IMG/VR virus record: IMGVR_UViG_3300026488_000026 | Span: 14,937-78,936 of that record | DNA from: a virus | Strand: one strand, 5' to 3' | DNA: 64,000 bases | Shown: positions 1 to 64,000 of the stretch, piece after piece | Layout of the letters: each line of letters opens with the position of its first letter | How positions within the stretch are numbered: the stretch's first letter is position 1 | Translations under genes and position numbers: made by a program | Notes under the pieces: model-generated | Told to the model about the DNA's origin: nothing | Databases searched by the model: none | The model's input: only the letters and a program-made list of their open reading frames with translations

Positions 1-621
1 AAGTGATTTTACAAGCTCTTGTCTAACAAGTTGTGTAATTGCTGTTACCATTTCTTGGTCTGCTTGGTCTGTTACAGCAAGTAATGTCTTAAATCTTGAA
101 GTTGCAAAACTAATTTTTGCACCATTAATAGCACTTTCAATAGCATCCTCACCTGGAGCAATTAAATATGCTTTTGCTTTATCTGTTTTTGCTGGAATAG
201 AAAATGTACTTCTATTTTCTGGCATTTTAAATCTTTGGAATAGCCCTTCAACTTTAAGGTCAAGTTCAAGTTCTTCCATTACTTTATTTGAAAATTCCTC
301 AGCTAACCAACTTGCAATATCTGATGGTTTAATTGCTTTTTCAATAATAGGTGCGATTTCTTTAAATTCAGCAAAACTATCAACAGGTCTGCCAAGAAGT
401 TTAGATTTAATGTGCAAATCAACTGCTTTTTCTTTTGCCTTTGCAACTTCTTTATCATTAATAGATTTTTCTTCAAATTTTGTTTTTCTTTCAGTCCATT
501 TATCTTCAAATTCTTTTTTAAGCTCTTCTACTTTTTTTTGTGCTTCAGTTTTAGTGCTGTCAAGCTCCTTTTTAAGTTCTTCTACTTGTTTTTGTAATGT
601 AGAAATTACTTCAATTCCCAT
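1..621 (-). CDS. Major capsid protein (HK97 fold, T5-like), 5' part; runs off window start
   Basis: Manual translation from ATG 621 (GAAAGGA RBS) is open to position 1: MGIEVISTLQKQVEELKKE... coiled-coil delta domain, then WLAEEFSNKVMEELELDLKVEGLFQRFKMP. Follows protease and portal; absent from the ORF track. Confidence 0.85.
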   Translation of the reverse strand, partial: MGIEVISTLQKQVEELKKELDSTKTEAQKKVEELKKEFEDKWTERKTKFEEKSINDKEVAKAKEKAVDLHIKSKLLGRPVDSFAEFKEIAPIIEKAIKPSDIASWLAEEFSNKVMEELELDLKVEGLFQRFKMPENRSTFSIPAKTDKAKAYLIAPGEDAIESAINGAKISFATSRFKTLLAVTDQADQEMVTAITQLVRQELVKSL

Positions 622-654
622 AACCATTTCCTTTCGATGTTATTTTACAAAAGT

Positions 655-662
655 TATATCGG
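655..662 (-). promoter_or_regulatory. Late promoter motif CCGATATA (capsid gene)
   Basis: One of 8 intergenic YYGATATA copies; 34 nt upstream of ATG. Confidence 0.7.
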
Positions 663-813
663 AAAGTTGTAATTTGTTTTATTATCAGCAAATTTTTTAT
701 TGTATTCTAAAATTTGTTTGTTTAAAAAATCGTTGATTTTTTTCAAGTCTTCGCGTTCTTTAACACAAATTTTATAACGATTTAAAAGTTCTTCAAATTC
801 TTCTTTAGGAATT

Positions 814-1005
814 TCAATCATTTCCCTCTTCATTTTTTACCTTTATATGTAATATGATAGGTTTAGTTTTTGTTATATTATAATCATAACTTTGTAATTT
901 AGGACAATTTGTTTTTAAATAAACATATTTTATTTTTTCTTTACAGGCACAACCATTAAGGAATAGTGATGTTAATATCACGCTCAATAGTAATGTTTTT
1001 TTCAT
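814..1005 (-). CDS. o-spanin-like lipoprotein
   Basis: MKKTLLLSVILTSLFLNGC lipobox; overlaps 3' end of the i-spanin-like gene. Confidence 0.7.
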   Translation of the reverse strand: MKKTLLLSVILTSLFLNGCACKEKIKYVYLKTNCPKLQSYDYNITKTKPIILHIKVKNEEGND

Positions 1006-1279
1006 TTTTAGTTCCTTCAATTTGTTTTGCAACATTTAATTTTTCTTCTAAAGTATTTCTTTCAAAATTTACAACTTTTAAAGTGTTTTTAATTTTTAAA
1101 AGAGTTTGTTTTAAATTATTGTTTTCAAGTTCTAAATTTTTAATTGTAGTTTCTTGTTTTTGTATTGTCTTTTTAAGTTCTTTTTCATTCAATTTTATTT
1201 GAATAAAAATAACACTAAAAGCAATTAACATAATTGCCAATAAAAAGCCAAAAATTTTATTTTTTAATAAATTAAACAT
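956..1279 (-). CDS. i-spanin-like protein
   Basis: N-terminal TM helix plus coiled coil; start re-called at MFNLLK. Confidence 0.7.
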   Translation of the reverse strand: MFNLLKNKIFGFLLAIMLIAFSVIFIQIKLNEKELKKTIQKQETTIKNLELENNNLKQTLLKIKNTLKVVNFERNTLEEKLNVAKQIEGTKNEKNITIERDINITIP

Positions 1280-1493
1280 TTTCTTCATCCTTACTTTTTG
1301 ATTTTTCATAAGTCCTACCAGCAATCCATGCAACAGGAATACCAACAGCAATTGCAGTCCATAAATCAATAAAAGCTTTATCTAAAGAAATAATTTTAAA
1401 TCCACTTAATAAGGTTATTAAAGAAGTAAAAAAGAGAACATACCACGCCATTGAAGGTCGTGATAAATTTTTAAACAAATCAATTTTGTTCAT
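1272..1493 (-). CDS. Small two-TM membrane protein, holin-like
   Basis: Two hydrophobic segments, charged C-tail (GRTYEK), adjacent to spanins. Confidence 0.55.
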   Translation of the reverse strand: MNKIDLFKNLSRPSMAWYVLFFTSLITLLSGFKIISLDKAFIDLWTAIAVGIPVAWIAGRTYEKSKSKDEENV

Positions 1494-2955
1494 CTTTTTG
1501 TAGATATTCCGCAAGTTTTTCGTTTATAATTTTTTCAAGCTCACCATAAACATTTAAAAGATAATCAAGTCCTTCAACATCATTTGCCTTTTTCTTTAAA
1601 AAGGCTAATAAATCAAATTGTTCTTCTTTATTATCATCATGTAGTTCTTTTTTATTTTCTATCTCTTGTTCTTTTTTTACACCATTATCATCTCTATCTT
1701 GGAAATAATTTTTCATAAATGCAAGTAATTTTGCAACTTCACTTCTACCTATAATAAAATCATAAACATTTCCATCATTTTTTACATATCTTCTAATTCT
1801 ATAACCTAATGGCGGGTTTGGATAAGCTGTTAATACACTTTCACTTGTAACATTTACAATAAGCTCTCCTTCATCTCCGCCTTGAACTTGGTCTCCTACT
1901 TTTAAATTTTGACTTGATTCTATAATTTGATTTACTTTATCTTTTCCAAGATTTGTTGTTCCTCCTCTTTTTGCTTTTGTTTGCATATCTACTACCTCCT
2001 TAATTTCAGAATAAATTTTTTCAACTTGTGCTTCAAATTCCTTAACCATTTCTTCCAATTCTTGTGGTATTTCCTCAATTAAGTTTTGTCTTTTCATTTC
2101 TCTATAATGCTTTAATAAATGCCTACTTGCATCTCTTTTTTCTACAACACTAATATTAGGATCATTTCTTGCTCCTCTTAGTGCTTGATAAGCACTTATA
2201 ACACCATTTTTATTAACAACTAAATCTTCACCTTGTAATTCATGATGAGGAAATTTCCAAGTACTCCTTTTTTCAATATCACCTACAACTAAATAACACT
2301 CTTTAATATAACTCTCTTTACCTAATTCTGCTAATTTTTGTCCTAAAGCTGTTTTATCAACTTCAGACCAAGCTTTAGTGCTAATTACATTGTTTTTTAT
2401 TGCTTTTTCTTTACTCATTTCCATAAATCCTTTCTTAGTTAAATTTTGTCTTGTTGCCAACAAACATATTCCTCTTTCACAAGGACTACTTTCTAAGACC
2501 GTAAATAAACTATCTTGGTTATCAGGAATAGATACAATACTTACTTCATAAAGCTCGATTTTAGTCCAATACCATACACCATCAATTTCTTTATAATCAA
2601 GACCTCTAAAACCTATCGAAAAAGCTTTTAAAATACCTTCTTTAATAGCTAAAAAAACTTTTGGATTTAACGCTTTATAAACAATTGCTTCAATTTCAAG
2701 ACCTTTTTGCGTTAAATTAATATTAATTACTTTTCCTACTACATCTAAAGGATTGTGTTGATAGAGTAATACAGGATTTTTCATAAAATTAGTTAAATCA
2801 TAACTTTCTGGTAATACGCTTTCTTCACTTCTATCTACTATTAAATTGCCATTATCATCAAGATAGCGATTTGCAAAACCTTTAATTAATATTTTTTCAT
2901 CATCATTAACTTCAGTTGAAAATTCTTTTACAATTAAATTAAAAGTTTTATCCAT
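1480..2955 (-). CDS. Prohead protease (HK97/U35 family) with long C-terminal extension
   Basis: NPVLLYQH, AFSIGF, LYEVSIVSIPDN motifs; lies between portal and capsid. Confidence 0.9.
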   Translation of the reverse strand: MDKTFNLIVKEFSTEVNDDEKILIKGFANRYLDDNGNLIVDRSEESVLPESYDLTNFMKNPVLLYQHNPLDVVGKVININLTQKGLEIEAIVYKALNPKVFLAIKEGILKAFSIGFRGLDYKEIDGVWYWTKIELYEVSIVSIPDNQDSLFTVLESSPCERGICLLATRQNLTKKGFMEMSKEKAIKNNVISTKAWSEVDKTALGQKLAELGKESYIKECYLVVGDIEKRSTWKFPHHELQGEDLVVNKNGVISAYQALRGARNDPNISVVEKRDASRHLLKHYREMKRQNLIEEIPQELEEMVKEFEAQVEKIYSEIKEVVDMQTKAKRGGTTNLGKDKVNQIIESSQNLKVGDQVQGGDEGELIVNVTSESVLTAYPNPPLGYRIRRYVKNDGNVYDFIIGRSEVAKLLAFMKNYFQDRDDNGVKKEQEIENKKELHDDNKEEQFDLLAFLKKKANDVEGLDYLLNVYGELEKIINEKLAEYLQKDEQN

Positions 2956-2983
2956 AAATTCTCCTTTAGAACTTCTTTAAGAT

Positions 2984-2991
2984 TATATCGG
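2984..2991 (-). promoter_or_regulatory. Late promoter motif CCGATATA (protease)
   Basis: 29 nt upstream of ATG. Confidence 0.7.
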
Positions 2992-4347
2992 CTAAACTTT
3001 TAAATCAGGATCGCCTCCTAAAGGGTCTGTACTTCCTACACTACTTGGTTTATTATTTTGGCTTTCAGAATTATCAGTATTATTTTCTGAATTATTTTTA
3101 CTCATAGCAACTAAATCTTGGAAGAATTGAGCTTCGCTACCTGTTAAGAAAGCAGGGACAATATTTTTATCTGCACCATCAAAATCCATTTCTGGTAAAT
3201 CAACTAAATTTCTTGCTTCATTTAATGTGGCAAGTCCTGTTGCAAACAATGTTCTCGCACTATCAGCTTTTACATCAAGAGCCGTATCAAGTTCTGTAAT
3301 TCTTCCAAAATCAAATTCAAAATGATACTTACCATAACCAAATTGTTTTCCTAAAAACAAATTAATTTGGTCTTGTATTCTATATAAATAAGGTCTTACA
3401 GCGGTATTAAATACAACTTTCATTAATTCTTGTGGTTTTCCAGCACTACTTGACTCACCTCCTAAAACAAGTGCATTTAATTTAAAAACTCTTAAAACTC
3501 TTTTTTCACTTATATTTATACTATCTAAAAGCATTGCATCTTTAGGGCTTGCTTGAACTGTCTTATAATCCATTTTGGCTGGTAAAACAGCTATACCTCT
3601 TCTTTCACTACCACCTTTTCCATATAAAGCATTAAATTGTTCTCTTAATTCTTCTATTTGTTGAGGAGTTAGAGCGTATTCTGCTTTTAAAATACCAGCT
3701 AAAATTACACTTCCTTCATAAAATTCTTTTAAACTTTCAATGGCATCTTTTTCTAATGTTAAAGTATCAAGTAAAGGGGCTACACTTGGTAGCCCATAAT
3801 AAGCATTATTTAAAGTTGGATTTACAATCCAAATAAGTTCATTTTCTTTATAAGCAATTTTATCATTATAAATATAACCTTTAATAAATTTAGTCGCATC
3901 GGGCACTACTTTAACATTGTGAGGTTGAGTTAAAAACCAAGTTTCATAACTTCCTTTTACATTTTCAAAAGTTAAAGGAGCTACACCAGAGAGTAATAAA
4001 CCTTGAATTGCAAGTTCAATTATTGTCCCCCAAGACCAAAACGGATTTGGTCTGTATTCCCATTCTCTTAATTTTTTGTCCTTAACAGGTAGTTTTTTAC
4101 CAGATTTATCTAACTGATATAATCTTGGGACGGCTTGTCCTCCAGCTTTTGCTATATAATCAACAGCACTAAAAACAAGCTCACTTGTATGAAAAGAATT
4201 TTCCATAGCACTTGTAGCTAAAATACCATTTCCATCTTTATAATCTTCAAAAATTTTTTTATTTGCTTTTGTAGCTTTGGTATTCATATATATTAATGTT
4301 TCTTTTTTTGTCTGAGGTTGTTTTTTAAAAAGATCAAAAAAACCCAT
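2992..4347 (-). CDS. Portal protein (HK97 family)
   Basis: RPNPFWS, YYGLPS, TLNEARNLVDLP motifs. Confidence 0.93.
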   Translation of the reverse strand: MGFFDLFKKQPQTKKETLIYMNTKATKANKKIFEDYKDGNGILATSAMENSFHTSELVFSAVDYIAKAGGQAVPRLYQLDKSGKKLPVKDKKLREWEYRPNPFWSWGTIIELAIQGLLLSGVAPLTFENVKGSYETWFLTQPHNVKVVPDATKFIKGYIYNDKIAYKENELIWIVNPTLNNAYYGLPSVAPLLDTLTLEKDAIESLKEFYEGSVILAGILKAEYALTPQQIEELREQFNALYGKGGSERRGIAVLPAKMDYKTVQASPKDAMLLDSINISEKRVLRVFKLNALVLGGESSSAGKPQELMKVVFNTAVRPYLYRIQDQINLFLGKQFGYGKYHFEFDFGRITELDTALDVKADSARTLFATGLATLNEARNLVDLPEMDFDGADKNIVPAFLTGSEAQFFQDLVAMSKNNSENNTDNSESQNNKPSSVGSTDPLGGDPDLKV

Positions 4348-4379
4348 CTATTTTCCTTTTTAATTATTATTACATAACA

Positions 4380-4387
4380 TATATCAG
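4380..4387 (-). promoter_or_regulatory. Late promoter motif CTGATATA (portal)
   Basis: 33 nt upstream of ATG. Confidence 0.7.
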
Positions 4388-4449
4388 TTTTAATAAAAAC
4401 ATAAAAAATAAAGGAGAGAAAAATGAAACCTAATTTTAAGGGGAGGACA

Positions 4450-4487
4450 TTCAATTGAGCTTTATTTAAAAATAAAGCTCAATTGAA
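4450..4487. repeat. Perfect 18-bp inverted repeat
   Basis: TTCAATTGAGCTTTATTT-AA-AAATAAAGCTCAATTGAA; no U-tract on either side. Confidence 0.95.
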
Positions 4488-4561
4488 CACCCACATCAGG
4501 TGTTCTAAATTTAACACCCACTTCAGGTGTTATAAATTGAACACCCACATCAGGTGTTCTA
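4481..4561. repeat. Three tandem 27-bp palindromic units
   Basis: AATTGAACACCCACATCAGGTGTTCTA / AATTTAACACCCACTTCAGGTGTTATA / AATTGAACACCCACATCAGGTGTTCTA. Confidence 0.95.
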
Positions 4562-4565
4562 CTAT

Positions 4566-4573
4566 TATATCGG
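4566..4573 (-). promoter_or_regulatory. Late promoter motif CCGATATA heading the repeat element
   Basis: Same motif as at 7 late genes; 4 nt from the first repeat. Confidence 0.65.
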
Positions 4574-4576
4574 AAA

Positions 4577-5626
4577 TTATACAACCCGTGTTGAAATGTA
4601 AATTCCTTTATAAGTTTTTTTACTCAAAGTTGGGTCGGTAGTAAACAAAGGAAAATGTCTAATGCTTACTGTTTCTTTAAAAAACTCACTAAAATAAACT
4701 TTACCATCAGAAGTTTCTTGTCTAAATCTAAATTTTAATTGATTTACTCTCCCCCATTGTGGGTTAGAGCCAGAAAAGTCAAGAGTTATTTTATTGTTAG
4801 TAAATTTATTTAATGGATAATAAGTGCTTCTTCTTGATCTTGACATATTTCCTGTGTTACCACTATTGTTAAAATTAGTAACTTTATCATAACCCCACAT
4901 TTCAAGAATTAAGTTTTCAGGAAAAGTTTGATTAAAGACAAAACCACCAATTGAAATGGTATTGAAAAATTTTTTATTTAATTGCATTGTTTCATTTCCA
5001 TCAAATTGTTTATAAGTTACAGTCCAATCAGTAGGGTCGTCATTATTCATAACAGCATCTTCTAAATACATATATTGTTTTGTATTATCCCACATAGTAA
5101 TCGGTATCATTGCATTTCTTGCTTTTACTCTTGTAGTACCCTCATACCTATCCAATCTTATATTATACATTCCTCCAAATTTAATTGGCTCTTTATAAAC
5201 AATTTTAATTGTTCCAGCTGGATTACCATTAGGAAAACTTAAATGTTGTGTATAACCAGCTGGATTTATATATTGTTTTCCAAATTCCCAATCATCAAAC
5301 AAAGTATCATTAATATATACTTTTACTAAATTTTTATTTGGAAAAATTAATTGTCTTAACCACAATAGTTTTTGAGGCGAAATGTTATCCGTATGAGAAT
5401 ACATAATTATTTGATTTTCTCTAACATTACTACCTCCAAAAGGAACTAAATAGCCTTTTGAAATTGCATCATCTACATTGCTTGTAGCTACCGAATTATT
5501 TGCTACAACATAATAATCGTAACTACCAGAATCTACAATAACCAATTGATTTAATTCATAATTCTGTAATATAATCACATCTGTTGGCTTTAATACAGGT
5601 ATTTTATAATGAGTATAAACTTGCAT
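4577..5626 (-). CDS. Virion structural/fibre-associated protein
   Basis: Late operon; paralogous to C-half of 5637..7505; N-terminal motif shared with 14787..16349. Confidence 0.6.
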   Translation of the reverse strand: MQVYTHYKIPVLKPTDVIILQNYELNQLVIVDSGSYDYYVVANNSVATSNVDDAISKGYLVPFGGSNVRENQIIMYSHTDNISPQKLLWLRQLIFPNKNLVKVYINDTLFDDWEFGKQYINPAGYTQHLSFPNGNPAGTIKIVYKEPIKFGGMYNIRLDRYEGTTRVKARNAMIPITMWDNTKQYMYLEDAVMNNDDPTDWTVTYKQFDGNETMQLNKKFFNTISIGGFVFNQTFPENLILEMWGYDKVTNFNNSGNTGNMSRSRRSTYYPLNKFTNNKITLDFSGSNPQWGRVNQLKFRFRQETSDGKVYFSEFFKETVSIRHFPLFTTDPTLSKKTYKGIYISTRVV

Positions 5627-5636
5627 TTTTCCTCCT

Positions 5637-7505
5637 TTAAATAATTTTCATAAGTTTGTAATCACCTACAAACTTATTTTCACTATCAGATGCATCTATT
5701 GTAAATACAGGAAAAGTCCTGACACTAACTACACTTGAAAGCCAACGACTAAACAAAACATTACCACTTTCATCTGTTTTACCTAATCTAAAATGATAAA
5801 TACCATTTTTATCAAGATTAGAAATTTTATTAATAGTAAATTTACCAATAGGTATTAATCTTCCTTGTGCCTCCATGTTATTTGGGATATGTTTTGTATT
5901 TGGGGATTTACTATCGCTTTTCCATACTTCTATCCAAAAACCATCTGGTAATGTTTCTTCTTTCGGAAATTCTGCTATATAAGCAAAATTAGGACTTGCT
6001 TTTTCTACTATAATTTTAATATCTGGGTTATCAATTCTAATATATTTACAAGAATAGCGTTTATAACCTAATTCTTCCCCAAGTATGCTTACTTCTTTTA
6101 AATAAAATTTATTACCATGGCTATCTGTAATAAATTTAGTTATCATTTTTGGTCTTGAAGTTATTTGTAAAGAGCCTTCTTTTCTATATAATACAAGTTT
6201 ATAATCGCCCAAATTTATAGGCTCTAAATATTCAATTTTAATTTCATCATCGCTATTTAATGTAGTGTTGAATTTTAAATGAGTTGTATAATCAGGATTT
6301 AAACTTTGGACTTGATTGCCAAAATCCCAATCTTCATATTCTACTCCATTAACCCAAACTTTAAATAAATTTTTGTTTTTAAAAACATAGCGTTTTAAAA
6401 ACAACAAGTTTTTACCAGAAATATCTTTTCCTTTTCTATAAATAAAAACACGATTAGTTGTATCACTACTATCGTTAAAGCTAAACAATTCTCCCGTGTT
6501 AATATCAATACCTATTACATAAGCATTTTCTGGTTTTGGTTTTGGGGTCTTTGCATAAGAATAAAAAATAGGATTTTTCATTTTAAAATCAAAAGCATCT
6601 TTTGTTACTGAGAAATAAGGTTTAATTGATGCAAAATCATTTCCTAAAGCAATATCATATTGTGCTTGGTCTCCATAAGCTCCAACTACTAATTGCTTAT
6701 CACTAAGATTACCTCCTTTACCAGCCAAATAAGCTTGATAAAAACTTGTTGGATACATTGTTAAAAAAACTTGGTCTTTATAAGGGTCAGCAGAGGTAGA
6801 AGCCGTAAATCCAGCCCCAGCATAATTATCAGAATTATTTTCATTTGTTACATTTATTTCAACAATACCATAAACATTTCTTTTTATAGCAATGCGTTGG
6901 ACATCATCCGCCGTTTGATTGTTAGGTTGTAATTGTTTTCCAATTCCTGTATCTGATTCAGTTTTTTCCCAATAAGTTTTTTTATCAATAATATCACAGA
7001 TATCTTTTGGCGTGTATCTTCTAACTTCATCAACAGCACAAGGATTTTGTTTTTCAACTTCAGTTATTTTATGAATTTGAACGCCAAGATAAAACCATTT
7101 TGGATTACCATCCTCGTCTTTCCTTGCTTCATACAAACCAGCTTTCTTTCTATTAAATAAAGTCCAAGTTCCTGTTGCTTTTTGAACTAACCATTGCTCC
7201 CCTAAATGGTCGGCTGGGTCAGGTAAATCAGCAAAAGTTTCAACTTCGCCTTCCCAACCATCAAAACTTGAACTACCTCCTCCTAAACTAACTTCAACCC
7301 AACTTATCAAATCATCTTGTAATTGCCAAAATTTTCCATCTTCTTGACAATAAACTACCATTCCTGATTTTCTTCTTAAATCAGGAATGTTATCTCTCTC
7401 TTCAATAGTAGCTACAACACGAAAACCACCTTCTAAATGAGTATCTTCAACTAAAGGATATTCTCCTCCACCTGTATCAAATTTTCCTGTTATTTTAATC
7501 CCCAT
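5637..7505 (-). CDS. Head/tail fibre-like protein
   Basis: GGFRVVATIEERDNIP...RRKSGMVVY and VETFADLP fibre-type modules. Confidence 0.6.
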   Translation of the reverse strand: MGIKITGKFDTGGGEYPLVEDTHLEGGFRVVATIEERDNIPDLRRKSGMVVYCQEDGKFWQLQDDLISWVEVSLGGGSSSFDGWEGEVETFADLPDPADHLGEQWLVQKATGTWTLFNRKKAGLYEARKDEDGNPKWFYLGVQIHKITEVEKQNPCAVDEVRRYTPKDICDIIDKKTYWEKTESDTGIGKQLQPNNQTADDVQRIAIKRNVYGIVEINVTNENNSDNYAGAGFTASTSADPYKDQVFLTMYPTSFYQAYLAGKGGNLSDKQLVVGAYGDQAQYDIALGNDFASIKPYFSVTKDAFDFKMKNPIFYSYAKTPKPKPENAYVIGIDINTGELFSFNDSSDTTNRVFIYRKGKDISGKNLLFLKRYVFKNKNLFKVWVNGVEYEDWDFGNQVQSLNPDYTTHLKFNTTLNSDDEIKIEYLEPINLGDYKLVLYRKEGSLQITSRPKMITKFITDSHGNKFYLKEVSILGEELGYKRYSCKYIRIDNPDIKIIVEKASPNFAYIAEFPKEETLPDGFWIEVWKSDSKSPNTKHIPNNMEAQGRLIPIGKFTINKISNLDKNGIYHFRLGKTDESGNVLFSRWLSSVVSVRTFPVFTIDASDSENKFVGDYKLMKII

Positions 7506-7516
7506 TTAAAAACTCC

Positions 7517-8332
7517 TTAACTGATAGTGCTATCTAACGGACTACCTTGTTGATAAGTAGTTCGTAATGCTTTATATTCAATTGTAACACCATAATCATT
7601 TGTTATATTTATATTATCTAAATAAGTAAAATCCACGGCAAAACCCGATTCATTGTCACGCCAATCATTAATATTTCCCCATTCAGCTGGATAAAAAACA
7701 AAATAATATCTCAATTCACCATGATTATCAAAATTATATTTTCCTGAATACCCACTTTTTAAAGCACTATTCTCAAGTGCTTTAATTTCTTCCGCAGTTA
7801 AAGTTTCTTTTACCGAAGTTCCCCAATAAACTCTTGCTCTCCAATAAACACGAAAATCTCTACTAAATGTTTGTTCTTTTGTATTAACACCACTAATTCT
7901 CCAAGTATAATAACTATTAATTTCGCTTGAAGTTTTATCCTCCCCTATATCTAAATTTTCCTGACCATCATTTGCTAAATTACTACCTAAAATTGTATTA
8001 GCGTTTATATCTTTAATGCTAATAGAGTTTTCTTTTATATTTTCTGAATGACTTGTACTCCATTTAAAAGTTCTAATCCCACCGCTTATTGCTTGTCCTA
8101 CTTCTAATTGCGTTGATTGTCCTTCAATATAAAAACTTGTAAAAGAAGGATATTGATAAGGAAACAAAATCATTTTTAAAACTTCACAAGGTTGCATTCC
8201 ATTAATATCTGTACCAGCTTCTAATCCACCATGTTTTTCTGGTACAACTTCTTCAGTTTGCATAACACAACCACCAGACCCTCCACCAACTCCTATATCA
8301 GGGTAAATCACAGAAAATTTATTATTTGGCAT
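7517..8332 (-). CDS. Virion structural protein (Ig-like)
   Basis: ILFPYQYPSF motif, beta-rich; late promoter upstream. Confidence 0.55.
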   Translation of the reverse strand: MPNNKFSVIYPDIGVGGGSGGCVMQTEEVVPEKHGGLEAGTDINGMQPCEVLKMILFPYQYPSFTSFYIEGQSTQLEVGQAISGGIRTFKWSTSHSENIKENSISIKDINANTILGSNLANDGQENLDIGEDKTSSEINSYYTWRISGVNTKEQTFSRDFRVYWRARVYWGTSVKETLTAEEIKALENSALKSGYSGKYNFDNHGELRYYFVFYPAEWGNINDWRDNESGFAVDFTYLDNINITNDYGVTIEYKALRTTYQQGSPLDSTIS

Positions 8333-8361
8333 TTTCTTCCTTTATAGTTAGCATTTATACA

Positions 8362-8369
8362 TATATCAG
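8362..8369 (-). promoter_or_regulatory. Late promoter motif CTGATATA
   Basis: 30 nt upstream of ATG 8332. Confidence 0.7.
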
Positions 8370-8397
8370 TTATATTACTTTTAAAAACTAAAAAACC

Positions 8398-9756
8398 TTA
8401 TACAACTTGAATTTGTAAATTTTGTAATTTCCACCAACCACTTGTTAAATAACGCAAAGCACCAACAGCTAAGTCAAAATGCCCATCTTTGTTTCTTTCT
8501 ATTGTTTTTCCATTTGAATTTTCTTTCCAATGAGCCAACTTTAATTCTTCTATTAATTGCATACAATTTTCAGATATAAATAATTTTCCTTTTTGAAATG
8601 CTGTGTTAATGTCCCTAATGCTTTCTACTAATTGAATTGGTGCGGGTTGTGTATAGTAGTTATAGCTATATGCCATATCAGCCATTGTCAAACTTGCACT
8701 TGGGTCACAAAACCTTACAACTTGCATATCAGGATTTTCCGCATATCTTTGTTCTATTTCTCTGAATTGTTTAACATGCCATTCAATAGGCATTTGCCCA
8801 GCTTTATATTCGTCCAAAACATAAATATTGCCCGTCATAGGCTCTACCCAAGCTATAACAAAACTTGTATTATCTCTATAACCTATATCAATTCCTACTA
8901 CAAATGTATCTTTTGTTGTCATTTTGTTTTTCAAATCATTAATTCTAAATACATTTTTTTCTAAATCAAAAGCATAAAATACTTGTAAATCCTCGCTAAA
9001 CCCACTTTGAAACTCACATAAATATTCTTGTTCAAAACTTCTTTTATCAAGTTTAGCTTTAATTGCCTCAATCATTTCTCTTGTTATCATAGGATTATCA
9101 TAAATAGTTACCTTTTTACAAAAATAATCATCGCGTTCAGCACATCTTTTCCATAATTTATAAAAATCATTATCAAAAGTTCTTGGCGTTCCTATAAAAA
9201 AAGTTTTAGAATACATAAAACCATTTTCATCAGTTCCATAATCATTTTGTGCTGGAGAAATATAAGTTTCCCAAATTTCAAGAACATTATTAATACTCGC
9301 GGTTTCATCAAAAATAACCAAACTAAATTTATCTCCAAGTGCATTTTCATAATTTTTTTCAGTAACGACACGAAACTTTGCACCATTTTCTAATGTAAAT
9401 GTTAAACCTTTCATATCTTTTGATTTAAAAGGCAATTGTAATTTGTTTACATCTTTTTCAACATTACTAAAAATAGCTTGTGCATTTGCAAAAGTAGGCG
9501 TTACTAATAATATACTTGAATTTGGAACTAAAAGTTCAGCGGAGGCAATTTTTGACATAACTGTTGATTTACCAGCTCTTCTTGACATTAAAAAAACACC
9601 AACATTAAAATCCCCTTTTTGTATTCTATCAATTATTTCTTGTTGATATTTTGTAGGAGTAAATTCAAAAAGTTTCATTACCTTATTATAATCTATCTTC
9701 TTTTTAACTTTTTTATAAAGCTCTATTTCTTGATTTATAGGTTTAAATTCAGACAT
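8398..9756 (-). CDS. terL: Terminase large subunit (T5-like)
   Basis: SRRAGKS Walker A, VIFDE Walker B, GTP motif, FEQEYLCEF, GIDIG nuclease motif. Confidence 0.95.
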   Translation of the reverse strand: MSEFKPINQEIELYKKVKKKIDYNKVMKLFEFTPTKYQQEIIDRIQKGDFNVGVFLMSRRAGKSTVMSKIASAELLVPNSSILLVTPTFANAQAIFSNVEKDVNKLQLPFKSKDMKGLTFTLENGAKFRVVTEKNYENALGDKFSLVIFDETASINNVLEIWETYISPAQNDYGTDENGFMYSKTFFIGTPRTFDNDFYKLWKRCAERDDYFCKKVTIYDNPMITREMIEAIKAKLDKRSFEQEYLCEFQSGFSEDLQVFYAFDLEKNVFRINDLKNKMTTKDTFVVGIDIGYRDNTSFVIAWVEPMTGNIYVLDEYKAGQMPIEWHVKQFREIEQRYAENPDMQVVRFCDPSASLTMADMAYSYNYYTQPAPIQLVESIRDINTAFQKGKLFISENCMQLIEELKLAHWKENSNGKTIERNKDGHFDLAVGALRYLTSGWWKLQNLQIQVV

Positions 9757-9790
9757 TAAACAATCCTTTTAATAAATTGTAATTTTAAGT

Positions 9791-9798
9791 TATATCAG
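9791..9798 (-). promoter_or_regulatory. Late promoter motif CTGATATA (terL)
   Basis: 35 nt upstream of ATG. Confidence 0.7.
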
Positions 9799-9879
9799 AT
9801 TAAATTTAAGTATAAAAAGAATTGTAAGAAATTTGTTATGAGAGTTTAATGAGTTTTTTCAGATAGGATATAAAAAAAA

Positions 9880-9898
9880 TTCTTTAAGGCTTCGGACA
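9880..9898 (+). repeat. Dispersed 19-bp element, copy 1
   Basis: TTCTTTAAGGCTTCGGACA, identical at 16534-16552 (inverted) and 57425-57443. Confidence 0.9.
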
Positions 9899-9994
9899 GT
9901 TTTAAAATTCCCTAAAATTCGACATTTTAAACTTTTTTTATAAAAAATACTTTATAAAAATCGTCAAAACTCTTGTATAAAATTTTTTACGCTA

Positions 9995-10023
9995 TTGACA
10001 AAATGTAAAAATTTTTTTATAAT
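9995..10023 (+). promoter_or_regulatory. sigma70 promoter
   Basis: TTGACA-17-TATAAT. Confidence 0.85.
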
Positions 10024-10064
10024 TTAAAAAAATTTAAGAACTTATCATAAAAATTAAGGAGGAA

Positions 10065-10313
10065 ATGATGACTGAATTAAGATATATTTGTGATGGATAT
10101 GATTGTTGGCAAACAGGTGATTTAGATGAAATTTGGGAAATAGATAAAGAGGTTGCTGAAAAAGTAATTGAACTTGGTTTTTGCAACGAAAGTGCTAACG
10201 CAAAAGATTTACATTTATGTAAAGAATGTATTAATGAACTTTTAAAAGAATATCCTGATATTTTTGAAGTAGAAGATGAAATGCTATGTTTTAAGGAGGC
10301 AAAAAATGACTAA
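10065..10313 (+). CDS. Hypothetical acidic protein with Cys pairs
   Basis: AGGAGG RBS; CxxxxC and CxxC. Confidence 0.7.
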   Translation: MMTELRYICDGYDCWQTGDLDEIWEIDKEVAEKVIELGFCNESANAKDLHLCKECINELLKEYPDIFEVEDEMLCFKEAKND

Positions 10314-10509
10314 AAAATTTTTAGTTGATTTGATTGTTGTTGGATTAGCACTCATATTTTATGCACTTTTTATTTTAGGGCTAAGTCAAAAGGTTTATAA
10401 CGAGGTTTTTATTAAATATTTTAGCCCTATTATTATCTTTTTAGGTTTTTTGCAGTTAAGTGAATTTTTAGTAAGCATAATTAAATTAATTATAAGAATT
10501 TTAAAATAA
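10306..10509 (+). CDS. Small two-TM membrane protein
   Basis: AGGAGG RBS before ATG 10306; hydrophobic. Confidence 0.7.
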   Translation: MTKKFLVDLIVVGLALIFYALFILGLSQKVYNEVFIKYFSPIIIFLGFLQLSEFLVSIIKLIIRILK

Positions 10510-10526
10510 AAACAAAAAGAGATAAA

Positions 10527-10990
10527 ATGGAATATAGCGTAATAATAAACCTAACTCAACACAAAGCAACAGAAGAACGGAAACAAGCAGGTGTAATTGA
10601 TTTACCAGAAAAATATCAAACAAAACTAAAAACACTTTAAACTTTTGATGAATTACTTACTTGTGAGGAAATTATTAATAGAGCTGAAAAATAAGAGATT
10701 TAGTTTTAGAGTTTTTAACAGATGATTTAAGTCCTGTTAAAAATGAGGTCAAACAAATTTTAAAACTAAATGGAATTAAACAATTTGGGGAGTTTAGAAA
10801 ATTAAATTTAGGTTTTATGCTTGGTGGTGCATCTTATTTGATATGTGTTTTAGAAGAGGAAATAAGTTATTTTGGAACACCTTTATATGCTTTTACAAAA
10901 AGAATTGTAGAGGAAACAAAAAAAGCAGATGGAACAATAGAAAAGAAAGTAATTTTTAAACATGAAGGTTTTGTCCTCACTTGTGTTTAG
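10527..10990 (+). pseudogene. Disrupted Csx20-like (ring-nuclease-related) gene
   Basis: NLTQHKATEE... N-terminus, stop at 10638, frameshift near 10690, then GG..YL...PLYAFTKR.VEE...DG..EKK.IFKHEGF. Confidence 0.65.
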
Positions 10991-11505
10991 TCTTTTATAA
11001 CTTGTTGTAAGATATTTACAAAGACATTTCCTGTTGTTCCCAATTTTTTTCTTTCTTCTTCTTTCATAACATCATCAAGCATTTTAGCAATATCTAAAAT
11101 ATCTTTATCAGTAGCATTTGCAAAATTTCCGCCATGTTTTTCTATTTGTTCTATTTTATCTTCTAATGTTCTCATAATAACTGAAACTACAACATTTTTA
11201 GCATTTTCTTTTATTTCTTTCATAATCGCATTATAAAATTCTTTAACATAAGGTTTTGATAGAGTTCTACTAATGTATTGATAAGGCAAACCAAGTTCTT
11301 TTGCAATTCTTTTATTACTATAACCACGAACTTTCATTTCAACTACATATCTTTCGATTGTTGATAAAGGTTTATCAAAATTAACATTTGTAAATTCAAG
11401 TAAATCAGCTTTTATCTCGCCTTTAGCATTAGCATCAGGTAAATTTTTAAGTTCTTCTTGATTAACAACAGGAACTCCTACAATTTCTTTTGTTTCTTTA
11501 GACAT
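10987..11505 (-). CDS. terS: Terminase small subunit (probable)
   Basis: HTH (GYSNKRIAKELGL) plus helical C-terminus; T5-TerS-like size; near terL. Confidence 0.7.
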   Translation of the reverse strand: MSKETKEIVGVPVVNQEELKNLPDANAKGEIKADLLEFTNVNFDKPLSTIERYVVEMKVRGYSNKRIAKELGLPYQYISRTLSKPYVKEFYNAIMKEIKENAKNVVVSVIMRTLEDKIEQIEKHGGNFANATDKDILDIAKMLDDVMKEEERKKLGTTGNVFVNILQQVIKD

Positions 11506-11728
11506 TAACATTCCTTTTTTCTAATGAGTCAGCAAATTTTAATACTAAATCATTTATTTCATCTTCACTAATTTTAGTTTCTTTGTTTTTACAACATTCA
11601 CAACGACTTTTGTTATCTAATTCGTCTAAATCATTAACATAAAAAATATTAGAACAAGTGCAAACAATTTCATATTTACCAAAATTCTCTAAATATGTAT
11701 AATCAAGCATTGGATTAATTTTTTTCAT
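11498..11728 (-). CDS. Zn-finger hypothetical protein
   Basis: CxC...CxxC; AAGGA RBS. Confidence 0.6.
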   Translation of the reverse strand: MKKINPMLDYTYLENFGKYEIVCTCSNIFYVNDLDELDNKSRCECCKNKETKISEDEINDLVLKFADSLEKRNVNV

Positions 11729-11796
11729 TTTTAGTTCCTTTATTGTATAAAATTTAATCAATTTATTATAACAAATTTAATCAATTTAGTAAATTT

Positions 11797-12111
11797 TTAT
11801 ATTTTTGATTTTATTTTTTTTACAATTTCTACTTCAATTAGATATAATAAATTTGCTCCTTTATGTGCCATAATACCTCCAAAAGCACTTGCTCCATAAA
11901 TACTTACATTAAGCATATCATAAGCAAGAACAAATCCTATTAAACCTAAAAATCCTGCATAAAACAAATCTAATAAATATAGCATTATTTTAGTTTTAAT
12001 AGGTTTGTTTTTCAAATCTCTTTGTGTGAAATTTATTGAAGTAGCCCAAAGTATAAAAATCATTAAAATTATATAAGCTTTTAAAGTTACTTCGTCCCAT
12101 TTATTTTTCAT
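11797..12111 (-). CDS. Holin-like three-TM protein
   Basis: Three hydrophobic segments, GGIMAHKG, basic C-terminus; late promoter upstream. Confidence 0.6.
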   Translation of the reverse strand: MKNKWDEVTLKAYIILMIFILWATSINFTQRDLKNKPIKTKIMLYLLDLFYAGFLGLIGFVLAYDMLNVSIYGASAFGGIMAHKGANLLYLIEVEIVKKIKSKI

Positions 12112-12138
12112 TTTTTACCTTTTATATAATATTACTTA

Positions 12139-12146
12139 TATATCGA
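12139..12146 (-). promoter_or_regulatory. Late promoter motif TCGATATA
   Basis: 28 nt upstream of ATG 12111. Confidence 0.6.
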
Positions 12147-12219
12147 AATGTTAAGGTTTATAAATTATTATTTACTTATTTATTTGTTATAATATTAAAT
12201 AAAATTTTAAAGGTAAAAA

Positions 12220-12945
12220 ATGAAAAAAATTGCTCTTTTATCAGGAGGTAAAGATAGTGTTACAATGGTTGATTTGTTATTAAAAAATAATTATAAAGTA
12301 GATTATATTATTTATAATGACACAAAAATGGAATTTAAAGAAATGTATGAATATATGGAAAGAGTTAAAAAATATTTTAAAGAAAAATACAATAAGGAAA
12401 TTATTACTTTAACTACTGAAAAAGATTATGTTAAAGATTTGTTTCTTAAAAAAAGAAAAAGGGGAGAATATAAAGGTTATTATTATGGTGTTTTATCTAA
12501 AAATCTACCTTTTTGTTGGTGGCGTGATTATGTAAAAAAAGCTCCAATGAATAAATGGTTAAAACAAAATAATATAAAAAATTACTATATGTATATTGGT
12601 TTTTCAAATAATGAAAAAAGAAGAGCTAAAAGGTTTAAAAGAAACAATCCTAACGCTATTTTTCCACTTATTGAATATTTTGATATGAGTGAAAATGATT
12701 GTTTAGAATATACTAAACAAATAAATTTATATAATCCTTTATATGATTATTTTCAAAGAACAGGATGTAGATTGTGTCCTTATCGTAAAAAAGAAGATAT
12801 TTATAAAATTTACAAATATTTTCCTAATGTTTGGGAGGAATATAAAAAAATGGAAGAATTATTTGAAAATAAAGGGAAAGTTATTAGTAGGTATTTTTTC
12901 GATAAACCAATAAAAGAATTAGAAAGAGAATTTAAAATAATTTAG
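12220..12945 (+). CDS. PAPS reductase-family protein
   Basis: SGGKDS PP-loop, DT..EF, RTGCRLCP; extended -10 TGnTATAAT at 12185-12193. Confidence 0.85.
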   Translation: MKKIALLSGGKDSVTMVDLLLKNNYKVDYIIYNDTKMEFKEMYEYMERVKKYFKEKYNKEIITLTTEKDYVKDLFLKKRKRGEYKGYYYGVLSKNLPFCWWRDYVKKAPMNKWLKQNNIKNYYMYIGFSNNEKRRAKRFKRNNPNAIFPLIEYFDMSENDCLEYTKQINLYNPLYDYFQRTGCRLCPYRKKEDIYKIYKYFPNVWEEYKKMEELFENKGKVISRYFFDKPIKELEREFKII

Positions 12946-13276
12946 GTAATTTATATTTAAAGAAATGATAAAACTTTACAGCATAATAAAAAAGGTAGCT
13001 TGTAAATTTTCCTACTTTTAAATCTAATAAGCAATTTAAAAAGCATTTATCAGCTTTATCATAAAGTTCTAAATCACACAAATAATCATGTAAAATAGCA
13101 CAAGGTAAATAATCAGTTCTATTTGGCGGATAAAAAATCCAAAATATACGCGGAATAGTAGCCCCGTCGCTTATATAACCTTTTGGTATTTTAATGTTTT
13201 TATAATAAAAATCTTTTAAAACTTTAAATTTATGATTTTTTAAAGGTTGTAACCATACATCACTATATTTTAACAT
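12932..13276 (-). CDS. DUF1353-like protein
   Basis: IPKGYISDGATIP...AILHDYL. Confidence 0.85.
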   Translation of the reverse strand: MLKYSDVWLQPLKNHKFKVLKDFYYKNIKIPKGYISDGATIPRIFWIFYPPNRTDYLPCAILHDYLCDLELYDKADKCFLNCLLDLKVGKFTSYLFYYAVKFYHFFKYKLPKLF

Positions 13277-13797
13277 TATTCACCTTCCCAATTTATAGCA
13301 TCAAGTTCTTCTAAACTTACTGCTTTTTTTGCTTTTTTTCTTAATGTTATTTTTTTATTCCATAATGTTGAATAATTAAGTCCTAACTCAACAAGCATCT
13401 TTTTTACTTCCTCAATCGGCACTTCGTGGTCTTTATTGTAATAATCACCTACAATTATTGTTTTTAAGCCTAAATCAAGTGCTAATTCGTAACCTGCTTT
13501 TAATTTTTGTATATCTATAAAATCTGCATCCATTGTAATTCCATTAGAACAAGTAAAGCCATTTTTTATAAAATAATCAAAAGCTGATTTTATTTCTTCA
13601 ATTTTTAATTCTCTTGCTTTTTCTAATATTAATTCCTCATCAGGGACAATATTTCCATTTTCATCAAGTTTATAAAAAGGAAATCTTGCTTCTGGTAATT
13701 TATCCGTTAAAATAAAACCTTCTTTATCTTTATATTCTTCTTCGTTTTCTACATCAATTGGTATTAGTCTTTTTTCTTCATTTACAAAAAATAACAT
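13276..13797 (-). CDS. Tail fibre assembly protein (DUF4376-like)
   Basis: Follows fibre genes; C-terminal A.SLEELDAINW. Confidence 0.75.
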   Translation of the reverse strand: MLFFVNEEKRLIPIDVENEEEYKDKEGFILTDKLPEARFPFYKLDENGNIVPDEELILEKARELKIEEIKSAFDYFIKNGFTCSNGITMDADFIDIQKLKAGYELALDLGLKTIIVGDYYNKDHEVPIEEVKKMLVELGLNYSTLWNKKITLRKKAKKAVSLEELDAINWEGE

Positions 13798-14771
13798 TAT
13801 TTTCCTCCTTCAGTTTTATAAATTAAATCTACTTCACTTTCAGTTAAATTTCTTGTAAAAATTCTTAATCTATCAACAGCTCCTGCTTTTCTATAACTAT
13901 TTGTTACACCCCAACCAAAAACACACAAGTAATTAGAAAAATACATATTATATTTTGAAATTTTACTACAATTTTGTTTTAAAGTTTGTTTTTTTCCATT
14001 AATAAAAATATCCCCATATTCAAATTTTCTAAAATTTGCTGAAACATGAATCCATTTATTTTTATATTTATTAATATCAACCCCAAAATTATCGCCATTA
14101 CCCGTATTAAATCCTAATTTTCCACTCTTACAAATATACAAATCACATTTATAAAATCCTATTGGCATTTGATAATTCATACCATTCCATTTAAACCAAA
14201 AACTAACATTAACTTCTTTAGTATCTTTATTAAAAGGCAATTTATTAATTCTTAGCTGTCCACCATTAGAATAAACAGCTAATTTCTCTTTGCCTTCGAC
14301 ATAAGTTACATCTCCGTTTTTTACAGCTTTATATTTTCCACTTTCATCAGTTAAACTATTATTAAATTTAAACAAAGCAATTCCACTTTTATCGCCAAAA
14401 AAATCAACTTTATCAGCTGGCGGAATGTTCATAATTATTGTTCCTTTATCTCCAATCCAAACATTATCATCTTTATTATTTTTTACACATTCAAATTTTT
14501 CTAATGTTTTAATGTTTAACCAAACAAAACCTTTAAATAAAGGATTAGTTGTTACTTGTGGATTATTTAAACTAATAACATTTGCAATATTTTTTGGTAT
14601 TTTATCAACAATTTTTAGTTTGCCTTGGTTTATTAAATCACGCACACTTTGATTTTCTACATTTTCTTTTAGATAACATTTATAAATAAGATTTTGTTTA
14701 TCAACATTTAAAACTACAACTAAATTATCTTTTTTACCAGAAATTTTACTATCTAAATTTTCAACTAACAT
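13797..14771 (-). CDS. Tail fibre/receptor-binding protein with LamG/ConA domain
   Basis: VSFWFK, KWIHV, IFINGK, DRLRIFTRNLTESEV. Confidence 0.8.
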   Translation of the reverse strand: MLVENLDSKISGKKDNLVVVLNVDKQNLIYKCYLKENVENQSVRDLINQGKLKIVDKIPKNIANVISLNNPQVTTNPLFKGFVWLNIKTLEKFECVKNNKDDNVWIGDKGTIIMNIPPADKVDFFGDKSGIALFKFNNSLTDESGKYKAVKNGDVTYVEGKEKLAVYSNGGQLRINKLPFNKDTKEVNVSFWFKWNGMNYQMPIGFYKCDLYICKSGKLGFNTGNGDNFGVDINKYKNKWIHVSANFRKFEYGDIFINGKKQTLKQNCSKISKYNMYFSNYLCVFGWGVTNSYRKAGAVDRLRIFTRNLTESEVDLIYKTEGGK

Positions 14772-14786
14772 TAAAACTCCTTATTT

Positions 14787-16349
14787 TTAATTAATTTGAT
14801 ATCCCCAAAGTTCATCTTTAAAAACATTACCTTTTCCATCGGTCCAATAAACAACAAAACTTGAATTATCGTTTTCTTTTATCCCACCTAAAACAAAAGC
14901 TGGTTTATCTAATGTTTCTAATAATTTAACAGCATTAGTATCGTTTGCTACAAAATTAATAAATAGCATATTTCTTCTTGTATCATTGCTATTTCCATCA
15001 TTATTAATTAATTTTAGCCCATTAGGTAAATTATAAAATTTAAGGCTATCTTCTTTACAATCAATTTCTATTCTTGTTGCATTGTCTATGTTTGTATATT
15101 TAGAACTTGTAGCCCTAATATGTAGATGTTTTTTATTATCTGAATCATTAAACCAATCAATTCTGGCTTGTGCTGGATAAGCACTGCCTAAACCAAAATT
15201 ATAACCTACCCAGCTACCAGAGCTTGTTGTATTCTTGTAAGCTTGGTATGTTCCTTTATCTCCAGCTACAATATCATAAGCATTAATATTTGAACTTGTA
15301 ACATCAACTGCTAAACCTAATGTTCCCGTAGTCCAATTATATTTTAAACTTTTTCCTAAAGTTGAACTTGCGTTGTAATTATCATTTTGACTTACAACAA
15401 CATCATAATTTACATAATCATTAGTTTTAACAACTAACGCTTTCCATTCATTTGAATTACCTTTCCTTCTAACAATAATTTCTTCAGCTAAATTATCATA
15501 AATTAATTGTCCTCCTTTTGGGTATTCATTAATATCATTTTTCCAATCTTCTATTCTTTGATGAACAACATCTTGAGAGTTTGATGGTAAATAAATCCAA
15601 CCATCATTCCAAAAAACAAAACCTGAATATTTAATTTCTTTATTTGCTACTAATGAAGTTTTACCTTTAAACCAACCAAAATGCCCAGCTGAGTTATAAA
15701 TAACAAGATTTTTATTTTTAAAATCAATCCAATAATATCCATCTTCTGGCGTTCCTTGTCCTGTTGGCGGGTAGCCTGTAACATAATTAATACGATTTTC
15801 AATAGAACGATTAAAATCCCAACCAAAATCCCCACGAGCTTTTATAGCATTATTACGACCACAATATAAATTATAATCTTTTGTATCTCCATAAATAGGA
15901 ATACCAGCTCCTATAACGCCATATTGATTAACAGCAAATTGAACTTGTGATGTATAAGCTTGTATAACTTTTTCGCTATGTGTAAAAATTCTTAAAGGCG
16001 TAACATTTTTACTATCAACAGTTGTATCAATATTTAATGCTGAGTTTGTTCCTTGTGGGTTGTGTTGTAAATATGGACTTGTTATTGCTTTATCTCCATC
16101 AGTTTTATATAAAAATTTATTTTTTTCTCCTTCAATTGTAGTTCCATATTTTATTTTTAAAAGTTGTCCGTTTGAAATTGCGTCATTAACTGTAACTCCA
16201 ACAACTTCATTTGGATCAACTACTAAAACATAATGTTCAAATACATCAGAACTAATAGCAACTTTTAAAATATCTCCTCTTTTAAATTTATCAAGTTTTG
16301 AAAATTTAGTATCTACTATTGCTATTTCTGTATGAGTTGGGATTGCCAT
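14787..16349 (-). CDS. Tail fibre protein
   Basis: Gly/Asn/Trp-rich; heads the fibre operon. Confidence 0.65.
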   Translation of the reverse strand: MAIPTHTEIAIVDTKFSKLDKFKRGDILKVAISSDVFEHYVLVVDPNEVVGVTVNDAISNGQLLKIKYGTTIEGEKNKFLYKTDGDKAITSPYLQHNPQGTNSALNIDTTVDSKNVTPLRIFTHSEKVIQAYTSQVQFAVNQYGVIGAGIPIYGDTKDYNLYCGRNNAIKARGDFGWDFNRSIENRINYVTGYPPTGQGTPEDGYYWIDFKNKNLVIYNSAGHFGWFKGKTSLVANKEIKYSGFVFWNDGWIYLPSNSQDVVHQRIEDWKNDINEYPKGGQLIYDNLAEEIIVRRKGNSNEWKALVVKTNDYVNYDVVVSQNDNYNASSTLGKSLKYNWTTGTLGLAVDVTSSNINAYDIVAGDKGTYQAYKNTTSSGSWVGYNFGLGSAYPAQARIDWFNDSDNKKHLHIRATSSKYTNIDNATRIEIDCKEDSLKFYNLPNGLKLINNDGNSNDTRRNMLFINFVANDTNAVKLLETLDKPAFVLGGIKENDNSSFVVYWTDGKGNVFKDELWGYQIN

Positions 16350-16380
16350 TTTAAATTTCTCCTTATTATGACTTTATTTA

Positions 16381-16388
16381 TATATCAG
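16381..16388 (-). promoter_or_regulatory. Late promoter motif CTGATATA
   Basis: 32 nt upstream of ATG 16349. Confidence 0.7.
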
Positions 16389-16533
16389 TTTATTTATTGT
16401 TTAAATAAGATACAATTTTGTAAAAAATTTTATACAAGAGTTTTGCTTAAATTTTACTCATTTTATAAAAAATTTTTTATACTAAAATTGTTAAAATATC
16501 CGTAAATTCGAGCTTTTGTAGTTTATCAAAAAG

Positions 16534-16552
16534 TGTCCGAAGCCTTAAAGAA
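16534..16552 (-). repeat. Dispersed 19-bp element, copy 2 (inverted)
   Basis: Reverse complement of 9880-9898; flanks 16417-16570 partly mirror 9860-9990. Confidence 0.9.
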
Positions 16553-16642
16553 AATTTTTTATTCCATCTAAATTTTCATTTATTTATTTTATTTTTGTAT
16601 CTAAAATTACAAAAATAAAAGTTGTAATTTATAAATTTAATA

Positions 16643-16671
16643 TTGACATTAATAAATTCTTATGATAAAAT
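16643..16671 (+). promoter_or_regulatory. sigma70 promoter
   Basis: TTGACA-17-TAAAAT with TG extension. Confidence 0.8.
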
Positions 16672-16696
16672 TAAAATAAAAAAGAAAGGAGCATAA

Positions 16697-18556
16697 ATGA
16701 ATAGATTGATTGAAATTATCGAAAAAGAAAAAAAAGAAAGAAGAAAAATTAAAAAAATTTTGATAAAAAGAAAAGATAAAAAAGTAGCAATTAAACCAAA
16801 TTCATTTGATAAATTTGGTCAATTGCTTAAAAATTATACAATAATTTTATACCAAATGTCAAGAGTTTTATCAAATTTTTCTAATAAAAATAAAGCAATT
16901 TTGAATAATTTGTTATTTTTATTAGAAAAATTTGATAATTCATCAAGTTTTTATAGAAACTACAAATATTTTATAATGGGAATTATAGAAGGACAAATAA
17001 ATCCTCAAGTTGTCGCTCAAAATTTTACTCAATTTTATATTACTCTTACTTCTACGCATTTTGAAACTAAAGGTTTAAGTTTTGTTGCAAATCCTTATCA
17101 AGCTACTCAACAAGATAAAGCAAGACCTAATTTAAGACATGGTAAGTTTGGTTATATAAGAAAATATGGATACGAACAAAATTTAGGTTTGGTATTTGAT
17201 GACGAAAGTTATGATGTTGTTGAATATTTTAAAATGATAACAAACGATAAATGTGCTTTTTATACGCCAAATAATAAATATTCTAAAAATTCATTAAGAT
17301 TTGATATTGATGATAAAACTTTGAATATGAATGAAATGGAAATTTTAATTAGAACTACAATGAATAAATTGAATATAAATGGTGAAGTTGAAATTATCGA
17401 AACAACAAAAGGTTGGCAATTTGCAATTTATGTGCCATTGTTTTTTATTAAAACTTTTTATGATAAAAGCGATTATGTTGTAGAACAAATTTTTATTAGT
17501 GATAGAAAAACAACGAAAGCATTTGATGCCTATCAAAAGTTTAATAGAAAGTTTATTAAAGTTTTAGAAAATTTAGCTAAAGAGCTTTTTAATGTTAAAT
17601 TAGAAGTTGATAAATTTGCTTTAGAACAAGAAAAAGTTAGAATATGGCGAAATGCAAAAGCTCATAATCATTGTTATTTTTCTGTTATTGATAATGAAAA
17701 AACAACAATTTTAGAAATGATTGATTTACCTGAAGAAGATGAAAAAGAAAATTTTATAAATTATTTTGAAACTAAAAAAGCAAATGAAATTGAATTACGA
17801 AATAAAATGCCAAATGTTTATAAATTTTTTAAAAAATATAATTTTTCAATGCCTAAAATAAATTGCTCTTTAATCGGTAAAATGAGTGAAAATACCGAAA
17901 GTTTTTATTTAACAAAAGCAATCGTTCATAAATTTGTAATTGATTATAATCATTTAGAAAATTTTGATATTTTGTTGGCTGAATTAAGCGAGGCAATTGA
18001 GCTTGATTTTAGAAATATTTATCAAGAGGAAAAATCAATTGAAAATATAAATATTGTAATTGATTATTATTTAGAAAATTTCGATATTTATCTAACCGCC
18101 CAAAAAACGGCAAGAAGTCGCATGTTTGCTAAAAGTTTAAAAGCTTTTGAAAATATAAGAAAAAATAGAAATAATTTAGGCGAAATAAAGCAAAAAATTG
18201 AAAAAAATAAAAATGAACTTGAAAAAATTAAAAATAATGATGAAAATAAATTGTCAGTTAGAAAAATGGCTAAAGAATTAGAAAAAATTGCTTTTGAATT
18301 GCCTAAATCTACGCTATATGATTATATTAGAAAAGGGAATGTTGATATTTTAATTGAAATGATTGAAATGTTATATGAATATGTTATAATTTTAATGAAT
18401 GGTAATGAAAAAGAGCAACAAAAAGCAATTCAATTGTTTGAAATAATCGAACAATTAAAAGGTGCTGTTAGATATGTTGTAACTATGATGAAATTTGGTT
18501 TGGTTAGAAATGAAAAATTGCGAAAGTTTTTTTATGTAGAAAAACGAAAGGAATGA
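16697..18556 (+). CDS. Rep/AEP primase-like protein with C-terminal HTH
   Basis: RFDID and ETTKGWQ resemble AEP motifs I/II; LSVRKMAKEL...KSTLYDY HTH. Confidence 0.5.
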   Translation: MNRLIEIIEKEKKERRKIKKILIKRKDKKVAIKPNSFDKFGQLLKNYTIILYQMSRVLSNFSNKNKAILNNLLFLLEKFDNSSSFYRNYKYFIMGIIEGQINPQVVAQNFTQFYITLTSTHFETKGLSFVANPYQATQQDKARPNLRHGKFGYIRKYGYEQNLGLVFDDESYDVVEYFKMITNDKCAFYTPNNKYSKNSLRFDIDDKTLNMNEMEILIRTTMNKLNINGEVEIIETTKGWQFAIYVPLFFIKTFYDKSDYVVEQIFISDRKTTKAFDAYQKFNRKFIKVLENLAKELFNVKLEVDKFALEQEKVRIWRNAKAHNHCYFSVIDNEKTTILEMIDLPEEDEKENFINYFETKKANEIELRNKMPNVYKFFKKYNFSMPKINCSLIGKMSENTESFYLTKAIVHKFVIDYNHLENFDILLAELSEAIELDFRNIYQEEKSIENINIVIDYYLENFDIYLTAQKTARSRMFAKSLKAFENIRKNRNNLGEIKQKIEKNKNELEKIKNNDENKLSVRKMAKELEKIAFELPKSTLYDYIRKGNVDILIEMIEMLYEYVIILMNGNEKEQQKAIQLFEIIEQLKGAVRYVVTMMKFGLVRNEKLRKFFYVEKRKE

Positions 18557-18804
18557 AAATGCAAGTTACAAAATCAAATCTTTATAATTTGATAACAAAT
18601 GATGCTTTGTTATCAAAACTTTGGGAAGAAAATTTAGCTTGGTATGGTTATTATAAAGATAAAAACGAAACACATGGTATGAGTTATATAAAATATATGG
18701 CTTATATGGATTTACATCAAAAATGTGTTGAGCTTAAAAAAGCAAAATTAGATAAACATGAAGAAAAAATAATAAAAGAATTTGTTAATTTTTATTTTAG
18801 TTAA
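18553..18804 (+). CDS. Hypothetical protein
   Basis: Coupled ORF in operon. Confidence 0.7.
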   Translation: MKMQVTKSNLYNLITNDALLSKLWEENLAWYGYYKDKNETHGMSYIKYMAYMDLHQKCVELKKAKLDKHEEKIIKEFVNFYFS

Positions 18805-18814
18805 AGGAATAAGA

Positions 18815-19300
18815 ATGGAATTTATAAAAACAGATTGGTCGTTTAGTTTGGAAAATATAAAAGAAAAATTAAAAAAGCAAAAAATTCATCTTAGTAAAAA
18901 ACAATATGATGTTATAACTCCGATAGTTTTGCCTTCAAGAAATTATGAGGAAATTCGTAATGCCTATATGAAGTCAGTTCAAAAATTAGGAAGGTATTAT
19001 CATATTCCAGCTTTTAGTAATGTAAAAATAGTATATTTTAATAATATGAGTTGGTTTATTTATTCTAAGGCTTATTTAGAAGAATGGTTGGAATTTTTGT
19101 TATTACAAACAAAAATTAAATTGTCCGATAATATTTTTGAAATACATAAATTAGCACCAAAAGTTATAGAAAAAGAATTAAAGTTTTTTATAAAGCAAAA
19201 GGAAAAAGCACAATTTGATTTAGTTAAAGTTTTTTATGAAGATAAAGCCATTGGTTACAACGCAGTTAATGAATTTTTAAATTTTAAGGAGATTAAATGA
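18815..19300 (+). CDS. Hypothetical protein
   Basis: AAGGA RBS before ATG 18815. Confidence 0.7.
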   Translation: MEFIKTDWSFSLENIKEKLKKQKIHLSKKQYDVITPIVLPSRNYEEIRNAYMKSVQKLGRYYHIPAFSNVKIVYFNNMSWFIYSKAYLEEWLEFLLLQTKIKLSDNIFEIHKLAPKVIEKELKFFIKQKEKAQFDLVKVFYEDKAIGYNAVNEFLNFKEIK

Positions 19301-19542
19301 TTCTTAAAAGAAAAGTTAGTTTTGAAAGATTAAAGTTTATCTTAGAACATTTGAATAAAAATGTTGATGTTTTGGCAATAGTTGATAGTGAAAATCATAA
19401 AATTTTTGTAAAAATTGGCACAATTTGCTATGAAATTACACAAAAAACGCAAAAAATTTTAAATGAAAGCAAAAATTTTTATGAAATTTTGCGTTTTTTG
19501 AACGAAAAAGCAATAAAAATTGAAGATTTTAAGGAAATTTGA
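19297..19542 (+). CDS. Hypothetical protein
   Basis: AGGAG RBS; ATGA overlap. Confidence 0.7.
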   Translation: MILKRKVSFERLKFILEHLNKNVDVLAIVDSENHKIFVKIGTICYEITQKTQKILNESKNFYEILRFLNEKAIKIEDFKEI

Positions 19543-20090
19543 TGAAAAAATTGCAAAAAAATGAAAAAAATTTGTTAATTTTGCCGATTTTTGAGCTATT
19601 TCCTTCAAAAAATATTGAAAATTGGTTTGAAACTTTAATGTTTAAGCGTTTAGCTAATTTATTTTATGTTATAAAGCAAAAAGAGCTTGGAGTTTTAGCC
19701 CAGGAATTAGATGAGATTAGTAGAAATTTAGTGTTTGCAAGTTATTTAAAAACTTATAAAACTTTGGATTATTTTTATGTTTTAATAAAAAATGGTAAGT
19801 TTATTGGCGTGATTAGTTTTGATATTTCTTCTGAAAATTTATATTTTAAACAAGGTAAATATTTGATATTTGCTCAAACAGGTTTAGTTTCAAATGAAAT
19901 TTCGGATTTTTGGTTTATGATGCGTAATTTGCGTGATTTAACAAACAAAATTATAAAAAAAGAACAACCTGATTTTGCAATTGCTTATTTAAAAAATATA
20001 AGCCATAACAAACGATTTTTAAAACAAGTAGAAAAAGAACATAATTTAAAAATAAGTTTGGTATATAATTTAACTTACGGAGCTTTTTAA
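19539..20090 (+). CDS. Hypothetical protein, possibly GNAT-like fold
   Basis: FYVLIKNGKFIGVI beta pattern; weak. Confidence 0.5.
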   Translation: MMKKLQKNEKNLLILPIFELFPSKNIENWFETLMFKRLANLFYVIKQKELGVLAQELDEISRNLVFASYLKTYKTLDYFYVLIKNGKFIGVISFDISSENLYFKQGKYLIFAQTGLVSNEISDFWFMMRNLRDLTNKIIKKEQPDFAIAYLKNISHNKRFLKQVEKEHNLKISLVYNLTYGAF

Positions 20091-20368
20091 TGAAAACAAA
20101 CTTAATTTTATCTGATAAAGAACTTGGTAAAGAAAATAATCAAAAAATTGTGGATTTAATTAGAGAAATTTATCCTTATTTATCGCTTGATGCTGTGGCT
20201 AAGCTTACAGGTTTATCAAAAACAAAAGTTAAAGAAATTTTAAAAGCAAACAATATAAATAAAGAAAACGACCCAAGCTGGTATAATAATACGCCAATTG
20301 TGATTTGGTTGCCAAGTGAATTTTATGATAAGGTTGATATTGAAAATTTAAAATTTGTAAAAAAATAG
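20090..20368 (+). CDS. HTH DNA-binding protein
   Basis: SLDAVAKLTGLSKTKVKEIL. Confidence 0.7.
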   Translation: MKTNLILSDKELGKENNQKIVDLIREIYPYLSLDAVAKLTGLSKTKVKEILKANNINKENDPSWYNNTPIVIWLPSEFYDKVDIENLKFVKK

Positions 20369-20369
20369 C

Positions 20370-20399
20370 TTGACATATGCAATAATAAAATGCTATAAT
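20370..20399 (+). promoter_or_regulatory. sigma70 promoter
   Basis: TTGACA-18-TATAAT with TG extension. Confidence 0.8.
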
Positions 20400-20431
20400 T
20401 TTTTTGAAGTAAATTTAAAAAGGAGAATCAA

Positions 20432-20881
20432 ATGAATGAAATTAATTTGTCAGCTTATTTAAAACAAATGCTTGAGCCACAAGTTGTAATTGAAATTTGT
20501 AATTATGAATTTGGCAAAGATTTTAAAGAAAAATTTGAAAAAGAAGAGCTTTTAAGTTATCTTATTAATAGGTTATTAAAAAATAATGATTTGGCATCAA
20601 ATATGTATGATTTTGTTGAAGTTGTTGGTTTTATCGTCCAACAAGAATTTAAGAATTATGGGCGAGTTTATATAGATGTTGATGAACTTGATAATGTTTT
20701 TTATGTTTTAGTTGGTAGAATGTTAGAAAATGGTATTCCTAAAAACTTAATTAAACAATTTTTAGTTGATTGTTTTAAATCATTTTATGGTTTGCTTGAT
20801 AAAAAAATTTCTGATTTAATTTGGGAATATCAAAATAAAAAAGAAAAATTACCAAATCAGCTTTCAGGATTTGACAAATGA
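20432..20881 (+). CDS. Hypothetical protein
   Basis: AGGAG RBS. Confidence 0.7.
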   Translation: MNEINLSAYLKQMLEPQVVIEICNYEFGKDFKEKFEKEELLSYLINRLLKNNDLASNMYDFVEVVGFIVQQEFKNYGRVYIDVDELDNVFYVLVGRMLENGIPKNLIKQFLVDCFKSFYGLLDKKISDLIWEYQNKKEKLPNQLSGFDK

Positions 20882-21183
20882 TTGAACGCAAATTAAGTTG
20901 TTATCAGGTCCAAAAGGTTATGGACCTTTTTTATTTAAAAAAAGCAACTATTTCAAAAATAGCCCAATATTTTAAAGTTGGTTATAAGACAATTCAATAT
21001 ATAGTCCAAGGCAAAACTTATCGTGATTGTTGGCGTTATGATAGATATGGTTGGGAAAATGAAAATGATTTCAAACTTGCTTATGAACATAGGAAAAGAG
21101 AGAACATTAAAAATTATGGAAATGGTAGAAAATCTCCAAAAATAGAATTCCTATTAGAACAAATAAAAAAAGGAAAAGTTTGA
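20878..21183 (+). CDS. HTH DNA-binding protein
   Basis: TISKIAQYFKVGYKTIQYIVQGKTY. Confidence 0.7.
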   Translation: MIERKLSCYQVQKVMDLFYLKKATISKIAQYFKVGYKTIQYIVQGKTYRDCWRYDRYGWENENDFKLAYEHRKRENIKNYGNGRKSPKIEFLLEQIKKGKV

Positions 21184-21419
21184 AAACAATTTGGCTTGTT
21201 AAATGCCTAAAATGTAATGATGAAGTTGAAAATGGAAAGTGCAAATGTGGAAATGTTGGCGTTAGAAAAAAAGGAAAACAAATTTTAGTTTTATTTTGTG
21301 ACGATTTAAAAACTTGCAACTTAAAAAAAGTTGTAAGATACAAAAACTTAATAATAAAAGAAAAAAGTTGGTTTCCTTTTAGTTTTGCTAAAATTGAAAA
21401 AGTTGAGATGGAGGTATAA
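21180..21419 (+). CDS. Zn-ribbon protein
   Basis: CLKC...CKCG. Confidence 0.65.
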   Translation: MKTIWLVKCLKCNDEVENGKCKCGNVGVRKKGKQILVLFCDDLKTCNLKKVVRYKNLIIKEKSWFPFSFAKIEKVEMEV

Positions 21420-21494
21420 ATGGGTTTTTATTTTAGTTTTATTTTGGTTGGTGTTGTTTGTTTGCTTTTATTTTCAATTATAAAAGGACTTTAA
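21420..21494 (+). CDS. 24-aa membrane peptide
   Basis: GGAGG RBS; MGFYFSFILVGVVCLLLFSIIKGL. Confidence 0.6.
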   Translation: MGFYFSFILVGVVCLLLFSIIKGL

Positions 21495-21581
21495 ATGTTT
21501 GAAGAGATAATTTTTTTAGTTAGTTATTTTGTGTTTTTGATTATTGTAACGATTGAACTTTTAAGTAAGAAAGGAGAATAA
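21495..21581 (+). CDS. 28-aa membrane peptide
   Basis: AAGGA RBS; MFEEIIFLVSYFVFLIIVTIELLSKKGE; abuts both neighbours. Confidence 0.6.
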   Translation: MFEEIIFLVSYFVFLIIVTIELLSKKGE

Positions 21582-21842
21582 ATGAAAATAACAATACAAA
21601 GTTTTTTTGGTGCGGTAGCTTTTATTAGTTTTGTAATTGCAAGTTTTTATTTTAGTGCAATTTTAGGTTTTATTACATTTCTTTTTGGAGGATTTTTTAT
21701 AAATGGAATGGAAGTTTTTATGAAAGCAAATTGGGAATTGTTTAGTAATGAACTTGTTTTAGCAATTTCTTCATTAATTGTTGGTATAATTTCATTTCTT
21801 TTTGCTGTTTGGTTGGATAGTTTAGATAAAGATAAATTTTAA
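21582..21842 (+). CDS. Membrane protein
   Basis: Hydrophobic; AGGAG RBS. Confidence 0.7.
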   Translation: MKITIQSFFGAVAFISFVIASFYFSAILGFITFLFGGFFINGMEVFMKANWELFSNELVLAISSLIVGIISFLFAVWLDSLDKDKF

Positions 21843-21854
21843 AGGAGAATTAAA

Positions 21855-22097
21855 ATGCTTTGGCTCAAAATTAAAAATGTTGGTTATTTAAAAGTTAAGG
21901 ATATTAGCTATGTAGGCGAAGTTAGTTTGATTGATTTTGATGAATATACAAATAAAAATTTATATGGATTTGAAATTGTAATTGGAGGAGAACTTTTACC
22001 TTTAGTTTATGATAGTAAAGAAAAAGCAATTAAGGTTAATGAGGAAATTAAAAAACAACTTTTGATGAGTGCAAAAATTATAAAATTAGAAATTTAG
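21855..22097 (+). CDS. Hypothetical protein
   Basis: AGGAG RBS; resembles 33096..33347 and 49860..50093. Confidence 0.7.
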   Translation: MLWLKIKNVGYLKVKDISYVGEVSLIDFDEYTNKNLYGFEIVIGGELLPLVYDSKEKAIKVNEEIKKQLLMSAKIIKLEI

Positions 22098-22126
22098 TTT
22101 TCAATAGAAAATAAAAGGAGTATAAA

Positions 22127-22423
22127 ATGATGGTTGTAACAAGCTTAAATTTTTTTGAAAATTTAAAAAGCACTGAAATAAGCGAAGAGCAAGAAGAGCA
22201 ACTTATAAAATTTTATGAATTGTTGATTGATTATAAAAATGTAATAGATGAAGCAAGAGAAGATAAAAATATTTTGCTAATTCAAATAGAAAACAACAAA
22301 GAATTGTTAGTATATTACTATGGGCTTTATTTTTTATATTTGAATGAAGAAAAAATTTTTAGTTTTAATTCAAAAGATTTGACTATAATTGGAGATTTTT
22401 TAAAGGAGGCGTTAGATGATTAA
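22127..22423 (+). CDS. Hypothetical acidic protein
   Basis: AGGAG RBS. Confidence 0.7.
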   Translation: MMVVTSLNFFENLKSTEISEEQEEQLIKFYELLIDYKNVIDEAREDKNILLIQIENNKELLVYYYGLYFLYLNEEKIFSFNSKDLTIIGDFLKEALDD

Positions 22424-22775
22424 GTTTATTAAACGCTATGTGTGCCAAGGTAAAGTTCAAAATGATTATGAAAACAAAGTTGATTTTTTTCAAGTGATTG
22501 TTGAAAAAGAAGATGGAAGTCTTGAATGGAATGATGTTGTTGTTAAAGGTTTTTTGGTTTATTTAAAAGGCGGAAATTATGATAGATTTATCCGAGGTAT
22601 GTATAAAATAAAAGAAGAAAAATGGAAAGAGCTTGAAAGCAAATTGTTTGATAAAGTTGAAGTTATTGATTGTAATAAAGAAACTGAGCTTGAAGTTTTT
22701 GAGCTTGCATTATCAGGCGTTAGTTTGCCTGAAATTCAAAAATTTTTAGAAGAAAATGCGGAGAAAGTTAAATGA
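22416..22775 (+). CDS. Hypothetical protein
   Basis: AGGAGG RBS. Confidence 0.7.
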   Translation: MIKFIKRYVCQGKVQNDYENKVDFFQVIVEKEDGSLEWNDVVVKGFLVYLKGGNYDRFIRGMYKIKEEKWKELESKLFDKVEVIDCNKETELEVFELALSGVSLPEIQKFLEENAEKVK

Positions 22776-23077
22776 GAATTTTTCTCCTTTTATTGATAAT
22801 TTCAAGTTTGTTTGGCTATGATTTGTTGTGTTTAGTAGGTAAGAACGGCGATAAATGGTTGGAAGTTGAAAAACAATTAAGTTTGCATTGTGATAGCGAA
22901 AAATTAAAAATAAATGCGGTTAGATTTAGGCAAATTAGCGATTTGTTTGTTTATGAAATGCCAAATAAAGCGGTGTTGTTTTGCGAGAAAGATTGGGTGT
23001 GGAGCTTTAGAAAGCTGATTATAATCGGCAAAGAAAATTTTAAAAGCGGTGATTGCAAAAGTTTTTATAAAAAATAA
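22772..23077 (+). CDS. Exported protein
   Basis: Signal peptide MRIFLLLLIISSLFG; 4 Cys. Confidence 0.65.
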   Translation: MRIFLLLLIISSLFGYDLLCLVGKNGDKWLEVEKQLSLHCDSEKLKINAVRFRQISDLFVYEMPNKAVLFCEKDWVWSFRKLIIIGKENFKSGDCKSFYKK

Positions 23078-23099
23078 AGTTTGTAAAGGTTTTGGTAGA

Positions 23100-23535
23100 G
23101 GATTTGCTGTGGTTTTGGCGTGGATTTGTTAGTTATATGCCAAGCTATTTGTGAGTAATTGGTAGGTAAAAGAAAGTCCGCGGATTTTTTAGCGTTTTGC
23201 ACTCAAATAACCTCCCCCGTTTAATTCACAAGCCACATGTGAATATCTGCTTTTAGTGTCAAACGCTTTTTGTTTACTTAACATAATGCATATTCTCAGG
23301 ACATTTTAAAGCTAAAAAGTGTGAATAACTCAACGAATGGCAATTCAATTTTAAGTGAATGTTAAGGATTTTTTATAAAATAGTAAAATTATAGTGTCTG
23401 ACACTATAAAAAATTTTTAACATAAGGTAGTTTATAGAATAAGCATCGGTCGGCGTGGTTGCGGTCCTTTGCGGTCCTCTTTTATCGCCCTACAAGGAAA
23501 GGTCAAAAAATGCCGCGTTTTGTGGGTCACATTGT
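23100..23535. other. GC-enriched non-coding island with palindromes (possible genome end, packaging site or origin)
   Basis: Convergence point of the two gene blocks; palindrome 23389-23409; direct repeat TTGCGGTCCT x2 at 23459-23478. Confidence 0.5.
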
Positions 23536-23539
23536 AGAT

Positions 23540-23890
23540 TAAAATTTTTTCTTTTAAATCTAAAACAAATTAACTAAAATTTTTTCTTTTAAATCTAAAA
23601 CAAATTAACTAAAATTTTTCTTTTAAATCTAAAGCAAATTAACTAAAAATTACCTTGCAAAATTAAAATTTTTTCTTTTAAATCTAAAACAAATTAACTA
23701 ATAAACTAAAAACAAACAAATTAATAAACAAATTAATTAACTAACAAACTACCTTGCAAGATTAAAATTTTTTCTTTTAAATCTAAAACAAATTAATAAA
23801 CAAATTAATTAACTAACAAACTACTTTGCAAGATTAAAAAATTTTCTTTTAAAATTAAAAGCTAACAAACTAAAACTATCTTGCAATTTT
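23540..23890. repeat. AT-rich composite repeat block
   Basis: About 6 copies of TAAAATTTTTTCTTTTAAATCTAAAACAAATTAAC (35 bp) and 4 of TAYYTTGCAA. Confidence 0.9.
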
Positions 23891-23928
23891 TTAAATTATC
23901 AAAAGTCTTTGACACTTTTTATTAAAAT

Positions 23929-23961
23929 AACGCCAAGGGGACTAATTTTCCCTTTGGCGTT
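23929..23961 (-). terminator. Intrinsic terminator of the putative pre-early operon
   Basis: AACGCCAAAGGGA...UCCCCUUGGCGUU stem followed by AUUUU. Confidence 0.7.
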
Positions 23962-24284
23962 TGAAAATCTTATTCCATAGTTTTTCTTCTGTCTTAACCA
24001 CTTCTATATTTCCTGCTTTTATTTCTTGCTCTATTGCTTGTTTGTTTCCATCTTTGAAAAAGCAAAAATCTTCCAAAAAAAATTTTTAAATATTTTGAAG
24101 TTGTAACCGAAAAATTATAAGCATTTTTCAAGAGATAGATTTTTCTTTCTTTTATAATTACTCCGTCTTTTTCTTTTTTAATATATGTTTTTCCTGCAAT
24201 AAGAGTATTATAACTTTGAAAAATAACTCCTGATTCATTTCCTATTAAAAACTGATTTTTTTGTATTTGTTTTACTTTTAGCAT
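23942..24284 (-). CDS. Conserved phage early protein (FQSY...S.TT.KY type), frameshifted at a T8 tract
   Basis: ORF track stops at 23994; removing one T gives KIFLEDF...KQAIEQEIKAGNI ending at TAG 23942. Confidence 0.6.
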
Positions 24285-24297
24285 TGTGTGTCTCCTT

Positions 24298-24714
24298 TTA
24301 GTTTACTCTATAAATATAATAAGTTTTACCATTTATAGTAATTTCTCTTTCGTCTCCATCATAACTCGCAATTACACTTCCTGCACCATCATATTTTAAT
24401 ACATCTTCAACCCAAGCATCAACATCCACATAATATCGCAAATTTTCTGGTATATCTGATTCATAGCATTCTTCATAAATAGTATATAATTCATTTTTTG
24501 CATACTCTTCTACATCATCATAATCATTAAAAACTAAAAATTCACAGCATCCACAATCTACAAATAAATAGTTGTTCTCTTTTCTGAATTCACAATCTTT
24601 CAAATCTTTTGGAAGCACTTGAAGTGCTTCCGCCAAAATTTTCAAATCATACTTATCTTGAATATTAAAATATTCTAACACTTCTTTAAAAGTTAATTCA
24701 TTATCATATAACAT
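24298..24714 (-). CDS. Acidic ArdA-like antirestriction/DNA-mimic candidate
   Basis: IPENLRYYVDVDAW resembles ArdA C-terminal motif; D/E-rich. Confidence 0.55.
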   Translation of the reverse strand: MLYDNELTFKEVLEYFNIQDKYDLKILAEALQVLPKDLKDCEFRKENNYLFVDCGCCEFLVFNDYDDVEEYAKNELYTIYEECYESDIPENLRYYVDVDAWVEDVLKYDGAGSVIASYDGDEREITINGKTYYIYRVN

Positions 24715-24726
24715 TTTACACCTCCT

Positions 24727-25632
24727 TTAATTTTCTAAATCTTCAATTATATAATCTAAAAAAGTATCTTCATCAAAATCTAATAAAATTTCGATAAAAT
24801 CATTAAGTTTATCATAATCTACTATTAAATGATAAATAAATTCGTCTTTCGCCCATTCATATAAATTTTTAAATAATTCTTTTTTGTTTTGTTTTTTATT
24901 GCAATCTTCACAATCTTTATAATAATTTTCATAAATTTCAATTAATTCTTCTTTTTTAATTTTTTTAAGAAGTTTATCAATTAATTCATCTTCGCTATAA
25001 TCAATTAAACTTGAAATAATCCAACTTAAAGTTTTATAATCTAAATTATTATAATATTTAACATCTTTTAAATACTCTTTTATGTCATCTACTAATACAT
25101 AATAATTTGTGCCATCATGATGCCTGATTATCACTTCAATTTTTTTGTATTTTTTGCAATCAAAAACTTCCACTTCAATATCACCATCCGTTGCTTTATT
25201 TAGGAAATTTTCAAAAGTGCCTATATATTGTATTTCATAATCAAAATTGCCTCGCCATGTCCCTACGCTTTCATCTACCAACCATAGGTTGCCATTATCA
25301 ATTTTTTCATTTAATTCATCTATAAAAAATTTCCAATCTTCTCTCGTCAAATCTCCTGCTTTTCTCCAATCCCAATATTCATAATCTTCTATAATTTCAT
25401 TTTTTTGTTTTTTTAAATTTTTTATTTCTTCTTTAAAATCTTTTATTGTTCTTTTAATTTTATTATATGTTACACTTCCTGTTATAACATCTTTTAACAT
25501 CTCTTCATTTTCTTTTATTTCATATTCAAGTGCTTCAATTCTTTCATTAAGTTCTTGCTCAACCAAATATTTAGCATTTTCTTCTACTACTATATCCCAA
25601 TTAAATTCCATTATTTTTCTACATTCTTTCAT
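24727..25632 (-). CDS. Acidic hypothetical protein, first gene of putative pre-early operon
   Basis: AGGAGG RBS; GTWRG and HHDGTNYY motifs. Confidence 0.75.
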   Translation of the reverse strand: MKECRKIMEFNWDIVVEENAKYLVEQELNERIEALEYEIKENEEMLKDVITGSVTYNKIKRTIKDFKEEIKNLKKQKNEIIEDYEYWDWRKAGDLTREDWKFFIDELNEKIDNGNLWLVDESVGTWRGNFDYEIQYIGTFENFLNKATDGDIEVEVFDCKKYKKIEVIIRHHDGTNYYVLVDDIKEYLKDVKYYNNLDYKTLSWIISSLIDYSEDELIDKLLKKIKKEELIEIYENYYKDCEDCNKKQNKKELFKNLYEWAKDEFIYHLIVDYDKLNDFIEILLDFDEDTFLDYIIEDLEN

Positions 25633-25661
25633 TTGTGCCTCCTTTTATTTTTGTTAATGAC

Positions 25662-25690
25662 ATTATAAAAAATTTTTTATAAAATGTCAA
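25662..25690 (-). promoter_or_regulatory. sigma70 promoter with palindromic spacer
   Basis: TTGACA-17-TATAAT; TTATAAAAAATTTTTTATAA palindrome. Confidence 0.9.
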
Positions 25691-25959
25691 GAATTTTTTA
25701 TAAAAAATATAAAAAATTTTTTATATTTTTATTTTTGTATATACATTAATATATAAGAAAAATTTTTCCGCTCTTTCATTTTTTAGTTTTTTATTTATAA
25801 AAAATAAATGCCAAACACCAAATTTTTCATTCGTTTTACTTTATAAAAAATTTGAAAATTTTTCAAAATTTTTGTATATTTTACTATTACCGCTTTTTTA
25901 ATAAATTTTGAAAATTTAATTTTATTACTATTACCGATTTTTTAGTAGATTTTAAAAGT

Positions 25960-26062
25960 TTTAAATAGGAGGCACAAAAGGCAAAAAGCTCGAAATTTCG
26001 GAGGCACAAATGAAATGCTATAAATAAGGAGACACAATTTCTTTTTTGGCTTTTTGCCTTTT
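25960..26062 (-). ncRNA. Candidate multi-target anti-RBS sRNA
   Basis: sigma70 promoter with no ORF; 14-bp stem 25976-25989/26049-26062; three anti-SD modules matching RBSs at 25632, 24284 and 24714. Confidence 0.65.
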
Positions 26063-26064
26063 AA

Positions 26065-26094
26065 ATTATAAAAAATTTTATAATTACTTGTCAA
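26065..26094 (-). promoter_or_regulatory. sigma70 promoter of the candidate sRNA
   Basis: TTGACA-18-TATAAT. Confidence 0.8.
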
Positions 26095-26131
26095 GAATTT
26101 TTACAAAAATGTAAAAAATTTTTATAAAAAA

Positions 26132-26429
26132 CTACTTTTTTGATAGTTTTTCTTTTTTCTTATTAAAATGTTCTACAATATGACCCATTCTACGCTTAAT
26201 TAAAACACTTACAATTGCTCCTAATGTTCCGCCTAATACAAATAATAAAATAATCTTTTTTAATTATCCCATTGCTAATACCTAATCCTATGCTTGTAAT
26301 CCAAAGTATTTGAATTATAAAAGCAAACACCCCTGTTTTAAAAATTGATTTTTCAACTACAACATACACACTATATGTTCTCATAATTTGAAATAAAAAA
26401 TTAAAAAAGAAAACTAAAAAAGCCGTCAT
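26132..26429 (-). pseudogene. Small membrane protein (DUF5698-like), frameshifted near 26245
   Basis: Alternative frame gives a third TM, LFVLGGTLGAIVSVLI, ending at TAG 26132. Confidence 0.55.
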
Positions 26430-27778
26430 TTTTCCGCCTTTGTAATTATAAGTTCTTCTAAATAATCAGCCTTATCTTTATCAACTCTAAACTCTTTAAA
26501 TCTTGGAAAATCCATAACTAATTGTTTTTTGCCGTTTGAATTTGTTATATAATACAAATCCGTATAATAAATTTCTACAAGTTTGCCTATCAATTTATCT
26601 CCATTAAGCTCTCTAATTTTATCAGTTAAACCACTTCCCACTTTTATTTTAAATTTTCCATCTTCAGTTTGACAAATAAATCCGCCTATTTTACCTTCAT
26701 ATTTCCCTTCACCTTCAAACCAATCTATAATCCTTAAAGTGCAACTTTCAAGTCCTTTATACTTAATCCATTTTTTACTTCTTTTTTTCTCATAAATTCC
26801 ATTCAAATCTTTAAGCATAATTCCTTCGCCTCCTTTATTTTTAACTTTTTCAAATAAACTTTTAACTTGCTCAAAATTATCACAAACGAATTGGTCTATT
26901 AATTTGATGCTTAAATTTTCAACCCCCCTTAAATTTTGACCCCCCTTATTTTCAAAATCTAAACCTCCCAATATTTTTAAAAGTCTAACCCGCCTATCTT
27001 TTAAAGTCGGACAATAAAATTCAAGATTATTCCACTCTCTAATTGTAAGATAATCAAAACAATGAAAATTAAGTTCTTGTTTTTCTTTTTCAGTTGCGGT
27101 TTCTTTTATAACTTTAGTTACAAGTCCTGATGTTTCTTGTCTTGTTTTTGCAAGTAATTCGCCATCATAATAACCATCTGGTTTGTTTTTTAGTTCTTTA
27201 AAAATATATGGTAAATTTAAAACACTACCATTGTATGTAATAGCATTTATTTCATCTTTATTTTTGTAAATAAGACATCTAACGCCATCTAATTTTTCTT
27301 CTACTGCAATTGGAAATTTAATTTCATTAATATCAATTTTATTAATGTCATATGCTTTCATAATAGTTGTATCTGGTATAAACTCATAACCAAGTGCCTC
27401 ATTTATTAACTTAACTTTAACTCCAAGTTTTAATTTTTTAGTTAAAATGTCTTGATAATATTTTCCTTCAATTCCACACTTTGATAAAAATGAAATTACC
27501 TTTTGTTCGGCTTCATTACTTCTTGCTTTAAGATTTACAAGATAATCAACAAGTTCTAAAAATTTATTAGGAGGTATAAGAAAACCACCATATTTAAATT
27601 GAATTTCTGGTAGTTTTCTAATATGCGTATTTAAAAAAGGATTGATTAGAGTCTTTAATAAATCAAGAAAATAAGGAACATCTTTATATTCTTGAATTAT
27701 TTTTATTTTTTCTTTTTTAGAGTTTGTTAGCATCAATTTATCAAAACCTGAAACCCATTTAAAATTATCTTTTTTCAT
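26426..27778 (-). CDS. lig: ATP-dependent DNA ligase
   Basis: EEKLDGVR, DGEL, EGIMLK, WIKYK, VGSG, FPRF. Confidence 0.95.
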   Translation of the reverse strand: MKKDNFKWVSGFDKLMLTNSKKEKIKIIQEYKDVPYFLDLLKTLINPFLNTHIRKLPEIQFKYGGFLIPPNKFLELVDYLVNLKARSNEAEQKVISFLSKCGIEGKYYQDILTKKLKLGVKVKLINEALGYEFIPDTTIMKAYDINKIDINEIKFPIAVEEKLDGVRCLIYKNKDEINAITYNGSVLNLPYIFKELKNKPDGYYDGELLAKTRQETSGLVTKVIKETATEKEKQELNFHCFDYLTIREWNNLEFYCPTLKDRRVRLLKILGGLDFENKGGQNLRGVENLSIKLIDQFVCDNFEQVKSLFEKVKNKGGEGIMLKDLNGIYEKKRSKKWIKYKGLESCTLRIIDWFEGEGKYEGKIGGFICQTEDGKFKIKVGSGLTDKIRELNGDKLIGKLVEIYYTDLYYITNSNGKKQLVMDFPRFKEFRVDKDKADYLEELIITKAEK

Positions 27779-27780
27779 TT

Positions 27781-28713
27781 TTAGCCCTCCTTTGGTAAAA
27801 ATTTAAAAATATGTTTTATTACTTCTAAAGTCCAAGCATTTCCTATTAATTTATGTCTTTCTCTATTTGGTATTATTATAGTTTTATCCTCAATAATACC
27901 AAATTTAGTATAATTATCAGGCAAAGTTTGTAATCTTTCACACTCAATAATATCAAGCATTCTAAATTTTTTATTTTTTATATCAATAAGATATTTATTA
28001 TGATGATGTGTTCCTGTAGTAAGACAAGCACTTTTATCTGAATTTAAAAAAGAAAACATATTTTTTTCCAACCTACTTTTATTACCATACTTATTATACA
28101 TAAAAGGTAATAATTCTCTATCGCATTTTTTATTTAATAAAACTTCTTTTAATTTTATATTTTTATCTTCTGGCAAATCTTTAATAGGAATATTAGTCCA
28201 ATAAAGTCTTGGACGCCTTTGGGCTGACACAAGTTTGCTATCTATAAGTATAGGCTCTATTTCTAATTCTTTTGAAATAATATTTTTCCATTTTTTAGCC
28301 ATTTTAACATTTTCAAGTAAAAAATATTTAGGTTTTACTTCTTTTAAAATACGGACATATTCCCAAAATAAATAAGATTGTCCTTCAAATTCAAAACCTT
28401 TTTCTTTTAATTCTAAATATTGCTCTAATGAAACTATTTCGATTTTTTCTTTTGTAATCATTCCTTGTTGTTTACCAGCAAAACTAAAATTTTGACAACT
28501 ACTACCTCCTATTAATAAATTAATATTTTTAAATTTATTTCCATCAACCTCTCTTATATCTCCAATAAAAATAGTATTAGGAAAATGGTATTTAGTTACA
28601 CCAATAGCAAATTTATCAATTTCACTTGCATAATATTTATCTATTTTAAAATTAAGTTCTTTCAAAGCAAGTTGTCCTATTGATATACCATCAAACAAAC
28701 TTAATATATTCAT
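27781..28713 (-). CDS. C5-cytosine DNA methyltransferase
   Basis: SLFDGI, GGSSCQ, LENV, AQRRPRLYW, ERLQTLP, IGNAW. Confidence 0.92.
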   Translation of the reverse strand: MNILSLFDGISIGQLALKELNFKIDKYYASEIDKFAIGVTKYHFPNTIFIGDIREVDGNKFKNINLLIGGSSCQNFSFAGKQQGMITKEKIEIVSLEQYLELKEKGFEFEGQSYLFWEYVRILKEVKPKYFLLENVKMAKKWKNIISKELEIEPILIDSKLVSAQRRPRLYWTNIPIKDLPEDKNIKLKEVLLNKKCDRELLPFMYNKYGNKSRLEKNMFSFLNSDKSACLTTGTHHHNKYLIDIKNKKFRMLDIIECERLQTLPDNYTKFGIIEDKTIIIPNRERHKLIGNAWTLEVIKHIFKFLPKEG

Positions 28714-28719
28714 TTTTAA

Positions 28720-28926
28720 TTATCCTTTTTTAATATTTTTGCAAGTTGTTTCTTTCCAACGCCATAAACTTGTAATTAAATCATATATTCCTACTTCTTT
28801 ATCTACAACAATTAAATTTTGAGTAATTATTTCTATTTGATAACCTTGGCTAATCCATTGTCTAATTTTCTTTTGAGTATCAGTTACTGACTCAACCATA
28901 CAAATAAATTCTTTTTTCATTTTCAA
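28720..28926 (-). CDS. Hypothetical protein
   Basis: Coupled ORF. Confidence 0.65.
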   Translation of the reverse strand: MKMKKEFICMVESVTDTQKKIRQWISQGYQIEIITQNLIVVDKEVGIYDLITSLWRWKETTCKNIKKG

Positions 28927-29189
28927 TCCTTCTTACAATAATCTCTTAAAAAATCTAAAAAATCATATAAGCCTATCTCATTAATAAATTCTTCCCAACT
29001 TAATTCAAATTCACCTAAATCTACACAATCTTTATCATAATGTCCATTAAACTCAATTGGACGACATTCACCATAACTTATTGTTATAAAAGTTCTTTTT
29101 GAGGAAATAAACTCTTCAAAAGCTTCTTTTAAATAATCATCAAAAATTTTATCATAAGCCTCACCAAAATTTTTTGCACAAATCCACAT
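28923..29189 (-). CDS. Hypothetical acidic protein
   Basis: GGAG RBS; GTG start. Confidence 0.65.
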   Translation of the reverse strand: MWICAKNFGEAYDKIFDDYLKEAFEEFISSKRTFITISYGECRPIEFNGHYDKDCVDLGEFELSWEEFINEIGLYDFLDFLRDYCKKD

Positions 29190-29514
29190 TTAATCCACTC
29201 CTTATTAAAAGATAGTCCTCAAATTTTTTGAATTCTTTAAACAATTCTTTTTCTATATATTCTTGATATAGTTTTTTATAATTTTTTAAAATAAATTTAA
29301 CAAAATTATAGTATAAATCAGCCATTGTTTCATCTTCCCAATTATATAAATAAACACTAAAATTGTTATTAAAATAAAAAAATGTAACTACAATTGTAGG
29401 ATTTCCTTCATTATCCCAACTTGTATTAACCCATATTTCTCCAATTAAGTCTGCTTTCGTAACTTGTTTATTTATTTTATTTACTATTTTAAGCATTCTT
29501 TTTTTACTAATCAT
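29161..29514 (-). CDS. Hypothetical protein
   Basis: AGGAG RBS. Confidence 0.7.
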   Translation of the reverse strand: MISKKRMLKIVNKINKQVTKADLIGEIWVNTSWDNEGNPTIVVTFFYFNNNFSVYLYNWEDETMADLYYNFVKFILKNYKKLYQEYIEKELFKEFKKFEDYLLIRSGLNVDLCKKFW

Positions 29515-29515
29515 T

Positions 29516-29764
29516 TTATTCTCCTTCTGTTGTTGATACTAAAGGTTTAACTTTATTTATTATAATCCACCAAAATTTTTTCCATAAAGGTAATTTAATG
29601 ATATACCAATTTTTGTCATCCATTGAATACTCTCTAATTCTATTTTTATTTGTAGTCCATTGAACTCCCATTAATTTAAAAATAATAGGTTTTGTTTTAC
29701 CTCTTGGGTTTCTAAAAGCATAACCTTTTTCTAAAAGGTATTTTTGTGCTTTTCTTATTGTCAT
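29516..29764 (-). CDS. Hypothetical basic protein, operon leader
   Basis: Conserved leader ATAAAAAATAAAGGAGAGAAAAATG. Confidence 0.7.
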   Translation of the reverse strand: MTIRKAQKYLLEKGYAFRNPRGKTKPIIFKLMGVQWTTNKNRIREYSMDDKNWYIIKLPLWKKFWWIIINKVKPLVSTTEGE

Positions 29765-29795
29765 TTTTCTCTCCTTTATTTTTTATTGCGTAAAA

Positions 29796-29824
29796 ATTAT
29801 AAAAAATTTTTTATAAAAAGTCAA
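29796..29824 (-). promoter_or_regulatory. sigma70 promoter with palindromic spacer
   Basis: TTGACT-17-TATAAT. Confidence 0.85.
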
Positions 29825-29835
29825 GAGAAAACAAA

Positions 29836-30723
29836 TTATTTATAAAGATTTTGAAGAAAATCATTAAAATCTTTATATCCGCTTTTGTAGAATTCTCTAA
29901 TAAGAGGATTTTTGGAGCTAATTGCAAGTTTTAAATTAAACCATTTTTTTAAATTTGACTGATAAAATTTTTTAATTGCTTCTTGCCCTCTTTTATCATT
30001 ATCAAGCATAATATAAATTGTATCTATACCTTTTTTTAAAAGATAACTAATTTTATAAGAGTTAAAATTAACTGCCAAACCAAAATTTGCAATAGCTTGG
30101 ATATTTAATTGATATAAGCTTAAAGCATCCATGATACCTTCAACAAGATAAATTTCGTTTTGATTCAAATCAATTTTAGGATAAATTAAACTTTTTAAAT
30201 CTAAACCTTTTGCATATAAATATTTTGGCTCTAAATTTTTATCGTAAGCTCTTGTGTTATATCCAATACATTCTCCGTTATCGTTATAAAAAGGAAATAT
30301 AACTCTATCTTTATATAAACCTCTTCTACAAATATAAAGGTCATATTTTTTTATTGTTTGAAAATTTAACCCCCGCCATTTTTTAGGCAACTCTTCATCT
30401 CTTGGAGGTAAAATAAAAGATTTTGTTTTTGTTTGTTTTTGGTTTGTTAATTGTTGTAAAAGATTGTTATATTTAGTTTGTTGTTGAATTTCATAGAGTT
30501 CCTCGTCTGAAAATTTAGTATTATCTAACCAAAAATTTTTGTTAATTTTATAACCACAACTAAAACATTCACCAAAGCCTGTTTCAAAATTAATCCACAT
30601 ACTTTCATGTTTATCATCATGTTCTGGGTTTAAACAATTAACAAGAAAAAAACTATCTCCTGTTTGTTTGTAATTAACACCTAAGCGTTTTAGTTTATCA
30701 ATTATTAATAATTTTAAATTCAT
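29836..30723 (-). CDS. DNA primase (DnaG-like)
   Basis: CLNPEH...CFSC zinc finger; LVEGIMD; MLDND TOPRIM; KDFND. Confidence 0.92.
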   Translation of the reverse strand: MNLKLLIIDKLKRLGVNYKQTGDSFFLVNCLNPEHDDKHESMWINFETGFGECFSCGYKINKNFWLDNTKFSDEELYEIQQQTKYNNLLQQLTNQKQTKTKSFILPPRDEELPKKWRGLNFQTIKKYDLYICRRGLYKDRVIFPFYNDNGECIGYNTRAYDKNLEPKYLYAKGLDLKSLIYPKIDLNQNEIYLVEGIMDALSLYQLNIQAIANFGLAVNFNSYKISYLLKKGIDTIYIMLDNDKRGQEAIKKFYQSNLKKWFNLKLAISSKNPLIREFYKSGYKDFNDFLQNLYK

Positions 30724-31201
30724 TGTTAAATCTTTCTATTATTTCTGGCGTATTTTCTTTTCTTAATTGAATATCAAATATTTCTAAATTAATTGTTTGA
30801 GTATCTAAAAAGACCTTATAATATCTAAATTTTTTTTGAATATCTTTATCTTTTAGAAGAAAATGTACTTTTTTATAAGTGTCTTTTAATATAGAATTAT
30901 CATTATACATAGTATTAAACCAAAAATAATAAAGAACATACTTAATAATATGTTGTCCTACTTTTTTAAGTTTTGAATGTTTATTACTTGTAGCTTCATA
31001 AATAATAATTGAATTTCCTTTTGCCAAATGTAACAACATATCATCAGGAACATTTAATAAAAATTTTTTATATGCTTTTTGTTCTAATAAAGACGATTGC
31101 AATCTACAAAAAGAAATATTAGAAACTGAATTTATAAGAATGTGATTATGTTCAAAAACTTTCAGCCCAGCTGTTAAATTAACATATTCTTTTATTTTCA
31201 T
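30698..31201 (-). CDS. Hypothetical protein
   Basis: YVNLTAGL...RLQSS; coupled to the GGDEF gene. Confidence 0.7.
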   Translation of the reverse strand: MKIKEYVNLTAGLKVFEHNHILINSVSNISFCRLQSSLLEQKAYKKFLLNVPDDMLLHLAKGNSIIIYEATSNKHSKLKKVGQHIIKYVLYYFWFNTMYNDNSILKDTYKKVHFLLKDKDIQKKFRYYKVFLDTQTINLEIFDIQLRKENTPEIIERFNNEFKIINN

Positions 31202-31683
31202 TTTCTACCTTTCTTTTTAATTATAATTTTATCTAATTGTTTTATACTCTCACGAAAAGATAAATTTTTTCCAAAATAACCCTCAGCAAAAGTGATGTTT
31301 TTAATAGAACTTAAATCTAACTTATCATAAGGTTGATAAATAATTACAAACTCATCTCCTCCTATTCTAAAAATTCTACCACTAACATTTTGTTTTTTCA
31401 TTAATTTTTTAATTTGTTCAACAACATTAATTATAAATTTATCTCCAGCTTCATAGCCTTGTTCTCTATTTAATAAATGTAGATTGTCTAAATCAATTAA
31501 AATTAAATTATAAAACCATTTGTTTTTACTTTCGATTTGTTCTTTATATTCTGTTTTTAAAAGTTCATCAAGATAATGTCTATTATAAACTTGTGTTAAA
31601 TGGTCTTTTTTAAGATTTTCAATTTTCTTTTTTAAATCAGAGATTATTTCCTCTAAAAGTTCTATTCTTTCTTCGCAACTCAT
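31198..31683 (-). CDS. GGDEF diguanylate cyclase-like protein
   Basis: DHLTQVYNR, IDLDN, GYEAGD, RIGGDEF; N-terminal coiled coil. Confidence 0.88.
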   Translation of the reverse strand: MSCEERIELLEEIISDLKKKIENLKKDHLTQVYNRHYLDELLKTEYKEQIESKNKWFYNLILIDLDNLHLLNREQGYEAGDKFIINVVEQIKKLMKKQNVSGRIFRIGGDEFVIIYQPYDKLDLSSIKNITFAEGYFGKNLSFRESIKQLDKIIIKKKGRK

Positions 31684-31684
31684 T

Positions 31685-31981
31685 TTATTCTCCTATTAAT
31701 TGTAAATGCAAATTGTTTTTTGCTAAAAGCCCTTTTCTTTTTGCTTTAAAAGTAAAAAATCCTTCAATTTTATTAAACAAAAGATTGTATAAATCATTTA
31801 TATTTGAATTTATCCCTGCTTTTTCGATATATTTGTCAATTGTATAAAAAATATCCTTTGCTTTATTTTCAATCTCTTCTCTTGTATCTCCTTTTACTTT
31901 TATATATACTTCAAAATCTTCAATATCTTTATTTATAAGAGAGACAGGAACTTTAAAGTCCCTATAAAGTGTTTCAACCAT
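31685..31981 (-). CDS. Hypothetical protein
   Basis: AGGAG RBS. Confidence 0.7.
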   Translation of the reverse strand: MVETLYRDFKVPVSLINKDIEDFEVYIKVKGDTREEIENKAKDIFYTIDKYIEKAGINSNINDLYNLLFNKIEGFFTFKAKRKGLLAKNNLHLQLIGE

Positions 31982-31994
31982 TTTTAACTCCTTA

Positions 31995-32423
31995 TTAATG
32001 TGAATTTACTTTTATCGTAGGCGTTGGAGCTTGAGTTGTAATTTTTGTTTCTACAATAGATATAATAGTTTGTGGTCTAAAATTGACTTTGTAATAATAA
32101 GCAGGAACATTTACTTCTTTTAATTGTTCAATAAAATAAGCCGTATTATCTGATAAACCGAAATATTCTTTAATGTAAGAATTGTGTCCAACTTTACATG
32201 TTACTTCTAATTGATTATCATGTTTATCATAATCTATACTACAAAATCCCTTTATTTCAAGTAGGTATTTATCGGTTATACCATTAAAAAACACAATTCG
32301 TCTTAATACTTTAAAATTATCCGCCTCATAACTAATATTATATGAGGCGGTTTCTGCTTCTCTTGAACAACCTATAAATAAAGTAGCTAATATTAACCCA
32401 AAAATTAAAATTTTAGTTTTCAT
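31995..32423 (-). CDS. Conserved phage lipoprotein
   Basis: LFIGC lipobox; RRIVFFNGITD. Confidence 0.8.
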   Translation of the reverse strand: MKTKILIFGLILATLFIGCSREAETASYNISYEADNFKVLRRIVFFNGITDKYLLEIKGFCSIDYDKHDNQLEVTCKVGHNSYIKEYFGLSDNTAYFIEQLKEVNVPAYYYKVNFRPQTIISIVETKITTQAPTPTIKVNSH

Positions 32424-33099
32424 TTTTAATTCCTTTACTTATATTTATTTTGCAATTTCTATAATCAGCTTTTAACCATTTAGCTTTTGCCTCAGATGAA
32501 GTATCCTTTTGAAATTTACCATCTATTATCTTGCCTTTTCTACTATTAATTTCTTTCCAAGTTTCATATAAAGTACATTTAGGGTCATAACCAAGTTTCA
32601 TTAACATACCTATACAAAAAACCATAATGTCATTAATACCGTCTACAATCTCTTCTTCATTAATTCCAACATAATCATCAAATTTTTTCTTTTCTTCCTC
32701 TGTTAAATCTAACATAAAGAAACCTTCAACCCATTCTTTTAAAATAGGGCGTTTTTCTTTTGTAAGTTTAAACCCCGCAATTTCAAACATTTCTTCAATT
32801 ATATTTGTAAATTCATTTACCATATCAAATTCTTGTTGGTCTAATAATCTTTCTCTTTGCCATTTTTCAATTCTATTAATTATATTGTTTGGAATATCAT
32901 CAATATAAAATAATGTTTGATTTGTAACATAATCATAATGTGTTGTAATCCCATCAAAATTAAAATCTTCTATATGCCCTGTATCATCAAATTCTACACT
33001 AAAAAATTCATATTCTCTTTCAACATCGATAACAATCCCGTAACCATATCTACAATCCCAAACCCTATCATTTAATTTCACATTTTTAAAATAACTCAT
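32413..33099 (-). CDS. MazG-like NTP pyrophosphohydrolase with N-terminal SH3-like domain
   Basis: EE...E, EIVDGINDIMV, EINSRKGKIIDGKFQK. Confidence 0.75.
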   Translation of the reverse strand: MSYFKNVKLNDRVWDCRYGYGIVIDVEREYEFFSVEFDDTGHIEDFNFDGITTHYDYVTNQTLFYIDDIPNNIINRIEKWQRERLLDQQEFDMVNEFTNIIEEMFEIAGFKLTKEKRPILKEWVEGFFMLDLTEEEKKKFDDYVGINEEEIVDGINDIMVFCIGMLMKLGYDPKCTLYETWKEINSRKGKIIDGKFQKDTSSEAKAKWLKADYRNCKINISKGIKNEN

Positions 33100-33347
33100 T
33101 TTAACTCTCCTTTTTGTTTTAAATATTTTTTAATTTTTTGATGTTTTTCTTTAATTTGTTTATCTTCTTGTTCAGTATAGCACTTTTTAGTTCCACTTTT
33201 AAATAAAATACAAAACCCAATTCCTAAATCTTTATATTTAATACTACCATTTTTATTCCAACCAATAGGTATTGAAAAAGGTTGTAAATCCTCTATAAGA
33301 ACTATCTCATCTAAATATATTAAATCTTTTCCTATTTGTATTGTCAT
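33096..33347 (-). CDS. Hypothetical protein
   Basis: Coupled ORF. Confidence 0.65.
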   Translation of the reverse strand: MTIQIGKDLIYLDEIVLIEDLQPFSIPIGWNKNGSIKYKDLGIGFCILFKSGTKKCYTEQEDKQIKEKHQKIKKYLKQKGELK

Positions 33348-33349
33348 TT

Positions 33350-33874
33350 TTAACTCCTTTCTAAATGTTCAAAAATTAATTGCTGTGGTAAAAGTTTCCA
33401 ACAAAACCAACTTGTATTAAACCAATTTCCACCACCTTTTTTAAGACCCATATGTTCTAAAAATTGCACTCGTCTATCTAATACAATCACTTCAATCCCA
33501 TATTCTCTAAACATATTACCTCTTTTAATTCCTTCAAGAGTAGTAATAGGTAATAAAAAAGCAAATGGTTTTCCTAATTGATAAGCTCTTTCTAAAAATT
33601 TATCTTTCAAAGAATAAGGCGGGTTTGTCACGATAATATCATAATCAAAGTCAGGAATGTCTTTTAAAAAATCAAAACCATTTTTTAAATGTGTATTTAC
33701 AACTTTAAAGCCATTTTCTTTTAAAACTTTTGTTATATTACTATTACCAAAATCAGTGCATTCCCAAATTACTTTGTTTTTTGGTAAATATTTTAATAAA
33801 GGTTTAATTGCATACTCAGGTGTATAAATTTCATCAAACTTTTTGCTTTGTTTTAATGCCTCTTTAATTGCCAT
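33350..33874 (-). CDS. Small amino-DNA methyltransferase (N6A/N4C type)
   Basis: DEIYTP, DF, TNPPY. Confidence 0.85.
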   Translation of the reverse strand: MAIKEALKQSKKFDEIYTPEYAIKPLLKYLPKNKVIWECTDFGNSNITKVLKENGFKVVNTHLKNGFDFLKDIPDFDYDIIVTNPPYSLKDKFLERAYQLGKPFAFLLPITTLEGIKRGNMFREYGIEVIVLDRRVQFLEHMGLKKGGGNWFNTSWFCWKLLPQQLIFEHLERS

Positions 33875-33883
33875 TTTTTGCCT

Positions 33884-34150
33884 TTATGCTTTTAAATCTA
33901 ATTTTAAATCAAAGTCTATTAATTCTAAATCTCTTTCTAATAATCTTCCTTTTAACCTTTTATTTTCTATTTTTTCTTGATTATAAAGTTTTTTATAATA
34001 GTTAATTTTATTTTCAAGTTCATTAATATATTCTTGTAATAAGCGTAAATGATAAAATTTAATAGATAACTTATCATTATCAGTAATTTCAAGTTTCCAT
34101 CTTTTAATTGCTTCAATAGTAGGTTGAACGATTTGTTTTTTATTTTTCAT
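33884..34150 (-). CDS. Coiled-coil hypothetical protein
   Basis: Conserved AAAGGAGAGAAAAATG leader. Confidence 0.7.
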   Translation of the reverse strand: MKNKKQIVQPTIEAIKRWKLEITDNDKLSIKFYHLRLLQEYINELENKINYYKKLYNQEKIENKRLKGRLLERDLELIDFDLKLDLKA

Positions 34151-34418
34151 TTTTCTCTCCTTTATTTTTTAATATATTAAAGGCTATCATAAACGCTTTT
34201 TTAAAAGCGTTATCATCTATGTTTAAGAAAAACTTTTCATCTACCATAAAACTATCTTTTCCGTTATTATAAACAACTTCTAATTGTCCATCACTACTCT
34301 TTAACCATTCTTTAAAAGCGTCCCAAAATAGAACGCCTGAAATAGCGTCAAGTGCTGTTTCTTTATCATATGCTTTTTCTATTACAAAAACCTTTTTATT
34401 TTTCCGTTTATTTTTCAT
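34140..34418 (-). CDS. Hypothetical protein, operon leader
   Basis: Conserved AAAGGAGAGAAAAATG leader. Confidence 0.7.
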   Translation of the reverse strand: MKNKRKNKKVFVIEKAYDKETALDAISGVLFWDAFKEWLKSSDGQLEVVYNNGKDSFMVDEKFFLNIDDNAFKKAFMIAFNILKNKGEKNEK

Positions 34419-34448
34419 TTTTCTCTCCTTTATTTTTATTGCATTAAA

Positions 34449-34477
34449 ATTATAAAAAATTTTTTATAGTTTGTCAA
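34449..34477 (-). promoter_or_regulatory. sigma70 promoter with palindromic spacer
   Basis: TTGACA-17-TATAAT. Confidence 0.88.
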
Positions 34478-34991
34478 GTTCTTTTATTTTAAATTTATCA
34501 AATTCCCATTTAATACAACCTTTATAATCTTTCTGTAACCAAACAACTCCCCATTGAAAACCACTTTGTGGAAACTCTTTTGGTGTTTTATCTAAAAGCA
34601 ATACTTCTTTAATACCATAATTATTTTCTTTCATTTCTCTTAATCTTGCTTTTAAACTTAATAAATGATTTAAAGTAATAAGATATACAATATTTTTAGT
34701 ATTTATTTTATAAGAATGTTTTAAAAAGTCTCTAACTAACGAAAAAGGAGGGTTAGTAATAATCCAATCGACTTGTTTATTATAATCAAAAAAGTTTTTA
34801 TTTTCTTTTATTTCACACCATTCTTTGTTTTCTGGTAAATATTTATAAAAACTACCATTTCCTTTACAAGGCTCTAAAAATAAATCATTTGTTTTAAAAT
34901 ATTGTTTAAAATAATTTATTATTTGTTTTGCCAAATAATCTGGTGTATATATTTCATCGTTTCCTGAATTTGGTACTAATTTTTTAGACAT
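34464..34991 (-). CDS. Small amino-DNA methyltransferase
   Basis: DEIYTP, LEPCKGNG, TNPPF. Confidence 0.85.
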   Translation of the reverse strand: MSKKLVPNSGNDEIYTPDYLAKQIINYFKQYFKTNDLFLEPCKGNGSFYKYLPENKEWCEIKENKNFFDYNKQVDWIITNPPFSLVRDFLKHSYKINTKNIVYLITLNHLLSLKARLREMKENNYGIKEVLLLDKTPKEFPQSGFQWGVVWLQKDYKGCIKWEFDKFKIKELDKL

Positions 34992-35583
34992 TGTCGCGTT
35001 CCTTTTTAAGTTCAAACCACTCAATATCTTTTCCTCCAACCAGAAAATCTTTACAATAATAAATAGATTTAAAACTTGGTCTTTTTCCTATTAAACCTTT
35101 TTCATTAAAAAACATAGCTCGTTTATTAGGCATTAATAATTGCAATTTTATATCCTTAAATACATTATAAACTCCACTATCATTTAACCAACTTGCTGTA
35201 TTCAATAAGCAAAAAGGCTTATTAAAACTAATTGCTCTTTCAAAAAAACTTTTTTTATTTTTAAATGGTGGATTACTTATAATAATATCCCAATCTTCCT
35301 CTGGTTCATATTCAAAGAAATCTTGTCCTATTGCTATATGAGAAGCAATCACACTATATCCTTCTTTTTCAAAAATATCTACATAATTACTTCTAAACAT
35401 CTTAATTCTATTATATAGTATATCCTCTTTTAAATCAAAAGGACACCATATTATTAAATCTTTTTTAGCTTTTATTCTTTTTGACTCTCTAAATTTCTCA
35501 ATAAAAGGAATAAGAGGAAGAATCAAAGAAGGGTATGTATAACTTTCGTCATTCCCTGTAAATTTATATTGATTAACATTCAT
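34984..35583 (-). CDS. Small amino-DNA methyltransferase
   Basis: NDESYT, IWCPFD, GQDFF, SNPPF. Confidence 0.85.
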   Translation of the reverse strand: MNVNQYKFTGNDESYTYPSLILPLIPFIEKFRESKRIKAKKDLIIWCPFDLKEDILYNRIKMFRSNYVDIFEKEGYSVIASHIAIGQDFFEYEPEEDWDIIISNPPFKNKKSFFERAISFNKPFCLLNTASWLNDSGVYNVFKDIKLQLLMPNKRAMFFNEKGLIGKRPSFKSIYYCKDFLVGGKDIEWFELKKERDNV

Positions 35584-38263
35584 TACCAAGCTCCTTTAAA
35601 TATTTTTCGATTTCTTTTTCATCAATATTATTTGGTAAGGTTATAACTTCTTTCATATTATAGCCTATATCAAGTTCTGCTTCTAATTTTACAACAGGTT
35701 TTTCATAAAGTCCATTATTATAATCTTTTACCATACATTCAATTAAATTATCATTTACAAATTTAATAACCTTTAAATCTTTTTTAATATATAAATATAT
35801 GGCATCATGAATTGTATTAACAATTTTAATTTTATCTATTAACCCTGCTTCTTCAATTTTCTTTTGAAAACAAACTATCGCATAAAGTGTTAAAATATTT
35901 CCACTTTGGATATTAAAATTAGTTGCTACTCTTTGAGCTTTTTCTTTTGTTTGAGTATTCCAACTTTTAATATCTGGTATTAATAGTCTCAAACCCGAAT
36001 AACGCGAAATTAAATAGCCTTGCTTTTCAGCTTGTTTAATAATACTATCTTGATATTCTTTTGTAACTTTATATAAAGTCCAATAAGCATCATATATTTC
36101 TTTTCCAACTAAATGTTCACTCCCACCATAACTTAAACCAAAAGTATAAGGTTTACCTTTTTGCCTAATTTCAGGATATTTTTTCTTTATGGAATTAATT
36201 ACATTAATTCTATATGTTTCTTTATCAATTTCTTTTTTATTTTTATAATTATCTGGTAACAAACTTTCACTAAAATAATCAATTTCTCCGTTTTCTAATT
36301 CAACTTCGTAAAATTTTGTATCACTTTTAAGTTTTTCTATTTTTTCTTTAATATCAGGCATTTCATCAGAAAAATAATAAAAAGCGTTTTGACAATGTCC
36401 ATCCACGCCTTTTAAAAATACATCAAGTTTTGCAGGGTCTTTACTTGCATTTGCTATTAATCTATCTTCTAAAGCACTATAATCTGACGCTCCTAATAAA
36501 AATTCCTCAGGTGCTATAAATAATTTTTTAATTTCTTTTCCATATTTACTACCACTTGGAATTGTTTGCATATTAATAACCCCACTACTACTTAATCTAC
36601 CACTAATTGTTCCGCTCTGATTAAAATTAGCAAAAATCCTATAATCATTTGGTGCAACTTCAATATACCCTTCAAGCATATTTTTTAAATAAGCTGTTTT
36701 TATTTTTTCACTTGCTTGGTATTCACTTATTAAATTTAACACTTCTAATTTTTCTTCATCTTTAATTGTTTTTTTCCATTCTTCTAAAACTTCATTACTT
36801 GTTGAAGGCTCACCTGCTTTTGTAGTTTCAATAACAGGCAAATCCATAACTTCAAAAAATAAAATTTTTTTCTGTTGGCTACTACTTGGATTAAAAGGTT
36901 TTAAAAATTCTTCCCAATTTTCTTTTTTATTTTTGTGAGTTTTATTATATTTTTCTTTTGCTTGTAATGCTAAAATTTTTTCAGTAGCTTTAACATAAAC
37001 ATTTTCTCTTAATTTTGCTAAATCTTTTTTAACAATTTCTTTCATTCTTTCATAAAATTCTTTAGTTTGCTCTAAATCAATACGCAAACCATTCATTTTC
37101 ATTTTATTTAAAGCAAAACCAATATCTCTAAATTTTCTATAAGTCTCCACAAAACCTTCTTGTTTTAATTCTTTCCACAAATCTTTAAAAATTTTATAGT
37201 TTGCAACCACATCAATATTATTATAAATAGCAACTTTTTCAAAATCATACTCTATTAATTTACTTTGGTCTATTTCTTTATCCCAATCTCCAAAATATTT
37301 AAAAGCTAATTGCTTTAAACTTAAATTTTTTCTTTCAGTAGAATTATAAAGTAGATAAGCCATAAGTAATGTATCATCAATTTTAAATTTATTAATTAAA
37401 GGCTCTTGATTTATTTGAAAATTAAAGTCTCTCATAATTTCATGAACTAAAAAAGTTAAGTCAAAACCTAAAAAATTATGTCCTATAATTACACCTTCAT
37501 AATTTTCAAAAAACTCTTTTAAATATTGTTTAATTAATTGATAATCTTCTTCACTATGATATTGAGGATGAATAGCAATACAAGTAGGGTTTTTGGCATC
37601 TTTTGTAAAACTAATTGTAAGAAGCCTGTTTTTATACCATTCAAGCCCTGTTGTCTCAATATCACACACTACTGCTTTTGTTTCTAATAATGTGTCTAAA
37701 TATTGTTTTACTTCATTTGGTTGTTTTAAAAAGGTATGATTAATTTCAATATTTTCAAATTTATCTTTATATTCACCTTTTATAAAGGCTTTATAAGCTT
37801 CAAAACTTAATTGTAACTCTCTTGCTCTATTTGGATATCTTTCAACAATAATAGGATTTAAAAAAGGTATAATATTTATTTGAGATAAATCAAAGATTTC
37901 TTTATTTTTCCCACTACCAAACGAAAATTCTGTTCCTTTAATAACTCTACCAAAATTATTACTAAAATTTTTATCTTTTGTAATTTCCTGATAAGTATCT
38001 GAATGCCCTATTAACCATACATCTATACCCATAATTTGTGAATATTCAAAAACCTCTTCTATAACTTCCTTTAAAACTGCTTTTTTAATTCTTCCTTTTT
38101 TAGGAACAGGTATAGACACAAAAGCAAAATCTTTTACATCTAAATTAAAAGGTTGCAATAATTGCTTATGTAAAAAACCATAATTTTCTTTAAAACAAAT
38201 ATTGTCTGGTAACCAAATAATTGCTTTTGGATTTGTAGTATTGTAAGTAAATAAATAGTTCAT
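35573..38263 (-). CDS. DNA polymerase, family A, with 3'-5' exonuclease
   Basis: DIETTG, HN..FD, GTISGRLSS, DYSALE (A), RQKGK...FGLSYG (B), IHDAI (C). Confidence 0.95.
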   Translation of the reverse strand: MNYLFTYNTTNPKAIIWLPDNICFKENYGFLHKQLLQPFNLDVKDFAFVSIPVPKKGRIKKAVLKEVIEEVFEYSQIMGIDVWLIGHSDTYQEITKDKNFSNNFGRVIKGTEFSFGSGKNKEIFDLSQINIIPFLNPIIVERYPNRARELQLSFEAYKAFIKGEYKDKFENIEINHTFLKQPNEVKQYLDTLLETKAVVCDIETTGLEWYKNRLLTISFTKDAKNPTCIAIHPQYHSEEDYQLIKQYLKEFFENYEGVIIGHNFLGFDLTFLVHEIMRDFNFQINQEPLINKFKIDDTLLMAYLLYNSTERKNLSLKQLAFKYFGDWDKEIDQSKLIEYDFEKVAIYNNIDVVANYKIFKDLWKELKQEGFVETYRKFRDIGFALNKMKMNGLRIDLEQTKEFYERMKEIVKKDLAKLRENVYVKATEKILALQAKEKYNKTHKNKKENWEEFLKPFNPSSSQQKKILFFEVMDLPVIETTKAGEPSTSNEVLEEWKKTIKDEEKLEVLNLISEYQASEKIKTAYLKNMLEGYIEVAPNDYRIFANFNQSGTISGRLSSSGVINMQTIPSGSKYGKEIKKLFIAPEEFLLGASDYSALEDRLIANASKDPAKLDVFLKGVDGHCQNAFYYFSDEMPDIKEKIEKLKSDTKFYEVELENGEIDYFSESLLPDNYKNKKEIDKETYRINVINSIKKKYPEIRQKGKPYTFGLSYGGSEHLVGKEIYDAYWTLYKVTKEYQDSIIKQAEKQGYLISRYSGLRLLIPDIKSWNTQTKEKAQRVATNFNIQSGNILTLYAIVCFQKKIEEAGLIDKIKIVNTIHDAIYLYIKKDLKVIKFVNDNLIECMVKDYNNGLYEKPVVKLEAELDIGYNMKEVITLPNNIDEKEIEKYLKELGNEC

Positions 38264-38264
38264 T

Positions 38265-38711
38265 TTAATCTCCTTTTATATTAATTTCAATGATTATTTT
38301 ATTATTTTCTTTATTTATATTTATTAAGTAATTTTTATTTTCTTCATACTTTTTATAAGGTCTTAATAAACAATCCATAGAAATAAATAAATTATTCAAT
38401 TCATAAACACAACCATCATCTGCAGTAAATAAAATACTACTAAAATTAGCATCTTGTGGAGGTCTATTATCAAAACTAATACTTTTTATTTTAAGAGGAC
38501 TTTTTCTTTTATCAAAATAAAATTTACATCCAATAAGTTTTTTTAATTCTATTGTTCCATCAAATTCAATTATTAAATAATCCTCTGGTAGAGAATTACT
38601 CATAAATAGCCATCTATCAAAATTATAAATTTTTAAATCACTTAAATCAATTAACAATCTTATTTTTTCTCGTTCTCTATAAATAAAATGGTCTTTTGTT
38701 AATATTTTCAT
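38265..38711 (-). CDS. Hypothetical protein, operon leader
   Basis: AAAGGAG RBS. Confidence 0.7.
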   Translation of the reverse strand: MKILTKDHFIYREREKIRLLIDLSDLKIYNFDRWLFMSNSLPEDYLIIEFDGTIELKKLIGCKFYFDKRKSPLKIKSISFDNRPPQDANFSSILFTADDGCVYELNNLFISMDCLLRPYKKYEENKNYLININKENNKIIIEINIKGD

Positions 38712-38743
38712 TTTTTTCTCCTTTACTTTAATTTAGCAACAAT

Positions 38744-38772
38744 ATTATAAAAAATTTTTTATAAAAAAGCAA
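38744..38772 (-). promoter_or_regulatory. sigma70 promoter with palindromic spacer
   Basis: TTGCTT-17-TATAAT. Confidence 0.75.
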
Positions 38773-38778
38773 GAAAAA

Positions 38779-40134
38779 TTAGAAAGATTTAAAAGAATTT
38801 ATCCATTTTTGATAGGAGACATATAAAATAATATCTTTGTGAGAAATTTTTAATTTTTGAGACCATTCTTTTTGTAACCTACAACGCCTTTCGCCCTTTT
38901 CTAAAAAACAAAAAGTAAAAAATAAAGGCTCTTTTTTGTTTTTATGTTCTCTCCTTAATCTACCTATTGTCTGTTCGTAAGTTTCTTTTGTATGTGTTGC
39001 CAAATTAATAATAGTATCCATTCTATAAATACTTACGCCTTTTTGCAAAATAGTGCCTCCAATTAATACTCTTAACTTTTCATTTTCAAAATCCTCTAAA
39101 TATTTTTTTCTTTCTTTACCTGTAGTAGCTTGATTAATAATTTCAGCTCTTATACCTTTTTTAGCTAATAGGTTTTTTAAATTTTCTTGGTTTTCATTAT
39201 AAGTAGAATACAAAAATATACTTCTGCCTTTCTTTAATAAAAATTCAACAAAATCAACAACATCATCTAATAAAAGTTTTGAATTATAAAGTCTTTGCCA
39301 AGCTTTTTGAGCTTCATATTTTCCACTATAAAAAATAGGTAAATAGTGTTGAATTATTATATGCTTAACAGGTTTAATGTCAGGATTACCTCCTATAACT
39401 AAATTACTAAAATGGTCATAAATAGCTTCAGTAAGACCATCAGAACGCGTAGGGGTAGCACTTAATCCTAATCTATATTTAGCATCAAAAGAAAGCATTG
39501 TTTTTGTTAATGCCCCTACTGAAACTAAATGGCATTCATCAACTATAATAAAACCCACTTCTTTATTTAGTCTATTAACTACATCTTTATTTAGATTTAA
39601 AAATTGAAGTGTAGAAATATAAATATCTCCTTTTTCAAATTTATTTTTAGAATTCAATAAAACCACTTTGGCGTTTGAATTTTGTGTAAATTCTTTATAA
39701 GTTTGCTCTACCAAAGAAGTTTTATCAACTAAAAACAAAGTTTTAATTCCTAATTGTTTTATTAAATAAATAGAACTATATGTTTTACCAGACCCTGCTG
39801 GTGCTTGATAAATACACGCATTTTCAGGAGAATTTTTAAGTTTATCTAAAATTTTTTTAATATCTTTCTTTTGATAGTCTCTTAAAGAAAAATCAATTAA
39901 ATTAAAATTTATTTTTTCGCCAGAATTTTTTTTACAAATTAATTTAAAATTATCAGTTTTTAAACTTCTTATTAATTTTTCATAATTTCTTGGTAAAATT
40001 AAACCTTCTTTAATAGGGATTATAGTAGAAACTTGTTCTTCTTTTCTTTTATCATAATAAATATAGTTTCTTATATTAACATTTTTTACAAAATCTTTTT
40101 TTATTTTATAACCAGAACAAATTACAATTTCCAT
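38779..40134 (-). CDS. SF2 helicase (T5 D10/UvsW-like)
   Basis: LRDYQ, AGSGKT, DECH, SATP, QTIGRLRR. Confidence 0.92.
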   Translation of the reverse strand: MEIVICSGYKIKKDFVKNVNIRNYIYYDKRKEEQVSTIIPIKEGLILPRNYEKLIRSLKTDNFKLICKKNSGEKINFNLIDFSLRDYQKKDIKKILDKLKNSPENACIYQAPAGSGKTYSSIYLIKQLGIKTLFLVDKTSLVEQTYKEFTQNSNAKVVLLNSKNKFEKGDIYISTLQFLNLNKDVVNRLNKEVGFIIVDECHLVSVGALTKTMLSFDAKYRLGLSATPTRSDGLTEAIYDHFSNLVIGGNPDIKPVKHIIIQHYLPIFYSGKYEAQKAWQRLYNSKLLLDDVVDFVEFLLKKGRSIFLYSTYNENQENLKNLLAKKGIRAEIINQATTGKERKKYLEDFENEKLRVLIGGTILQKGVSIYRMDTIINLATHTKETYEQTIGRLRREHKNKKEPLFFTFCFLEKGERRCRLQKEWSQKLKISHKDIILYVSYQKWINSFKSF

Positions 40135-40136
40135 GG

Positions 40137-40415
40137 TTAAACCATTTCAAAAAATTTACTTAATTTATCATATAAAAAAGCTCCTATTCTATAATTACCA
40201 TTTCCTAAATTTTCAATATACTTTTCAAATTTTTTTAAAACATACAAAATTCTTTGCTTACTATCTCCTGTTTCACTTGCAATTTCTTTTAAAGAAAATT
40301 TCCCTTTTTCCCTTTGAATTTTAGCTCCTAATAATAAATACAATAAACCTCTAACAGAAATAGAATTTAATTCATTTTTTGAAATTTCATTTAATCTTTT
40401 TAATAACAATTTCAT
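40137..40415 (-). CDS. Winged-HTH protein
   Basis: FSLKEIASETGDSKQRI; AAGGAGAGAAAAATG leader. Confidence 0.65.
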   Translation of the reverse strand: MKLLLKRLNEISKNELNSISVRGLLYLLLGAKIQREKGKFSLKEIASETGDSKQRILYVLKKFEKYIENLGNGNYRIGAFLYDKLSKFFEMV

Positions 40416-40454
40416 TTTTCTCTCCTTATAAAATTTTTTGAATTATAATATATT

Positions 40455-40886
40455 TTAAGGTTGAAATCCATAGTTTTTTGCCAATTCACTACTTGAAACA
40501 CCACTTAAAATAAGTTTTTTGTTTATTTTTAAAATTCTTGAATATAAACTTTTTAAAATTTGTCCACTATATGCTTTATTATTTGCAAGTTCAGTGCCGA
40601 TATTATAAACAACATTATATTCTTTCAAATTCAAATCATTTATATTTAATTCATTTTTCAAAATATCTGATTGAAGTTCAGAAAAATCAAAACCCTGAAC
40701 TTCTCCATAAAAATTTTCTAAAAGATATTTTACAATTTTTTCAATATTTTGATTAATAATCAAAATATTATTTTTAAATTTTAGTTTATTTTCAATTTTA
40801 ACTAAATCAACTTCTGTTAATTCTACTTTTGCCCAACTTTTTGGGAAACCATAATAAAAATACATAAGTTCAATTTTTCTATTCAT
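40455..40886 (-). CDS. Hypothetical protein, possibly degenerate DnaC/IstB-like
   Basis: YNIGTE...ILKSLYSR...LILS pattern without Walker motifs. Confidence 0.4.
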   Translation of the reverse strand: MNRKIELMYFYYGFPKSWAKVELTEVDLVKIENKLKFKNNILIINQNIEKIVKYLLENFYGEVQGFDFSELQSDILKNELNINDLNLKEYNVVYNIGTELANNKAYSGQILKSLYSRILKINKKLILSGVSSSELAKNYGFQP

Positions 40887-41454
40887 ACTTGTGCCTTTCA
40901 ATTATTTCTGAAATTACTTTTAAACACTTTATAATAAAATCTTCCATTTCTTCATTCTTAATAACAAAATCAAAATTTAAGTCTTCCCAATCTTTTTCAC
41001 TAATGTGATTATCTTTACTTTGTATGTCTCTTTCTATTTTAATAGCATAATATTCATAATCTGGGTAATCGTTTATCAAACTTTTATATTCATTTTTAAA
41101 GCGTAAATCAGGTATAAAAATAATATCATAGTTATTTTTATCAATTTCTTTTTTTAATACTTTTACAAAAATATCTTTTCCAAAAACTTCTCTTAAACTC
41201 ATACCTGTATCTTGCAACAATTCACGCATTGTTTTATCTCCAACTACTTCAAAATCCTTATTTTTCCATTCTTCTATTACTTCAAGGGGAAAACCCCATT
41301 GTTTTGAAACAAATCTTTTTAAAGGATAAGCAAAAGAAAGTTTTTTTATCTTTAATAAAGGATAATTTTTTAAAATATAATCCATCATAATATTTGCACA
41401 AGTATCTTTACCCGCCCCTTTTTTACCACTTATACTAATAATTATTTTTGGCAT
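40879..41454 (-). CDS. Deoxynucleoside monophosphate kinase
   Basis: GKKGAGKDT, FAYPLK, RELLQ, DLRFKNE, HISE. Confidence 0.9.
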   Translation of the reverse strand: MPKIIISISGKKGAGKDTCANIMMDYILKNYPLLKIKKLSFAYPLKRFVSKQWGFPLEVIEEWKNKDFEVVGDKTMRELLQDTGMSLREVFGKDIFVKVLKKEIDKNNYDIIFIPDLRFKNEYKSLINDYPDYEYYAIKIERDIQSKDNHISEKDWEDLNFDFVIKNEEMEDFIIKCLKVISEIIERHKYE

Positions 41455-42278
41455 TATAACTCCTTAATTATATTTTCATATAAATTAGTTTGATAAATTT
41501 TAATACTATTTAACATTGCTAAAGCTATTTTTCTTATTTCTTCTTGTGCATCTTTTTTTAATCTTAAATTAAAAAAGTTTACTAAACTATCTTTATCCAT
41601 CTGTACCCAAAATATTGTATAAGCACCAACAGGTTGAATTGCCCTTGCTTGTTCTGGTTTTAAACCTGTTTCTAAAGCCTTTTCATATACTGAAGTTATA
41701 TAATTATAAGTATCTTCAAACATTCTTTCAATATTTTGTCTATCGCCATAATCTAATGAATTATAATTTTCCATTTCAGGCATATAAAATTCAAAAGGCA
41801 CTTTATTATTTTTTACATACCTACGACTCATTTCTAAGTAACTTGCTCCTCTATGACGCATAAATTGTCTTGCTACAAAAATAGGGCATTTTATTTTAAA
41901 TGTGGCAACTTCACTTGCATGGTCAAGCATTAATTGAGTTAAAATATCCTTATCCCCATCAGCTATTTGTTCAAAAGTTGGCAAATTTTCATGCCTTAAA
42001 CTTTCTCTTATCCTATCACTAAAATAAGCTGGTGTAATAAACTCAAACACACTTTCATGCTTTAAAACTTGTAATCTTTTATACAACTTAGCTGGGTCTT
42101 TTGCTTGTTCATTACCATAACTCAAACTTGCAATTGTGGCAACCATTTCTTCTCTACTTTCTTGATTAAGATTACCAGCCCAACCGCTCCACAATTCTAC
42201 AAAACCATTTTCCCATTTTGTATTAATATTATAAATAGGTTTTACCAAAGAGATTCTTTTAAAATATTTATTTTCCAT
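41454..42278 (-). CDS. thyX: FAD-dependent thymidylate synthase
   Basis: HESVFE, RQFMRHR.ASYLEMSRRY, AQEEIR. Confidence 0.93.
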   Translation of the reverse strand: MENKYFKRISLVKPIYNINTKWENGFVELWSGWAGNLNQESREEMVATIASLSYGNEQAKDPAKLYKRLQVLKHESVFEFITPAYFSDRIRESLRHENLPTFEQIADGDKDILTQLMLDHASEVATFKIKCPIFVARQFMRHRGASYLEMSRRYVKNNKVPFEFYMPEMENYNSLDYGDRQNIERMFEDTYNYITSVYEKALETGLKPEQARAIQPVGAYTIFWVQMDKDSLVNFFNLRLKKDAQEEIRKIALAMLNSIKIYQTNLYENIIKEL

Positions 42279-42516
42279 TTGCTTTTCCTTTCAAGAATTT
42301 TAATAATTCTTTTTCAAGTTTTTCTTTTGTTGGTTTTTTTCTTATTTTTTTAACCATTTTACTACTTGTATGGTATCTTAAAATAGTTTCTTTAGGGATT
42401 TTAAATTCTTTAACTAAACCTTCAGGTATTATTAAATCATAATAGTAGATTTTTTTCTCTTCTGGTACATACAAAATTGTTCCTTTAAAGTTTTTATAAG
42501 TAATTTCAACTATCAT
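42268..42516 (-). CDS. Hypothetical protein
   Basis: AGGAG RBS. Confidence 0.65.
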   Translation of the reverse strand: MIVEITYKNFKGTILYVPEEKKIYYYDLIIPEGLVKEFKIPKETILRYHTSSKMVKKIRKKPTKEKLEKELLKFLKGKANGK

Positions 42517-42760
42517 TTTTTTCTCCTTTCAAATTTTTATAAATTTTAACAAATTGTTCTTTTGCACTTAAAAAATCAGAATGCTTACTAATAACTACTC
42601 TTTTATTATCTTTAAATCTTGTTATAAAATATATTGTACCATATTGCCCTATTTCAAAATCTTGCATAATTTTATCTTTTAATGCTTTGTTATACATAAT
42701 ATTTATATACTTTTCGTTCTTTTTATTTTTCTTTATTAATTTTTTAATAAAAGTAAACAT
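42506..42760 (-). CDS. Hypothetical protein
   Basis: AGGAGG RBS. Confidence 0.65.
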   Translation of the reverse strand: MFTFIKKLIKKNKKNEKYINIMYNKALKDKIMQDFEIGQYGTIYFITRFKDNKRVVISKHSDFLSAKEQFVKIYKNLKGEKNDS

Positions 42761-42771
42761 TAATTCCTCCT

Positions 42772-43992
42772 TTATAAAATTATTCCCGTATCATCAAAAC
42801 GCATAAAATGAAAATTTGTTTCAGCCACATATACATTTTTTTGAGCATTTCTCGCCTTTATTGTAAAAATTCTTGCAACTTTATTATCATAATCATCTTT
42901 ATTTTGATAAATAAACAACAATACAGTGGCACTAAACTCAAGCTCTCTACTACCTCTTGTAGTAATAGAAATTCTATTATCTTTTTCTTTTACTTCAGTT
43001 AAATTAACTTGTGTTGGAGCTATTATAACAATTCCAAGCTCCCTTGTCAATCTATGTAATTTCTTTACAAAACTACTTAAACTTTTCCATTCTTCTTTTG
43101 AAGAAGGCATTTCTACTAAATTGAGATAATCAATACCAAAAACTTTAAAACCCTCTTTTGCTCTAATTCTTATTTCTCTCTCTAATTCATAAACATCATA
43201 AGGCTGGTCATTTATATAAAATTTATTTTCTCTATTAAAAAATTCTTTCTTCCATTGATTAATTTTTTCAACATAATCAGGATTTCCATAAACTTTTTTA
43301 AAATATTCTTGATTTTCACAACAATACATTCGTGCTATTGTTTCATCGTTTCCAAGCTCAAGATTAAATAAACAAACATTTTCACCTTGTTTATAAGAAT
43401 GTAACAATTGTTGTAAAGTAAAAATAGACTTACCTCCTCCCGATAAACCTCCTATTATAGAAAGACCTCCAAGCATTAAGTTTTTATCTTTCATTGATTT
43501 CATAAAAGGCTCTATCAATTTAATATTAATAGGATTATAATCGGCATCTTTAACATCAATAGTAGCTTTTGTAGCAATAGAAAGTTCTTCTTCAATTTTT
43601 TTAATCAAAGAAACCGCGGTTTTATCTTTTTCTTTTAATTTATAAACTAATGTTTCTATATATTTATCAATAATATTTAATTGATAACTTTCAATTAAAA
43701 TTTCTAACAAACCATTTTTATCAATATCATTAACATCTATATCTTCAAAACTTTCTAACAAACTAATATAATTTAATTCTTCATTCTCCTTAACATTAAG
43801 TTTAATATAATCTTTTAAAAGGTCAAATGAAGGTAAAAATCCTTTTTCTTTTTCAAAATTATCAATAAAAAAATATATATCCTTTAATCTTGTTATAAAC
43901 ATTTCTGCTTTAAGTCTACGAAAAAAAGATAAATCTTTTTTCTTCAAAACATAAGCTAACGCCATTCTTTGTGACGAATTAGTATTAATCAT
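42772..43992 (-). CDS. Replicative DnaB-like helicase
   Basis: GLSGGGKS, NLE, IDYL, PTQ, IKARN. Confidence 0.9.
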   Translation of the reverse strand: MINTNSSQRMALAYVLKKKDLSFFRRLKAEMFITRLKDIYFFIDNFEKEKGFLPSFDLLKDYIKLNVKENEELNYISLLESFEDIDVNDIDKNGLLEILIESYQLNIIDKYIETLVYKLKEKDKTAVSLIKKIEEELSIATKATIDVKDADYNPINIKLIEPFMKSMKDKNLMLGGLSIIGGLSGGGKSIFTLQQLLHSYKQGENVCLFNLELGNDETIARMYCCENQEYFKKVYGNPDYVEKINQWKKEFFNRENKFYINDQPYDVYELEREIRIRAKEGFKVFGIDYLNLVEMPSSKEEWKSLSSFVKKLHRLTRELGIVIIAPTQVNLTEVKEKDNRISITTRGSRELEFSATVLLFIYQNKDDYDNKVARIFTIKARNAQKNVYVAETNFHFMRFDDTGIIL

Positions 43993-44665
43993 ATTGTAAC
44001 CTTTCAACTTTAACACCATTTTCTTTTAAAAACTCTAAACCACTTGTATCCCTATATTCTTCTTTATAAACCACTCTTCTAATACCCGCTTGTATAATGT
44101 GTTTAGCACAATTATGACAAGGGGATAGTGTAACATAAAGAGTTGTATCTTTTGTTGGTAGCCCATTTTTAGCACAAAATAAAATTGCATTCAATTCAGC
44201 ATGTATTACTATATCGTGATTAGTTTTAAGTTCTTTTTTAACTTCAAAATCTCCAACAATTCTATAATTATTTGAATTATCATTTAAAAAATCAATAATT
44301 CCAATTTGTTTACCACATTTAGAACAAAACACTTTTCTCTTTTCTTTATCTTCTATTAGGTCTGCCTCACAACATTTACTTACCAAAATCTCTTTTTCTT
44401 CTTCACAATCAAATTTTTGAGGAACTTCTACATAACCAAAACCCCCACAACAATAACAAGTGCAATTACCATTAACACCTCTACCATTACAACAATTACA
44501 AATTTCTTTAATTTTTTTAGAATAACCTGTTGGCGTTCCATTATAACCGACACTAATAATTCTCCCGTCTTTTGCTATAACTGCCCCTACTTTTGCTCTA
44601 ATACATTTACTTTGTTCAGCCCAAACCTCTGCTGTTTTCATCATTGCAATATCATATTTTTTCAT
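43985..44665 (-). CDS. dCMP deaminase with Cys-rich insertion
   Basis: SKC.RAKVGA, GYNG, HAELNA, SPCHNC. Confidence 0.93.
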   Translation of the reverse strand: MKKYDIAMMKTAEVWAEQSKCIRAKVGAVIAKDGRIISVGYNGTPTGYSKKIKEICNCCNGRGVNGNCTCYCCGGFGYVEVPQKFDCEEEKEILVSKCCEADLIEDKEKRKVFCSKCGKQIGIIDFLNDNSNNYRIVGDFEVKKELKTNHDIVIHAELNAILFCAKNGLPTKDTTLYVTLSPCHNCAKHIIQAGIRRVVYKEEYRDTSGLEFLKENGVKVERLQYD

Positions 44666-44716
44666 TTTTAACTCCTTTTTATTATTACTTCATTTTTTTT
44701 AAATATTTTATTTCCT

Positions 44717-45211
44717 TTAATCTAAACTTAACATAAATTGTTTAATTTGTTTAATAGTTTTTACAACTTTTTTATAGTATTTTAAACCCTTTTTCCAATT
44801 ATAACCAGCATTATAACTACAAACTGCTCTTTTCCAACTAATTTGTTTACTATAACCTTTGCTTCGCCAATAATTATAAAAAAACTTAAACCTTTCTAAA
44901 GCAACACTAAAACTAAAATCATAATCTTTTATTAATCTTTCACAAATTCTACTTTGTTTCCATTTATTAGAATTTATAGTAGAGGGCATAATATGAAAAA
45001 CACCACAACTCGGATCATTTAAGTCTATTAAATATTTACCAAACTTACTTTCAACCCAAGCAATTGCTGTCATCGTATATTGTAAATCAAATTTTTTAGC
45101 TTTATCCCAAGTCTTTTTCATAATTTGATATTGTTGTTGAGATAAATGAAACATAGGATTTTGAGCAAATAAATTTGATGAAATTAATAAAGTGATTAAT
45201 AATTTTTTCAT
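44717..45211 (-). CDS. Exported lytic transglycosylase (SLT-like)
   Basis: Signal peptide; AIAWVES, GVFHI, SYNAG. Confidence 0.85.
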   Translation of the reverse strand: MKKLLITLLISSNLFAQNPMFHLSQQQYQIMKKTWDKAKKFDLQYTMTAIAWVESKFGKYLIDLNDPSCGVFHIMPSTINSNKWKQSRICERLIKDYDFSFSVALERFKFFYNYWRSKGYSKQISWKRAVCSYNAGYNWKKGLKYYKKVVKTIKQIKQFMLSLD

Positions 45212-45240
45212 ACTAATTCCTTTATATTTAATTTTCAAAA

Positions 45241-45269
45241 ATTATAAATAAAAAAGGAAAAATTGTCAA
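45241..45269 (-). promoter_or_regulatory. sigma70 promoter
   Basis: TTGACA-17-TATAAT. Confidence 0.85.
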
Positions 45270-45276
45270 GAATTTT

Positions 45277-46260
45277 TTACGAATTATTTAAAAAATTCAA
45301 ATATTCAATACCTTTTTCTATATCAAGAAATAATTTTATTCTATCAAAAGAAGAATCAGAAGGATTAATCACAGCAAGAACAGCAGGAGTTATATTTGTA
45401 TCGTGTGTCATAAACTTTTTACCATATTCATCAAATCTTTTATAACTACCAACTACAAAACAATGACTTATTTTATTATCTGGTTGAACATACATTTGAT
45501 AACCAAATTGATGAGTATGCCCCATACAAATAATATCATCAGGTTTATTAAAAATTGCTTGTTTTACTAAAGGAAAAGCTGGATTATACTGACTTCTACC
45601 AGAAAAACTATGTCTCATTCTAATTGTAACATTCGTATCGTTAGGAAATTGTAAATTTAATCTAATGTCTTCAGCAACAATACATTCTTCTCCTAAAACC
45701 TCTCTAAAATAAACTTCAAATAAATTCCACACATCATGATTTCCTAAAACACAAGCTAAAATATGTAAATTATCAAAATAATATTTTAATAAAGCAAACG
45801 CCTCTTCTTGTGTTATAGAATGTTTTGCAAACAATTTTGAAAGATAACCTACCCAATTATCTAAATAATCTCCTAAACCTATAATAAAAACATTTTCATT
45901 TTTTCTTGCTAATTCTAAGTGTTTTTCAAATAACTCTAAATCAGTCGCTTGATTGTCTAAATGTGGGTCACCCATAAATAAAATTCCAATCGCTTTATTT
46001 TCTTTAAATTTTATAGGGACATTTGAAAAATATTGGTCCTTTTGTTTTTCATATTTAAAAATTTCTTTTCTAACTTTTATAATATCATCAATTTCTCTTT
46101 TTAATTGAGGGGGCTTAATTTGTTCATATTTTGCTTTTTTTCTCCAAGTATAATAAGTTCTTTCCGCTATCCCTAATTCCAACAAAATCTCATCTCTTTC
46201 TTTACCTTGCTCTAATAATTTACAAAATCTATTAAATTTTTCATAATCAAATCTTGCCAT
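45277..46260 (-). CDS. HTH-fused calcineurin-like metallophosphoesterase
   Basis: ELGIAERTYYTW HTH; GDPH, GDYLD, GNHD, GHTH. Confidence 0.85.
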   Translation of the reverse strand: MARFDYEKFNRFCKLLEQGKERDEILLELGIAERTYYTWRKKAKYEQIKPPQLKREIDDIIKVRKEIFKYEKQKDQYFSNVPIKFKENKAIGILFMGDPHLDNQATDLELFEKHLELARKNENVFIIGLGDYLDNWVGYLSKLFAKHSITQEEAFALLKYYFDNLHILACVLGNHDVWNLFEVYFREVLGEECIVAEDIRLNLQFPNDTNVTIRMRHSFSGRSQYNPAFPLVKQAIFNKPDDIICMGHTHQFGYQMYVQPDNKISHCFVVGSYKRFDEYGKKFMTHDTNITPAVLAVINPSDSSFDRIKLFLDIEKGIEYLNFLNNS

Positions 46261-46274
46261 TTTAATTCCTTTCC

Positions 46275-47618
46275 TTAATTAAATTTTAATGGTAGTCTAA
46301 ATTGATATCCTTTTGGTAATAAACTATCATCTCTTACAAATTTTACATTTTTACCTCCTATACCATAGAGTCTATATTTTTCAACTTCTGTTTCAAAATA
46401 ATGATTTTTTACAAAGTCAAAGTGTTCTACAAATTCATTATCAATATTACTTATTGCAACTTCATAAAAATTCTTATAACACATAGGGCATAATTGTTTT
46501 TTAAATTTAGAAAAATAATTACCACAACAAACACATTTTCTAAACATTCCTACTTGCAAATCCACTATTTGTCTATAAATTTCTTCTTTATTAAAATAAT
46601 AAATATTTTCTTGAACATATAAATTTTCCAAACCAAATGTTACAATTTCATCAGTTATTTTATACTTAATTTTTTTACCATTTTCTAATATAAAACCAAT
46701 AGGTAACAAATTTTCATCAAACCAATAATCTAAAACTTTAATAAAACTTTTTCTTGTTTTTAATTTTAAAATTTTAATGCCTTGTTTATCTATTATTAAA
46801 TGTTTTTTAATTAAATTTTTACCTAAACTTTTTAAATCATAGAAAGTATTAATTTCTTTTATATTAGGATATTTAATTTTTATGTTATTGTATTTTTTAA
46901 AACGAAAATTTTTAATTTTTTTGCCTTCGTTAATCATAAATAAAGGAACTAAAATGTCTTTTTCATAAATAAAATAAAAGGACATGTTATTTTTAAACTT
47001 AAAAATTTCTTTTAAAAAACTAATTATTTTTTTACTTTTTAAATCAGAATCAATTAAATTTCCTTTTTTAACAAAACTAAAAATTTTATATTCACTTACA
47101 CCTTTAGGTAAAATATAAAAATCTAAAGGATAATTTAATTTATCGCCAACGCCTCTAAGCAATTTAATTTTATAATCTTTTAAATCCAAATTTTCAATTT
47201 TTAATAAAGCATATAACTCTTCTTTTGTATATAACTTTTTTAAAACACTTAAAATAAAATCTTCACCTACATTTAAAAATTTACCACTTAAAAACAATTT
47301 AATTATCCAAACTATCTTTTTATTAATACTTTTAGTATATTCTTTTAAAGCCGTTAAATCTCCTTGCTCTATATAAAAAAGAATTAAACCTAATGCTGAA
47401 ATTAAATCTCCACCTTCTATCAAATCACCTTCTCTTATAAAACTTAAAAAATTTTTATTTTTTGGAGTTAAAGAATAATATGCCGAAATTAATAATTCAA
47501 ATTCTTTTCTAAACTTATTATAAGCAACTAAAAAAGCATTTTGTCTATTATAGTAGCCTTTTTCAAAATAAAAATCATTTACTAAATTAAAAAGAATTGT
47601 AATATTTTTTGATTTCAT
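46275..47618 (-). CDS. Hypothetical protein; probable inactive DNA ligase paralogue with C-terminal Zn finger
   Basis: By-eye colinearity with 26426..27778; lacks KxDG; CVCC...CPMC. Confidence 0.45.
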   Translation of the reverse strand: MKSKNITILFNLVNDFYFEKGYYNRQNAFLVAYNKFRKEFELLISAYYSLTPKNKNFLSFIREGDLIEGGDLISALGLILFYIEQGDLTALKEYTKSINKKIVWIIKLFLSGKFLNVGEDFILSVLKKLYTKEELYALLKIENLDLKDYKIKLLRGVGDKLNYPLDFYILPKGVSEYKIFSFVKKGNLIDSDLKSKKIISFLKEIFKFKNNMSFYFIYEKDILVPLFMINEGKKIKNFRFKKYNNIKIKYPNIKEINTFYDLKSLGKNLIKKHLIIDKQGIKILKLKTRKSFIKVLDYWFDENLLPIGFILENGKKIKYKITDEIVTFGLENLYVQENIYYFNKEEIYRQIVDLQVGMFRKCVCCGNYFSKFKKQLCPMCYKNFYEVAISNIDNEFVEHFDFVKNHYFETEVEKYRLYGIGGKNVKFVRDDSLLPKGYQFRLPLKFN

Positions 47619-48189
47619 CACTATCTATCCTTTCTACTTTACCATATTGAATAAAATCTCTAATAAAAATAATACTTTTTACTATAATAAATTTAAGACT
47701 ACTCAAAGATATGTTATTTACTTTAGCCGTTTTTATTAAACCATAACCTTTTATAAAATAATCATGCAAAAGTTTTAATTCAAAATCAGTAAAATAATTT
47801 TTTAATAATTCTCTTATATTTTCTTGTAATAAATATCTCTCAACATCTTCCATATAATTTTCATTTATATGAAATTCCTCATAATTTTCAGGGGGAGCAG
47901 TAAGCCAACTTTCTTTATCTTTTAAACTTTTTTTAATTGCACCATATTTATTTAAACTATTTTTAGCAACCCAATCTAACATTCTTCCATAAATTTTTTT
48001 ATAAGCAAATCCCATAAAATAATCGTTTTTATCACTATCATATTTTTCTTTTGCTAAAAGATAACCTAAAACCCCTTCTTGAATTAAATCCTCTAAATCA
48101 ATTCCTGCAAAACTTCTCTCGTATATTTTATAAGCTAAACCTTCAATGTGTTTATAATCTTTTTCTGGTATATTATACTTATTTGACAT
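47587..48189 (-). CDS. RNA polymerase sigma factor, FliA/sigma28-like
   Basis: DLEDLIQEGVLGYLLAKEKYD...F..FAYKKIYGRMLD (region 2); divergent region 4. Confidence 0.88.
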   Translation of the reverse strand: MSNKYNIPEKDYKHIEGLAYKIYERSFAGIDLEDLIQEGVLGYLLAKEKYDSDKNDYFMGFAYKKIYGRMLDWVAKNSLNKYGAIKKSLKDKESWLTAPPENYEEFHINENYMEDVERYLLQENIRELLKNYFTDFELKLLHDYFIKGYGLIKTAKVNNISLSSLKFIIVKSIIFIRDFIQYGKVERIDSDEIKKYYNSF

Positions 48190-49867
48190 TTATAAGCTCC
48201 TTAACTTCTAAACTTGAAATCCCATTTTCTTTTATAACAGTAAACAAATAATCAGCAAAAATTTCTTCAATTTCATTGTGATGTGTAATAATAAATATAG
48301 CTTTATCTTTTTTCAAATAATTTAAAACATTTTTCATAAACTCAATCCCCTCATCATCTAAAACACCAAGTAATTCATCTATAACAAGAAAATTAATATT
48401 TATACCAATTAATTCTTCTAAAGTTTTAATTGTGGCTAAAAGCAATAACAAACTAACTCTTGTCTTTTCGCCTGAACTTAATTGATAAAAAGTTTTTTTA
48501 ACACCTCTATCTATAAATTTATAATCCAAACTTCCTTTATTTATTTTAATTTCAAAATCGAAATCAAAAGCACTTTTATCTTTAAAAAATTCAATATTAA
48601 GTTTTAATAAACGCACATAATCTTTTAAAAATTCGTTCATTATGATACCTTTTTTAAACAAACTTAAAATTTCTTTATATACATCAATTTTCTTACTTAA
48701 ATAAAGGCGTTTTTCTTTTAATTCTTTTAATTTCTCTCTTAATTTATCAATATTATCTTCAAGTTGTTTTTTAAGTTCTTTTTGTTTTATATATTCATCT
48801 CTTTTTACTTTTAATTTTTCAATTTGTAATAAAATATCTTTTTTCTTTTGTTCAAAACTATTTTTAATTTCTTCATACTTTTCTTTTAAAATATCTACTT
48901 TATTTTTCTCTTTTTTATAATACTTTTTAAATTCCTTAAATTCTTCATCCGCCTTTTTAAATTGTTCCTCATAAATTTTATATTTATCAACCACTTGACT
49001 ACCACAAACAGGACAAATACCTTCTTTTAAATCTTCTTTCAATTTATATAAATTTTCAGCTTTAAATTTTAATTCAATTGCTCTTTCTTTTAAATTATCT
49101 ACTTTTTCTTTTTGTTTTAAATATTCTTGTTCTTTTTGTTGAATTATTGAGACTATTTCACTTGTTTCTAATTTATATAATTGTTCTTTTAATTTATTTA
49201 TTTCTTCCTCATAATTTATTTCCTCAATTTCTTCAAGTTTATTAAATAAAGATAAGTTATCTTGAATAGAATTATACTGAACTAATAATAAATCATATTC
49301 TTTTTTCAATTCTCTAATTTGTTTTTGAATAACCTCTTGATAAGCCAACACTTTTTCAACATTAAAAAACCTATAAACAATATTATTTTTACCCGTTATT
49401 TCAATAATACTATCAAGTGAAGTTTGATTAAGATAAGTAAGCGAAGTAATTACATCAAAATCATAATTAATAATTTCAGTTTTAATCAAATTTAATTGAT
49501 TTGTAATTCCTTTAGGACTTATATATTCTCCATTTTTATAAATATCAATTGACATTTTATTTCTATCGTTAATAATCAAATACTCGTTTTCTTTTTTCTT
49601 AAAGTTAAGAGAGATAACATATGGTTTTTTAGTGTAAACATTATTAACTGACTGAATATTTCCTTTTTGGTCTTTAAGGTTTTTATTAAAAAGGCACTGA
49701 TAAATTGCATTAAAAATACTTGTTTTACCCGCCCCGTTGCTTACTAATGTATCGCTTTTTATGTCTTTATTAATACCTTTAACAAGATAAACCCCATTTT
49801 TAAATTCAAACTCAACTTGCCCTAATGAATAAAAATTTTCTATTTTAATTTTTTTAAACTCATACAT
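48179..49867 (-). CDS. SbcC/Rad50-like recombination ATPase
   Basis: SNGAGKT, CPVC hook, LSSGE, VIDE, IITH. Confidence 0.93.
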   Translation of the reverse strand: MYEFKKIKIENFYSLGQVEFEFKNGVYLVKGINKDIKSDTLVSNGAGKTSIFNAIYQCLFNKNLKDQKGNIQSVNNVYTKKPYVISLNFKKKENEYLIINDRNKMSIDIYKNGEYISPKGITNQLNLIKTEIINYDFDVITSLTYLNQTSLDSIIEITGKNNIVYRFFNVEKVLAYQEVIQKQIRELKKEYDLLLVQYNSIQDNLSLFNKLEEIEEINYEEEINKLKEQLYKLETSEIVSIIQQKEQEYLKQKEKVDNLKERAIELKFKAENLYKLKEDLKEGICPVCGSQVVDKYKIYEEQFKKADEEFKEFKKYYKKEKNKVDILKEKYEEIKNSFEQKKKDILLQIEKLKVKRDEYIKQKELKKQLEDNIDKLREKLKELKEKRLYLSKKIDVYKEILSLFKKGIIMNEFLKDYVRLLKLNIEFFKDKSAFDFDFEIKINKGSLDYKFIDRGVKKTFYQLSSGEKTRVSLLLLLATIKTLEELIGININFLVIDELLGVLDDEGIEFMKNVLNYLKKDKAIFIITHHNEIEEIFADYLFTVIKENGISSLEVKELINVK

Positions 49868-50093
49868 TGTGAAACTCCTTAAATAAAGAAACAAGCTTTT
49901 TGTGTTCAGTTTTTACTTCTTCATAATTTTTTGAAGCAATAGTTATTATATTGCCTCCTCTTAAATAAACATCAAAATAAAAAGATTGTTCTAATAAAAC
50001 TACTCCTAAATACCTTTTCTCATTTATCTTAAAAATATCTGAAAAACCTTGTATATCTTCTTTATTTATATAATAATCCCCAATTTTAACCAT
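49860..50093 (-). CDS. Hypothetical protein
   Basis: Coupled ORF. Confidence 0.65.
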   Translation of the reverse strand: MVKIGDYYINKEDIQGFSDIFKINEKRYLGVVLLEQSFYFDVYLRGGNIITIASKNYEEVKTEHKKLVSLFKEFHNV

Positions 50094-51094
50094 TATAAAT
50101 CCTTTTCAATCAACTCAAGCTCACTAATAATTTCTTTTTTAAGGTCTTTATCTTCTATTTTTAAATGTTTTTTAATAATATCAGTTATAACTATTTGTTT
50201 ATCATTATGCTTAATTTCAGAAATAACTTCTTTTTTTTCATTCTCAATTTCCTCAATATTTATAAAAGAATATCTTACAATTCTTTCTCTATTATTTTCA
50301 ATAAAATCAATCAAAGCATCTGTTTTAATAGCTGAAATAACTTTAAAAACATCTTTTTTATTTTGTTTTAAAACTAACTTTAATTTATCTATATCTTTCT
50401 CTTCTTTTATTACCAACTTTACCAAATTAGGTAAATTTAATTGTTTCCATTTAACTTTATAATTCTTATTCTCTACATTTAAAACTATATAACCAAAATC
50501 TTCTCTATCATCAAAAACAACAGAATAAGGACTTGAAGTATATTCAATATTAACAGCGGGTTTGTAGTGTTGATGAATATCAGAAAGAATTGCATAATCA
50601 AAAGTTTTACTTACAAAAACATTATCAATTTCATTAGTCATATAAACATTAATAGCACTTCTATAATGTGAAAATAAAATATTAATATCGGTAAAAAACT
50701 CATTTTTAAGTTTATAAATTTCAAAAATTTTATGATGAGAAACAAACCAAAAAGTAATATCATTTGTAACTCTTAAAAAACCTTTATCAACATATTCAAA
50801 ATTAATTTGAGGTAGATAATCATATAAACATTCATTTTTTGATAAATCTTCATGATTTCCACTTATAAGAATAATTTTATTTTTTACAAAATTATTTGCT
50901 TTTTCTATCCATTCGTAAAATTTTTTTAATTCATACCAACTTGGATTTGCCTTATCTAAAATATCTCCATTTAAAATTAAAATGTCAGGCACTTCTTTTT
51001 TTATAACTTGAATCAAATTAAAAAATCTACGCTCATAAAAATCTTCTTTTTCATTAATCTTCAAATGAATATCGCCAAAAACAACTACTTTCAT
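50093..51094 (-). CDS. SbcD/Mre11-like nuclease
   Basis: GDIH, GDILD, GNHE, SDIH. Confidence 0.92.
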   Translation of the reverse strand: MKVVVFGDIHLKINEKEDFYERRFFNLIQVIKKEVPDILILNGDILDKANPSWYELKKFYEWIEKANNFVKNKIILISGNHEDLSKNECLYDYLPQINFEYVDKGFLRVTNDITFWFVSHHKIFEIYKLKNEFFTDINILFSHYRSAINVYMTNEIDNVFVSKTFDYAILSDIHQHYKPAVNIEYTSSPYSVVFDDREDFGYIVLNVENKNYKVKWKQLNLPNLVKLVIKEEKDIDKLKLVLKQNKKDVFKVISAIKTDALIDFIENNRERIVRYSFINIEEIENEKKEVISEIKHNDKQIVITDIIKKHLKIEDKDLKKEIISELELIEKDL

Positions 51095-51154
51095 TATAAT
51101 TTCCTTTTTATTAAATTATAATGAAAGTAGTTAAAAAAAGAAAAAGAAAGAAGA

Positions 51155-51961
51155 CTAATAAGAAGTCTCCAAATCATCGTCATCCTCTTGTTCTGCAACT
51201 TCTTTTTCTATTTCACTTGCTTTTGTAGGAACTTTTGTTTTTATACCCGTAGACTCTACCCATTCATCCCATTTTTTAATAAGTGGAATAGTCTCTTTAA
51301 TTTTTGCTTGAAGTTCTTTTGGTTTTAAAGGCTCAATTTTTTCAATATCATAAACCCACACTGCTCTTCCGTTTGTTACCTCTTTTCTTGTTTTTACATA
51401 AATGTAATACTTTAATGGTAGATGATCATCACCGATTAATTCCCTTACTTGTTCCCAGAACTTCATATAATTTACACCACGCAAATAAATCAAATAAGGA
51501 TTTTCTTTACCATCCTCATCAATTGTCACAAGCAAAATTTGATTAAATGTAAGTTTTACGCCTTTATCTTTTAAAGCTCCAACAGTTTCTCCTGTTTTAA
51601 CTTCAACTATATCTTTTCCTTCCATAATATTTGTAAACACAGGAGTTATATGGCTATAACCATTTTTGCTAATATCGTAAGCACTATATTGATAACCAAT
51701 TGCAATAACTCTCATTTTTACAGGTTGTTTAAATACTTTTCCTCTTTTTTTTACTTCAAGAGTTTTCTTATCAATTTCCCAACCTGTAATAATTTCACCT
51801 TTTTTTACTCCCTCATTAATAAGCACATCATCTTTGTCATAATTGATTTTTACAACATCAAACGGTAGCCCACTACTTGTCTGTTCACCACCTGTGTTTT
51901 TTGCAATTAATTTTGCTTCTTCAGGGTCAATACCCATTGCTACTAATTCTTCATAAGTCAT
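51155..51961 (-). CDS. Probable ssDNA-binding/recombination protein (T5 D11-like)
   Basis: Acidic tail EQEDDDDLETSY; upstream of SbcD. Confidence 0.55.
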   Translation of the reverse strand: MTYEELVAMGIDPEEAKLIAKNTGGEQTSSGLPFDVVKINYDKDDVLINEGVKKGEIITGWEIDKKTLEVKKRGKVFKQPVKMRVIAIGYQYSAYDISKNGYSHITPVFTNIMEGKDIVEVKTGETVGALKDKGVKLTFNQILLVTIDEDGKENPYLIYLRGVNYMKFWEQVRELIGDDHLPLKYYIYVKTRKEVTNGRAVWVYDIEKIEPLKPKELQAKIKETIPLIKKWDEWVESTGIKTKVPTKASEIEKEVAEQEDDDDLETSY

Positions 51962-52036
51962 ACTAATCTCCTTCTAATAAATTTACTAATTTTTTGACTA
52001 ATGGTTAAACCAATGTTCTAACCAATAGTCTTTAAA

Positions 52037-52065
52037 ATTATATAAAAAATTTTTTAAATTGTCAA
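52037..52065 (-). promoter_or_regulatory. sigma70 promoter
   Basis: TTGACA-17-TATAAT. Confidence 0.85.
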
Positions 52066-52071
52066 GAATTT

Positions 52072-53172
52072 TTATTTAAAATTATCAAATTTATTCAAAT
52101 CGTTTTTAACCCCACCTCTCTGATAACTAATATTACTTAATTCTTGATTAGCATTATTAGTAGAATTTATATCATATTGTTTTTTATACCAACTTAAGTC
52201 AGAAAATTCTTCTACATTATAAATACCATCTATCCCTATCAATTTTAAACAATCATCCGCAAAATATTTAATAACCAACTCTCCTAAATCCTCGGTAAAA
52301 CCATTAATACTACCTTCACTATGTAAATACTTATTCCATTCTAATTCTTCTAAAACTTGCTCTTTAACATAACTAATAGCCCATTCGATAAACCAATCTT
52401 TTAAATGTTTAAAGCCTTGTTTTTCTTCTTTTAACAAAATATTTAAAACATTTTTATTTGTTGGTTTATGTGTTGTTAATTCATCATAAGCAATTAAAGC
52501 AATAATTTGGCTAAAACCTTGTATTGCATAATCATAAGCCTCATTAATCTTCCAAGTAACCATAAAACTAAACGGAAATTTAACACTTTCAAGATAATAA
52601 GTAGCAAAAATAACTTGTAAAATAAGTTTTTTTAATTCATCATCTATTTTTCCATCTTGACTTTTAATTTGCAATTTATAAGCAAAATCCACTTCACTAT
52701 TTAATCTTCTTTTAACAAAAGAATCTTCGTAAACTACATTAAATTGTTTTTCAACATTTCCACCAAACATTTGAGATAATCCATAAGAATAACCAGGAGC
52801 ATGTTGTGTAGCTTCTTGCATACCTATCATTGAATATAAAATAGATAATTCTGAGTTTGAAACAAAACGCAACAAACTAAAATACTCATTATAAACTCCA
52901 CTATCCATTAATGTTTGATAACCATTATTTAATAAAAACATTCTTTTTGCGTTTTCATCTAATCTCTCCCATCCTGTTGCATCTTGACTAAAATCAACAA
53001 CTTTAAAAGTCCAAAAATCAGCCATCGCTTTTTCATATAAATTTTGAAAAACTTTATAATCTACTTTATCAACTCTAATAATATGACCTGTATCTCCAAA
53101 AAAAAGTTTCCAAGTTTGTTTTGGAGGCTCATTAGGCACACAAACTATTTTATCACAAATATATTCTCTCAT
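52072..53172 (-). CDS. nrdB: Ribonucleotide reductase class I beta subunit
   Basis: FW, QTLMDS, H...Y, LES..F..SF, DE...H. Confidence 0.9.
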   Translation of the reverse strand: MREYICDKIVCVPNEPPKQTWKLFFGDTGHIIRVDKVDYKVFQNLYEKAMADFWTFKVVDFSQDATGWERLDENAKRMFLLNNGYQTLMDSGVYNEYFSLLRFVSNSELSILYSMIGMQEATQHAPGYSYGLSQMFGGNVEKQFNVVYEDSFVKRRLNSEVDFAYKLQIKSQDGKIDDELKKLILQVIFATYYLESVKFPFSFMVTWKINEAYDYAIQGFSQIIALIAYDELTTHKPTNKNVLNILLKEEKQGFKHLKDWFIEWAISYVKEQVLEELEWNKYLHSEGSINGFTEDLGELVIKYFADDCLKLIGIDGIYNVEEFSDLSWYKKQYDINSTNNANQELSNISYQRGGVKNDLNKFDNFK

Positions 53173-53199
53173 GACCCACTCCTTTATTTTTATTTTTAT

Positions 53200-55989
53200 T
53201 TAAGAACTACAACTTTCACAAACTTCTTTTTCTTCAGCTTTCATACTATTAGCATAATACAAAGTTTTTAAACCTAACCTTTCTGCCTCTACAATATCTT
53301 TAAATGCTTCAAAAGCACTATCTGGGTTTAAATAGAATGTATCTATACTTTGTGCTTGGTCAATAAAACATTGTCTTATTTGAGCTAATTCTAACAACCT
53401 TTTATTTGAAACTTGGTAAGCTGTTTGATACCATTGTCTAAATTTATTTAATTGAGGCACAATTTGTTTTCCTATTAAACTACCTTTTTTAATTGCAAAT
53501 AAACTTTTAGGAGGATTAATACTTTCTGTACTACCTCCTTTTATACTTAATGAGCTTGTAGCAGTAGGAGCTATCGCCAAATGTGTTGCAAATCTAACAC
53601 CATATTTTTCAATTTCTAAGCTTAATTCAGACCATCTCAAACTTTGCCAATTATCAGCATATTTTTTAAAAACTTCTTCATATTGCTTAATAGGTAACCA
53701 ACCTTTACTCCATTTTGTTTTGTTATACCATTCAAATTTACCTCTTTCTTTTGCCAATTCTACACTCGCACTATAAATATGATATGCAATATCTTCCATA
53801 ATATCAAATTGTAATTTTAATACTTTATCATCTGTAAATTTAGTTTTATTTTTAGCAAAATAATAAGCAAGATTAGATATACCAATCCCAATAGGTCTAT
53901 ACATTTTATTATGAATTTCTCCTTCCTTAACAGGATAAAATGACATATCAATCAAATTATCATGACTTCGTAATAAATTATAAATAACTTTTCTTTTTTC
54001 TTCTTCATCTAAATTCGACCATTCAACTACATTTATTGAACTTAAATTACATAAAGCAATTAAACCGTTTTTAAAAGTTTCTTTTATTTTAAACTCTTTT
54101 GTATCAAAATTTTGTATTATTTTTTGTGATTTTTTATAAGAAGGTTTTGTAGGTAAAACTATTTCTGAACAATTGCCTGTTAACACATTATTAAAAACAA
54201 GTTTATGATTTAAAGGTTCATTACCACAATATGTAGGAACTTTTTTATCTAATTTTTCTATTTTACCAACAACCCAATATTCGTCTTCCTTGTCAAGTCC
54301 ATTATGTTGTAAAATTTGATTTGGCTTTAAATCAATAGTTCTTACTTCTGTTCCATCTTTTAAATACCATTTATGATAACTTGTTGCGTCAATATGTGTA
54401 AAGTCTCTAATACTTCCATGTTCGTAATTAACAAAATCTAATTCTTTTTTATACAAATAAACTCTATAAACTTCTTGACCACTACCATCATCTGTTCTAA
54501 ATACTTCAGTTTCACTCCATCTCTCACCATTCCAACAAGTTACTTTATTAATTTTCATTTCTTCCACTAACTTACCAATTTCAATATTCCCAAATTCTTT
54601 TGTTAAAAGTTTTGTTTCATAACTAACACACAAATTACTTTGACCTATATATTCATTAAAAGGACTTTTTTCATTTACATTATCATCAAAAAACACATAA
54701 ATATTTCCTGTTTCAAGCCTTTCTCTCACTATTTCATAAGCCAAATCTCTTGCTTTTATTTTTTTCTTTCTTATACCACTTTTATTTTCATAGTATTTAT
54801 ACCATTTTTCAAATTCTTCACCATAATTTTCTAATAATTCTGGCGTTTCTTTTGGGTCAAATAAAGTTATCTCTTCGTTTTTTATCACTCTATCAATAAA
54901 CAATCTATTTAATTTTATTCCATATTGCAAACTTCTTGCTCTTTTAAATTCACTTCCCCCTTCGTTTTTTAACATTAATAAATCTTCAATTTCATAATGC
55001 CACCAATTAAAATAAACAGCACAAGCCCCTCTTCTTTTATTACCAGATTGCTTAAAACCTAAAATAGCAGTTTCAACCATTCTAATATAAGGAATAACAC
55101 CATCACTTTCTCCATTTTTACCAATTTTACTTCCTATTGCCCTAATAGGACTGACATCAACGGCAGTACCTCCTCCAAATTTAGAATATAAAGCTACTGA
55201 ACTAACTGTTCTTAAAATAGAATTTGTATCATCACCCATTGCAATTAAAACACAACTTGCCTCCATATCTTCGGCATTGTATCTTGGAGTTGCCTCAGTA
55301 ATAATACTTTCTGCCAAACTATCATATCTTTCTTTTATTAAGTTTATTCTTAATTCTTTAGACTCATACATAAAAGATTTAATCGCCAATCTCATAAAAG
55401 TGTGTTGTGGTAATTCAAGCCATTTATTTTTTGTATATTTTAAAGCATATCTACTCATAAAAGATTTAATGCCCAAACTTGTCATATAAAAATCTCTTTC
55501 TGGTTTAATATAATTACCTAACTCTTTTAACTCTTCTTCAGTAAAGTTTTCTTTTATTTTTTTGTAAATATCTATACCATATTTTACACCCTTATTAACC
55601 ACTTCTAAATAATCAGGATATTCATCTCTTTTTATTCCCCAAACTTCTTTATAATATTTTTGAACTAACAAATTCTTAGTCACATCATCCCAAATTAATT
55701 GCAATTCACTAATCTTATTTTCACATGTTTCAATGACAGTATCAAACAATTTACTTATATGTATTCTATCATAAATTTTTATTTGTGTATCTTGTAAAAC
55801 CTCATCAACTAACTTATTAATTATTTCTTTTGTAATAAATTTTTCATCCCACTTATAAAAGCCCTCTCTCAATGCCTTTTCAATAGCCCACTCTAAAACT
55901 TTTCTCATTTTTTCTTCATTATATTCTTCCTCTCTACCATCTCTTTTAATTACAATATGTTTTCTATTTTTTACAAGAGTAATCCCCAT
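53200..55989 (-). CDS. nrdA: Ribonucleotide reductase class I alpha subunit with intein
   Basis: ATP cone VIKRDG, SCVL, SNL/CSEI, CNL, APTATSS, TLYY, CESC. Confidence 0.95.
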   Translation of the reverse strand: MGITLVKNRKHIVIKRDGREEEYNEEKMRKVLEWAIEKALREGFYKWDEKFITKEIINKLVDEVLQDTQIKIYDRIHISKLFDTVIETCENKISELQLIWDDVTKNLLVQKYYKEVWGIKRDEYPDYLEVVNKGVKYGIDIYKKIKENFTEEELKELGNYIKPERDFYMTSLGIKSFMSRYALKYTKNKWLELPQHTFMRLAIKSFMYESKELRINLIKERYDSLAESIITEATPRYNAEDMEASCVLIAMGDDTNSILRTVSSVALYSKFGGGTAVDVSPIRAIGSKIGKNGESDGVIPYIRMVETAILGFKQSGNKRRGACAVYFNWWHYEIEDLLMLKNEGGSEFKRARSLQYGIKLNRLFIDRVIKNEEITLFDPKETPELLENYGEEFEKWYKYYENKSGIRKKKIKARDLAYEIVRERLETGNIYVFFDDNVNEKSPFNEYIGQSNLCVSYETKLLTKEFGNIEIGKLVEEMKINKVTCWNGERWSETEVFRTDDGSGQEVYRVYLYKKELDFVNYEHGSIRDFTHIDATSYHKWYLKDGTEVRTIDLKPNQILQHNGLDKEDEYWVVGKIEKLDKKVPTYCGNEPLNHKLVFNNVLTGNCSEIVLPTKPSYKKSQKIIQNFDTKEFKIKETFKNGLIALCNLSSINVVEWSNLDEEEKRKVIYNLLRSHDNLIDMSFYPVKEGEIHNKMYRPIGIGISNLAYYFAKNKTKFTDDKVLKLQFDIMEDIAYHIYSASVELAKERGKFEWYNKTKWSKGWLPIKQYEEVFKKYADNWQSLRWSELSLEIEKYGVRFATHLAIAPTATSSLSIKGGSTESINPPKSLFAIKKGSLIGKQIVPQLNKFRQWYQTAYQVSNKRLLELAQIRQCFIDQAQSIDTFYLNPDSAFEAFKDIVEAERLGLKTLYYANSMKAEEKEVCESCSS
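54172..54630 (-). mobile_element. Mini-intein (153 aa) at the NrdA catalytic Cys
   Basis: Starts CVSYET, block B ATSYH, ends VLTGN before +1 Cys; no LAGLIDADG domain. Confidence 0.92.
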
Positions 55990-55998
55990 AACAACTCC

Positions 55999-56919
55999 TT
56001 ATTTTAATTTATAAAATTTTTGTTCTTCATTTGTAGGATAATACAATTTATCAAAAATTTCAAGACTATCTTCAACTATTTTATCCATACTTTTTGTGGG
56101 CTTAATTGAAATTTGGATTTTAATTTCCTTTTGCTCATCTTCACTCAAATCTTTAAAACCTAAAGGCTTAAACAACAACATATTATACCTAAACATTTCA
56201 TCTAAATCAACAAATTTGTCGGGAATTTTATATCGTCCTTTTTTAACTAAATTAGCTAACCTATTCTTAATACAAGCTAATTCTCCTTTGCATTCATCAT
56301 AAATTTTCATATAAGATTTATGACCTAAACCTTTTAATCCTTTTATATTTTCTTTTCCTACACCACAAAAACAATCTTCAATAACTTTATCAAACCCTAA
56401 CTTATAACCAAATTCTTGTTCTAATTCGCTTGAATGAAATAACCTACCCCTATTCAAATGATAAAGCCATTGATTGCCCCAATTAGTATTCATTTCATTA
56501 AAAAATTTAAGCCAATCACTATCACTTGTAAAATAAATAAGATTATCCCCAACAAGATAATCCGTTAAAACACTTGCTAAATCATCAGCCTCTAAACCTT
56601 CAATTGCTACTACTCTACCAAAATTTCTTAAATAATTTTCAAGTTTTGAATAAAACTCATTTAGTTTTTTAACCTTTATTTCATAAGCTTCTCCTTGTTT
56701 TTTAATTAAATCTTTTCTTTGTGCTTTATATTCAGGGGCAATTTTAACTCTTTTACTTTGTCCCTTATCCATAACAAAAATAGGAATAACTTGATTGCCA
56801 AATTCTGTATTTAACATTCTTTTGGCAATCAAATCAGTAAATTTCAACAAATTTGTTTCTTTTCTATGAAACAAATAGTAAACTACTAACTTACTATCAA
56901 TTATTAATACATTTTTCAT
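55999..56919 (-). CDS. 5'-3' exonuclease/flap endonuclease
   Basis: LIID, PEYKAQR, EADD, SDSDW, GLKGLG.K. Confidence 0.9.
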   Translation of the reverse strand: MKNVLIIDSKLVVYYLFHRKETNLLKFTDLIAKRMLNTEFGNQVIPIFVMDKGQSKRVKIAPEYKAQRKDLIKKQGEAYEIKVKKLNEFYSKLENYLRNFGRVVAIEGLEADDLASVLTDYLVGDNLIYFTSDSDWLKFFNEMNTNWGNQWLYHLNRGRLFHSSELEQEFGYKLGFDKVIEDCFCGVGKENIKGLKGLGHKSYMKIYDECKGELACIKNRLANLVKKGRYKIPDKFVDLDEMFRYNMLLFKPLGFKDLSEDEQKEIKIQISIKPTKSMDKIVEDSLEIFDKLYYPTNEEQKFYKLK

Positions 56920-56921
56920 TT

Positions 56922-57269
56922 TTAACCTTCTAAATCATTAAAAGTTTCAAAAAAAGTAGCAATATAAATCAAATAATTCGTCCTATCAACACTTTTTAAT
57001 ACTTCTATTAAATCAATAAAAGAATTAATTTCAACTTCCTCCATTAATTCTAAAAAATGAACAAAACCATTTACCAAACATTCATTTTTATCAAGCATAC
57101 TTGAAAATAAAATAAATAAAGCAATTGTATCTTGCTCTAAAATAGCTTCTTTAAACGAAATTTCTTTGTTTTTATATTTTTCTACTAAAGCATCAAATTC
57201 TTCTTTACTAATACCATAAACTTCCCATAAATTTTCTGCATTAGGATTTACTATTTTTAAATCTCTCAT
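56922..57269 (-). CDS. Hypothetical protein, operon leader
   Basis: Conserved AAAGGAGAGAAAAATG leader. Confidence 0.7.
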   Translation of the reverse strand: MRDLKIVNPNAENLWEVYGISKEEFDALVEKYKNKEISFKEAILEQDTIALFILFSSMLDKNECLVNGFVHFLELMEEVEINSFIDLIEVLKSVDRTNYLIYIATFFETFNDLEG

Positions 57270-57301
57270 TTTTCTCTCCTTTATTTTTTTATTGCATTAA
57301 A

Positions 57302-57330
57302 ATTATAAAAAATTTTTTATAAAAAGTCAA
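57302..57330 (-). promoter_or_regulatory. sigma70 promoter with palindromic spacer
   Basis: TTGACT-17-TATAAT. Confidence 0.85.
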
Positions 57331-57424
57331 GAGAAATAAAGTAGATTGTTATATAGTAGTCTAATATAAAGAAAGTCCGAAATTTAGGGAGTTTTAAAAG
57401 GATTTTTGGATAGAATAAAAAAAT

Positions 57425-57443
57425 TTCTTTAAGGCTTCGGACA
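57425..57443 (+). repeat. Dispersed 19-bp element, copy 3
   Basis: TTCTTTAAGGCTTCGGACA followed by a second TTCGGACA. Confidence 0.9.
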
Positions 57444-57461
57444 CTTTCGGACAAAATTTAA

Positions 57462-57941
57462 TTAGTTAAGAAGTCCATATAAAGCAAGAGCATAAGCATC
57501 AACTAAATCATCAATTTTTTTATATTTTTCAGAAAACCTTTTAATAATAAGTTCAGGAGTATTATTAATCATATCTTCTTTTTTAGCTCTTCCATTTTTA
57601 GTATAAAACTTTTTCAAAGTAGTTGGAGGAACTAAAATAACCTCATAATGTTTTTTAAGACTATAATAAACACTACCAAGTAACATTGCTAAATCTACAA
57701 CTTTACCTTTTGAATGTAAAGAAATATCTTCAATAATAACTTTTGTAAAAATATCTCTGTGTTGTCTTACATATTTTTTTACTTTATTACTAACAATAAA
57801 AGCTCTTTCTTTTATATTTTTCCCTTCTGGGGCAATTAGTTTGAAATCTAATAAACCTCCTGAATTAGATAATACTACAATACCCGTATTTGTAGTAGAT
57901 AAATCTATTCCTATATAAAAATATTTTTGTTTCTCAAACAA
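57462..57941 (-). CDS. ruvC: RuvC-like Holliday junction resolvase
   Basis: IGIDLS...TG, IIE, P.TLKK..T.NGRAKK, DD.VDA. Confidence 0.88.
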   Translation of the reverse strand: MFEKQKYFYIGIDLSTTNTGIVVLSNSGGLLDFKLIAPEGKNIKERAFIVSNKVKKYVRQHRDIFTKVIIEDISLHSKGKVVDLAMLLGSVYYSLKKHYEVILVPPTTLKKFYTKNGRAKKEDMINNTPELIIKRFSEKYKKIDDLVDAYALALYGLLN

Positions 57942-57943
57942 AA

Positions 57944-58183
57944 TTAACTCCCAAAACTATCATCATAAACTATTTTTGCTTGTCCTCTTGCTTTTACATA
58001 TACTTTTTGATTTCCCGTATATCTAAAAAAATCCCCTACAATATAAGAAGCAACACTATCTTCATAAGTAGGCTCAGTATTTCCTATAAAAACTAAAACT
58101 TCCCCTTGTTGAACTTGAAAAACACAAGCACCACTTTTTAGTAACTCCCAAGTATTACCTGTTAGATTTTTTGAAACAGTCAT
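57944..58183 (-). CDS. Small virion protein (putative)
   Basis: beta-rich; late operon. Confidence 0.55.
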   Translation of the reverse strand: MTVSKNLTGNTWELLKSGACVFQVQQGEVLVFIGNTEPTYEDSVASYIVGDFFRYTGNQKVYVKARGQAKIVYDDSFGS

Positions 58184-58192
58184 TTAAACTCC

Positions 58193-58561
58193 TTATACTA
58201 ACTCTATTTGTAGAGTACCATTATCTATATAGAGTCTATATTTTTTAGTTGTATCGCTTCTATCCACTAAAACTAAACCTTTTGTTTCATTTACATAAAC
58301 TATATCTTCATTAACTTGTGTATTAGCCAAATTGCTTAAATCTGTGTTTGCTTTTGTATCTAAATCTGTTTGATAGGCTACATTTATATTATCTGCTTTT
58401 GATTTAAAATCAGCATCAGATACATTAGATAAATCTTTATTTGCTTTATTTGATACATCTGTAATTAAATCATTTAATTTAATAAAATTGTTATTGCAAA
58501 TAACTCTCCAAACTTTACTTCCAACTTCAATTGTTTCTACCCCATTAGATAAAATAGCCAT
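58193..58561 (-). CDS. Short fibre-like protein
   Basis: KAN.DLSN repeats; YRLYIDNGTL C-terminus. Confidence 0.6.
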   Translation of the reverse strand: MAILSNGVETIEVGSKVWRVICNNNFIKLNDLITDVSNKANKDLSNVSDADFKSKADNINVAYQTDLDTKANTDLSNLANTQVNEDIVYVNETKGLVLVDRSDTTKKYRLYIDNGTLQIELV

Positions 58562-58563
58562 TT

Positions 58564-58995
58564 TTATCCTTTTTTAATTAATTTTTGAAAGTGGCAAGTA
58601 TCTGGTGTTTTCCAAAATCCTCCCCATCTATTTAACGGACTTAAACTTTCCCAATAATCTCCAAAAATAGCTAAATCTTCTTTATCATAAGTTAAAACAT
58701 ACTTTCCTTGAATAGGTTTAAAAAAGTTTAAATCAATTGCTAATCTTTGTAAATGTTTAGAACTTTTAGTCCAACTAACTTTTTTATCTTTAACTAAACA
58801 AATAGGTCTAACAGTAGTTTCACACTCTTTCACTCTATAACCATAATAATACAATAATTGCATATCATAAGGTCTGTATAATTCTCCTCCTGTTATAATC
58901 CAACCTTTTCCTTGAACAAACTTAATAAGTTTTGCTAAATCACTTAAAAATTCATTTTGTAATTCAATTAATTTCATACATAACTCCTTAAACAA
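58564..58995 (-). CDS. Endolysin, M15 peptidase family
   Basis: GELYR, SKH...LAID, WGG.W..PD..HFQ. Confidence 0.9.
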   Translation of the reverse strand: MFKELCMKLIELQNEFLSDLAKLIKFVQGKGWIITGGELYRPYDMQLLYYYGYRVKECETTVRPICLVKDKKVSWTKSSKHLQRLAIDLNFFKPIQGKYVLTYDKEDLAIFGDYWESLSPLNRWGGFWKTPDTCHFQKLIKKG

Positions 58996-61189
58996 CTAAT
59001 GCTTTTATTTTATTGCTTTTATATGTATCTTTATACACACTTTCAACATATATATCGTTAGCATTATAACCACTGATATCTAACTCAATGATTGTATCCT
59101 CAGGAACAGGGTCATAAGTCATAATTAGATTATTTCCTTCATATATATTAAATTTTAAATAATCTTCAGTATTTTTTTCACTATCGCCAGCTGTAATTGT
59201 GTCACAATCTTGTAAATCACCACTTAAATCTCCTCTTAAAGCCTCAGAAAAATACAATTTATTTTCAGAGGCTTTAACATAAACATTTGCTGGAGGTAAA
59301 GGCTTAAAAACAAAAGAATCTTCAATAGTTTTTTCTAAATCTACTTTTTCTGAAGCATTATAAAGATTTCTATACCAAAAGGAGTATTTTAAATCAAAAG
59401 TGTTTTCAGAAATATTAACTAAATTTTTAAAATAATTAATATAAATCCAAACTTTTGACCCAGCAGGATGTGAAGATTTATTACCATTTAAGTTTCTAAT
59501 CAACCCTTTAAAAATAGCTGTATTTGTAACACTATCATAAAACACTTCTTTTATACTAATTAACTCATTATCTACTAACATAACTATTCTTAATTTTTGC
59601 CAATCCTCATCATTTAATGTAGTAGAATATAAATACCCTTCTATATCTCTAACTTTAATTTTAGTTACTAAGTCTAACTCATCTCCATCATTAAAACTTT
59701 CATCTAAAATACCATAAACTAAAAAATCACCATTAAAAATTCTACCATCTGTTTTATCTTGAACTCTAAAACCAGAAATAATTTCATTAGTATCAGGCTT
59801 TGAACATACGGGAACAACATTATAAGTTCTTTGAGTAACATTAGGCATATACAACAAGTTATTTAAAGGTATTAAATCATAATGTTGTGGAGTAGAATAA
59901 ATGTGGTAAACTTTTAAATTACCTATTCCAGCATCTGAATCAGAATACAAATTATTCAAAACGGGAACTCTATATATATCTTCAATTGCTTCAATTTCAA
60001 TATAAGTTTGCCATTCTTTATCTCCACCTATTTTTATAATTCTAAAAAACATTTCTGGTATTTTTAAATCTGGCATATTTACTTTTACTAATTGTCCTAC
60101 ATGTATAGCTGGAAAATCCATAAAATTTAATTTTGCTTTTAAAGTTGAAAGAGGTTTTCCGTTTTTTTGAATTATTTTTTGGGCAACAATATTCATTGTA
60201 TCTGGGTTTGATATTAATTGAAAAGTATAAGTTTTTGGTTTTTCATACCCTAAAACTTGAACAAGAGCTTCATTTTTAATAGTAAAACTTTCCGTTAAAC
60301 CTGTTAATACATTTGAATATTTAAAAGTAAAAGTTGTTAAAACATTAGACCAATCCCCTGTTTTTATTGAAACATCGTTTGTATTATACTCATTAAGTTC
60401 TATTGGAGTTTCGTCTTCTCTATACCTAATTAAGTATAATTTCCATTTATTGTCAATAACAGAAAAATATAAAACACCATCAATTACTCTTAATATTTCC
60501 TTTATCCAATCTACAACATTATGTTCTCTTGTCATAACAAAAGAAATTCCAAATTTTTCACTCTTTAAAGTATTAGCACACTCTAAAAAACTTTCCTTGT
60601 CTATATCATTAGCGTTTATACCTAAATAACCTACAAGCAAATCATAAATAACAGAAACGGGATTTATATCATAACCTATTCTATTTTGACAATTGTTAAT
60701 ATCTGAACAAGGCAACAAATTGTAATTTAAAGCCCATCTTGACAATCTAAACTTATAATTAGGAATTTGTGTAGTATTATCTCCAACAAAAGCATTATCA
60801 AACAAAGCACAAGCAATTCCGTTTATTTTTGCTTGTTGTGGAATAGGATAATCAAGTTCAAAAACCTTATTATGTGTTGGTAAATTAGAATTTGTATAAA
60901 CTCTTAAAGAAGACACTTCGCTTATATCAGAAGCATATACTTCTCCTTTTTTACCTGTAACAACATTTAATAAATAATAAGAGGGATTACCACTAACACC
61001 AGAACTTCTTGCTGAAGTATTAATGTTTCCAACCCCGCCACTTGCAAAATTATCAAGATAATCAATAGTCCCTTGCCAAGAATAACCACTTAATAAATCA
61101 AAACTTTCTACTAAAGCATAAGCCATTGAAAGGGTATAACCATAACCAACAGTTTGACAACCACCGCCACCTTTTCCTCCACCACCCAT
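58988..61189 (-). CDS. Central tail tip/hub protein
   Basis: MGGGGKGGG start, DINPV..IYDLL, L.SE.FGIS, LIR. Confidence 0.85.
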   Translation of the reverse strand: MGGGGKGGGGCQTVGYGYTLSMAYALVESFDLLSGYSWQGTIDYLDNFASGGVGNINTSARSSGVSGNPSYYLLNVVTGKKGEVYASDISEVSSLRVYTNSNLPTHNKVFELDYPIPQQAKINGIACALFDNAFVGDNTTQIPNYKFRLSRWALNYNLLPCSDINNCQNRIGYDINPVSVIYDLLVGYLGINANDIDKESFLECANTLKSEKFGISFVMTREHNVVDWIKEILRVIDGVLYFSVIDNKWKLYLIRYREDETPIELNEYNTNDVSIKTGDWSNVLTTFTFKYSNVLTGLTESFTIKNEALVQVLGYEKPKTYTFQLISNPDTMNIVAQKIIQKNGKPLSTLKAKLNFMDFPAIHVGQLVKVNMPDLKIPEMFFRIIKIGGDKEWQTYIEIEAIEDIYRVPVLNNLYSDSDAGIGNLKVYHIYSTPQHYDLIPLNNLLYMPNVTQRTYNVVPVCSKPDTNEIISGFRVQDKTDGRIFNGDFLVYGILDESFNDGDELDLVTKIKVRDIEGYLYSTTLNDEDWQKLRIVMLVDNELISIKEVFYDSVTNTAIFKGLIRNLNGNKSSHPAGSKVWIYINYFKNLVNISENTFDLKYSFWYRNLYNASEKVDLEKTIEDSFVFKPLPPANVYVKASENKLYFSEALRGDLSGDLQDCDTITAGDSEKNTEDYLKFNIYEGNNLIMTYDPVPEDTIIELDISGYNANDIYVESVYKDTYKSNKIKALVV

Positions 61190-61198
61190 ATTATTCCT

Positions 61199-61417
61199 TT
61201 AACTACAAGCTTCTATTTCATAAGATTTTAAATTTCCATACCAAATAACATTACCACTAACCCAACAAGTTCCATATAAAATAGGAATACTCCGCGAATT
61301 AGAATTTGTTGGAAAAGAAAAATCATTCAATCCAGCACTTTCAGCATTTTGATTTATTTGTGGAACAGGTATTAACAAATATACTAAAATTAAAATTACT
61401 GCTACTACTATTAACAT
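61199..61417 (-). CDS. Small tail assembly protein
   Basis: DFSFPT....SIPILYGT...GNVIWYG. Confidence 0.8.
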   Translation of the reverse strand: MLIVVAVILILVYLLIPVPQINQNAESAGLNDFSFPTNSNSRSIPILYGTCWVSGNVIWYGNLKSYEIEACS

Positions 61418-61443
61418 TGTTAATGGGTCTATTTTAGCCTCCT

Positions 61444-62187
61444 TTAAAAACCTTCTGAATATAAATTTTTATTTGGTATATAAGGAAAACCACCAAATCT
61501 TTTCGCATTATTATAAGCAATACAATCGTTTAATGTTTTCGTACAACCAGCATATACATTTATATGACTTATATCGGTAAAAAATATAGGTTTTAATAAA
61601 GTAATTGTTCCACTACTTTTATTATAATCCATAATAAATTGTTTTTCGTCCTTAGATGTTACAATATACCCAGAAATTAAATTAAAAGATAAATCTTTTA
61701 ACAAATCACTTACAATAGTATCGGCTCGTGGCATTTCATATGTACCTGATGCAAGAGTTACCTTATAATTTGCTAAATTTAAACCGCAATTTTCATCACA
61801 AAAATTAAAACTACAATAACGACTATAACTTCTTTTTGGTATAGTAACATCTTTTAAAATATATTTTGAGCCAATTGTTACTTTAACTATTCTTTTAACA
61901 TAATTAAAATCACAAGTTAAAACACTACCCTCAAAAAAAACAAAATTTTGCGGATATTTTTTTATTTTTATTGTAGCTAATTTAACATTAGGGTTTGTAA
62001 CAAAATAAGCAAAAGGTTGAGCATCTATCGGAAAAGTAACAATAGCCCCATTTGTATCAACAGTCAAATTAATTTCATTTCTTTCAATCGGAATTGCTCT
62101 ATAAGTAATTCCGTTAAAAAATAAATCTTCCGCCCCACTACAATAAAAATAAGTTTTACCCATATAATAAATTTCATATAGTTCCAT
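61444..62187 (-). CDS. Tail tip protein (DUF2163/BR0599-like, Fe-S)
   Basis: C.......CG, GC.KT...C, FGGFPYIP. Confidence 0.88.
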   Translation of the reverse strand: MELYEIYYMGKTYFYCSGAEDLFFNGITYRAIPIERNEINLTVDTNGAIVTFPIDAQPFAYFVTNPNVKLATIKIKKYPQNFVFFEGSVLTCDFNYVKRIVKVTIGSKYILKDVTIPKRSYSRYCSFNFCDENCGLNLANYKVTLASGTYEMPRADTIVSDLLKDLSFNLISGYIVTSKDEKQFIMDYNKSSGTITLLKPIFFTDISHINVYAGCTKTLNDCIAYNNAKRFGGFPYIPNKNLYSEGF

Positions 62188-62844
62188 CTAACCTTCCTTA
62201 AATAAACCTAATTTTTTATAATGTGCTATTGTGATTTCTTTAAAACTAAAAGTTACTTTTCCTCTTACCAAATCTATAAAATCAAAAGTAATATCGTCTT
62301 TACTTGAACTACCTAAAAACATAAAATAAAAACTTTTACATTCTTGTAAAGAAATATAAGAAGGAAAAGGGTCAAAAGTAATATATTTTCCTATTTTCTT
62401 ATAAGTCTCTCTGACATCAAAACCTAAATCGGCAACATCAATAATCTGTGTTGCAAAATTAATTTCAGGAACAAAAATAAATAAAGGTCTGTAATCTAAC
62501 ATTATATTAAATAAAGGTAATTCGGCTTTAAAACTACTATTACCTTTTTTAATATCTTCTTTTAATTGAATTTCAGTATTATAACTATAAAACCAAAAAA
62601 ATTCTTTTTTTCCTTTAATATCAATAAAAAAATCTCTAATAGCTTTCATTTCCTCATAATTATCAAATTTTAAAGTAATACTTTCCGTATAATATTCACT
62701 TTCATTAAATAAAAACATTTCTTTATTGTATGGTTTACCAAGTAAAATTCTATTGTGTGTTATCGTTTTACTTATTGAATTTAAAGGTAAAAATTCTTTA
62801 GGAAAAATTAAAAAATCTCTATATGTTTGAATAGTATAACTCAT
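62188..62844 (-). CDS. Distal tail/virion protein
   Basis: FF...KGK...FW motif; position in tail module. Confidence 0.65.
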   Translation of the reverse strand: MSYTIQTYRDFLIFPKEFLPLNSISKTITHNRILLGKPYNKEMFLFNESEYYTESITLKFDNYEEMKAIRDFFIDIKGKKEFFWFYSYNTEIQLKEDIKKGNSSFKAELPLFNIMLDYRPLFIFVPEINFATQIIDVADLGFDVRETYKKIGKYITFDPFPSYISLQECKSFYFMFLGSSSKDDITFDFIDLVRGKVTFSFKEITIAHYKKLGLFKEG

Positions 62845-64000
62845 TTTAAATCCTTAACAACTTTAGTAGAACTTAAAGTTATACTAAACGAATTGTCTTT
62901 TAATTCTCTATTTATACTTGTATTATTTTTAATAAAAGTTTCTATTGCTGGAACAACAATTTGACCTTTTTTATAAGTTACTTGTTCTAAGACTTGAATA
63001 GTATTATTATCAACTATTCTTACTACTGTTAAATTAAATGCTTTTGTTTCTTCTTCTATTAAAAATAATTTAGAACCTATTGTTATTGTTTTTGGTAATT
63101 TTTCTATTCTTATTATAGAGGTTTTTTCTTTTGATTCTATTGTTTTTGTGTATTCACTCCATAATGGAAATTTTATTTTTTGTCTTTCATTTTGTAAAAC
63201 TACATTTTCTCCAAATTTATGTTTGTATAAATCTAAATGTGAATATTTGGCATTAAAATTTATTTTTGGATTATCCATTGTTGGATAATGAGTTTCTACA
63301 CCATTAACACTTCTAAAAGAAAAAGTATTAAAAAAATAAGTTTCGGAATAAGAATTCTTATCAGGATACAATACATAAGCATTAGCAAGAGGCACTCTTT
63401 TTATACAAATATGCCATTTTAAATAAAATTGTTTTTCGCCATCATCTACTTTTAAAGCTATCCACTTATTATCAACATCTAAATAAGGGCTATTAATATC
63501 TATTTTTATTCTAAAACAAAATCTACTATTTGGCTCTATAACTTGAGGCAAGTGAATATTATCAAAATAAACACCAAACAAACTATTTGCTTCTATAATA
63601 GTTAATTTTTTATTATAACCAGAAACCAAGCATAAATCTAAATATTGAGTTGTAATTATTGTAGGATTATAATATTCAAATAAAGTTTTTCTTTCCCAAA
63701 GACTATCATTATTATTAAATTCAAGCCAAATTAGTTTATTAACAAACAAATAAGGATTTTGCTTATTAAAATATGTAAAATTTTGTTGTACATTATAATA
63801 TTTAGTAAAAACGCCAATTGTATTAAATTGTTTTGTTTTTTCACTAAAAGAAGATATATTAACAATATTATCTAAACTTTGTTTATAAATAAAACAAGAT
63901 TTTATAGAAAAAATGTCGTTATAAAAAATTTCTTTTGTAACATTACCTATTAAAGGTTTTTTTATTTTATAAAAAACATTTTCATTTATTTGCTCTTGTT
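62841..64000 (-). CDS. Tail/virion structural protein; 5' end beyond window
   Basis: Frame of 62841..63749 remains open to 63998. Confidence 0.7.
   Translation of the reverse strand, partial: QEQINENVFYKIKKPLIGNVTKEIFYNDIFSIKSCFIYKQSLDNIVNISSFSEKTKQFNTIGVFTKYYNVQQNFTYFNKQNPYLFVNKLIWLEFNNNDSLWERKTLFEYYNPTIITTQYLDLCLVSGYNKKLTIIEANSLFGVYFDNIHLPQVIEPNSRFCFRIKIDINSPYLDVDNKWIALKVDDGEKQFYLKWHICIKRVPLANAYVLYPDKNSYSETYFFNTFSFRSVNGVETHYPTMDNPKINFNAKYSHLDLYKHKFGENVVLQNERQKIKFPLWSEYTKTIESKEKTSIIRIEKLPKTITIGSKLFLIEEETKAFNLTVVRIVDNNTIQVLEQVTYKKGQIVVPAIETFIKNNTSINRELKDNSFSITLSSTKVVKDLK

Follow-up and report, generated by a model that had tools for sequence, protein, structure and literature searches.

Two putative antisense-type RNA devices directed at translation-initiation regions in a hydrothermal-vent phage

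How a lytic phage switches off its early genes is much less clear than how it switches them on, which is well understood, and the textbook cases of early shut-off, RegA and RegB of phage T4, are proteins. The locus described here raises the question of whether RNA may serve the same end: in the window under study, a stretch of 64,000 nucleotides (positions 14,937 to 78,936 of the IMG/VR record IMGVR_UViG_3300026488_000026), a ribosome-site tag shared by early genes recurs in inverted orientation in an intergenic gap devoid of open reading frames. A first-pass annotation proposed a layered programme in which three temporal classes of genes each carry a ribosome-site barcode, RNA of a later class silences the previous class, and translational coupling spreads the block. 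The reading favoured here, to which a probability of roughly 0.4 is given, is that the window holds two distinct antisense-type RNA devices, each directed at regions of translation initiation, and that they form no temporal cascade; in this way small antisense RNAs would probably switch off particular sets of the phage's own genes.

The phage is an uncultured one from a hydrothermal vent. Among the sequencing runs matching this DNA no RNA run is listed, and the single strong match is a DNA run labelled hydrothermal vent metagenome, which is probably the sample of origin. Against sequenced phages, window positions 4000-12000 gave no nucleotide match and the portal protein gave only matches below 27% identity; portal relatives with 50-73% identity do exist in the portal search. 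Two specific DNA patterns for element 1, the first of the two elements, retrieved only G001 and G002 as carriers from IMG/VR, nucleotide identity among these two relatives and the window genome (G000) being 75-88%, and a 15-mer of element 2, which is too unspecific, had 55 matches of which G001 alone is relevant. A metagenome scan returned one 2.2-kb contig with a portal gene 64% identical and a late-type motif, lacking element 1, as well as one truncated contig; a scan of prokaryote genomes found no carriers of the elements, and four distant relatives, obtained by a profile scan of IMG/VR, have neither the shared tag nor element 1. The elements thus appear to be carried by three close genomes only, and for that reason the covariation described below amounts to very few events. 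Searches of the window for tRNAs and Rfam families gave nothing at gathering threshold, and at E <= 5 Rfam yielded generic hairpin matches to miRNA models only, all far below threshold.

The claim that five early genes share AAGGAGAGAAAAATG was borne out, with five exact minus-strand copies against a chance expectation of 0.01 matches. Each copy ends in the ATG of a gene: at 29762-29776 (operon leader behind a sigma-70 promoter at 29824), 34148-34162 (second gene of its operon), 34416-34430 (leader behind a sigma-70 promoter at 34477), 40413-40427 and 57267-57281 (leader behind a sigma-70 promoter at 57330). Two further minus-strand copies with one mismatch likewise end in an early-gene ATG; the plus strand has a single exact copy (4411-4425). 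The tag is the 3' end of a repeated cassette of about 70 nt, in which TTGAC(T/A)-17-TATAAT is followed by a leader of about 26 nt, and it is present on only about half of the sigma-70-driven early operon leaders; the barcode is in large part a by-product of this duplicated promoter-leader cassette.

That the barcode belongs to a multi-copy cassette also speaks for an alternative which is possible, if doubtful, namely that the inverted leaders are recombination relics of the dispersed promoter-leader cassettes, these relics being kept uniform by gene conversion; the hairpin RNA of element 1 would then be real but have a different role, for instance to stabilise the 5' end of the late portal message or to mark a processing site in it, and element 2 would be part of an origin or operator region. 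Such a relic may have come from an early gene start that formerly lay opposite the portal gene in divergent orientation, and in many distant relatives the portal gene is indeed the first late gene facing a divergent region. Promoter modules are visibly shuffled in these phages: in G002, duplicated bidirectional late/early promoter modules put whole early leaders, with ORFs of 13 codons, beside late genes on the plus strand. A genome-wide 13-mer scan for inverted copies of gene starts was too noisy, because the genome is A-rich, yet element 1 was prominent in it (6 matched genes in G000 and 4 in G001).

The inverted copy lies in a 229-nt gap without ORFs, between a 349-aa gene and the portal protein gene (2992-4347, minus strand; Pfam Phage_portal 7e-39; PHROG 12), which is the downstream neighbour of element 1 (4380-4573, minus strand), and a single inverted copy in an ORF-less gap is found in G001 too. 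As had been claimed, it stands behind a late motif, CCGATATA at 4566-4573 (minus strand). This late motif is genuine: C[CT]GATATA precedes the ATG by 34-52 nt in 10 minus-strand late or structural genes and in their orthologues in the two relatives, with 14 copies on the minus strand versus 1 on the plus strand, and in distant relatives CGATATA-like motifs precede the portal ATG by about 35 nt. Scoring of the flanks was uninformative, because only the 8-nt core carries information. The copy at 4566-4573, where TTTCCGATATAA is kept in G001 and G002, is the only intergenic copy not followed by a gene; a second, CTGATATA at 4380-4387 (minus strand), serves the portal gene, 40 nt upstream of its ATG, and is also kept in both relatives. 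The probable reader of the motif is a FliA-like phage sigma factor encoded at 47587-48189 (minus strand; Pfam Sigma70_r2 1e-7), which passes the NCBIfam sigma70-ECF superfamily cut-off and has FliA and FliA/WhiG as its best subfamily matches, both below their cut-offs.

Transcription from this promoter would putatively start about 7-9 nt downstream of the motif, at the foot of the first hairpin. Three tandem 27-nt units (4485-4559, minus strand; about 4539-4559, 4512-4532 and 4485-4505), each an 8-bp stem with a 5-nt loop, are found nowhere else in each genome. In the nine units from the three genomes 100% of the cells are paired, two pairs are changed on both sides (GC/UA/AU and AU/GC), and both stem variants co-occur within one genome, the halves always changing jointly; the covariation score was reached by 0 of 500 shuffles. 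They are followed by a long perfect hairpin of 15-16 bp (CAATTGAGCTTTATTT / AAATAAAGCTCAATTG, 4452-4485, minus strand), in agreement with the perfect long stem claimed for this element. Its stem shows compensatory changes in the relatives, where position 8 is G-C, A-U or G.U and position 9 C-G, G-C or G-C, and in G002 two G.U pairs are valid only on the minus-strand RNA.

The palindromic units, with their exact 27-bp period, could also be taken as DNA-level sites, that is, the repeated leader and its inverted copy, the hairpin palindromes and the GGAGGCACAA repeats of element 2 would be bound by phage DNA-binding proteins, whether as operators of early promoters, as a site for activating the portal late promoter, or in packaging or at an origin. 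The mirror does lie just upstream of the portal late motif, and iteron-like direct repeats adjoin element 2. Such a reading is nevertheless unlikely: the spacing from the mirror core to the portal late motif, 31 nt in G000 and G001 versus 19 nt in G002, is a poor fit to a fixed activator, no such site is found at any other late promoter, and base pairing is favoured because the stem halves always change together and G.U-type pairs occur.

Further downstream, at 4401-4428 (minus strand), the RNA of element 1 would be fully complementary to the 5'UTR, Shine-Dalgarno site and AUG of the early operons; read on the plus strand, this region is a leader with a 10-codon minigene behind it. This anti-leader matches four early gene starts perfectly over 24-27 nt and a fifth over 18 nt, with predicted duplexes of -33 to -34 kcal/mol versus a median of -12.8, and its seed is unpaired in the fold of element 1 alone. 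Target prediction against the gene starts, a check of the kind proposed in the first-pass annotation, led from element 1 to the early leaders and from element 2 to the adjacent operon. When both strands are swapped the duplex energies are similar, so that pairing does not identify the strand.

Perfect identity over 24-27 nt is a more usual sign of recent copying than of an sRNA seed, which counts against the antisense reading and in favour of relics. An unselected copy, however, should diverge like its flanks, yet a 19-nt core of the anti-leader is identical between G000 and G001, as an island of identity between flanks that have diverged and are no longer alignable. Furthermore, inverted repeats are a recombination hazard, and the mirror sits exactly inside a late-promoter-driven, ORF-less, structured unit. 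The mirror also goes with the leader style of its own genome: matches between mirror and cognate leaders exceed non-cognate ones in length (27/26/25/24 nt in G000, 22/18/18 in G001, 17/17/16/16 in G002), a pattern that represents only 1-2 independent seed-target changes across the three genomes and that gene conversion would yield as well; gene conversion could account for both the identity island and the lineage-specific tracking. The mirror of G002 is degenerate, and its pairing is about equally good with gene starts of several kinds.

Cis-sequestration of the portal ribosome site as the main role of the anti-leader was rejected, because the portal gene start ranks low among its targets (76/107 in G000, 47/112 in G001 and 33/108 in G002). 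A separate 12-bp complement of the portal leader was observed in G001. No terminator-like site was found within 4250-4700; with none ahead of the portal gene, the putative RNA of element 1 is probably either a form of the portal message that has a long leader or a processing product of that message.

The plus strand might instead be expressed as minigenes, with peptides of 7-10 codons in element 1 and 5 codons in element 2, or the 27-nt repeats might encode a 9-residue peptide repeat. All three genomes keep a correctly spaced Shine-Dalgarno site and ATG, element 2 would encode MKCYK in G000 and MKFYK in G001, and in these two genomes a minus-strand frame runs open through the repeats, its substitutions being conservative. 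Both variants were rejected, and coding of either kind is highly improbable: no plus-strand promoter is found upstream of 4411, and the element 1 peptides are unrelated (MKPNFKGRTFN in the window, MNRLIEL in G001 and MKKKKERKLN in G002; 10, 7 and 10 codons, respectively). The frame across the repeats lacks a Shine-Dalgarno site, has a TTG/GTG start upstream of the late start site, differs between G000 and G001 relative to the upstream gene, and is broken in G002 by a stop codon that arises from a compensatory stem change.

The second element (25968-26094, minus strand) was described as an inverted form of a pre-early ribosome-site style behind a sigma-70 promoter at 26065-26094, and both parts are present. 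The promoter, TTGACA-18-TATAAT (minus strand), agrees with the consensus at 12/12 positions and is kept in G001. Downstream of it lie three inverted GGAG(G/A)CACAA copies, at 26028-26037 (module 1), 26000-26015 (module 2) and 25968-25979 (module 3), within a putative RNA core at 25968-26062 (minus strand). The perfect stem claimed here is a closing stem of 14 bp, 26049-26062 with 25976-25989, which encloses modules 1 and 2, module 3 following directly after it; all three anti-Shine-Dalgarno modules are unpaired in the predicted fold, and G001 keeps the stem through matched changes of its arms (A5/T5 to A4/T4). The 10-mer GGAGGCACAA occurs 4 times versus about 0.01 expected by our own composition-based estimate.

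A second sigma-70 promoter (25662-25690, minus strand), also 12/12, stands directly ahead of the three-gene operon that the modules match (23994-25632, minus strand), which encodes proteins of 301 aa (unknown, with a single homologue, in G001), 138 aa (weakly ArdA-like, E = 3e-4, under the Pfam cut-off) and 96 aa (unknown). Their ribosome sites, GGAGGCACAAATG, GGAGGTGTAAAATG and GGAGACACACAATG, define a private style, GGAGGYACA...AUG, and the leader cognate to element 2 is GGAGGCACAAAUG. The GGAGRY style attributed to pre-early genes in general is confined to the trio of genes that immediately follows element 2. The modules match the ribosome site and AUG of the gene at 25632 perfectly over 16 nt, the gene at 24284 over 11 nt, and the gene at 24714 over 12 nt including three G.U pairs. 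Predicted targets among 112 gene starts of G001 are headed by the five genes of the downstream operon, which take the five best places, and the three operon genes of G000 rank 1, 15 and 13 of 107; that two of the three come only 13th and 15th weighs against the antisense reading.

For element 2, too, relics have points on both sides. Conserved iteron-like direct repeats and very AT-rich DNA lie beside it in all three genomes, G002 with its missing modules included. On the other hand, three stem-framed tandem modules matching the adjacent operon are unlike a single relic, and the antisense reading is favoured by the loss in G002 of the modules and the GGAGGYACA ribosome-site style alike. No terminator-like site was found within 25550-26250, and no Rfam C4 match at E <= 5 within 25600-26200.

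The full layered model fares worse than its components. Both anti-leader elements are present, element 1 stands behind a late-type promoter and mirrors early leaders, and genes of the early operons overlap or abut, so that coupling is possible. However, the promoters at 26094 and 25690, of element 2 and of its target, are both 12/12 sigma-70 and of the same type as those of the early cassettes, and since they share this class no pre-early/early split can be drawn on promoter grounds. Element 2, moreover, lies directly upstream of its own targets and co-directional with them, a c4-like or cis-leader layout and not that of a next wave silencing the previous one; the tag marks about half of the early operon leaders only, and most downstream genes have Shine-Dalgarno sites of their own. 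The model as a whole is thus very unlikely, and of the original interpretation what stands is the existence of ORF-less, conserved elements behind credible promoters on the antisense strand, with covarying hairpins in element 1 and modules in element 2 that point to the adjacent operon, not the layered temporal programme.

Several known systems help to place the two devices. In Cluster K mycobacteriophages, start-associated sequences (SAS/ESAS) are extended, private sequences with the Shine-Dalgarno core inside them, located in a single orientation a few bases (3-8 nt) upstream of many non-structural ATGs (Pope et al. 2011, PMC3203893; PMC12699233); whether RNA or protein binds them was left open by the authors, and their function was still unassigned in 2025 (PMC3203893; PMC12699233). 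The tag described here is likewise a start-associated Shine-Dalgarno-core sequence with its gene-start copies in one orientation (5 exact and 2 near, at early genes) and a lone copy in the opposite orientation away from gene starts (plus strand, 4401-4428; also in G001). It is an analogue and not a member, since AAAGGAGAGAAAAATG fails the SAS consensus, 5'-GGGATAGGAGCCC with at most two deviations, and it belongs to another phage group, marks 5-7 genes only, and is for the most part the tail of a promoter-leader cassette that has been duplicated; an inverted copy within a late-promoter unit with structured RNA, as found here, is not described for SAS.

Element 2 has its nearest counterpart in the c4 antisense RNA of P1/P7 (immI; Rfam C4), a small structured RNA whose segments complementary to downstream ribosome-binding regions block translation (PMC12197685). 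Like c4, it lies upstream of its targets, co-directional, with at least two segments complementary to their ribosome-binding regions. Unlike c4, it matches no Rfam family, C4 included, it has three modules instead of two, its operon proteins have no antirepressor (ant / ORF6N / KilAC) matches in Pfam or PHROG, and the phage has no sign of lysogeny in the parts examined.

The logic proposed for element 1 recalls RegB of T4, which recognises the Shine-Dalgarno region (GGAG with an A-rich 3' context), inactivates early messages and aids the class switch (PMC3014915). In both cases a phage factor would inactivate early messages through their Shine-Dalgarno region; RegB is a protein nuclease made early, whereas the factor here would be an RNA made late that works through base pairing. 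Among bacterial regulators, the C-rich, anti-Shine-Dalgarno sRNAs of low-GC bacteria (RsaE/RoxS type) use exposed pyrimidine-rich segments to bind several messages at their G-rich ribosome sites. Flagellar regulons contain sRNAs dependent on RpoN and FliA that exert feedback on other classes within the hierarchy (PMC11187230, PMC10578931), and the late sigma factor of this phage is also FliA-like. Bacterial sRNAs have short imperfect seeds and terminators, while the phage sequences here match perfectly over 16-27 nt and lack a recognisable terminator. Of the usual features of trans-acting sRNAs, both elements have a promoter of their own, and conserved structure with accessible complementary seeds is seen in that the hairpins of element 1 covary and the seeds are unpaired in the predicted folds; no terminator-like site was found within 4250-4700 or 25550-26250.

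From the sequences, promoter motifs, covarying structures, complementarity and conservation, we infer transcription, pairing in vivo and repression along the following lines. For element 1, the FliA-like sigma factor would read the late promoter and drive late transcription of the ORF-less unit. The RNA would begin with three small hairpins and the long hairpin, which may act as a 5' stabiliser and/or processing site, and would continue with a single-stranded pyrimidine tract, the exact complement of the 5'UTR of about 26 nt, Shine-Dalgarno site and AUG. Its targets would be the leader common to about half of the sigma-70-driven early operons, where pairing would block ribosome loading and leave a long duplex open to RNase III; early operons would thereby be shut off once late transcription starts, as an RNA counterpart of RegB. 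For element 2, the RNA from the consensus sigma-70 promoter would be closed by a 14-bp stem and would expose three anti-Shine-Dalgarno modules, which match the private GGAGGYACA...AUG ribosome sites of the operon directly downstream. Like c4 RNA of P1, it would limit how much of the operon is translated, acting in cis within long transcripts and/or in trans on those started at the proximal promoter.

A broader proposal, which is tentative and itself rather doubtful, is that a late RNA read by a FliA-like sigma factor mirrors the early leaders and silences their class, as an RNA-guided counterpart of RegB, while a c4-like three-module RNA throttles the neighbouring operon, and that, together with the orphan inverted SAS copies, these would point to a widespread and undescribed form of class-wide translational shut-off in phages. 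Should the inverted leaders be relics instead, the locus would still present a late-promoter-driven, covarying RNA and a FliA-like late programme in a vent phage. If the antisense reading is true, one late RNA that recognises a leader common to a whole class of genes could switch that class off in a simple, evolvable and portable way, and the start-associated sequences of mycobacteriophages, with their single inverted copy, would gain a possible function.

The virus record, of which the window covers bases 14937-78936, is a circular assembly of 78.9 kb with 25% GC, to which only one public sequencing run, a DNA run labelled hydrothermal vent metagenome, gave a strong match over the window. Its structural module, including the large terminase (8398-9756), the portal (2992-4347) and a prohead protease-capsid fusion, lies on the minus strand below ~16.3 kb, and replication and modification genes, among them a ligase and a C5-methylase, form tight minus-strand operons above ~24 kb. 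Throughout, this record (G000) was compared with two whole, syntenic relatives from IMG/VR, G001 (84 kb) and G002 (81 kb), which show 75-88% nucleotide identity. The three records end in a direct terminal repeat of the same length, 127 bp, for which a k-mer overlap left by assembling a circle is a simpler explanation than a physical terminal repeat. In addition, a sigma-70-like promoter (TTGACA-18-TAAAAT, 9582-9611, plus strand) lies inside the terminase gene, antisense towards the gene start; it is kept in G001 and G002, a conservation for which coding constraint alone may account.

The shared leader attributed to early genes, AAGGAGAGAAAAATG, occurs on the minus strand in five exact copies, every one ending in a start codon, and in two further copies with one mismatch, the chance expectation being 0.01 matches; a single exact copy is found on the plus strand. 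That this tag marks operon leaders, as the first-pass annotation had claimed, was borne out by context alignment, in which it forms the 3' end of a ~70-nt repeated cassette made up of a consensus sigma-70 promoter, TTGAC(T/A)-17-TATAAT, and a ~26-nt A-rich leader. The full cassette is present at three of the five tagged sites and a near-copy, with a slightly weaker -35 box, at 38723. The uniformity of the tag owes much to the duplication of promoter and leader as one module. Small proteins, for which no family assignment was found, are encoded by the first genes that bear the tag. G001 carries the same tag in five minus-strand copies plus an inverted one, G002 has a related but heterogeneous set of leaders, and no 14-mer shared among gene starts was detected in four genomes that share the portal family but are more distantly related.

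The single inverted copy lies in the first of two ORF-less elements, element 1 (4348-4576, minus strand), which fills the gap between a 349-aa gene and the portal gene. A late motif, CCGATATA (4573->4566), stands three bases past the stop codon of the upstream gene, and its designation as such proved sound: C[CT]GATATA precedes the ATG of 10 minus-strand late or structural genes by 34-52 nt, as it does in the orthologues from G001 and G002, with 14 occurrences on the minus strand and one on the plus strand. Moreover, a CGATATA-like box ~35 nt upstream of the portal ATG is mostly kept among 17 portal relatives (49-58% identity); no conserved -35 element was found at the late motifs. The phage encodes a 200-aa sigma factor (47587-48189, minus strand; Pfam Sigma70_r2), which scores above the NCBIfam sigma-70 superfamily cut-off and, at subfamily level, matches FliA and FliA/WhiG best. 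A FliA-like factor would suit the CCGATAT-like late -10 box, the -10 boxes of sigma-28/SigD being GCCGATAA/GCCGATAT, and motif, factor and known boxes together make a late gene class dependent on the phage sigma factor credible.

Downstream of this motif, element 1 contains three 27-nt units, each with an 8-bp hairpin, followed by a perfect hairpin of 15-16 bp (one of the perfect long stems noted in the first-pass annotation), a variable spacer of 22-30 nt, the complement of the early leader, a T-rich stretch and a second late motif (4387->4380), after which comes the portal ribosome site. The order of parts is identical in G001 and G002. In the nine 27-nt units of the three genomes all stem cells are paired, both-sided changes occur at two stem positions (G-C/U-A/A-U and A-U/G-C), and none of the shuffles reached the observed pairing score. 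Within the long hairpin, one position is a G-C, A-U or G.U pair according to the genome, the adjoining one is swapped from C-G to G-C, and the two wobble pairs of the G002 version are possible in minus-strand RNA only. No such units were found in the remainder of the three genomes or in IMG/VR, nor did element 1 match Rfam. Because late motif 1 is the sole late motif in an intergenic gap without a gene behind it, element 1 probably gives rise to a late, structured, non-coding transcript. No terminator was found after it, so that the RNA would either be cut out of the portal message or represent an isoform of that message with a long 5' leader.

A coding frame across the repeats, open in G000 and G001, was rejected, since it has no ribosome site, its start lies upstream of the presumed RNA start, its frame relative to the upstream gene differs between these two genomes, and in G002 a compensatory stem change creates a stop codon. 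In G001 the interval from the anti-leader to the portal late motif (40440-40500; 5940-6003 in the L001 coordinate set) contains TTGTTTTCCTTT, which is perfectly complementary over 12 nt to the leader of the portal gene in that genome, AAAGGAAAACAA, and is specific to G001; the predicted stem extends across the second late promoter and could possibly regulate portal translation in cis when transcripts are long. The terminase-portal interval (4577-8332) holds genes of 349, 622 and 271 aa for which no Pfam or NCBIfam family was found, and, as the portal directly follows the terminase in most distant relatives, the block has, along with element 1, the look of an insertion. Upstream of the portal in the distant portal-family relatives L104 (about 3700-3900), L102, L103 and L106 there are repeated GGTCTTGGGACAC-type blocks, and L104 has a ~60-bp perfect inverted repeat containing both a ribosome-site-like GGAGTAAACA and the sequence complementary to it; sites of this kind may serve in packaging or control.

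Over 27, 26, 25 and 24 nt, respectively, the mirror in element 1 matches leaders of genes that start at 34150, 29764, 34418 and 57269, and over 18 nt that of the gene at 40415, thus covering nearly the entire 5'UTR through the AUG. Predicted duplexes with the tagged leaders reach -33 to -34 kcal/mol, the median over all gene starts being -13, and those with late gene starts remain at background level. The portal's own start ranks only 76th, 47th and 33rd among the predicted targets in the three genomes, which rules out self-sequestration of the portal ribosome site as the main role of the mirror. Read on the plus strand, the mirror yields minigenes of 7-10 codons that have no promoter upstream and whose peptides are unrelated to one another.

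The mirror retains 19 nucleotides, TTCATTTTTCTCTCCTTT, that are identical in G000 and G001, with flanks that are unalignable on the spacer side and ~60% identical on the opposite side, and it tracks the leader style of its own genome (ATAAAGGAGAG in G000, ACAAAGGAGAG in G001, AACAAAAGGAGAA in G002). Cognate matches are longer than non-cognate ones in the three genomes, with very few independent changes. Because these changes are so few, the data would suit a trans-acting anti-leader and a copy kept uniform through gene conversion equally well. The latter is one ground for regarding the inverted copies as relics of recombination within a structured RNA of another role, a serious, if rather unlikely, rival. 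Promoter modules do get moved in these phages: a ~260-bp bidirectional late/early module occurs three to four times in G002 (about 23303/23493, 35524/35715 and 43307/43498; also 41225/41271 and 45162), its minus strand bearing a late motif preceded by a conserved 30-nt block and its plus strand a full sigma-70 promoter and leader. In two copies a complete early promoter, a leader and only a 13-codon ORF lie on the plus strand beside late genes; these two run antisense into late genes, the 3' end of the portal gene among them.

Element 2 (25633-26195, minus strand) comprises two sigma-70 promoters and three anti-Shine-Dalgarno modules whose proposed target is the GGAGGCACAAAUG leader. The distal promoter (26094->26065), named in the first-pass annotation, matches the consensus at 12/12 positions, and so does the proximal one (25690->25662). 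RNA from the former would begin at the base of a perfect 14-bp stem, the other long stem noted there, which encloses the modules UUGUGUCUCC and CAUUUGUGCCUCC; the third, UUUUGUGCCUCC, lies directly past it, and none of the three is paired in the predicted fold. Promoter, modules and stem are kept in G001, the stem by joint shortening of both arms. The matched genes are the three just downstream: 25632 (a perfect 16-nt match that takes in the AUG and one further codon), 24714, weakly ArdA-like (12 nt with three G.U pairs), and 24284 (11 nt), which rank 1, 15 and 13, respectively, of 107 predicted targets in G000. In G001 the operon is enlarged to six genes, five of which have GGAGG(U/C)A(C/U)A-type ribosome sites and occupy ranks 1-5 of 112. 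In G002 the stretch is replaced, modules and ribosome-site style being absent together, and the neighbouring direct repeats are kept. These repeats (25880-25945, 46 nt apart, minus-strand consensus roughly GCTGAAAAANCGGTAATAGTA) are followed by a very AT-rich stretch and a conserved block, TATATATAATGTATATACAA, all kept in the three genomes, including G002 with no anti-SD modules, and resemble iterons or operators belonging to an origin or control region that would lie between the pair of sigma-70 promoters.

The features described in the first-pass annotation are confirmed, and its interpretation finds partial support. Taken as antisense devices, two anti-leader RNAs are plausible, and a probability of roughly 0.4 is given to base pairing with the leaders as their function. 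The layered temporal cascade of class-specific silencing RNAs, in which each wave would silence the preceding one, is highly improbable: the promoters of element 2 and of its target operon are both 12/12 sigma-70, the same type as the 'early' cassettes, so that nothing supports a separate pre-early class or an element 2 RNA of a later wave than its targets.

Several known systems bear on the anti-leader reading. Cluster K mycobacteriophages carry a 13-nt start-associated sequence before many non-structural genes, with a single opposite-orientation copy away from gene starts in four genomes, those of Anaya, Adephagia, Angelica and CrimD; whether RNA or protein binds it was left open (Pope et al. 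2011, PMC3203893), and its function was still unknown in 2025 (PMC12699233). In T4, RegB cuts GGAG in early ribosome sites and thereby shuts off early proteins (PMC3014915), cis-antisense RNAs from late promoters are known in phage AR9, and flagellar hierarchies are tuned by RpoN- and FliA-dependent sRNAs (PMC11187230, PMC10578931). The arrangement of element 2 is closest to the c4 RNA of P1 (PMC12197685), but it does not match the C4 Rfam family and its targets are not recognisable as antirepressors. Full-text searches turned up no account of a phage RNA, made late, that mirrors a leader shared by early genes. Antisense occlusion of ribosome sites is a known class of mechanism; to employ it for switching off a whole gene class in a lytic-type phage programme would be a novel variation.

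Follow-up and report, generated by a model that had tools for sequence, protein, structure and literature searches.

The spacer upstream of the portal gene in this phage contains a 28-nt inverted copy of the leader shared by its early replication genes, and the match is far beyond chance. The copy, here called the anti-leader (positions 4401-4428, minus strand), is the reverse complement of the early 5'UTR, the SD sequence, the AUG and the second codon, and it forms an island conserved above the neutral rate between fast-evolving flanks. The most economical functional reading is the one proposed in an earlier note on this DNA, in a refined form, namely that the late leader RNA would carry a segment antisense to the early translation starts. 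We put the probability of this reading at somewhat more than one in three (about 0.37).

The studied genome (G0) is a 78,936-bp IMG/VR virus record with terminal repeats and a G+C content of 25%. The window, to which all coordinates refer unless otherwise stated, is the 64,000-nt stretch from base 14937 to base 78936 of that record. The source is an uncultivated phage, probably from a hydrothermal-vent metagenome, and the phage is apparently lytic. Nearly all genes are located on the minus strand; a PAPS-reductase-like gene on the plus strand (12220-12945) lies amid the late genes. For comparison we used two relatives from IMG/VR, G1 (83.9 kb) and G2 (80.6 kb), the portal proteins of which are 92% and 88% identical to that of G0. 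The fourfold (neutral) sites of the portal gene are 66%, 55% and 53% identical among the three genomes, indicating a large divergence.

An inverted copy of the early leader in the late region

The anti-leader lies in a spacer of 229 bp, flanked by an unassigned gene (4577-5626, minus strand) and by the portal gene (2992-4359 including the SD sequence, minus strand; PF04860), which starts with an ATG at 4347 behind a weak SD sequence, AAAGGAA, at 4353-4359. The 28-mer on the plus strand at 4401-4428 reads as given in the earlier note and is, as claimed there, antisense to the shared early leader. With up to three mismatches allowed, it recurs on the minus strand only, at 29759-29786, 34145-34172, 34413-34440 and 57264-57291, and none of 100 shuffled controls yielded a match. 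Local alignment reproduced the match lengths reported previously for the genes starting at 34150 (27 nt), 29764 (26 nt), 34418 (25 nt), 57269 (24 nt) and 40415 (18 nt), while the match at 38711 comprised 19 nt with one mismatch instead of 20 nt. The operon contexts described for these genes were likewise recovered with Pfam (ligase and C5-MTase, primase and GGDEF, PolA, helicase, FEN and NrdAB). In an all-against-all search for inverted copies of translation-start regions, the anti-leader was the longest orphan in the G0 genome, and only one other orphan, 16 nt in size and located at 26000-26015, carried both a CAT and an anti-SD sequence.

Most of the early leaders belong to a repeated cassette of about 65 nt, in which the promoter TTGACT-17-TATAAT is followed after about 7 nt by the leader, so that the leaders at 29764, 34418, 57269 and 38711 are its transcribed tail. 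The cassette at 29759-29824 (start codon 29764) precedes an operon with MTase and ligase, the one at 34413-34477 (start codon 34418) an operon with GGDEF and primase, and the one at 57264-57330 (start codon 57269) an operon with FEN, NrdA and NrdB, all on the minus strand. A cassette with a one-mismatch leader variant (38709-38772, minus strand, start codon 38711) is located upstream of PolA and a fifth stands before 25632, giving at least five cassettes in all. The cassettes at 29824 and 57330 are nearly identical, and two cassettes share at least 29 nt exactly. The leader with the 27-nt match (34145-34172, minus strand, start codon 34150) is operon-internal and has no promoter, and the variant with the 18-nt match (40413-40428, minus strand, start codon 40415) lies upstream of the helicase gene. 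The homology of the anti-leader to these units spans approximately the transcript start to ATGAAA and does not include the promoter part. A minimal GGDEF protein is encoded by a gene at 31198-31683 (minus strand) in an early operon.

A complete early-type unit is present on the plus strand of G2 (genome L009, 35712-35905), where TTGACA-17-TATAAT and the leader are followed by a 41-codon ORF for a very basic protein. This cassette, which is missing from the G0 window, is located right after the portal stop codon and is directed toward the 3' end of that gene, and thus would yield an RNA antisense to the portal mRNA. Additional plus-strand cassettes with small ORFs are found among the late genes of G2.

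Conservation and genomic context of the spacer

The whole module, consisting of the promoter P1, the hairpins, the stem and the anti-leader described here, is located at the same place in G1 and G2. Pairwise identities of the anti-leader among the three genomes were 24/28, 26/28 and 24/28 (86-93%). The adjoining 21-nt linker (4429-4449, minus strand) contains indels and is 43-46% identical between G0 and the relatives and 65% between G1 and G2, and on the other side the 13 nt that separate the anti-leader from the portal promoter P2 are deleted in G2. A second anti-SD sequence, GGGGAGGACA, had been noted within the linker on the plus strand (4440-4449); it is present in G0 but missing from G1 and G2, and since it is not conserved we rejected it as a part of the device. 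Loss of the motif in relatives that keep the leader had been named in advance as evidence against the proposal, but both leader-keeping relatives, G1 and G2, retain the inverted copy.

Outside these genomes the module was not recovered. A blastn search of window 3800-5800 against phage records gave no matches, and a tblastn search with the portal protein gave relatives at no more than 26% identity. The module is absent from relatives with 49-65% portal identity, in most of which TerL immediately precedes the portal gene and in some of which a true divergent gene occupies this place, and no inverted start region was found near the portal gene of the distant relatives G3, G5 and G6. The occurrence in three fairly close genomes only is a point against the antisense reading.

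Three genes (7517-8332, 5637-7505 and 4577-5626) separate TerL (8398-9756) from the portal gene in G0. None has a Pfam match, only 5637-7505 has a PHROG match (function unknown), and 5637-7505 and 4577-5626 resemble paralogs by eye. Because relatives at 49-60% portal identity have TerL and portal side by side, the three genes at 4577-8332 represent a clade-specific insertion, one end of which is the spacer with the anti-leader. In more distant relatives, the region upstream of the portal gene carries other tandem repeats. A unit of about 29 nt stands there three times in a row in L095 and one of about 44 nt twice in L030, and L028 has a large palindrome at this place. Repeated structured elements at this place may be a general trait of the phage group.

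Late promoters and a phage sigma factor

There are 21 copies of the motif YYGATATA on the minus strand and 7 on the plus strand, compared with 5-8 in controls. Twelve of the 21 minus-strand sites are located 27-44 nt before the SD-led starts of structural and packaging genes, including TerL, portal and protease-capsid, and no conserved -35 element was seen at these promoters. Distant relatives have (A)CGATATA equally far from the start of the portal gene. In sequence the motif is similar to -10 boxes of the sigma28 type, such as CGATTT in C. jejuni (PMC3656092), and it is likely read by the phage sigma factor encoded at 47587-48189 on the minus strand (31.9 bits for Pfam Sigma70_r2, where the cut-off is 24). 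A CGATA-type -10 box at a set distance before the late genes, together with an encoded Sigma70_r2 protein, is what is expected of a system of the sigma28/FliA type.

Two such promoters flank the anti-leader. P2, CTGATATA (4387-4380, minus strand), is the ordinary late promoter of the portal gene, located 32 nt before its ATG and downstream of the anti-leader, with 13 nt between them. P1, CCGATATA (4573-4566, minus strand), lies directly past the stop codon of gene 4577-5626, about 140 nt upstream of the anti-leader and 218 nt from the portal ATG. It is the only intergenic YYGATATA site that lacks an SD-led start 27-44 nt behind it, and it is conserved in G1 and G2. A late RNA starting near 4560 had been suggested from the sequence previously, which agrees well with a late-type promoter near 4570 that has the anti-leader downstream on the late-sense strand.

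The form CCGATATA is found at 662, 2991 and 4573, that is, before protease-capsid, before other structural genes and at the orphan P1, while CTGATATA is found at 4387, 8369, 9798 and 16388, before portal, TerL and other genes. The two forms may represent sub-classes of strength or timing. Another copy of CCGATATA (61570-61577, minus strand) falls within gene 61444-62187. Both G1 and G2 retain it, which may reflect an internal promoter or merely the conservation of coding sequence.

RNA structure between P1 and the anti-leader

Downstream of P1 the elements are arranged in the order three hairpins, an 18-bp stem, the 21-nt linker, the anti-leader, 13 nt and P2. The hairpins belong to three tandem 27-nt units (4481-4561, minus strand), each with the 7-bp hairpin GAACACC-N7-GGTGTTC. 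In the nine copies from the three genomes all 56 cells (100%) were paired, which was equaled in none of 500 shuffles, and two pairs showed compensatory changes (GC/UA/AU and AU/GC). A scan of IMG/VR with the hairpin unit identified tandem arrays in G1 and G2 only, and the other 86 hits were single chance matches.

The stem (4450-4487, minus strand) consists of 18 perfect base pairs with a 2-nt loop, and no other perfect hairpin in the 79-kb genome is as long. It is fully paired in each of the three genomes, with three compensatory pairs, and contains four G-C pairs. Its G.U pairs are valid in the late-sense RNA only, being A.C mismatches on the plus strand, which argues that the selected structure is an RNA of late sense. 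Neither a terminator scan nor inspection of the relatives identified a U-tract after the stem on either strand in G0 and G1, and there was no terminator-like site in 4100-4800. We therefore rejected the stem as an intrinsic terminator, since the U-tract is lacking and the genome holds no further such hairpins that would form a class. A transcript ending at the stem had been named as another observation that would speak against the antisense proposal, and the sequence gives no sign of this. The stem could nevertheless stop or process the P1 RNA. A permissive Rfam cmscan of 4250-4700 produced only sub-threshold matches to hairpins of the miRNA-like kind. The predicted accessibility of the anti-leader inside the P1 RNA was uneven, with values of 0.45, 0.75 and 0.24 in the three genomes, which speaks against the antisense reading.

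Pairing strength and specificity

The predicted duplexes of the anti-leader with the early leaders of its own genome reached -34 kcal/mol in G0, -38.5 kcal/mol in G1 and -31 kcal/mol in G2, with values ranging from -29 kcal/mol, against a background over start regions with a median near -15 kcal/mol and a standard deviation of 5-6. The uninterrupted match of G2 to its own leaders is only 15-16 nt, or 26 nt with two mismatches, another point against the antisense reading. The complementarity is extended, covers both the SD sequence and the AUG of the targets and lies well above background, as would be expected of a trans-acting antisense RNA. A terminator or defined 3' end of its own, also expected of such an RNA, was not found, and the transcript would continue into the portal mRNA.

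Start regions behind YYGATATA gave best duplexes of only -17 to -19 kcal/mol. The start region of the portal gene itself scored -10.0, -14.5 and -17.1 kcal/mol, corresponding to ranks 83/102 in G0 and 61/112 and 38/96 in the relatives. The weak pairing with late start regions and with the portal indicates that the anti-leader distinguishes genes with the early leader from late ones and is not adapted to the portal gene.

To follow the leaders across genomes, the anti-leader of each genome was scored against all start regions of G0, G1 and G2 and the five top scores were averaged. The means were 24.2, 19.7 and 16.9 for the G0 anti-leader, 21.2, 22.3 and 17.4 for that of G1, and 17.5, 16.7 and 19.5 for that of G2. 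The own-genome value on the diagonal was the highest in every row and column of this 3x3 matrix, a pattern that comes from three genomes and that gene conversion predicts as well.

A candidate late antisense leader RNA

According to the antisense reading, P1 would depend on the phage sigma factor and, having no gene of its own, would start a non-coding late leader RNA. This RNA would fold first into the three small hairpins and then into the 18-bp hairpin, pass through the 28-nt anti-leader without a recognizable terminator and run on into the portal mRNA. Late in infection the anti-leader would pair with early mRNAs over their ribosome-binding sites and block initiation, and the duplexed mRNAs might perhaps become substrates for RNase III. 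The targets would be the genes that head the operons for replication and nucleotide metabolism, whereas late genes, having no such leader, would escape. What can be read from the sequence is the complementarity, the promoter class and orphan status of P1, the late-strand RNA structure, the conservation and the leader tracking; the firing of P1, the arrival of its RNA at the anti-leader, the pairing in vivo and the repression are four steps that we infer.

The second orphan inverted start region counts in favor of this reading of 4401-4428. It is located at 25960-26094 (minus strand), about 370 nt upstream of gene 25632 and of the promoter cassette of that gene, and consists of a sigma70-type promoter (26094-26065) that fires into an RNA without an ORF. 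The RNA contains a 16-nt complement to the SD sequence and AUG of gene 25632. This orphan is conserved in G1, where a C-to-T change in the target still permits a G.U pair. A wider reading, which we consider doubtful, is that RNA would partly run the temporal program, each class of genes having a private "barcode" at its ribosome sites to which the next class carries an exact antisense. The two modules would then be 4401-4428, transcribed from a late promoter and aimed at the replication operons, and 26000-26036, transcribed from a sigma70 promoter and aimed at neighboring genes.

Alternative explanations

The strongest competitor of the antisense reading, unlikely but of real weight, is that the anti-leader may be the relic of a mobile early promoter-leader cassette that has no function of its own and has been kept similar to the leader by gene conversion. 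A unit resembling a moron, with a promoter, a leader, a small ORF and a stem-loop, would have been inserted in reverse between the tail-fibre-like gene and the portal gene, and would since have lost its promoter and most of its ORF. The early cassettes are near-identical repeats, so spread and gene conversion are active and could by themselves account for the conservation and for the tracking of the own leader; the near-identity of the 65-nt cassettes at 29824 and 57330 suggests that one or the other was recent. The complete plus-strand cassette beside the portal gene of G2, and the others amid its late genes, indicate that such units do land in the late region. The three genes inserted between TerL and portal in this clade likewise mark the spacer as a recombination-prone joint, and the short open frame and strong stem-loop behind the inverted copy are what a decayed unit would leave. 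On the other hand, a relic should decay like its flanks, yet the anti-leader is 86-93% conserved next to sequences that are 43-65% identical or deleted. Conversion would have had to act in inverted orientation on a mere 28 nt of homology in three lineages, and although tracts from promoter-bearing donors should restore the promoter, no promoter part has been kept. The adjoining 18-bp stem, moreover, is selected on the opposite, late-sense RNA strand. A cassette relic with gene conversion explains the same sequence facts, and the late shut-off of the replication operons put forward in the earlier note is still something that we infer.

Other roles for the segment appear far less probable. It is improbable that the CUCCUUU core of P1 transcripts acts in cis by folding onto the portal SD sequence and throttling portal translation while P2 transcripts stay free. 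The minimum-free-energy folds of G0 and G2 do pair the segment with the portal SD region, and the inverted-repeat arms at 4347-4362 and 4402-4417 are 75% complementary, but the prediction for G1 lacks this pairing, the portal start region ranks no better than average or low among the partners, and 28 nt including the CAU are retained where a core of 6-7 nt would suffice. We see an equally small chance that a phage protein binds this sequence as double-stranded DNA, both just downstream of the early promoters, for repression, and, in the reverse orientation, just upstream of P2. A position 14-41 bp upstream of the P2 hexamer is a usual one for an activator or repressor, and DNA sites can function in either orientation, but the sequence is absent from all other YYGATATA promoters, lacks dyad symmetry and has no candidate protein, and a conserved span from the transcript start to the start codon plus 3 nt fits an RNA better.

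Least probable of all is a real translation start on the plus strand. The earlier note had offered as its alternative a relic minigene for MKPNFKGRTFN, and this 11-codon mini-ORF is indeed present behind the inverted leader (4423-4458, plus strand), with an SD sequence, a 7-8-nt spacing, an ATG and a short frame that is open in all three genomes and in two of them stops in the first arm of the 18-bp stem. The minigene itself found no support, since the peptides MKPNFKGRTFN, MNRLIEL and MKKKKERKLN are unrelated and of unequal length (11, 7 and 10 residues). The remark that no sigma70-type promoter precedes the mini-ORF held, and a YYGATATA promoter was not found on the plus strand at the inverted leader either. 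A small-protein or leader-peptide gene was rejected on these grounds. A translated mini-ORF would require an unrecognized plus-strand transcript in a place where no plus-strand gene lies downstream and where the G.U pairs of the adjacent stem become A.C mismatches.

Comparison with known systems

The c4 RNA of the immI region of phages P1 and P7 is processed from a longer transcript and controls ant and icd. This antisense RNA and its binding site are cited in PMC8201110. The candidate RNA resembles c4 in that a phage RNA would control phage genes by pairing at or near a ribosome-binding site. It differs in that c4 functions in lysogenic immunity, where its target is a single operon located downstream of it, whereas the candidate lies in the leader of late structural genes in an apparently lytic phage and would hit four to six unlinked early operons; c4 was not among the matches of the permissive Rfam scan. 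In C. jejuni, the small RNA CJnc230/FlmE arises when RNase III and further RNases process a longer mRNA, and it acts as a translational repressor of its targets (PMC11187230). Like CJnc230/FlmE and the FliA-dependent CJnc170/FlmR of the flagellar cascade, the RNA of one temporal class would here act post-transcriptionally on the mRNAs of another. The C. jejuni RNAs, however, belong to the host, pair through short seeds and have targets without a common leader, while in the phage there is a full 24-27-nt copy of a multi-operon leader and the sigma factor is phage-encoded.

The T4 endoribonuclease RegB recognizes GGAG and an A-rich tail at early ribosome sites and inactivates early messages, sparing the late ones (PMC3014915). 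The logic is the same as in T4 RegB and RegA, in that a motif shared by early ribosome sites is exploited for selective shut-off, but the motif is read in T4 by a protein, either an endoribonuclease with S1 or a repressor, and would be read here by an RNA. The systems of phages P1 and P7 and of C. jejuni are thus the nearest in mechanism, and RegB is the nearest in logic. A structural parallel is provided by the PeSL cassettes of T4-type phages, repeats that mediate recombination and gene shuffling (PMC2839356, PMC4122927). As in PeSLs, the early copies are near-identical repeats, each built on a strong early promoter of the sigma70 type, which are scattered in front of small genes and tied to differences in gene content between relatives. 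A PeSL, however, combines a promoter with a terminator stem-loop, whereas the conserved unit here is a promoter with a 5'UTR and ribosome-binding site, and the orphan copy, unlike the early copies with their TTGACT-17-TATAAT, has no sigma70-like early promoter and is inverted within a late leader.

Should the antisense reading prove wrong, three features would still be new for this uncharacterized phage group, namely the orphan late promoter P1, the trio of co-varying hairpins and the 18-bp stem as the longest hairpin of the genome. The early-gene shut-off known from lytic phages is protein-based and involves nucleases, translational repressors or changes to the RNA polymerase, and we know of no established precedent for an RNA-based late shut-off of replication genes in such phages, which weighs against the antisense reading. 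If the proposed reading is true, an antisense segment of the one-to-many kind within the leader of late structural genes would constitute a new variant, and the phage would have a simple timing device, made of RNA only, in which one leader common to several unlinked early operons allows all of them to be silenced. It would also provide a reason why the early genes keep identical leaders.

What the first reader, a model, noticed from the sequence alone, without database searches (positions are those of the whole stretch)
4450..4573. Promoter-headed array of three 27-nt hairpins with compensatory changes, then an 18-bp perfect stem
Seen: each minus-strand unit folds GAACACCU-GAUGU-GGGUGUUC. Unit 2 changes the outer G-C pair to U-A on both arms and has loop GAAGU, so pairing is preserved. 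The array starts right after a late promoter motif. Inference: protein-binding RNA scaffold (boxB-like pentaloops, a decoy for a repeat-binding defence protein such as Cas6 or a type III toxin, or processing sites). It could instead be a triple DNA operator AACACC-N7-GGTGTT.
Basis: partly seen in the sequence, partly recalled or inferred. Interest (0 to 1): 0.7.

Follow-up and report, generated by a model that had tools for sequence, protein, structure and literature searches.

The report
Late-promoter RNA with three conserved hairpins
Between two structural genes of an uncultured hydrothermal-vent phage lies a short non-coding stretch that very probably folds, as RNA, into three near-identical hairpins and one long hairpin; evolution has kept the fold, but its partner and job are unknown.

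Summary
On the minus strand a promoter-like motif CCGATATA (4566-4573) has no gene behind it. It is followed by three 27-nt units that each fold into a hairpin (4539-4559, 4512-4532, 4485-4505), then by the longest perfect inverted repeat of the 79-kb genome (4450-4487, 18 bp).

Only two other public phage genomes carry the element, with portal proteins 88-92% identical. In all nine hairpins every stem substitution is compensated. The long stem keeps about -21 kcal/mol on the minus strand in all three genomes. On the plus strand it falls to -9.3 in one genome, because G.U pairs become A.C mismatches. This favours a minus-strand RNA fold over a double-stranded DNA operator.

No Rfam family matches, including CRISPR repeats and ToxI. 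No CRISPR-like array with this stem was found in 185,579 species genomes. Boxed-in features of boxB, CsrB-type sponges and intrinsic terminators are not met.

Downstream lies a 27-28-nt inverted copy of the leader shared by several early operons (4401-4428), a lead from an earlier scan note on this genome, then a second promoter motif and the portal gene. My best reading, at 0.4, is a late non-coding RNA or long leader whose hairpins stabilise or dock a protein on an antisense tail. Expression could not be tested.

The parts
4577..5626 (-). Upstream gene (349 aa, no family). It is a paralogue of the 622-aa gene at 5637-7505. Its stop codon directly abuts the promoter motif.
   Evidence: Searches found no Pfam, PHROG or NCBIfam family; 31% identity over 302 aa to the 622-aa protein, E 2e-32.
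4566..4573 (-). P1: orphan copy of the late-promoter-like motif CCGATATA (context TTTCCGATATAATAGTA). No ORF start follows it.
   Evidence: 14 copies on the coding strand against 1 on the other; 10 lie 30-45 nt before SD+ATG. Conserved as TTCCGATATAAYAGTAGAAC in G000, G001 and G002. A phage sigma-70-family gene lies at 47587-48189.
4539..4559 (-). Hairpin 1: GAACACCU-GAUGU-GGGUGUUC. It begins 6 nt after the motif, so at or near the predicted 5' end of the RNA.
   Evidence: dG -9.8 kcal/mol as sense against -8.1 as antisense.
4512..4532 (-). Hairpin 2: UAACACCU-GAAGU-GGGUGUUA. The outer pair is U-A here and in G001, and A-U in G002.
4485..4505 (-). Hairpin 3: identical to hairpin 1 in this genome. 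In G001 and G002 its fifth pair is G-C instead of A-U.
4450..4487 (-). Long stem-loop: 18 perfect A/U-rich base pairs with no U-tract after it. It shares (G)UUC with hairpin 3.
   Evidence: I1; longest perfect hairpin of the genome; three double compensatory changes plus G.U wobbles across the three genomes; sense dG -21.7/-21.1/-21.3 against antisense -20.2/-16.9/-9.3; no terminator-like site.
4429..4449 (-). Variable pyrimidine-rich spacer (UGUCCUCCCCUUAAAAUUAGG). It is not alignable between the three genomes.
4401..4428 (-). Anti-leader: the minus-strand RNA here is complementary to the 5' leader, SD, AUG and first codon shared by early operons. The plus strand reads as an early leader followed by an unconserved 7-11-codon frame.
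   Evidence: 24-27-nt perfect complementarity to leaders at 34145-34172, 29759-29786, 34413-34440 and 57264-57291, and 18 nt at 40410-40437; each genome's copy fits its own leaders best; the plus-strand peptides are not conserved.
4380..4387 (-). P2: second motif copy, CTGATATA, at the usual distance before the portal start codon
   Evidence: Distant relatives have a single CGATATA-type motif at this distance from the portal ATG.
2992..4347 (-). Portal gene (HK97-type), the first gene downstream
   Evidence: phrog_12, E 2e-55. (PF04860).
47587..48189 (-). Phage sigma-70-family factor whose region 2 is closest to FliA/WhiG. It is the candidate reader of the CYGATATA motif.
   Evidence: PF04542, 31.9 bits against a cut-off of 24. 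(TIGR02937 above its cut-off; FliA models give the best E-values but stay below their cut-offs).

Best explanation
**What it is.** The array is the structured 5' domain of a late, non-coding RNA, or of a long leader of the portal mRNA. It is transcribed on the minus strand from an orphan copy of the phage's late promoter motif, which is probably read by the phage's own FliA-like sigma factor.

**Shown.**
- The three units and the long stem are under selection to pair within the minus strand.
- The motif in front of them behaves like a late promoter.

**Inferred.**
- Transcription starts a few bases before hairpin 1, so the RNA begins with a terminal stem-loop followed by two more and a 17-18-bp stem.
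- This block protects the RNA from 5'-end-dependent decay and/or docks a protein. The invariant tandem U.G/G.U pairs next to a purine-rich triloop are the likely recognition feature.
- It thereby keeps stable the single-stranded segment about 20-45 nt further on, which is complementary to the shared leader, ribosome-binding site and start codon of several early (replication) operons.
- Pairing would mask those sites late in infection, and the duplexes of up to 27 bp could be cut by RNase III. That would be an RNA-based shut-off of early-gene translation.
For: **Structure.**
- 9 of 9 hairpins are fully paired across three genomes.
- All stem substitutions are double and compensatory: outer pair G-C/U-A/A-U, fifth pair A-U/G-C. 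Cells paired are 100% against 92.4% in shuffles (0 of 500 reach it), the covariation score is 0.254 against 0.087 (0 of 500), and slid registers give 31-53%.
- Divergence within the array is 10-14% by my count, so the pairing is not just recent common descent.
- The long stem has three double compensations and G.U wobbles. Its energy is constant on the minus strand (-21.7/-21.1/-21.3) but falls to -9.3 on the plus strand in G002.
- The rival long-range pairing of hairpin 1 with hairpin 3 is broken by an A.C mismatch in G002, while the local hairpins are intact.

**Promoter.**
- Motif statistics and the orphan status of P1 hold in all three genomes.
- CGATATA-type motifs sit before the portal gene in distant relatives.
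- A sigma gene is present.

**Antisense tail.**
- Perfect matches of 24-27 nt to four early leaders that sit behind TTGACT-17-TATAAT promoters.
- The segment is conserved while the spacer next to it is unalignable.
- Each genome's copy fits its own leaders best: T, C, or C plus an extra A at the same place.
- The plus-strand mini-frame behind the inverted leader is not conserved, and no plus-strand promoter was called directly upstream.
Against: - No transcript data exist, so promoter activity, the 5' end and the 3' end are all inferred.
- No terminator lies between the tail and the portal gene, so the RNA may simply be a long portal leader.
- Hairpins that only stabilise would not need three copies, nor invariant wobble pairs.
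- In G002 the longest perfect complementarity to a leader is only 16 nt (25 of 29 overall), and low-complexity matches of that length also occur on the control strand.
- An inverted leader could be a relic of a divergent early gene. Several distant relatives have an opposite-strand gene start at about that distance from the portal gene. Gene conversion could keep such a relic similar to the other leaders.
- Predicted accessibility of the tail varies: mean unpaired probability 0.50, 0.92 and 0.25.
- Only three related genomes carry the element.
Confidence: 0.4

Rival explanations
1. A stand-alone decoy or sponge RNA of about 125 nt that ends at the long stem. The three identical hairpins would titrate an RNA-binding protein of the host or the phage. 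Candidates are a Cas6-type repeat binder (Racr-like), a type III toxin, a translational regulator, or a defence nuclease.
For: [quoted passage not shown]
- Three copies and the invariant U.G/G.U pairs next to the loop suggest a repeated recognition site.
- The hairpins have about 52% G+C in a 25% G+C genome.
Against: - No Rfam family at gathering score.
- No CRISPR-DR or ToxI model among all matches up to E = 10.
- The exact-stem scan of 185,579 species genomes gave about the number of hits I estimate by chance, all single except for one unrelated Omnitrophota repeat family, and no CRISPR-like array.
- The central loop bases vary (AUG, AAG, AGA, GGG, AAA).
- The long stem has no U-tract and was not called a terminator.
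- No RNA-binding or Cas6/ToxN-like protein turned up among about 56 phage proteins scanned.
Confidence: 0.2
2. A purely cis-acting mRNA element between the inserted three-gene block and the portal gene. It would act as a processing site (RNase III at the long stem), a 3' stabiliser for the upstream message, or an attenuator. Either way it would uncouple portal expression from upstream transcription, with P2 supplying the translatable portal mRNA.
For: - The element lies exactly between the stop codon of the 349-aa gene and the portal gene, and exists only in the three genomes that have the extra genes between terminase and portal.
- A perfect stem of 17-18 bp is a plausible double-strand RNase substrate.
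- In the predicted folds, the portal Shine-Dalgarno sequence of long P1 transcripts is paired with upstream U/C-rich segments in all three genomes, while short P2 transcripts would lack them.
Against: - The other junctions between late genes have no such structures.
- A promoter motif placed directly in front of the hairpins is not needed for a 3' stabiliser.
- No canonical terminator is present.
- The pairing partners of the portal SD differ between the genomes.
Confidence: 0.2
3. A double-stranded DNA site: three palindromic operators AACACC-N7-GGTGTT for a dimeric DNA-binding protein, or iterons of an origin, packaging site or centromere.
For: - Tandem 27-bp units that each hold a 7+7 inverted repeat resemble operator, iteron or centromere arrays.
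- The 174-aa protein at 10987-11511 has a weak HTH signal (GerE E 0.001; Cbp1 HTH E 4e-4, far below its cut-off).
- The 127-bp terminal repeat of the record equals a common assembler k-mer length, so the true genome ends and packaging site are unknown.
Against: - Positions that vary always change in both half-sites together. That is what pairing predicts, not what protein read-out predicts.
- The conserved centre TG-NNN-TG is not symmetric.
- The adjoining long stem keeps its stability only on the minus strand as RNA.
- The 27-bp spacing (about 2.6 helical turns) puts neighbouring sites on different faces of the helix.
- No ParA/ParB, Rep or repressor genes were found.
- The region upstream of the terminase gene is the more usual place for a packaging site.
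Confidence: 0.08
4. A coding repeat (27 nt = 9 codons), or a neutral relic with no function.
For: - The window has open frames through the array on both strands: 40 aa on the minus strand (4462-4584) and 52 aa on the plus strand (4483-4641).
- A repeat of 9 codons keeps any frame that is open in one unit open in all three.
Against: - The minus-strand frame has a stop before it with no start codon after that stop, and a further stop between units 2 and 3 in G002.
- The substitutions are non-synonymous.
- The plus-strand frame has only a TTG start without a Shine-Dalgarno sequence, and its length is not conserved.
- Strict compensatory change argues against neutrality.
Confidence: 0.03

Closest known systems
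Phage lambda/P22 boxB hairpins in nut sites (N-dependent antitermination) and HK022 put RNAs
   Same: Promoter-proximal RNA stem-loops with small purine-rich loops, placed in front of a strong hairpin and of late or downstream genes. They could act on the transcribing polymerase.
   Different: - boxB has a 5-bp stem with a GNRNA pentaloop ending in A and is paired with boxA. Here the stem has 8 bp, the loop is G-R-N-R-U, there are three copies and no boxA.
- The long stem has no U-tract, so there is no evident terminator to override.
- No N-like protein was identified.
- Comparison from established knowledge, not from a model search.
RNA anti-CRISPRs (Racr / solitary repeat units; PMC10651486) and phage pseudo-ToxI repeats
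   Same: Non-coding repeat units encoded by a phage directly behind a promoter and not linked to cas or toxin genes. The idea is the same: titrate a repeat-binding protein.
   Different: - No similarity to any CRISPR repeat or ToxI model was found.
- The units abut each other with a 27-nt period.
- The host and its repeats are unknown.
5'-terminal stabiliser hairpins (ompA-type) and phage T7 RNase III processing hairpins
   Same: A stem-loop at the very 5' end, and a long perfect stem between cistrons of a late phage operon. Both are established ways to set mRNA life-time (established knowledge).
   Different: One hairpin is enough in those cases. Here three near-identical copies with invariant wobble pairs are kept.
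Phage antisense regulators that mask ribosome-binding sites (P22 sar, P1/P7 c4, lambda OOP); functional analogues T4 RegA and RegB for early-mRNA shut-off (PMC3014915)
   Same: A phage RNA complementary to the translation start region of phage genes of another temporal class. T4 reaches the same end with proteins that bind or cut early Shine-Dalgarno regions.
   Different: - Those RNAs are encoded opposite or next to their single target.
- Here one trans-encoded segment would match the shared leader of at least five dispersed early operons, and it is fused to a repeat-hairpin domain.
- It is untested.
Sigma-28 (FliA)-dependent small RNAs of Campylobacter (PMC4626219, PMC11187230)
   Same: Small RNAs transcribed from CGAT-type late (sigma-28) promoters within a temporal hierarchy of gene classes.
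   Different: Those are cellular flagellar regulators with no sequence or structure likeness to this element. The comparison rests on titles and abstracts only.

Membership tests
Racr / viral solitary CRISPR repeat unit | Sequence and structure likeness to the CRISPR repeat of a (host) CRISPR-Cas system | tested here: inconclusive
   No Rfam CRISPR-DR match up to E = 10. The exact-stem pattern in 185,579 species genomes gave no multi-copy array. The host is unknown and diverged repeats would be missed.
Racr / viral solitary CRISPR repeat unit | Lies just downstream of a promoter and is not associated with cas genes | tested here: met
   The orphan CCGATATA motif lies 6 nt before hairpin 1. No cas-like genes were found among the scanned proteins.
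Type III antitoxin (ToxI-like) or phage pseudo-ToxI | Tandem direct repeats of about 34-40 nt that form pseudoknots, followed by a terminator and a toxN-family gene (or, in phages, likeness to a host ToxI) | tested here: not met
   The period is 27 nt and the units are simple hairpins. The downstream gene is the portal. No ToxI match in Rfam. Likeness to a host antitoxin is not testable because the host is unknown.
boxB (N-utilisation) hairpin | 5-bp stem closed on a GNRNA pentaloop, preceded by boxA | tested here: not met
   All nine loops are G-R-N-R-U with U at position 5, on 8-bp stems. No boxA-like element lies between motif and hairpin, which are only 6 nt apart.
Intrinsic (Rho-independent) terminator | G+C-rich stem followed directly by a U-tract | tested here: not met
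   No terminator-like sites in 4000-5000 on either strand. The long stem is A/U-rich and is followed by UGUCCUCCCC.
CsrB/RsmZ-type protein sponge | Multiple hairpins that present GGA in the loop | tested here: not met
   The loops are GAUGU, GAAGU, GAGAU, GAAAU and GGGGU. None contains GGA.
REP/BIME-type dispersed extragenic palindromes | Many copies dispersed through the intergenic regions of the genome | tested here: not met
   A covariance model built from the nine units finds only those nine in the three phage genomes and 19 related loci. The next hit has E = 3.5.
Palindromic double-stranded DNA operator | Symmetry is needed only at the DNA level, so the element is strand-neutral | tested here: inconclusive
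   The small hairpins are Watson-Crick palindromes, apart from the asymmetric but conserved TG..TG centre. The adjoining long stem is clearly strand-specific. Coordinated changes in the half-sites favour pairing.
Trans-acting antisense RNA that masks ribosome-binding sites | Extended complementarity to translation start regions of target mRNAs | tested here: met
   24-27-nt perfect complementarity to four early leaders and 18 nt to a fifth. Controls with the reversed query and the other strand gave none in G000 and at most one marginal (6-mismatch) hit in G001 and G002.
Trans-acting antisense RNA that masks ribosome-binding sites | The RNA is made, and it represses its targets | not testable with these tools
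   No RNA run holding this stretch is listed.

The most novel reading that the evidence does not exclude
A dedicated RNA switch from early to late infection. The phage's own sigma factor would transcribe a small RNA late in infection. Its three identical hairpins, each with tandem G.U pairs next to the loop, would recruit or titrate a specific protein. Its tail would silence at least five dispersed early operons at once by masking the leader they share. It would thus be an RNA counterpart of T4 RegA/RegB, with a new repeat-hairpin protein-binding module.
Probability: 0.25. Interest if true: 0.75.

Novelty: new variant of a known kind. Interest (0 to 1): 0.55.

Why it matters
If the reading holds, this phage times its infection partly with an RNA. 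One late transcript would turn off translation of many early operons through a leader they share. Model phages such as T4 do this with proteins. The hairpin module would also be a new, compact and evolutionarily validated RNA element: an 8-bp stem, tandem U.G/G.U pairs and a purine triloop, repeated three times. Its binding partner could be an unknown host or phage RNA-binding protein, possibly a defence factor. Even on the modest reading, it is a clean case of a lineage-specific structured RNA in an uncultured phage clade with no cultured relatives (best protein identities to sequenced phages are 29% or less).

Tried and rejected
- **Rfam.** The whole window at gathering thresholds gave nothing. 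The element at E up to 10 gave only generic hairpin matches to microRNA-precursor and snoRNA models, far below their cut-offs.
- **Phage collection.** DNA similarity gave no match. Protein searches with the portal and the DNA polymerase found only relatives at 29% identity or less, so they gave no host clue.
- **Pattern scans.**
  - GAACACC-N7-GGTGTTC in viral contigs gave mostly single chance hits.
The one exception was a REP-like repeat in an Omnitrophota genome of about 50% G+C, which I judge unrelated.
  - A two-unit pattern in viral contigs found only the two known relatives.
- **Covariance model.** The model of the unit found no further copies.
- **Sequencing runs.** No RNA holder is listed. 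The only full holder is a hydrothermal-vent DNA run that may be the source sample.
- **Host identification.** Cluster members and control genomes gave nothing.
- **More distant relatives.** Two were fetched whole (G006 and G007, 36-37% G+C). They have a few gene-linked motif copies but no orphan promoter and no hairpin array.
- **Coding reading.** Rejected, because the frame is broken in G002.
- **Long-range pairing of hairpin 1 with hairpin 3.** It is preferred by the energy-based folds but rejected as the conserved state, because G002 breaks it while keeping the local hairpins.
- **Plus-strand reading.** A plus-strand transcript using the inverted leader as a real start site is rejected as unlikely. 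There is no promoter call directly upstream, the peptides are not conserved, and the plus-strand fold is weakened in G002.

Full report
**Setting**

The window is bases 14,937-78,936 of a 78,936-bp IMG/VR phage record with 25% G+C. The only run that holds nearly all of the stretch is a hydrothermal-vent metagenome, which may be the source sample. The phage has no cultured relatives: its portal and DNA polymerase are at most 29% identical to proteins of sequenced phages.

It carries its own replication and nucleotide-metabolism genes:
- DNA polymerase A, a DnaB-like helicase, a primase and a ligase;
- ribonucleotide reductase, ThyX and a dCMP deaminase;
- several methylases.

It also carries a sigma-70-family factor whose region 2 is closest to FliA/WhiG.

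The finding lies on the minus (coding) strand. The gene order there is large terminase (8398-9756), three genes without any family (271, 622 and 349 aa; the last two are paralogues), the element, the portal gene (2992-4347), a protease fusion and the major head protein.

**Observation**

- Three 27-nt units lie head to tail. Each holds a 21-nt hairpin (4539-4559, 4512-4532, 4485-4505).
- Unit 2 has U-A instead of G-C as its outer pair and the loop GAAGU.
- A perfect 18-bp stem follows at 4450-4487.
- The palindrome AACACC-N7-GGTGTT occurs nowhere else in the genome.
- The fold is far more stable than shuffled sequence, z = -6.6.
- The 18-bp stem is the longest perfect hairpin of the genome.

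**The promoter motif**

C[CT]GATATA occurs 14 times on the coding strand and once on the other strand.
- Ten copies lie about 30-45 nt before a Shine-Dalgarno sequence plus ATG of late genes.
- Three lie inside ORFs.
- One (4566-4573) has no ORF behind it, only the hairpins, which begin 6 nt later.

The same count and the same single orphan are found in both relatives. More distant relatives have CGATATA or ACGATWAT about 30-40 nt before their portal start codon. The -10 element of sigma-28 promoters is GCCGATAA (established knowledge), which fits the FliA-like sigma gene. That the motif is a promoter remains an inference from these statistics.

**Relatives and covariation**

Only two public genomes carry the element: G001 (IMGVR_UViG_3300026484_000333) and G002 (IMGVR_UViG_3300026488_000022), with portal proteins 92% and 88% identical. 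Twenty-one more distant portal loci lack both the three extra genes and the element.

By my count, the three genomes differ at 10-14% of positions within the array. Even so, all nine hairpins are fully paired.
- The only stem changes are double ones: outer pair G-C, U-A or A-U; fifth pair A-U or G-C.
- Cells paired are 100% against 92.4 +/- 2.0% in shuffles (0 of 500 reach it).
- The covariation score is 0.254 against 0.087 (0 of 500).
- Slid registers pair at 31-53%.
- The pairs next to the loop are an invariant tandem U.G/G.U. The three central loop bases vary but stay purine-rich.

The long stem shows three double compensations and several G.U wobbles.

**RNA or DNA, and which strand**

The long-stem energy on the minus strand is -21.7, -21.1 and -21.3 kcal/mol in the three genomes. 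On the plus strand it is -20.2, -16.9 and -9.3, because G.U becomes A.C. That is the signature of selection on a minus-strand RNA fold.

In a DNA site read by a protein, a base is either contacted, and then conserved, or not contacted. In the second case the two half-sites drift independently. Strictly coordinated change points to pairing.

Energy-based folds prefer hairpin 1 pairing with hairpin 3. G002 breaks that pairing with an A.C mismatch while keeping all local hairpins, so the local hairpins are the conserved state.

The coding reading fails. The minus-strand frame carries stops in G002, and the plus-strand frame lacks a credible start.

**What lies downstream**

This part was prompted by an earlier scan note and was checked here.
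- After a spacer that cannot be aligned between the genomes, the minus-strand RNA carries CAUUUUUCUCUCCUUUAUUUUUU (plus-strand coordinates 4401-4428).
- It is perfectly complementary over 24-27 nt to the leader, Shine-Dalgarno sequence, AUG and first codon of four early operons, and over 18 nt to a fifth.
- Each of the four full matches sits behind a TTGACT-17-TATAAT promoter.
- The complementarity starts within a few bases of the predicted early transcription start.
- The segment is conserved in G001 and G002. Each copy fits its own genome's leaders best: T, C, or C plus an extra A at the same position.
- In G002 the longest perfect run is only 16 nt.
- A second motif copy, P2 (4380-4387), then stands at the normal distance from the portal ATG.

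**Interpretation**

The best-supported picture is a late RNA that starts at P1, opens with three hairpins and a long stem, and continues into an anti-leader segment. I take the hairpin block to be a stabilising and probably protein-docking 5' domain, and the tail to mask early ribosome-binding sites late in infection. My confidence in this whole mechanism is 0.4. My confidence that the hairpins are selected minus-strand RNA structures is about 0.8.

Three things remain open:
- whether the RNA ends at the long stem (sponge reading, 0.2);
- whether it is only a cis element that sets portal expression (0.2);
- what binds the hairpins.

A DNA site (0.08) and a coding or neutral reading (0.03) are unlikely.

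**Comparison with known systems**

No Rfam family matches. The defining features of boxB, intrinsic terminators, CsrB-type sponges, REP elements and type III antitoxin arrays were tested and are not met. Membership in the Racr class cannot be decided without the host. The antisense-regulator feature, extended complementarity to start regions, is met on sequence but is untested functionally. The element is therefore a new variant of known kinds of phage regulatory RNA, not a member of a described family.

**Limits**

- Only three genomes carry the element.
- There are no transcript data, and the host is unknown.

Noticed in passing
window 25663-25682, 29797-29816, 38745-38764, 57303-57322 (also 26064-26085): Early promoters form a repeated cassette: TTGACT, 17 nt, TATAAT. 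The spacer and -10 region form the perfect palindrome TTATAAAAAATTTTTTATAA, followed by a near-identical 25-28-nt leader. The palindrome could be an operator for a shut-off factor.
   Followed up: partly
whole genome G000, ends: The 'direct terminal repeat' of the record is exactly 127 bp, a common maximal assembler k-mer. It may mark a circular assembly rather than real genome ends, so the packaging site is unknown.
   Followed up: no
window 4577-8332: Three genes without any Pfam, NCBIfam or named-PHROG family (271, 622 and 349 aa; the last two are paralogues, 31% identity over 302 aa) sit between terminase and portal. This occurs only in the three genomes that also have the hairpin element. 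More distant relatives have the terminase directly before the portal, or a divergent gene there.
   Followed up: partly
L143:2760-2890 (approx.); L145:2820-2950 (approx.); L135-L137, L141, L142 upstream of the portal gene: Distant relatives carry other conspicuous elements before their portal gene. L143 has an inverted repeat of about 45 bp. L145 has a direct repeat of about 42 nt. They share the motif (A)ATAGGTCTTGGGACA. The region upstream of the portal gene seems to be a hot spot for regulatory elements in this phage group.
   Followed up: no
L165, L166, L174, L188, L208 (one Omnitrophota genome assembled from a metagenome): A dispersed hairpin repeat GGGAACRCCTGGYGTGGGTGTTCCC lies on at least five contigs of one genome of about 50% G+C. 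It was picked up only because it fits the search pattern. It is probably a REP-like family unrelated to the phage.
   Followed up: partly
window 9935-9960 and genome 9228-9253 (14.9 kb apart): The same hairpin, TTTTTATAAAAAATACTTTATAAAAA, with identical 12-nt flanks occurs twice in the genome. One copy lies just upstream of the terminase region.
   Followed up: no
window 10987-11511: A 174-aa protein has a weak HTH signal (GerE, sigma region 4 and Cbp1 HTH models, all below their cut-offs). It could be the small terminase or a DNA-binding regulator.
   Followed up: no
window 4429-4449 and the equivalents in G001 and G002: The spacer and tail after the long stem are pyrimidine-rich and G-poor in all three genomes although their sequences differ. 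That composition is typical of Rho loading sites and might define the 3' end of the RNA without an intrinsic terminator.
   Followed up: no

Follow-up and report, generated by a model that had tools for sequence, protein, structure and literature searches.

Classic cases of small regulatory RNAs in bacteriophages, such as c4 of phage P1, come from temperate phages; c4 is cut from an operon transcript and serves lysogenic immunity. Phage T4 encodes a protein, RegA, which turns off translation of several early mRNAs by binding at their start sites. Post-transcriptional control by small RNAs that phages themselves encode has been little explored (bioRxiv 10.1101/2024.10.31.621285). In the summary given in PMC8198154, which cites Citron and Schuster (1990), the c4 RNA of phages P1 and P7 (Rfam family C4) is a phage-encoded, non-overlapping antisense RNA located upstream of its targets on the same strand; through short seeds it base-pairs to the region where ribosomes bind in the downstream genes (icd/ant), and it thus blocks their expression. 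In bacteria, the Alpha-r14 'cuckoo' sRNAs, such as NfeR1, carry three redundant unpaired anti-Shine-Dalgarno (anti-SD) motifs and occlude the ribosome-binding sites (RBSs) of several mRNAs (PMC10746234). In the streptococcal csRNAs, a single unpaired stretch combines an anti-SD with an anti-AUG (CAU) sequence (PMC3091779).

The locus described here belongs to an uncultured phage, and the sole public sequencing run that contains this stretch is a DNA run of a hydrothermal vent metagenome. The window (the whole stretch of DNA that was analysed, 64 kb long) is part of a 78.9-kb phage genome that was assembled with a 127-bp end overlap and has a G+C content of about 25%. The phage encodes a family A DNA polymerase, a ribonucleotide reductase, an ATP-dependent ligase and a C5 methylase. 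No tyrosine integrase was found in the phage, which looks virulent, and searches for tRNA and tmRNA genes also found none. A blastn search of positions 23900-27800 against GenBank phages gave no match, and the nearest named phages by DNA polymerase are N4-like, with less than 30% identity. In the reading that we prefer, and to which we give about even weight, an element upstream of a three-gene operon of this phage encodes an operon-specific anti-SD repressor RNA, that is, a new RNA family with a known mechanism. Judged from the sequence, such an RNA probably throttles translation of the accessory operon. The features concerned are listed below, where L001 and L002 denote the corresponding loci of two related phages.

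26065-26094, minus strand: P2, an orphan sigma70-type promoter (TTGACA-18-TATAAT, 12 of 12 positions matched)
26049-26062, minus strand: 5' arm of the closing stem, an exact 14-bp inverted repeat with which the MFE fold closes
26026-26036, minus strand: box 1, UGUGUCUCCUU, a variant of the anti-SD seed with U where the other boxes have C
26000-26015, minus strand: box 2, anti-SD plus anti-AUG, a 16-nt perfect complement of 25627-25642
25976-25989, minus strand: 3' arm of the closing stem, followed by the U run UUUUGUG
25967-25979, minus strand: box 3, UUUUGUGCCUCCU, in the single-stranded 3' tail (predicted unpaired probability about 0.9)
25691-25966, minus strand: AT-rich spacer between the element and P1, 276 bp
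25662-25690, minus strand: P1, promoter of the target operon (12 of 12 matches here and also in L001 and L002)
25627-25643, minus strand: target 1, SD GGAGGCACA plus AUG of the gene for a 301-aa protein (24727-25632)
24714-24726, minus strand: target 2 (weak), SD GGAGGUGUA of the gene for a 138-aa ArdA-like protein (24298-24714)
24287-24297, minus strand: target 3, SD AAGGAGACACA of the gene for a 96-aa protein (23994-24284)

Perfect TTGACA-N16-18-TATAAT sites occur nine times in the window, where 0.20 were expected. These sites have flanks in common, namely AAAAATTC before the -35 box and an A-run followed by a T-run before the -10 box, and six of the eight perfect promoters other than P2 are followed by a first SD-plus-start at 18-64 nt. 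Based on this excess, the common flanks and the spacing to start sites, the nine sites are very probably the phage's promoters for host RNA polymerase. One of them (16833-16862, minus strand) lies inside the 5' end of a plus-strand gene encoding a 619-aa protein (16697-18556) and fires across the RBS of that gene. The next SD-plus-start, 469 nt away, is that of a minus-strand gene for a 520-aa protein, and this promoter may produce a cis-antisense RNA or a long leader.

P2 has the upstream AAAAATTC of this family and a spacer that ends in A4-T6. A first-pass annotation, in which only the sequence was read, had described it as a TTGACA-18-TATAAT promoter firing into ORF-less sequence; this is borne out by the perfect 12/12 match and by the distance of 421 nt from P2 to the first SD-plus-start. 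P1 is located 18 nt before the RBS of the three-gene operon and P2 a further 400 nt upstream, in tandem and on the same minus strand. At the level of prediction, the element therefore has the promoter of its own and the lack of coding capacity that characterize a base-pairing sRNA.

The start of the predicted RNA, placed at 26059 or 26058 from the spacing to the -10 box (6-7 nt after it), would fall on the conserved GGC of the 5' stem arm. The perfect 14-bp stem reported earlier is indeed an exact inverted repeat, although a start at 26059 or 26058 means that only 10-11 of its 14 pairs lie inside the RNA. In the MFE fold, this stem encloses a largely open multiloop that contains boxes 1 and 2, and box 3 is located in a free tail. 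The fold energy of the element is not exceptional in comparison with shuffled sequences (z -1.76; -1.22 for the L001 version). These folds are single-sequence predictions, a two-sequence RNAalifold having been dropped for misplaced gaps. A scan for consensus terminators between P2 and P1 found none, either here or in L001. The closing stem followed by UUUUGUG is a possible, atypical terminator and the sole candidate for the 3' end of the RNA, and box 3 belongs to the RNA only if transcription continues beyond the stem. An Rfam cmscan gave no match in the whole window at the gathering score and only noise at E <= 10 over positions 25600-26200.

The AT-rich spacer downstream of the element contains two direct repeats of GGTAATAGTA (25882-25891 and 25926-25935) and a 10-bp palindrome, TGTATATACA (25736-25745). 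All three phages, and thus also the one without the RNA element, have kept these repeats and this palindrome, which may represent an operator or an origin-like feature.

Three boxes of the form UGUG(C/U)CUCC are carried by the predicted RNA, and the pairings that had been noted for them are all present in the sequence. Box 1 is an 11-nt perfect complement of the RBS of the 24284 gene (24287-24297), with a helix of -16.7 kcal/mol (rank 3 of 96 start sites) and a predicted unpaired probability of about 0.5-0.9; the 9-mer GGAGACACA occurs only twice in 78.9 kb, in the 24284 RBS and in the element. All 16 nt of box 2 are perfectly complementary to the start region of the 25632 gene, where they cover SD and AUG, and the helix (-25.5 kcal/mol) ranks first of the 96. 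This 16-mer is the element's best non-self match in the 78.9-kb genome (E 0.002), and of the four genomic occurrences of GGAGGCACA, three are at the 25632 RBS and in the element. Box 3 can form either 12 perfect pairs with 25632-25643 or 13 pairs, including three G-U pairs, with 24714-24726. The proposal that the RNA matches all three downstream genes is thus sustained for 25632 and 24284, where complementarity is strong, but less so for 24714, whose helix of -12.7 kcal/mol (rank 5 of 96) is weak and is reached by 8 of 500 shuffled RNAs.

These ranks come from an ungapped scan, allowing Watson-Crick and G-U pairs, of the predicted RNA against SD-bearing start sites (96 here and 110 in the L001 phage). 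The background over the 96 sites in the window is -7.8 kcal/mol on average, with a standard deviation of 3.3, and the three operon genes take ranks 1, 3 and 5; rank 2 goes to an internal TTG, which is unlikely to be a genuine start. No dinucleotide shuffle of the RNA reached the observed helix for 25632 or for 24284, or the sum for the three genes (0/500 in each case). The net cofold gain for the three targets was -21.0, -14.1 and -12.6 kcal/mol, versus -8.4 +/- 2.8 kcal/mol for 35 control start sites. Energies from RNAduplex, which allows loops, were inflated by side pairings in AT-rich sequence, and the ungapped helices were used in their place. With the boxes predicted to be mostly unpaired, the computation points to an accessible seed that is complementary to start sites beyond chance. 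Genome-wide, matches of 11 to 13 nt are by themselves no better than chance (E of about 1.5 for an 11-mer), and the box 1 match owes its significance to its position. Further, the RBSs of the operon resemble one another, which may reflect common descent or gene conversion, and for this reason the rank statistics are not independent tests.

Two start sites outside the operon also resemble its targets. A 24-aa hydrophobic ORF, MGFYFSFILVGVVCLLLFSIIKGL (21420-21494, plus strand), is coupled to the stop codon of an upstream zinc-ribbon-like ORF, and its RBS, GGAGGUAUAAAUG (21410-21422), is the sole real-looking RBS of the YRYA type outside the operon. Its helix with box 2 (-20.3 kcal/mol) would rank second in the genome, and this ORF is a possible fourth target. 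The other is the start site of a gene for a 67-aa membrane protein (10276-10308, plus strand), downstream of a perfect promoter at 9995; this 10306 start site has ATGAAATGCTAT plus TAAGGAG in common with the plus strand of the element. It was rejected as an additional target in spite of a cofold of -20.2 kcal/mol, as its 12-mer match is at chance (E 0.38) and the gene has no homolog in the L001 phage; such a score at a start site outside the operon is nevertheless a point against the preferred reading.

Relatives were sought in viral_contigs with the 301-aa protein, the ligase and an alignment of the ArdA-like protein, and all three returned the same two contigs only. The ArdA-like alignment found nothing in metagenome_contigs and genome_contigs, and exact box-2 patterns in viral and metagenome contigs retrieved only the L001 contig plus ordinary gene starts. 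In a search of 5.8 billion proteins, only three ligases were found at 77% identity or more, with another ligase group at 48% identity. The L001 ligase is 87% identical to that of this phage and the L002 ligase 78%.

The L001 phage has an ortholog of P2 at 7706-7734 with a 12/12 match. All three boxes are kept, with the core UGUGCCUCC, and the two arms of the stem have matching deletions of 1 nt, so that 10 bp can still form; here as in L001, the predicted +1 is the first base of the stem that is conserved. The covariation in relatives that had been proposed as a check stays anecdotal, because only two genomes carry the element and the element, 87% identical between them, is no more conserved than the flanking DNA (80-86%). 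The difference of C versus U in box 1 and of G versus A in the SD was rejected as true covariation, since the two target genes are not homologous. In L001, the operon comprises at least seven cistrons, of which two are insertions in front of the gene for the 301-aa protein, and all of its RBSs are of the form GGAGG-Y-R-C/U-A. The six called operon genes occupy ranks 1-6 of 110 start sites, with helices of -25.6 to -17.2 kcal/mol (background mean -7.4, standard deviation 3.9), and L001 box 2 pairs with the first two cistrons, where it covers SD and AUG in helices of 18 and 16 nt with one G-U pair each. The first-pass annotation had assigned one arm of the RNA to each gene; this scheme is contradicted by L001, where three boxes sharing one core face at least seven cistrons.

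L002 keeps P1, the spacer repeats and the ArdA-like gene, but both the element with its promoter P2 and the gene for the small membrane protein are missing. The RBSs of the L002 operon are of an ordinary kind (GGAGCGAAA, GGAGGAAUA and GGAGAAAAA), and no inverted copies of them were found in the L002 genome. The RNA module and the private RBS style occur jointly or not at all, as a comparison of the ArdA-like orthologs shows directly: their RBS goes from GGAGGUGUA here through GGAGGUACA to plain GGAGGAAUA in L002. The earlier proposal of a minus-strand RNA complementary to the operon RBSs is strengthened by the presence of P2, stem and boxes in L001 and by the absence of the element together with the RBS type in L002.

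Some details of gene content also differ among these phages. The small membrane-protein gene that follows the ligase gene (26130-26429, minus strand) encodes 77 aa here versus 100 aa in L001. The truncation stems from an 8-nt length difference near 26240, downstream of which the sequence still aligns with the C-terminal coding part of L001, and the 77-aa version is a frameshifted gene or an assembly error. At 9745-9783 of L001 (plus strand), the RBS GGAGGUGCA precedes an ORF that is just 11 codons long and is possibly a decayed cistron; no gene was called in the roughly 330 nt that separate it from the ArdA-like gene.

The products of the target operon are an ArdA-like protein and acidic proteins. 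The 138-aa protein has a weak Pfam match to ArdA (E 3e-4), which is below the cut-off, and the 301-aa protein has no Pfam or PHROG match and no usable ESM Atlas match. Gene content under P1 differs in the three phages, with three genes here (23994-25632), at least seven in L001 (8174-11450) and four in L002 (8107-9506), and the ArdA-like gene is the only one common to all three. This pattern is typical of a hyperplastic accessory or anti-defence region.

In both phages that carry the element, the pattern GGAG(G/A)YRYA-N1-5-ATG is largely confined to the operon, and outside it this phage uses GGAG followed by an A/T-rich spacer. Of the seven matches in this phage, the operon RBSs account for three, the element's copy for one and the 24-aa ORF for another. 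The L001 phage has nine matches (seven operon RBSs, the element's copy and one elsewhere), and in the L002 phage, which is without P2 and the element, no match lies in the operon. The promoter, the complementarity, its operon specificity, its conservation and its co-occurrence with the RBS type are established here.

All six boxes of the two phages carry G-U-G opposite the variable triplet of the target, which is CAC, UAC, CAU, UGC or UGU. These target variants all arise by transitions, after which a minus-strand RNA can still form a G-U or Watson-Crick pair. This is one of several grounds on which the minus strand is favoured, since the boxes can pair with every target variant only as minus-strand RNA, although the few independent events involved make this argument suggestive. 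The minus strand is also favoured because P2 is perfect and conserved, while the candidate plus-strand promoter is at chance and decays in L001, and because transcription is predicted, in both phages, to start at the conserved portion of the stem.

In the mechanism that we infer, host RNA polymerase would transcribe P2 to give a minus-strand non-coding RNA of about 85-110 nt, protected by a closing stem of 10-14 bp at its 5' end. Two single-stranded boxes would be displayed in the enclosed multiloop and the third in the 3' tail. Each box would act as an extended anti-SD seed, UGUG(C/U)CUCC, with box 2 also covering the start codon, and would pair with the private RBS type GGAG(G/A)YRYA on every cistron of the P1-driven hypervariable accessory operon. 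Such pairing would block 30S binding, and translation would be throttled or progressively shut off, mainly in trans; the same pairing of box and RBS could also take place in cis within any read-through transcript. Action in trans is favoured by the dedicated promoter and the number of targets. Since only G and U would stand opposite the variable positions, any transition in a target would still leave a paired seed. The three near-identical boxes of L001, facing seven cistrons, suggest that the boxes are redundant copies of one wobble-tolerant G/U seed, and box 2 is most likely specialised for the first cistron after P1. Two constitutive consensus promoters would make repressor and target together, an arrangement with no obvious regulatory logic and to that extent a point against this reading. 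The RNA could act as a throttle from the start, or bring about a progressive shut-off as stable RNA accumulates; the 'pre-early' timing assigned to the operon in the first-pass annotation would, like transcription itself, the RNA ends and repression, belong to this inferred part. A wider proposal, which we put forward tentatively, is that the phage marks an accessory, probably anti-defence, operon with the private SD extension GGAGGYRCA and controls every cistron through one dedicated RNA. Such an RNA would be a counterpart of T4 RegA, and the module and RBS style would be gained or lost together.

A cis-acting function would account for the complementarity and the co-occurrence as well as the trans reading does. 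The element would then be an anti-SD leader or translational insulator and not a free small RNA: transcripts started at P2, or reading through from the ligase operon, would carry the boxes at their 5' side and fold back on the operon RBSs, and only mRNAs initiated at P1 would be translated. The lack of a terminator between P2 and P1 agrees with this, and in the MFE fold of a modelled 470-nt read-through RNA all 16 nt of box 2 are paired to the first start site. However, a dedicated promoter would be superfluous for an insulator, and P2 is perfect, conserved and has its +1 at the foot of the stem. Three boxes could not simultaneously hold seven L001 cistrons over 3.3 kb, and untranslated AT-rich leaders of more than 400 nt would be likely to end prematurely. 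We consider this explanation unlikely. Quite unlikely, in our view, is that there is no RNA function at all and that the RBS-like copies on the plus strand are by-products of recombination at conserved promoter-RBS junctions in a hypervariable region where genes are shuffled, with P2 a duplicated early promoter that has no gene. The differing gene content of the operon in the three phages (3, at least 7 and 4 genes), the flanks common to P1 and P2, an element no more conserved than its surroundings and the chance-level 11- and 12-mers would all fit such an origin. Deletions would hardly yield three inverted RBS fragments within 70 nt and a stem with compensated indels, and the homology ends at the boxes. 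Further, all six boxes keep the G-U-G allele that pairs with every target variant, and among the three phages the RBS type is found where the element is and missing where it is not.

Function could also reside in the plus strand, whose RNA would present three mimics of start sites, or the mini-ORF MKCYK, and would serve as a leader peptide or as a decoy to capture a factor with affinity for the GGAGGYRCA start sites of the operon. The mini-ORF is kept in L001 as five codons plus TAA (MKFYK), and the predicted fold of the plus strand is slightly more favourable (-26.3 kcal/mol, z -2.36). The weak plus-strand promoter that had been suggested near 25852-25880 does match the consensus at 10 of 12 positions, but sites of this quality are at chance (29 found versus 25 expected) and it falls to 9/12 in L001. 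Two of the three SD copies are without a start codon, the change from Cys to Phe in the mini-ORF is non-synonymous, and a decoy gives no reason for boxes that hold only wobble-universal alleles; a plus-strand role therefore seems very improbable. Least credible of all is a replication-origin or insulator feature, in which transcription from P2 activates or primes an origin, or the long palindrome is a terminator or a barrier separating the operons, and the RBS complementarity is incidental. The tandem promoter layout resembles that of origin regions, such as the primary origin of T7, and the two GGTAATAGTA repeats and the 10-bp palindrome of the 276-bp AT-rich spacer are kept in all three phages. 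Yet the repeats and P1 persist in L002 without P2 and the element, which shows the element to be separable, and the operon-specific complementarity would be left unexplained.

If a repressor RNA directed at the operon RBSs is the correct reading, an apparently virulent phage would devote one RNA to the silencing of an entire accessory operon. A 4-nt extension of the SD would confer the specificity, and the seed would tolerate drift of its targets, giving a simple testable rule by which a phage addresses a subset of its own genes at the ribosome. Such a system would also supply a compact orthogonal RBS/anti-RBS pair for synthetic biology. Metagenomic phages could be searched for the same image, namely an orphan consensus promoter, clustered CCUCC boxes and matching private RBSs.

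Among known systems, c4, as described in PMC8198154, has the same layout: the element is phage-encoded, does not overlap its putative targets, is on the same strand as the three start sites at a distance of 370-1750 nt upstream, and has short seeds complementary to the ribosome-binding regions of the genes downstream. The Rfam C4 model gave no match (gathering score in the window; E <= 10 over 25600-26200), and there is no homology in sequence or structure. Unlike c4, the element comes with a consensus promoter of its own and repeats one anti-SD seed three times, facing every cistron of the operon; c4 serves lysogenic immunity, and the element is found in a phage that has no tyrosine integrase and looks virulent. 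As with T4 RegA, a phage-made factor is proposed to act on multiple start sites; unlike the RegA protein, the proposed factor is an RNA and its specificity lies in a 4-nt SD extension.

The likeness to NfeR1 is that of one small RNA with three redundant anti-SD motifs in unpaired regions. The NfeR1 family is bacterial and chromosomal, with the motif CCUCCUCCC in three hairpin loops and a broad regulon (PMC10746234), whereas the element would present UGUG(C/U)CUCC in a multiloop and tail to one adjacent phage operon with a private SD extension; the predicted RNA does not have the three hairpins with CCUCCUCCC in the loop that define Alpha-r14, and no Rfam match was obtained. With the csRNAs the element has a single feature in common, the anti-SD plus CAU of box 2. 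The csRNAs consist of two stem-loops with a single unpaired region, are expressed from CiaR-dependent promoters and target host genes (PMC3091779); two stem-loops flanking one anti-SD/anti-AUG stretch are not seen in the element, and the Rfam search matched no csRNA family model. The new twist relative to these systems is the combination of a private SD extension within one operon and a wobble-tolerant seed.
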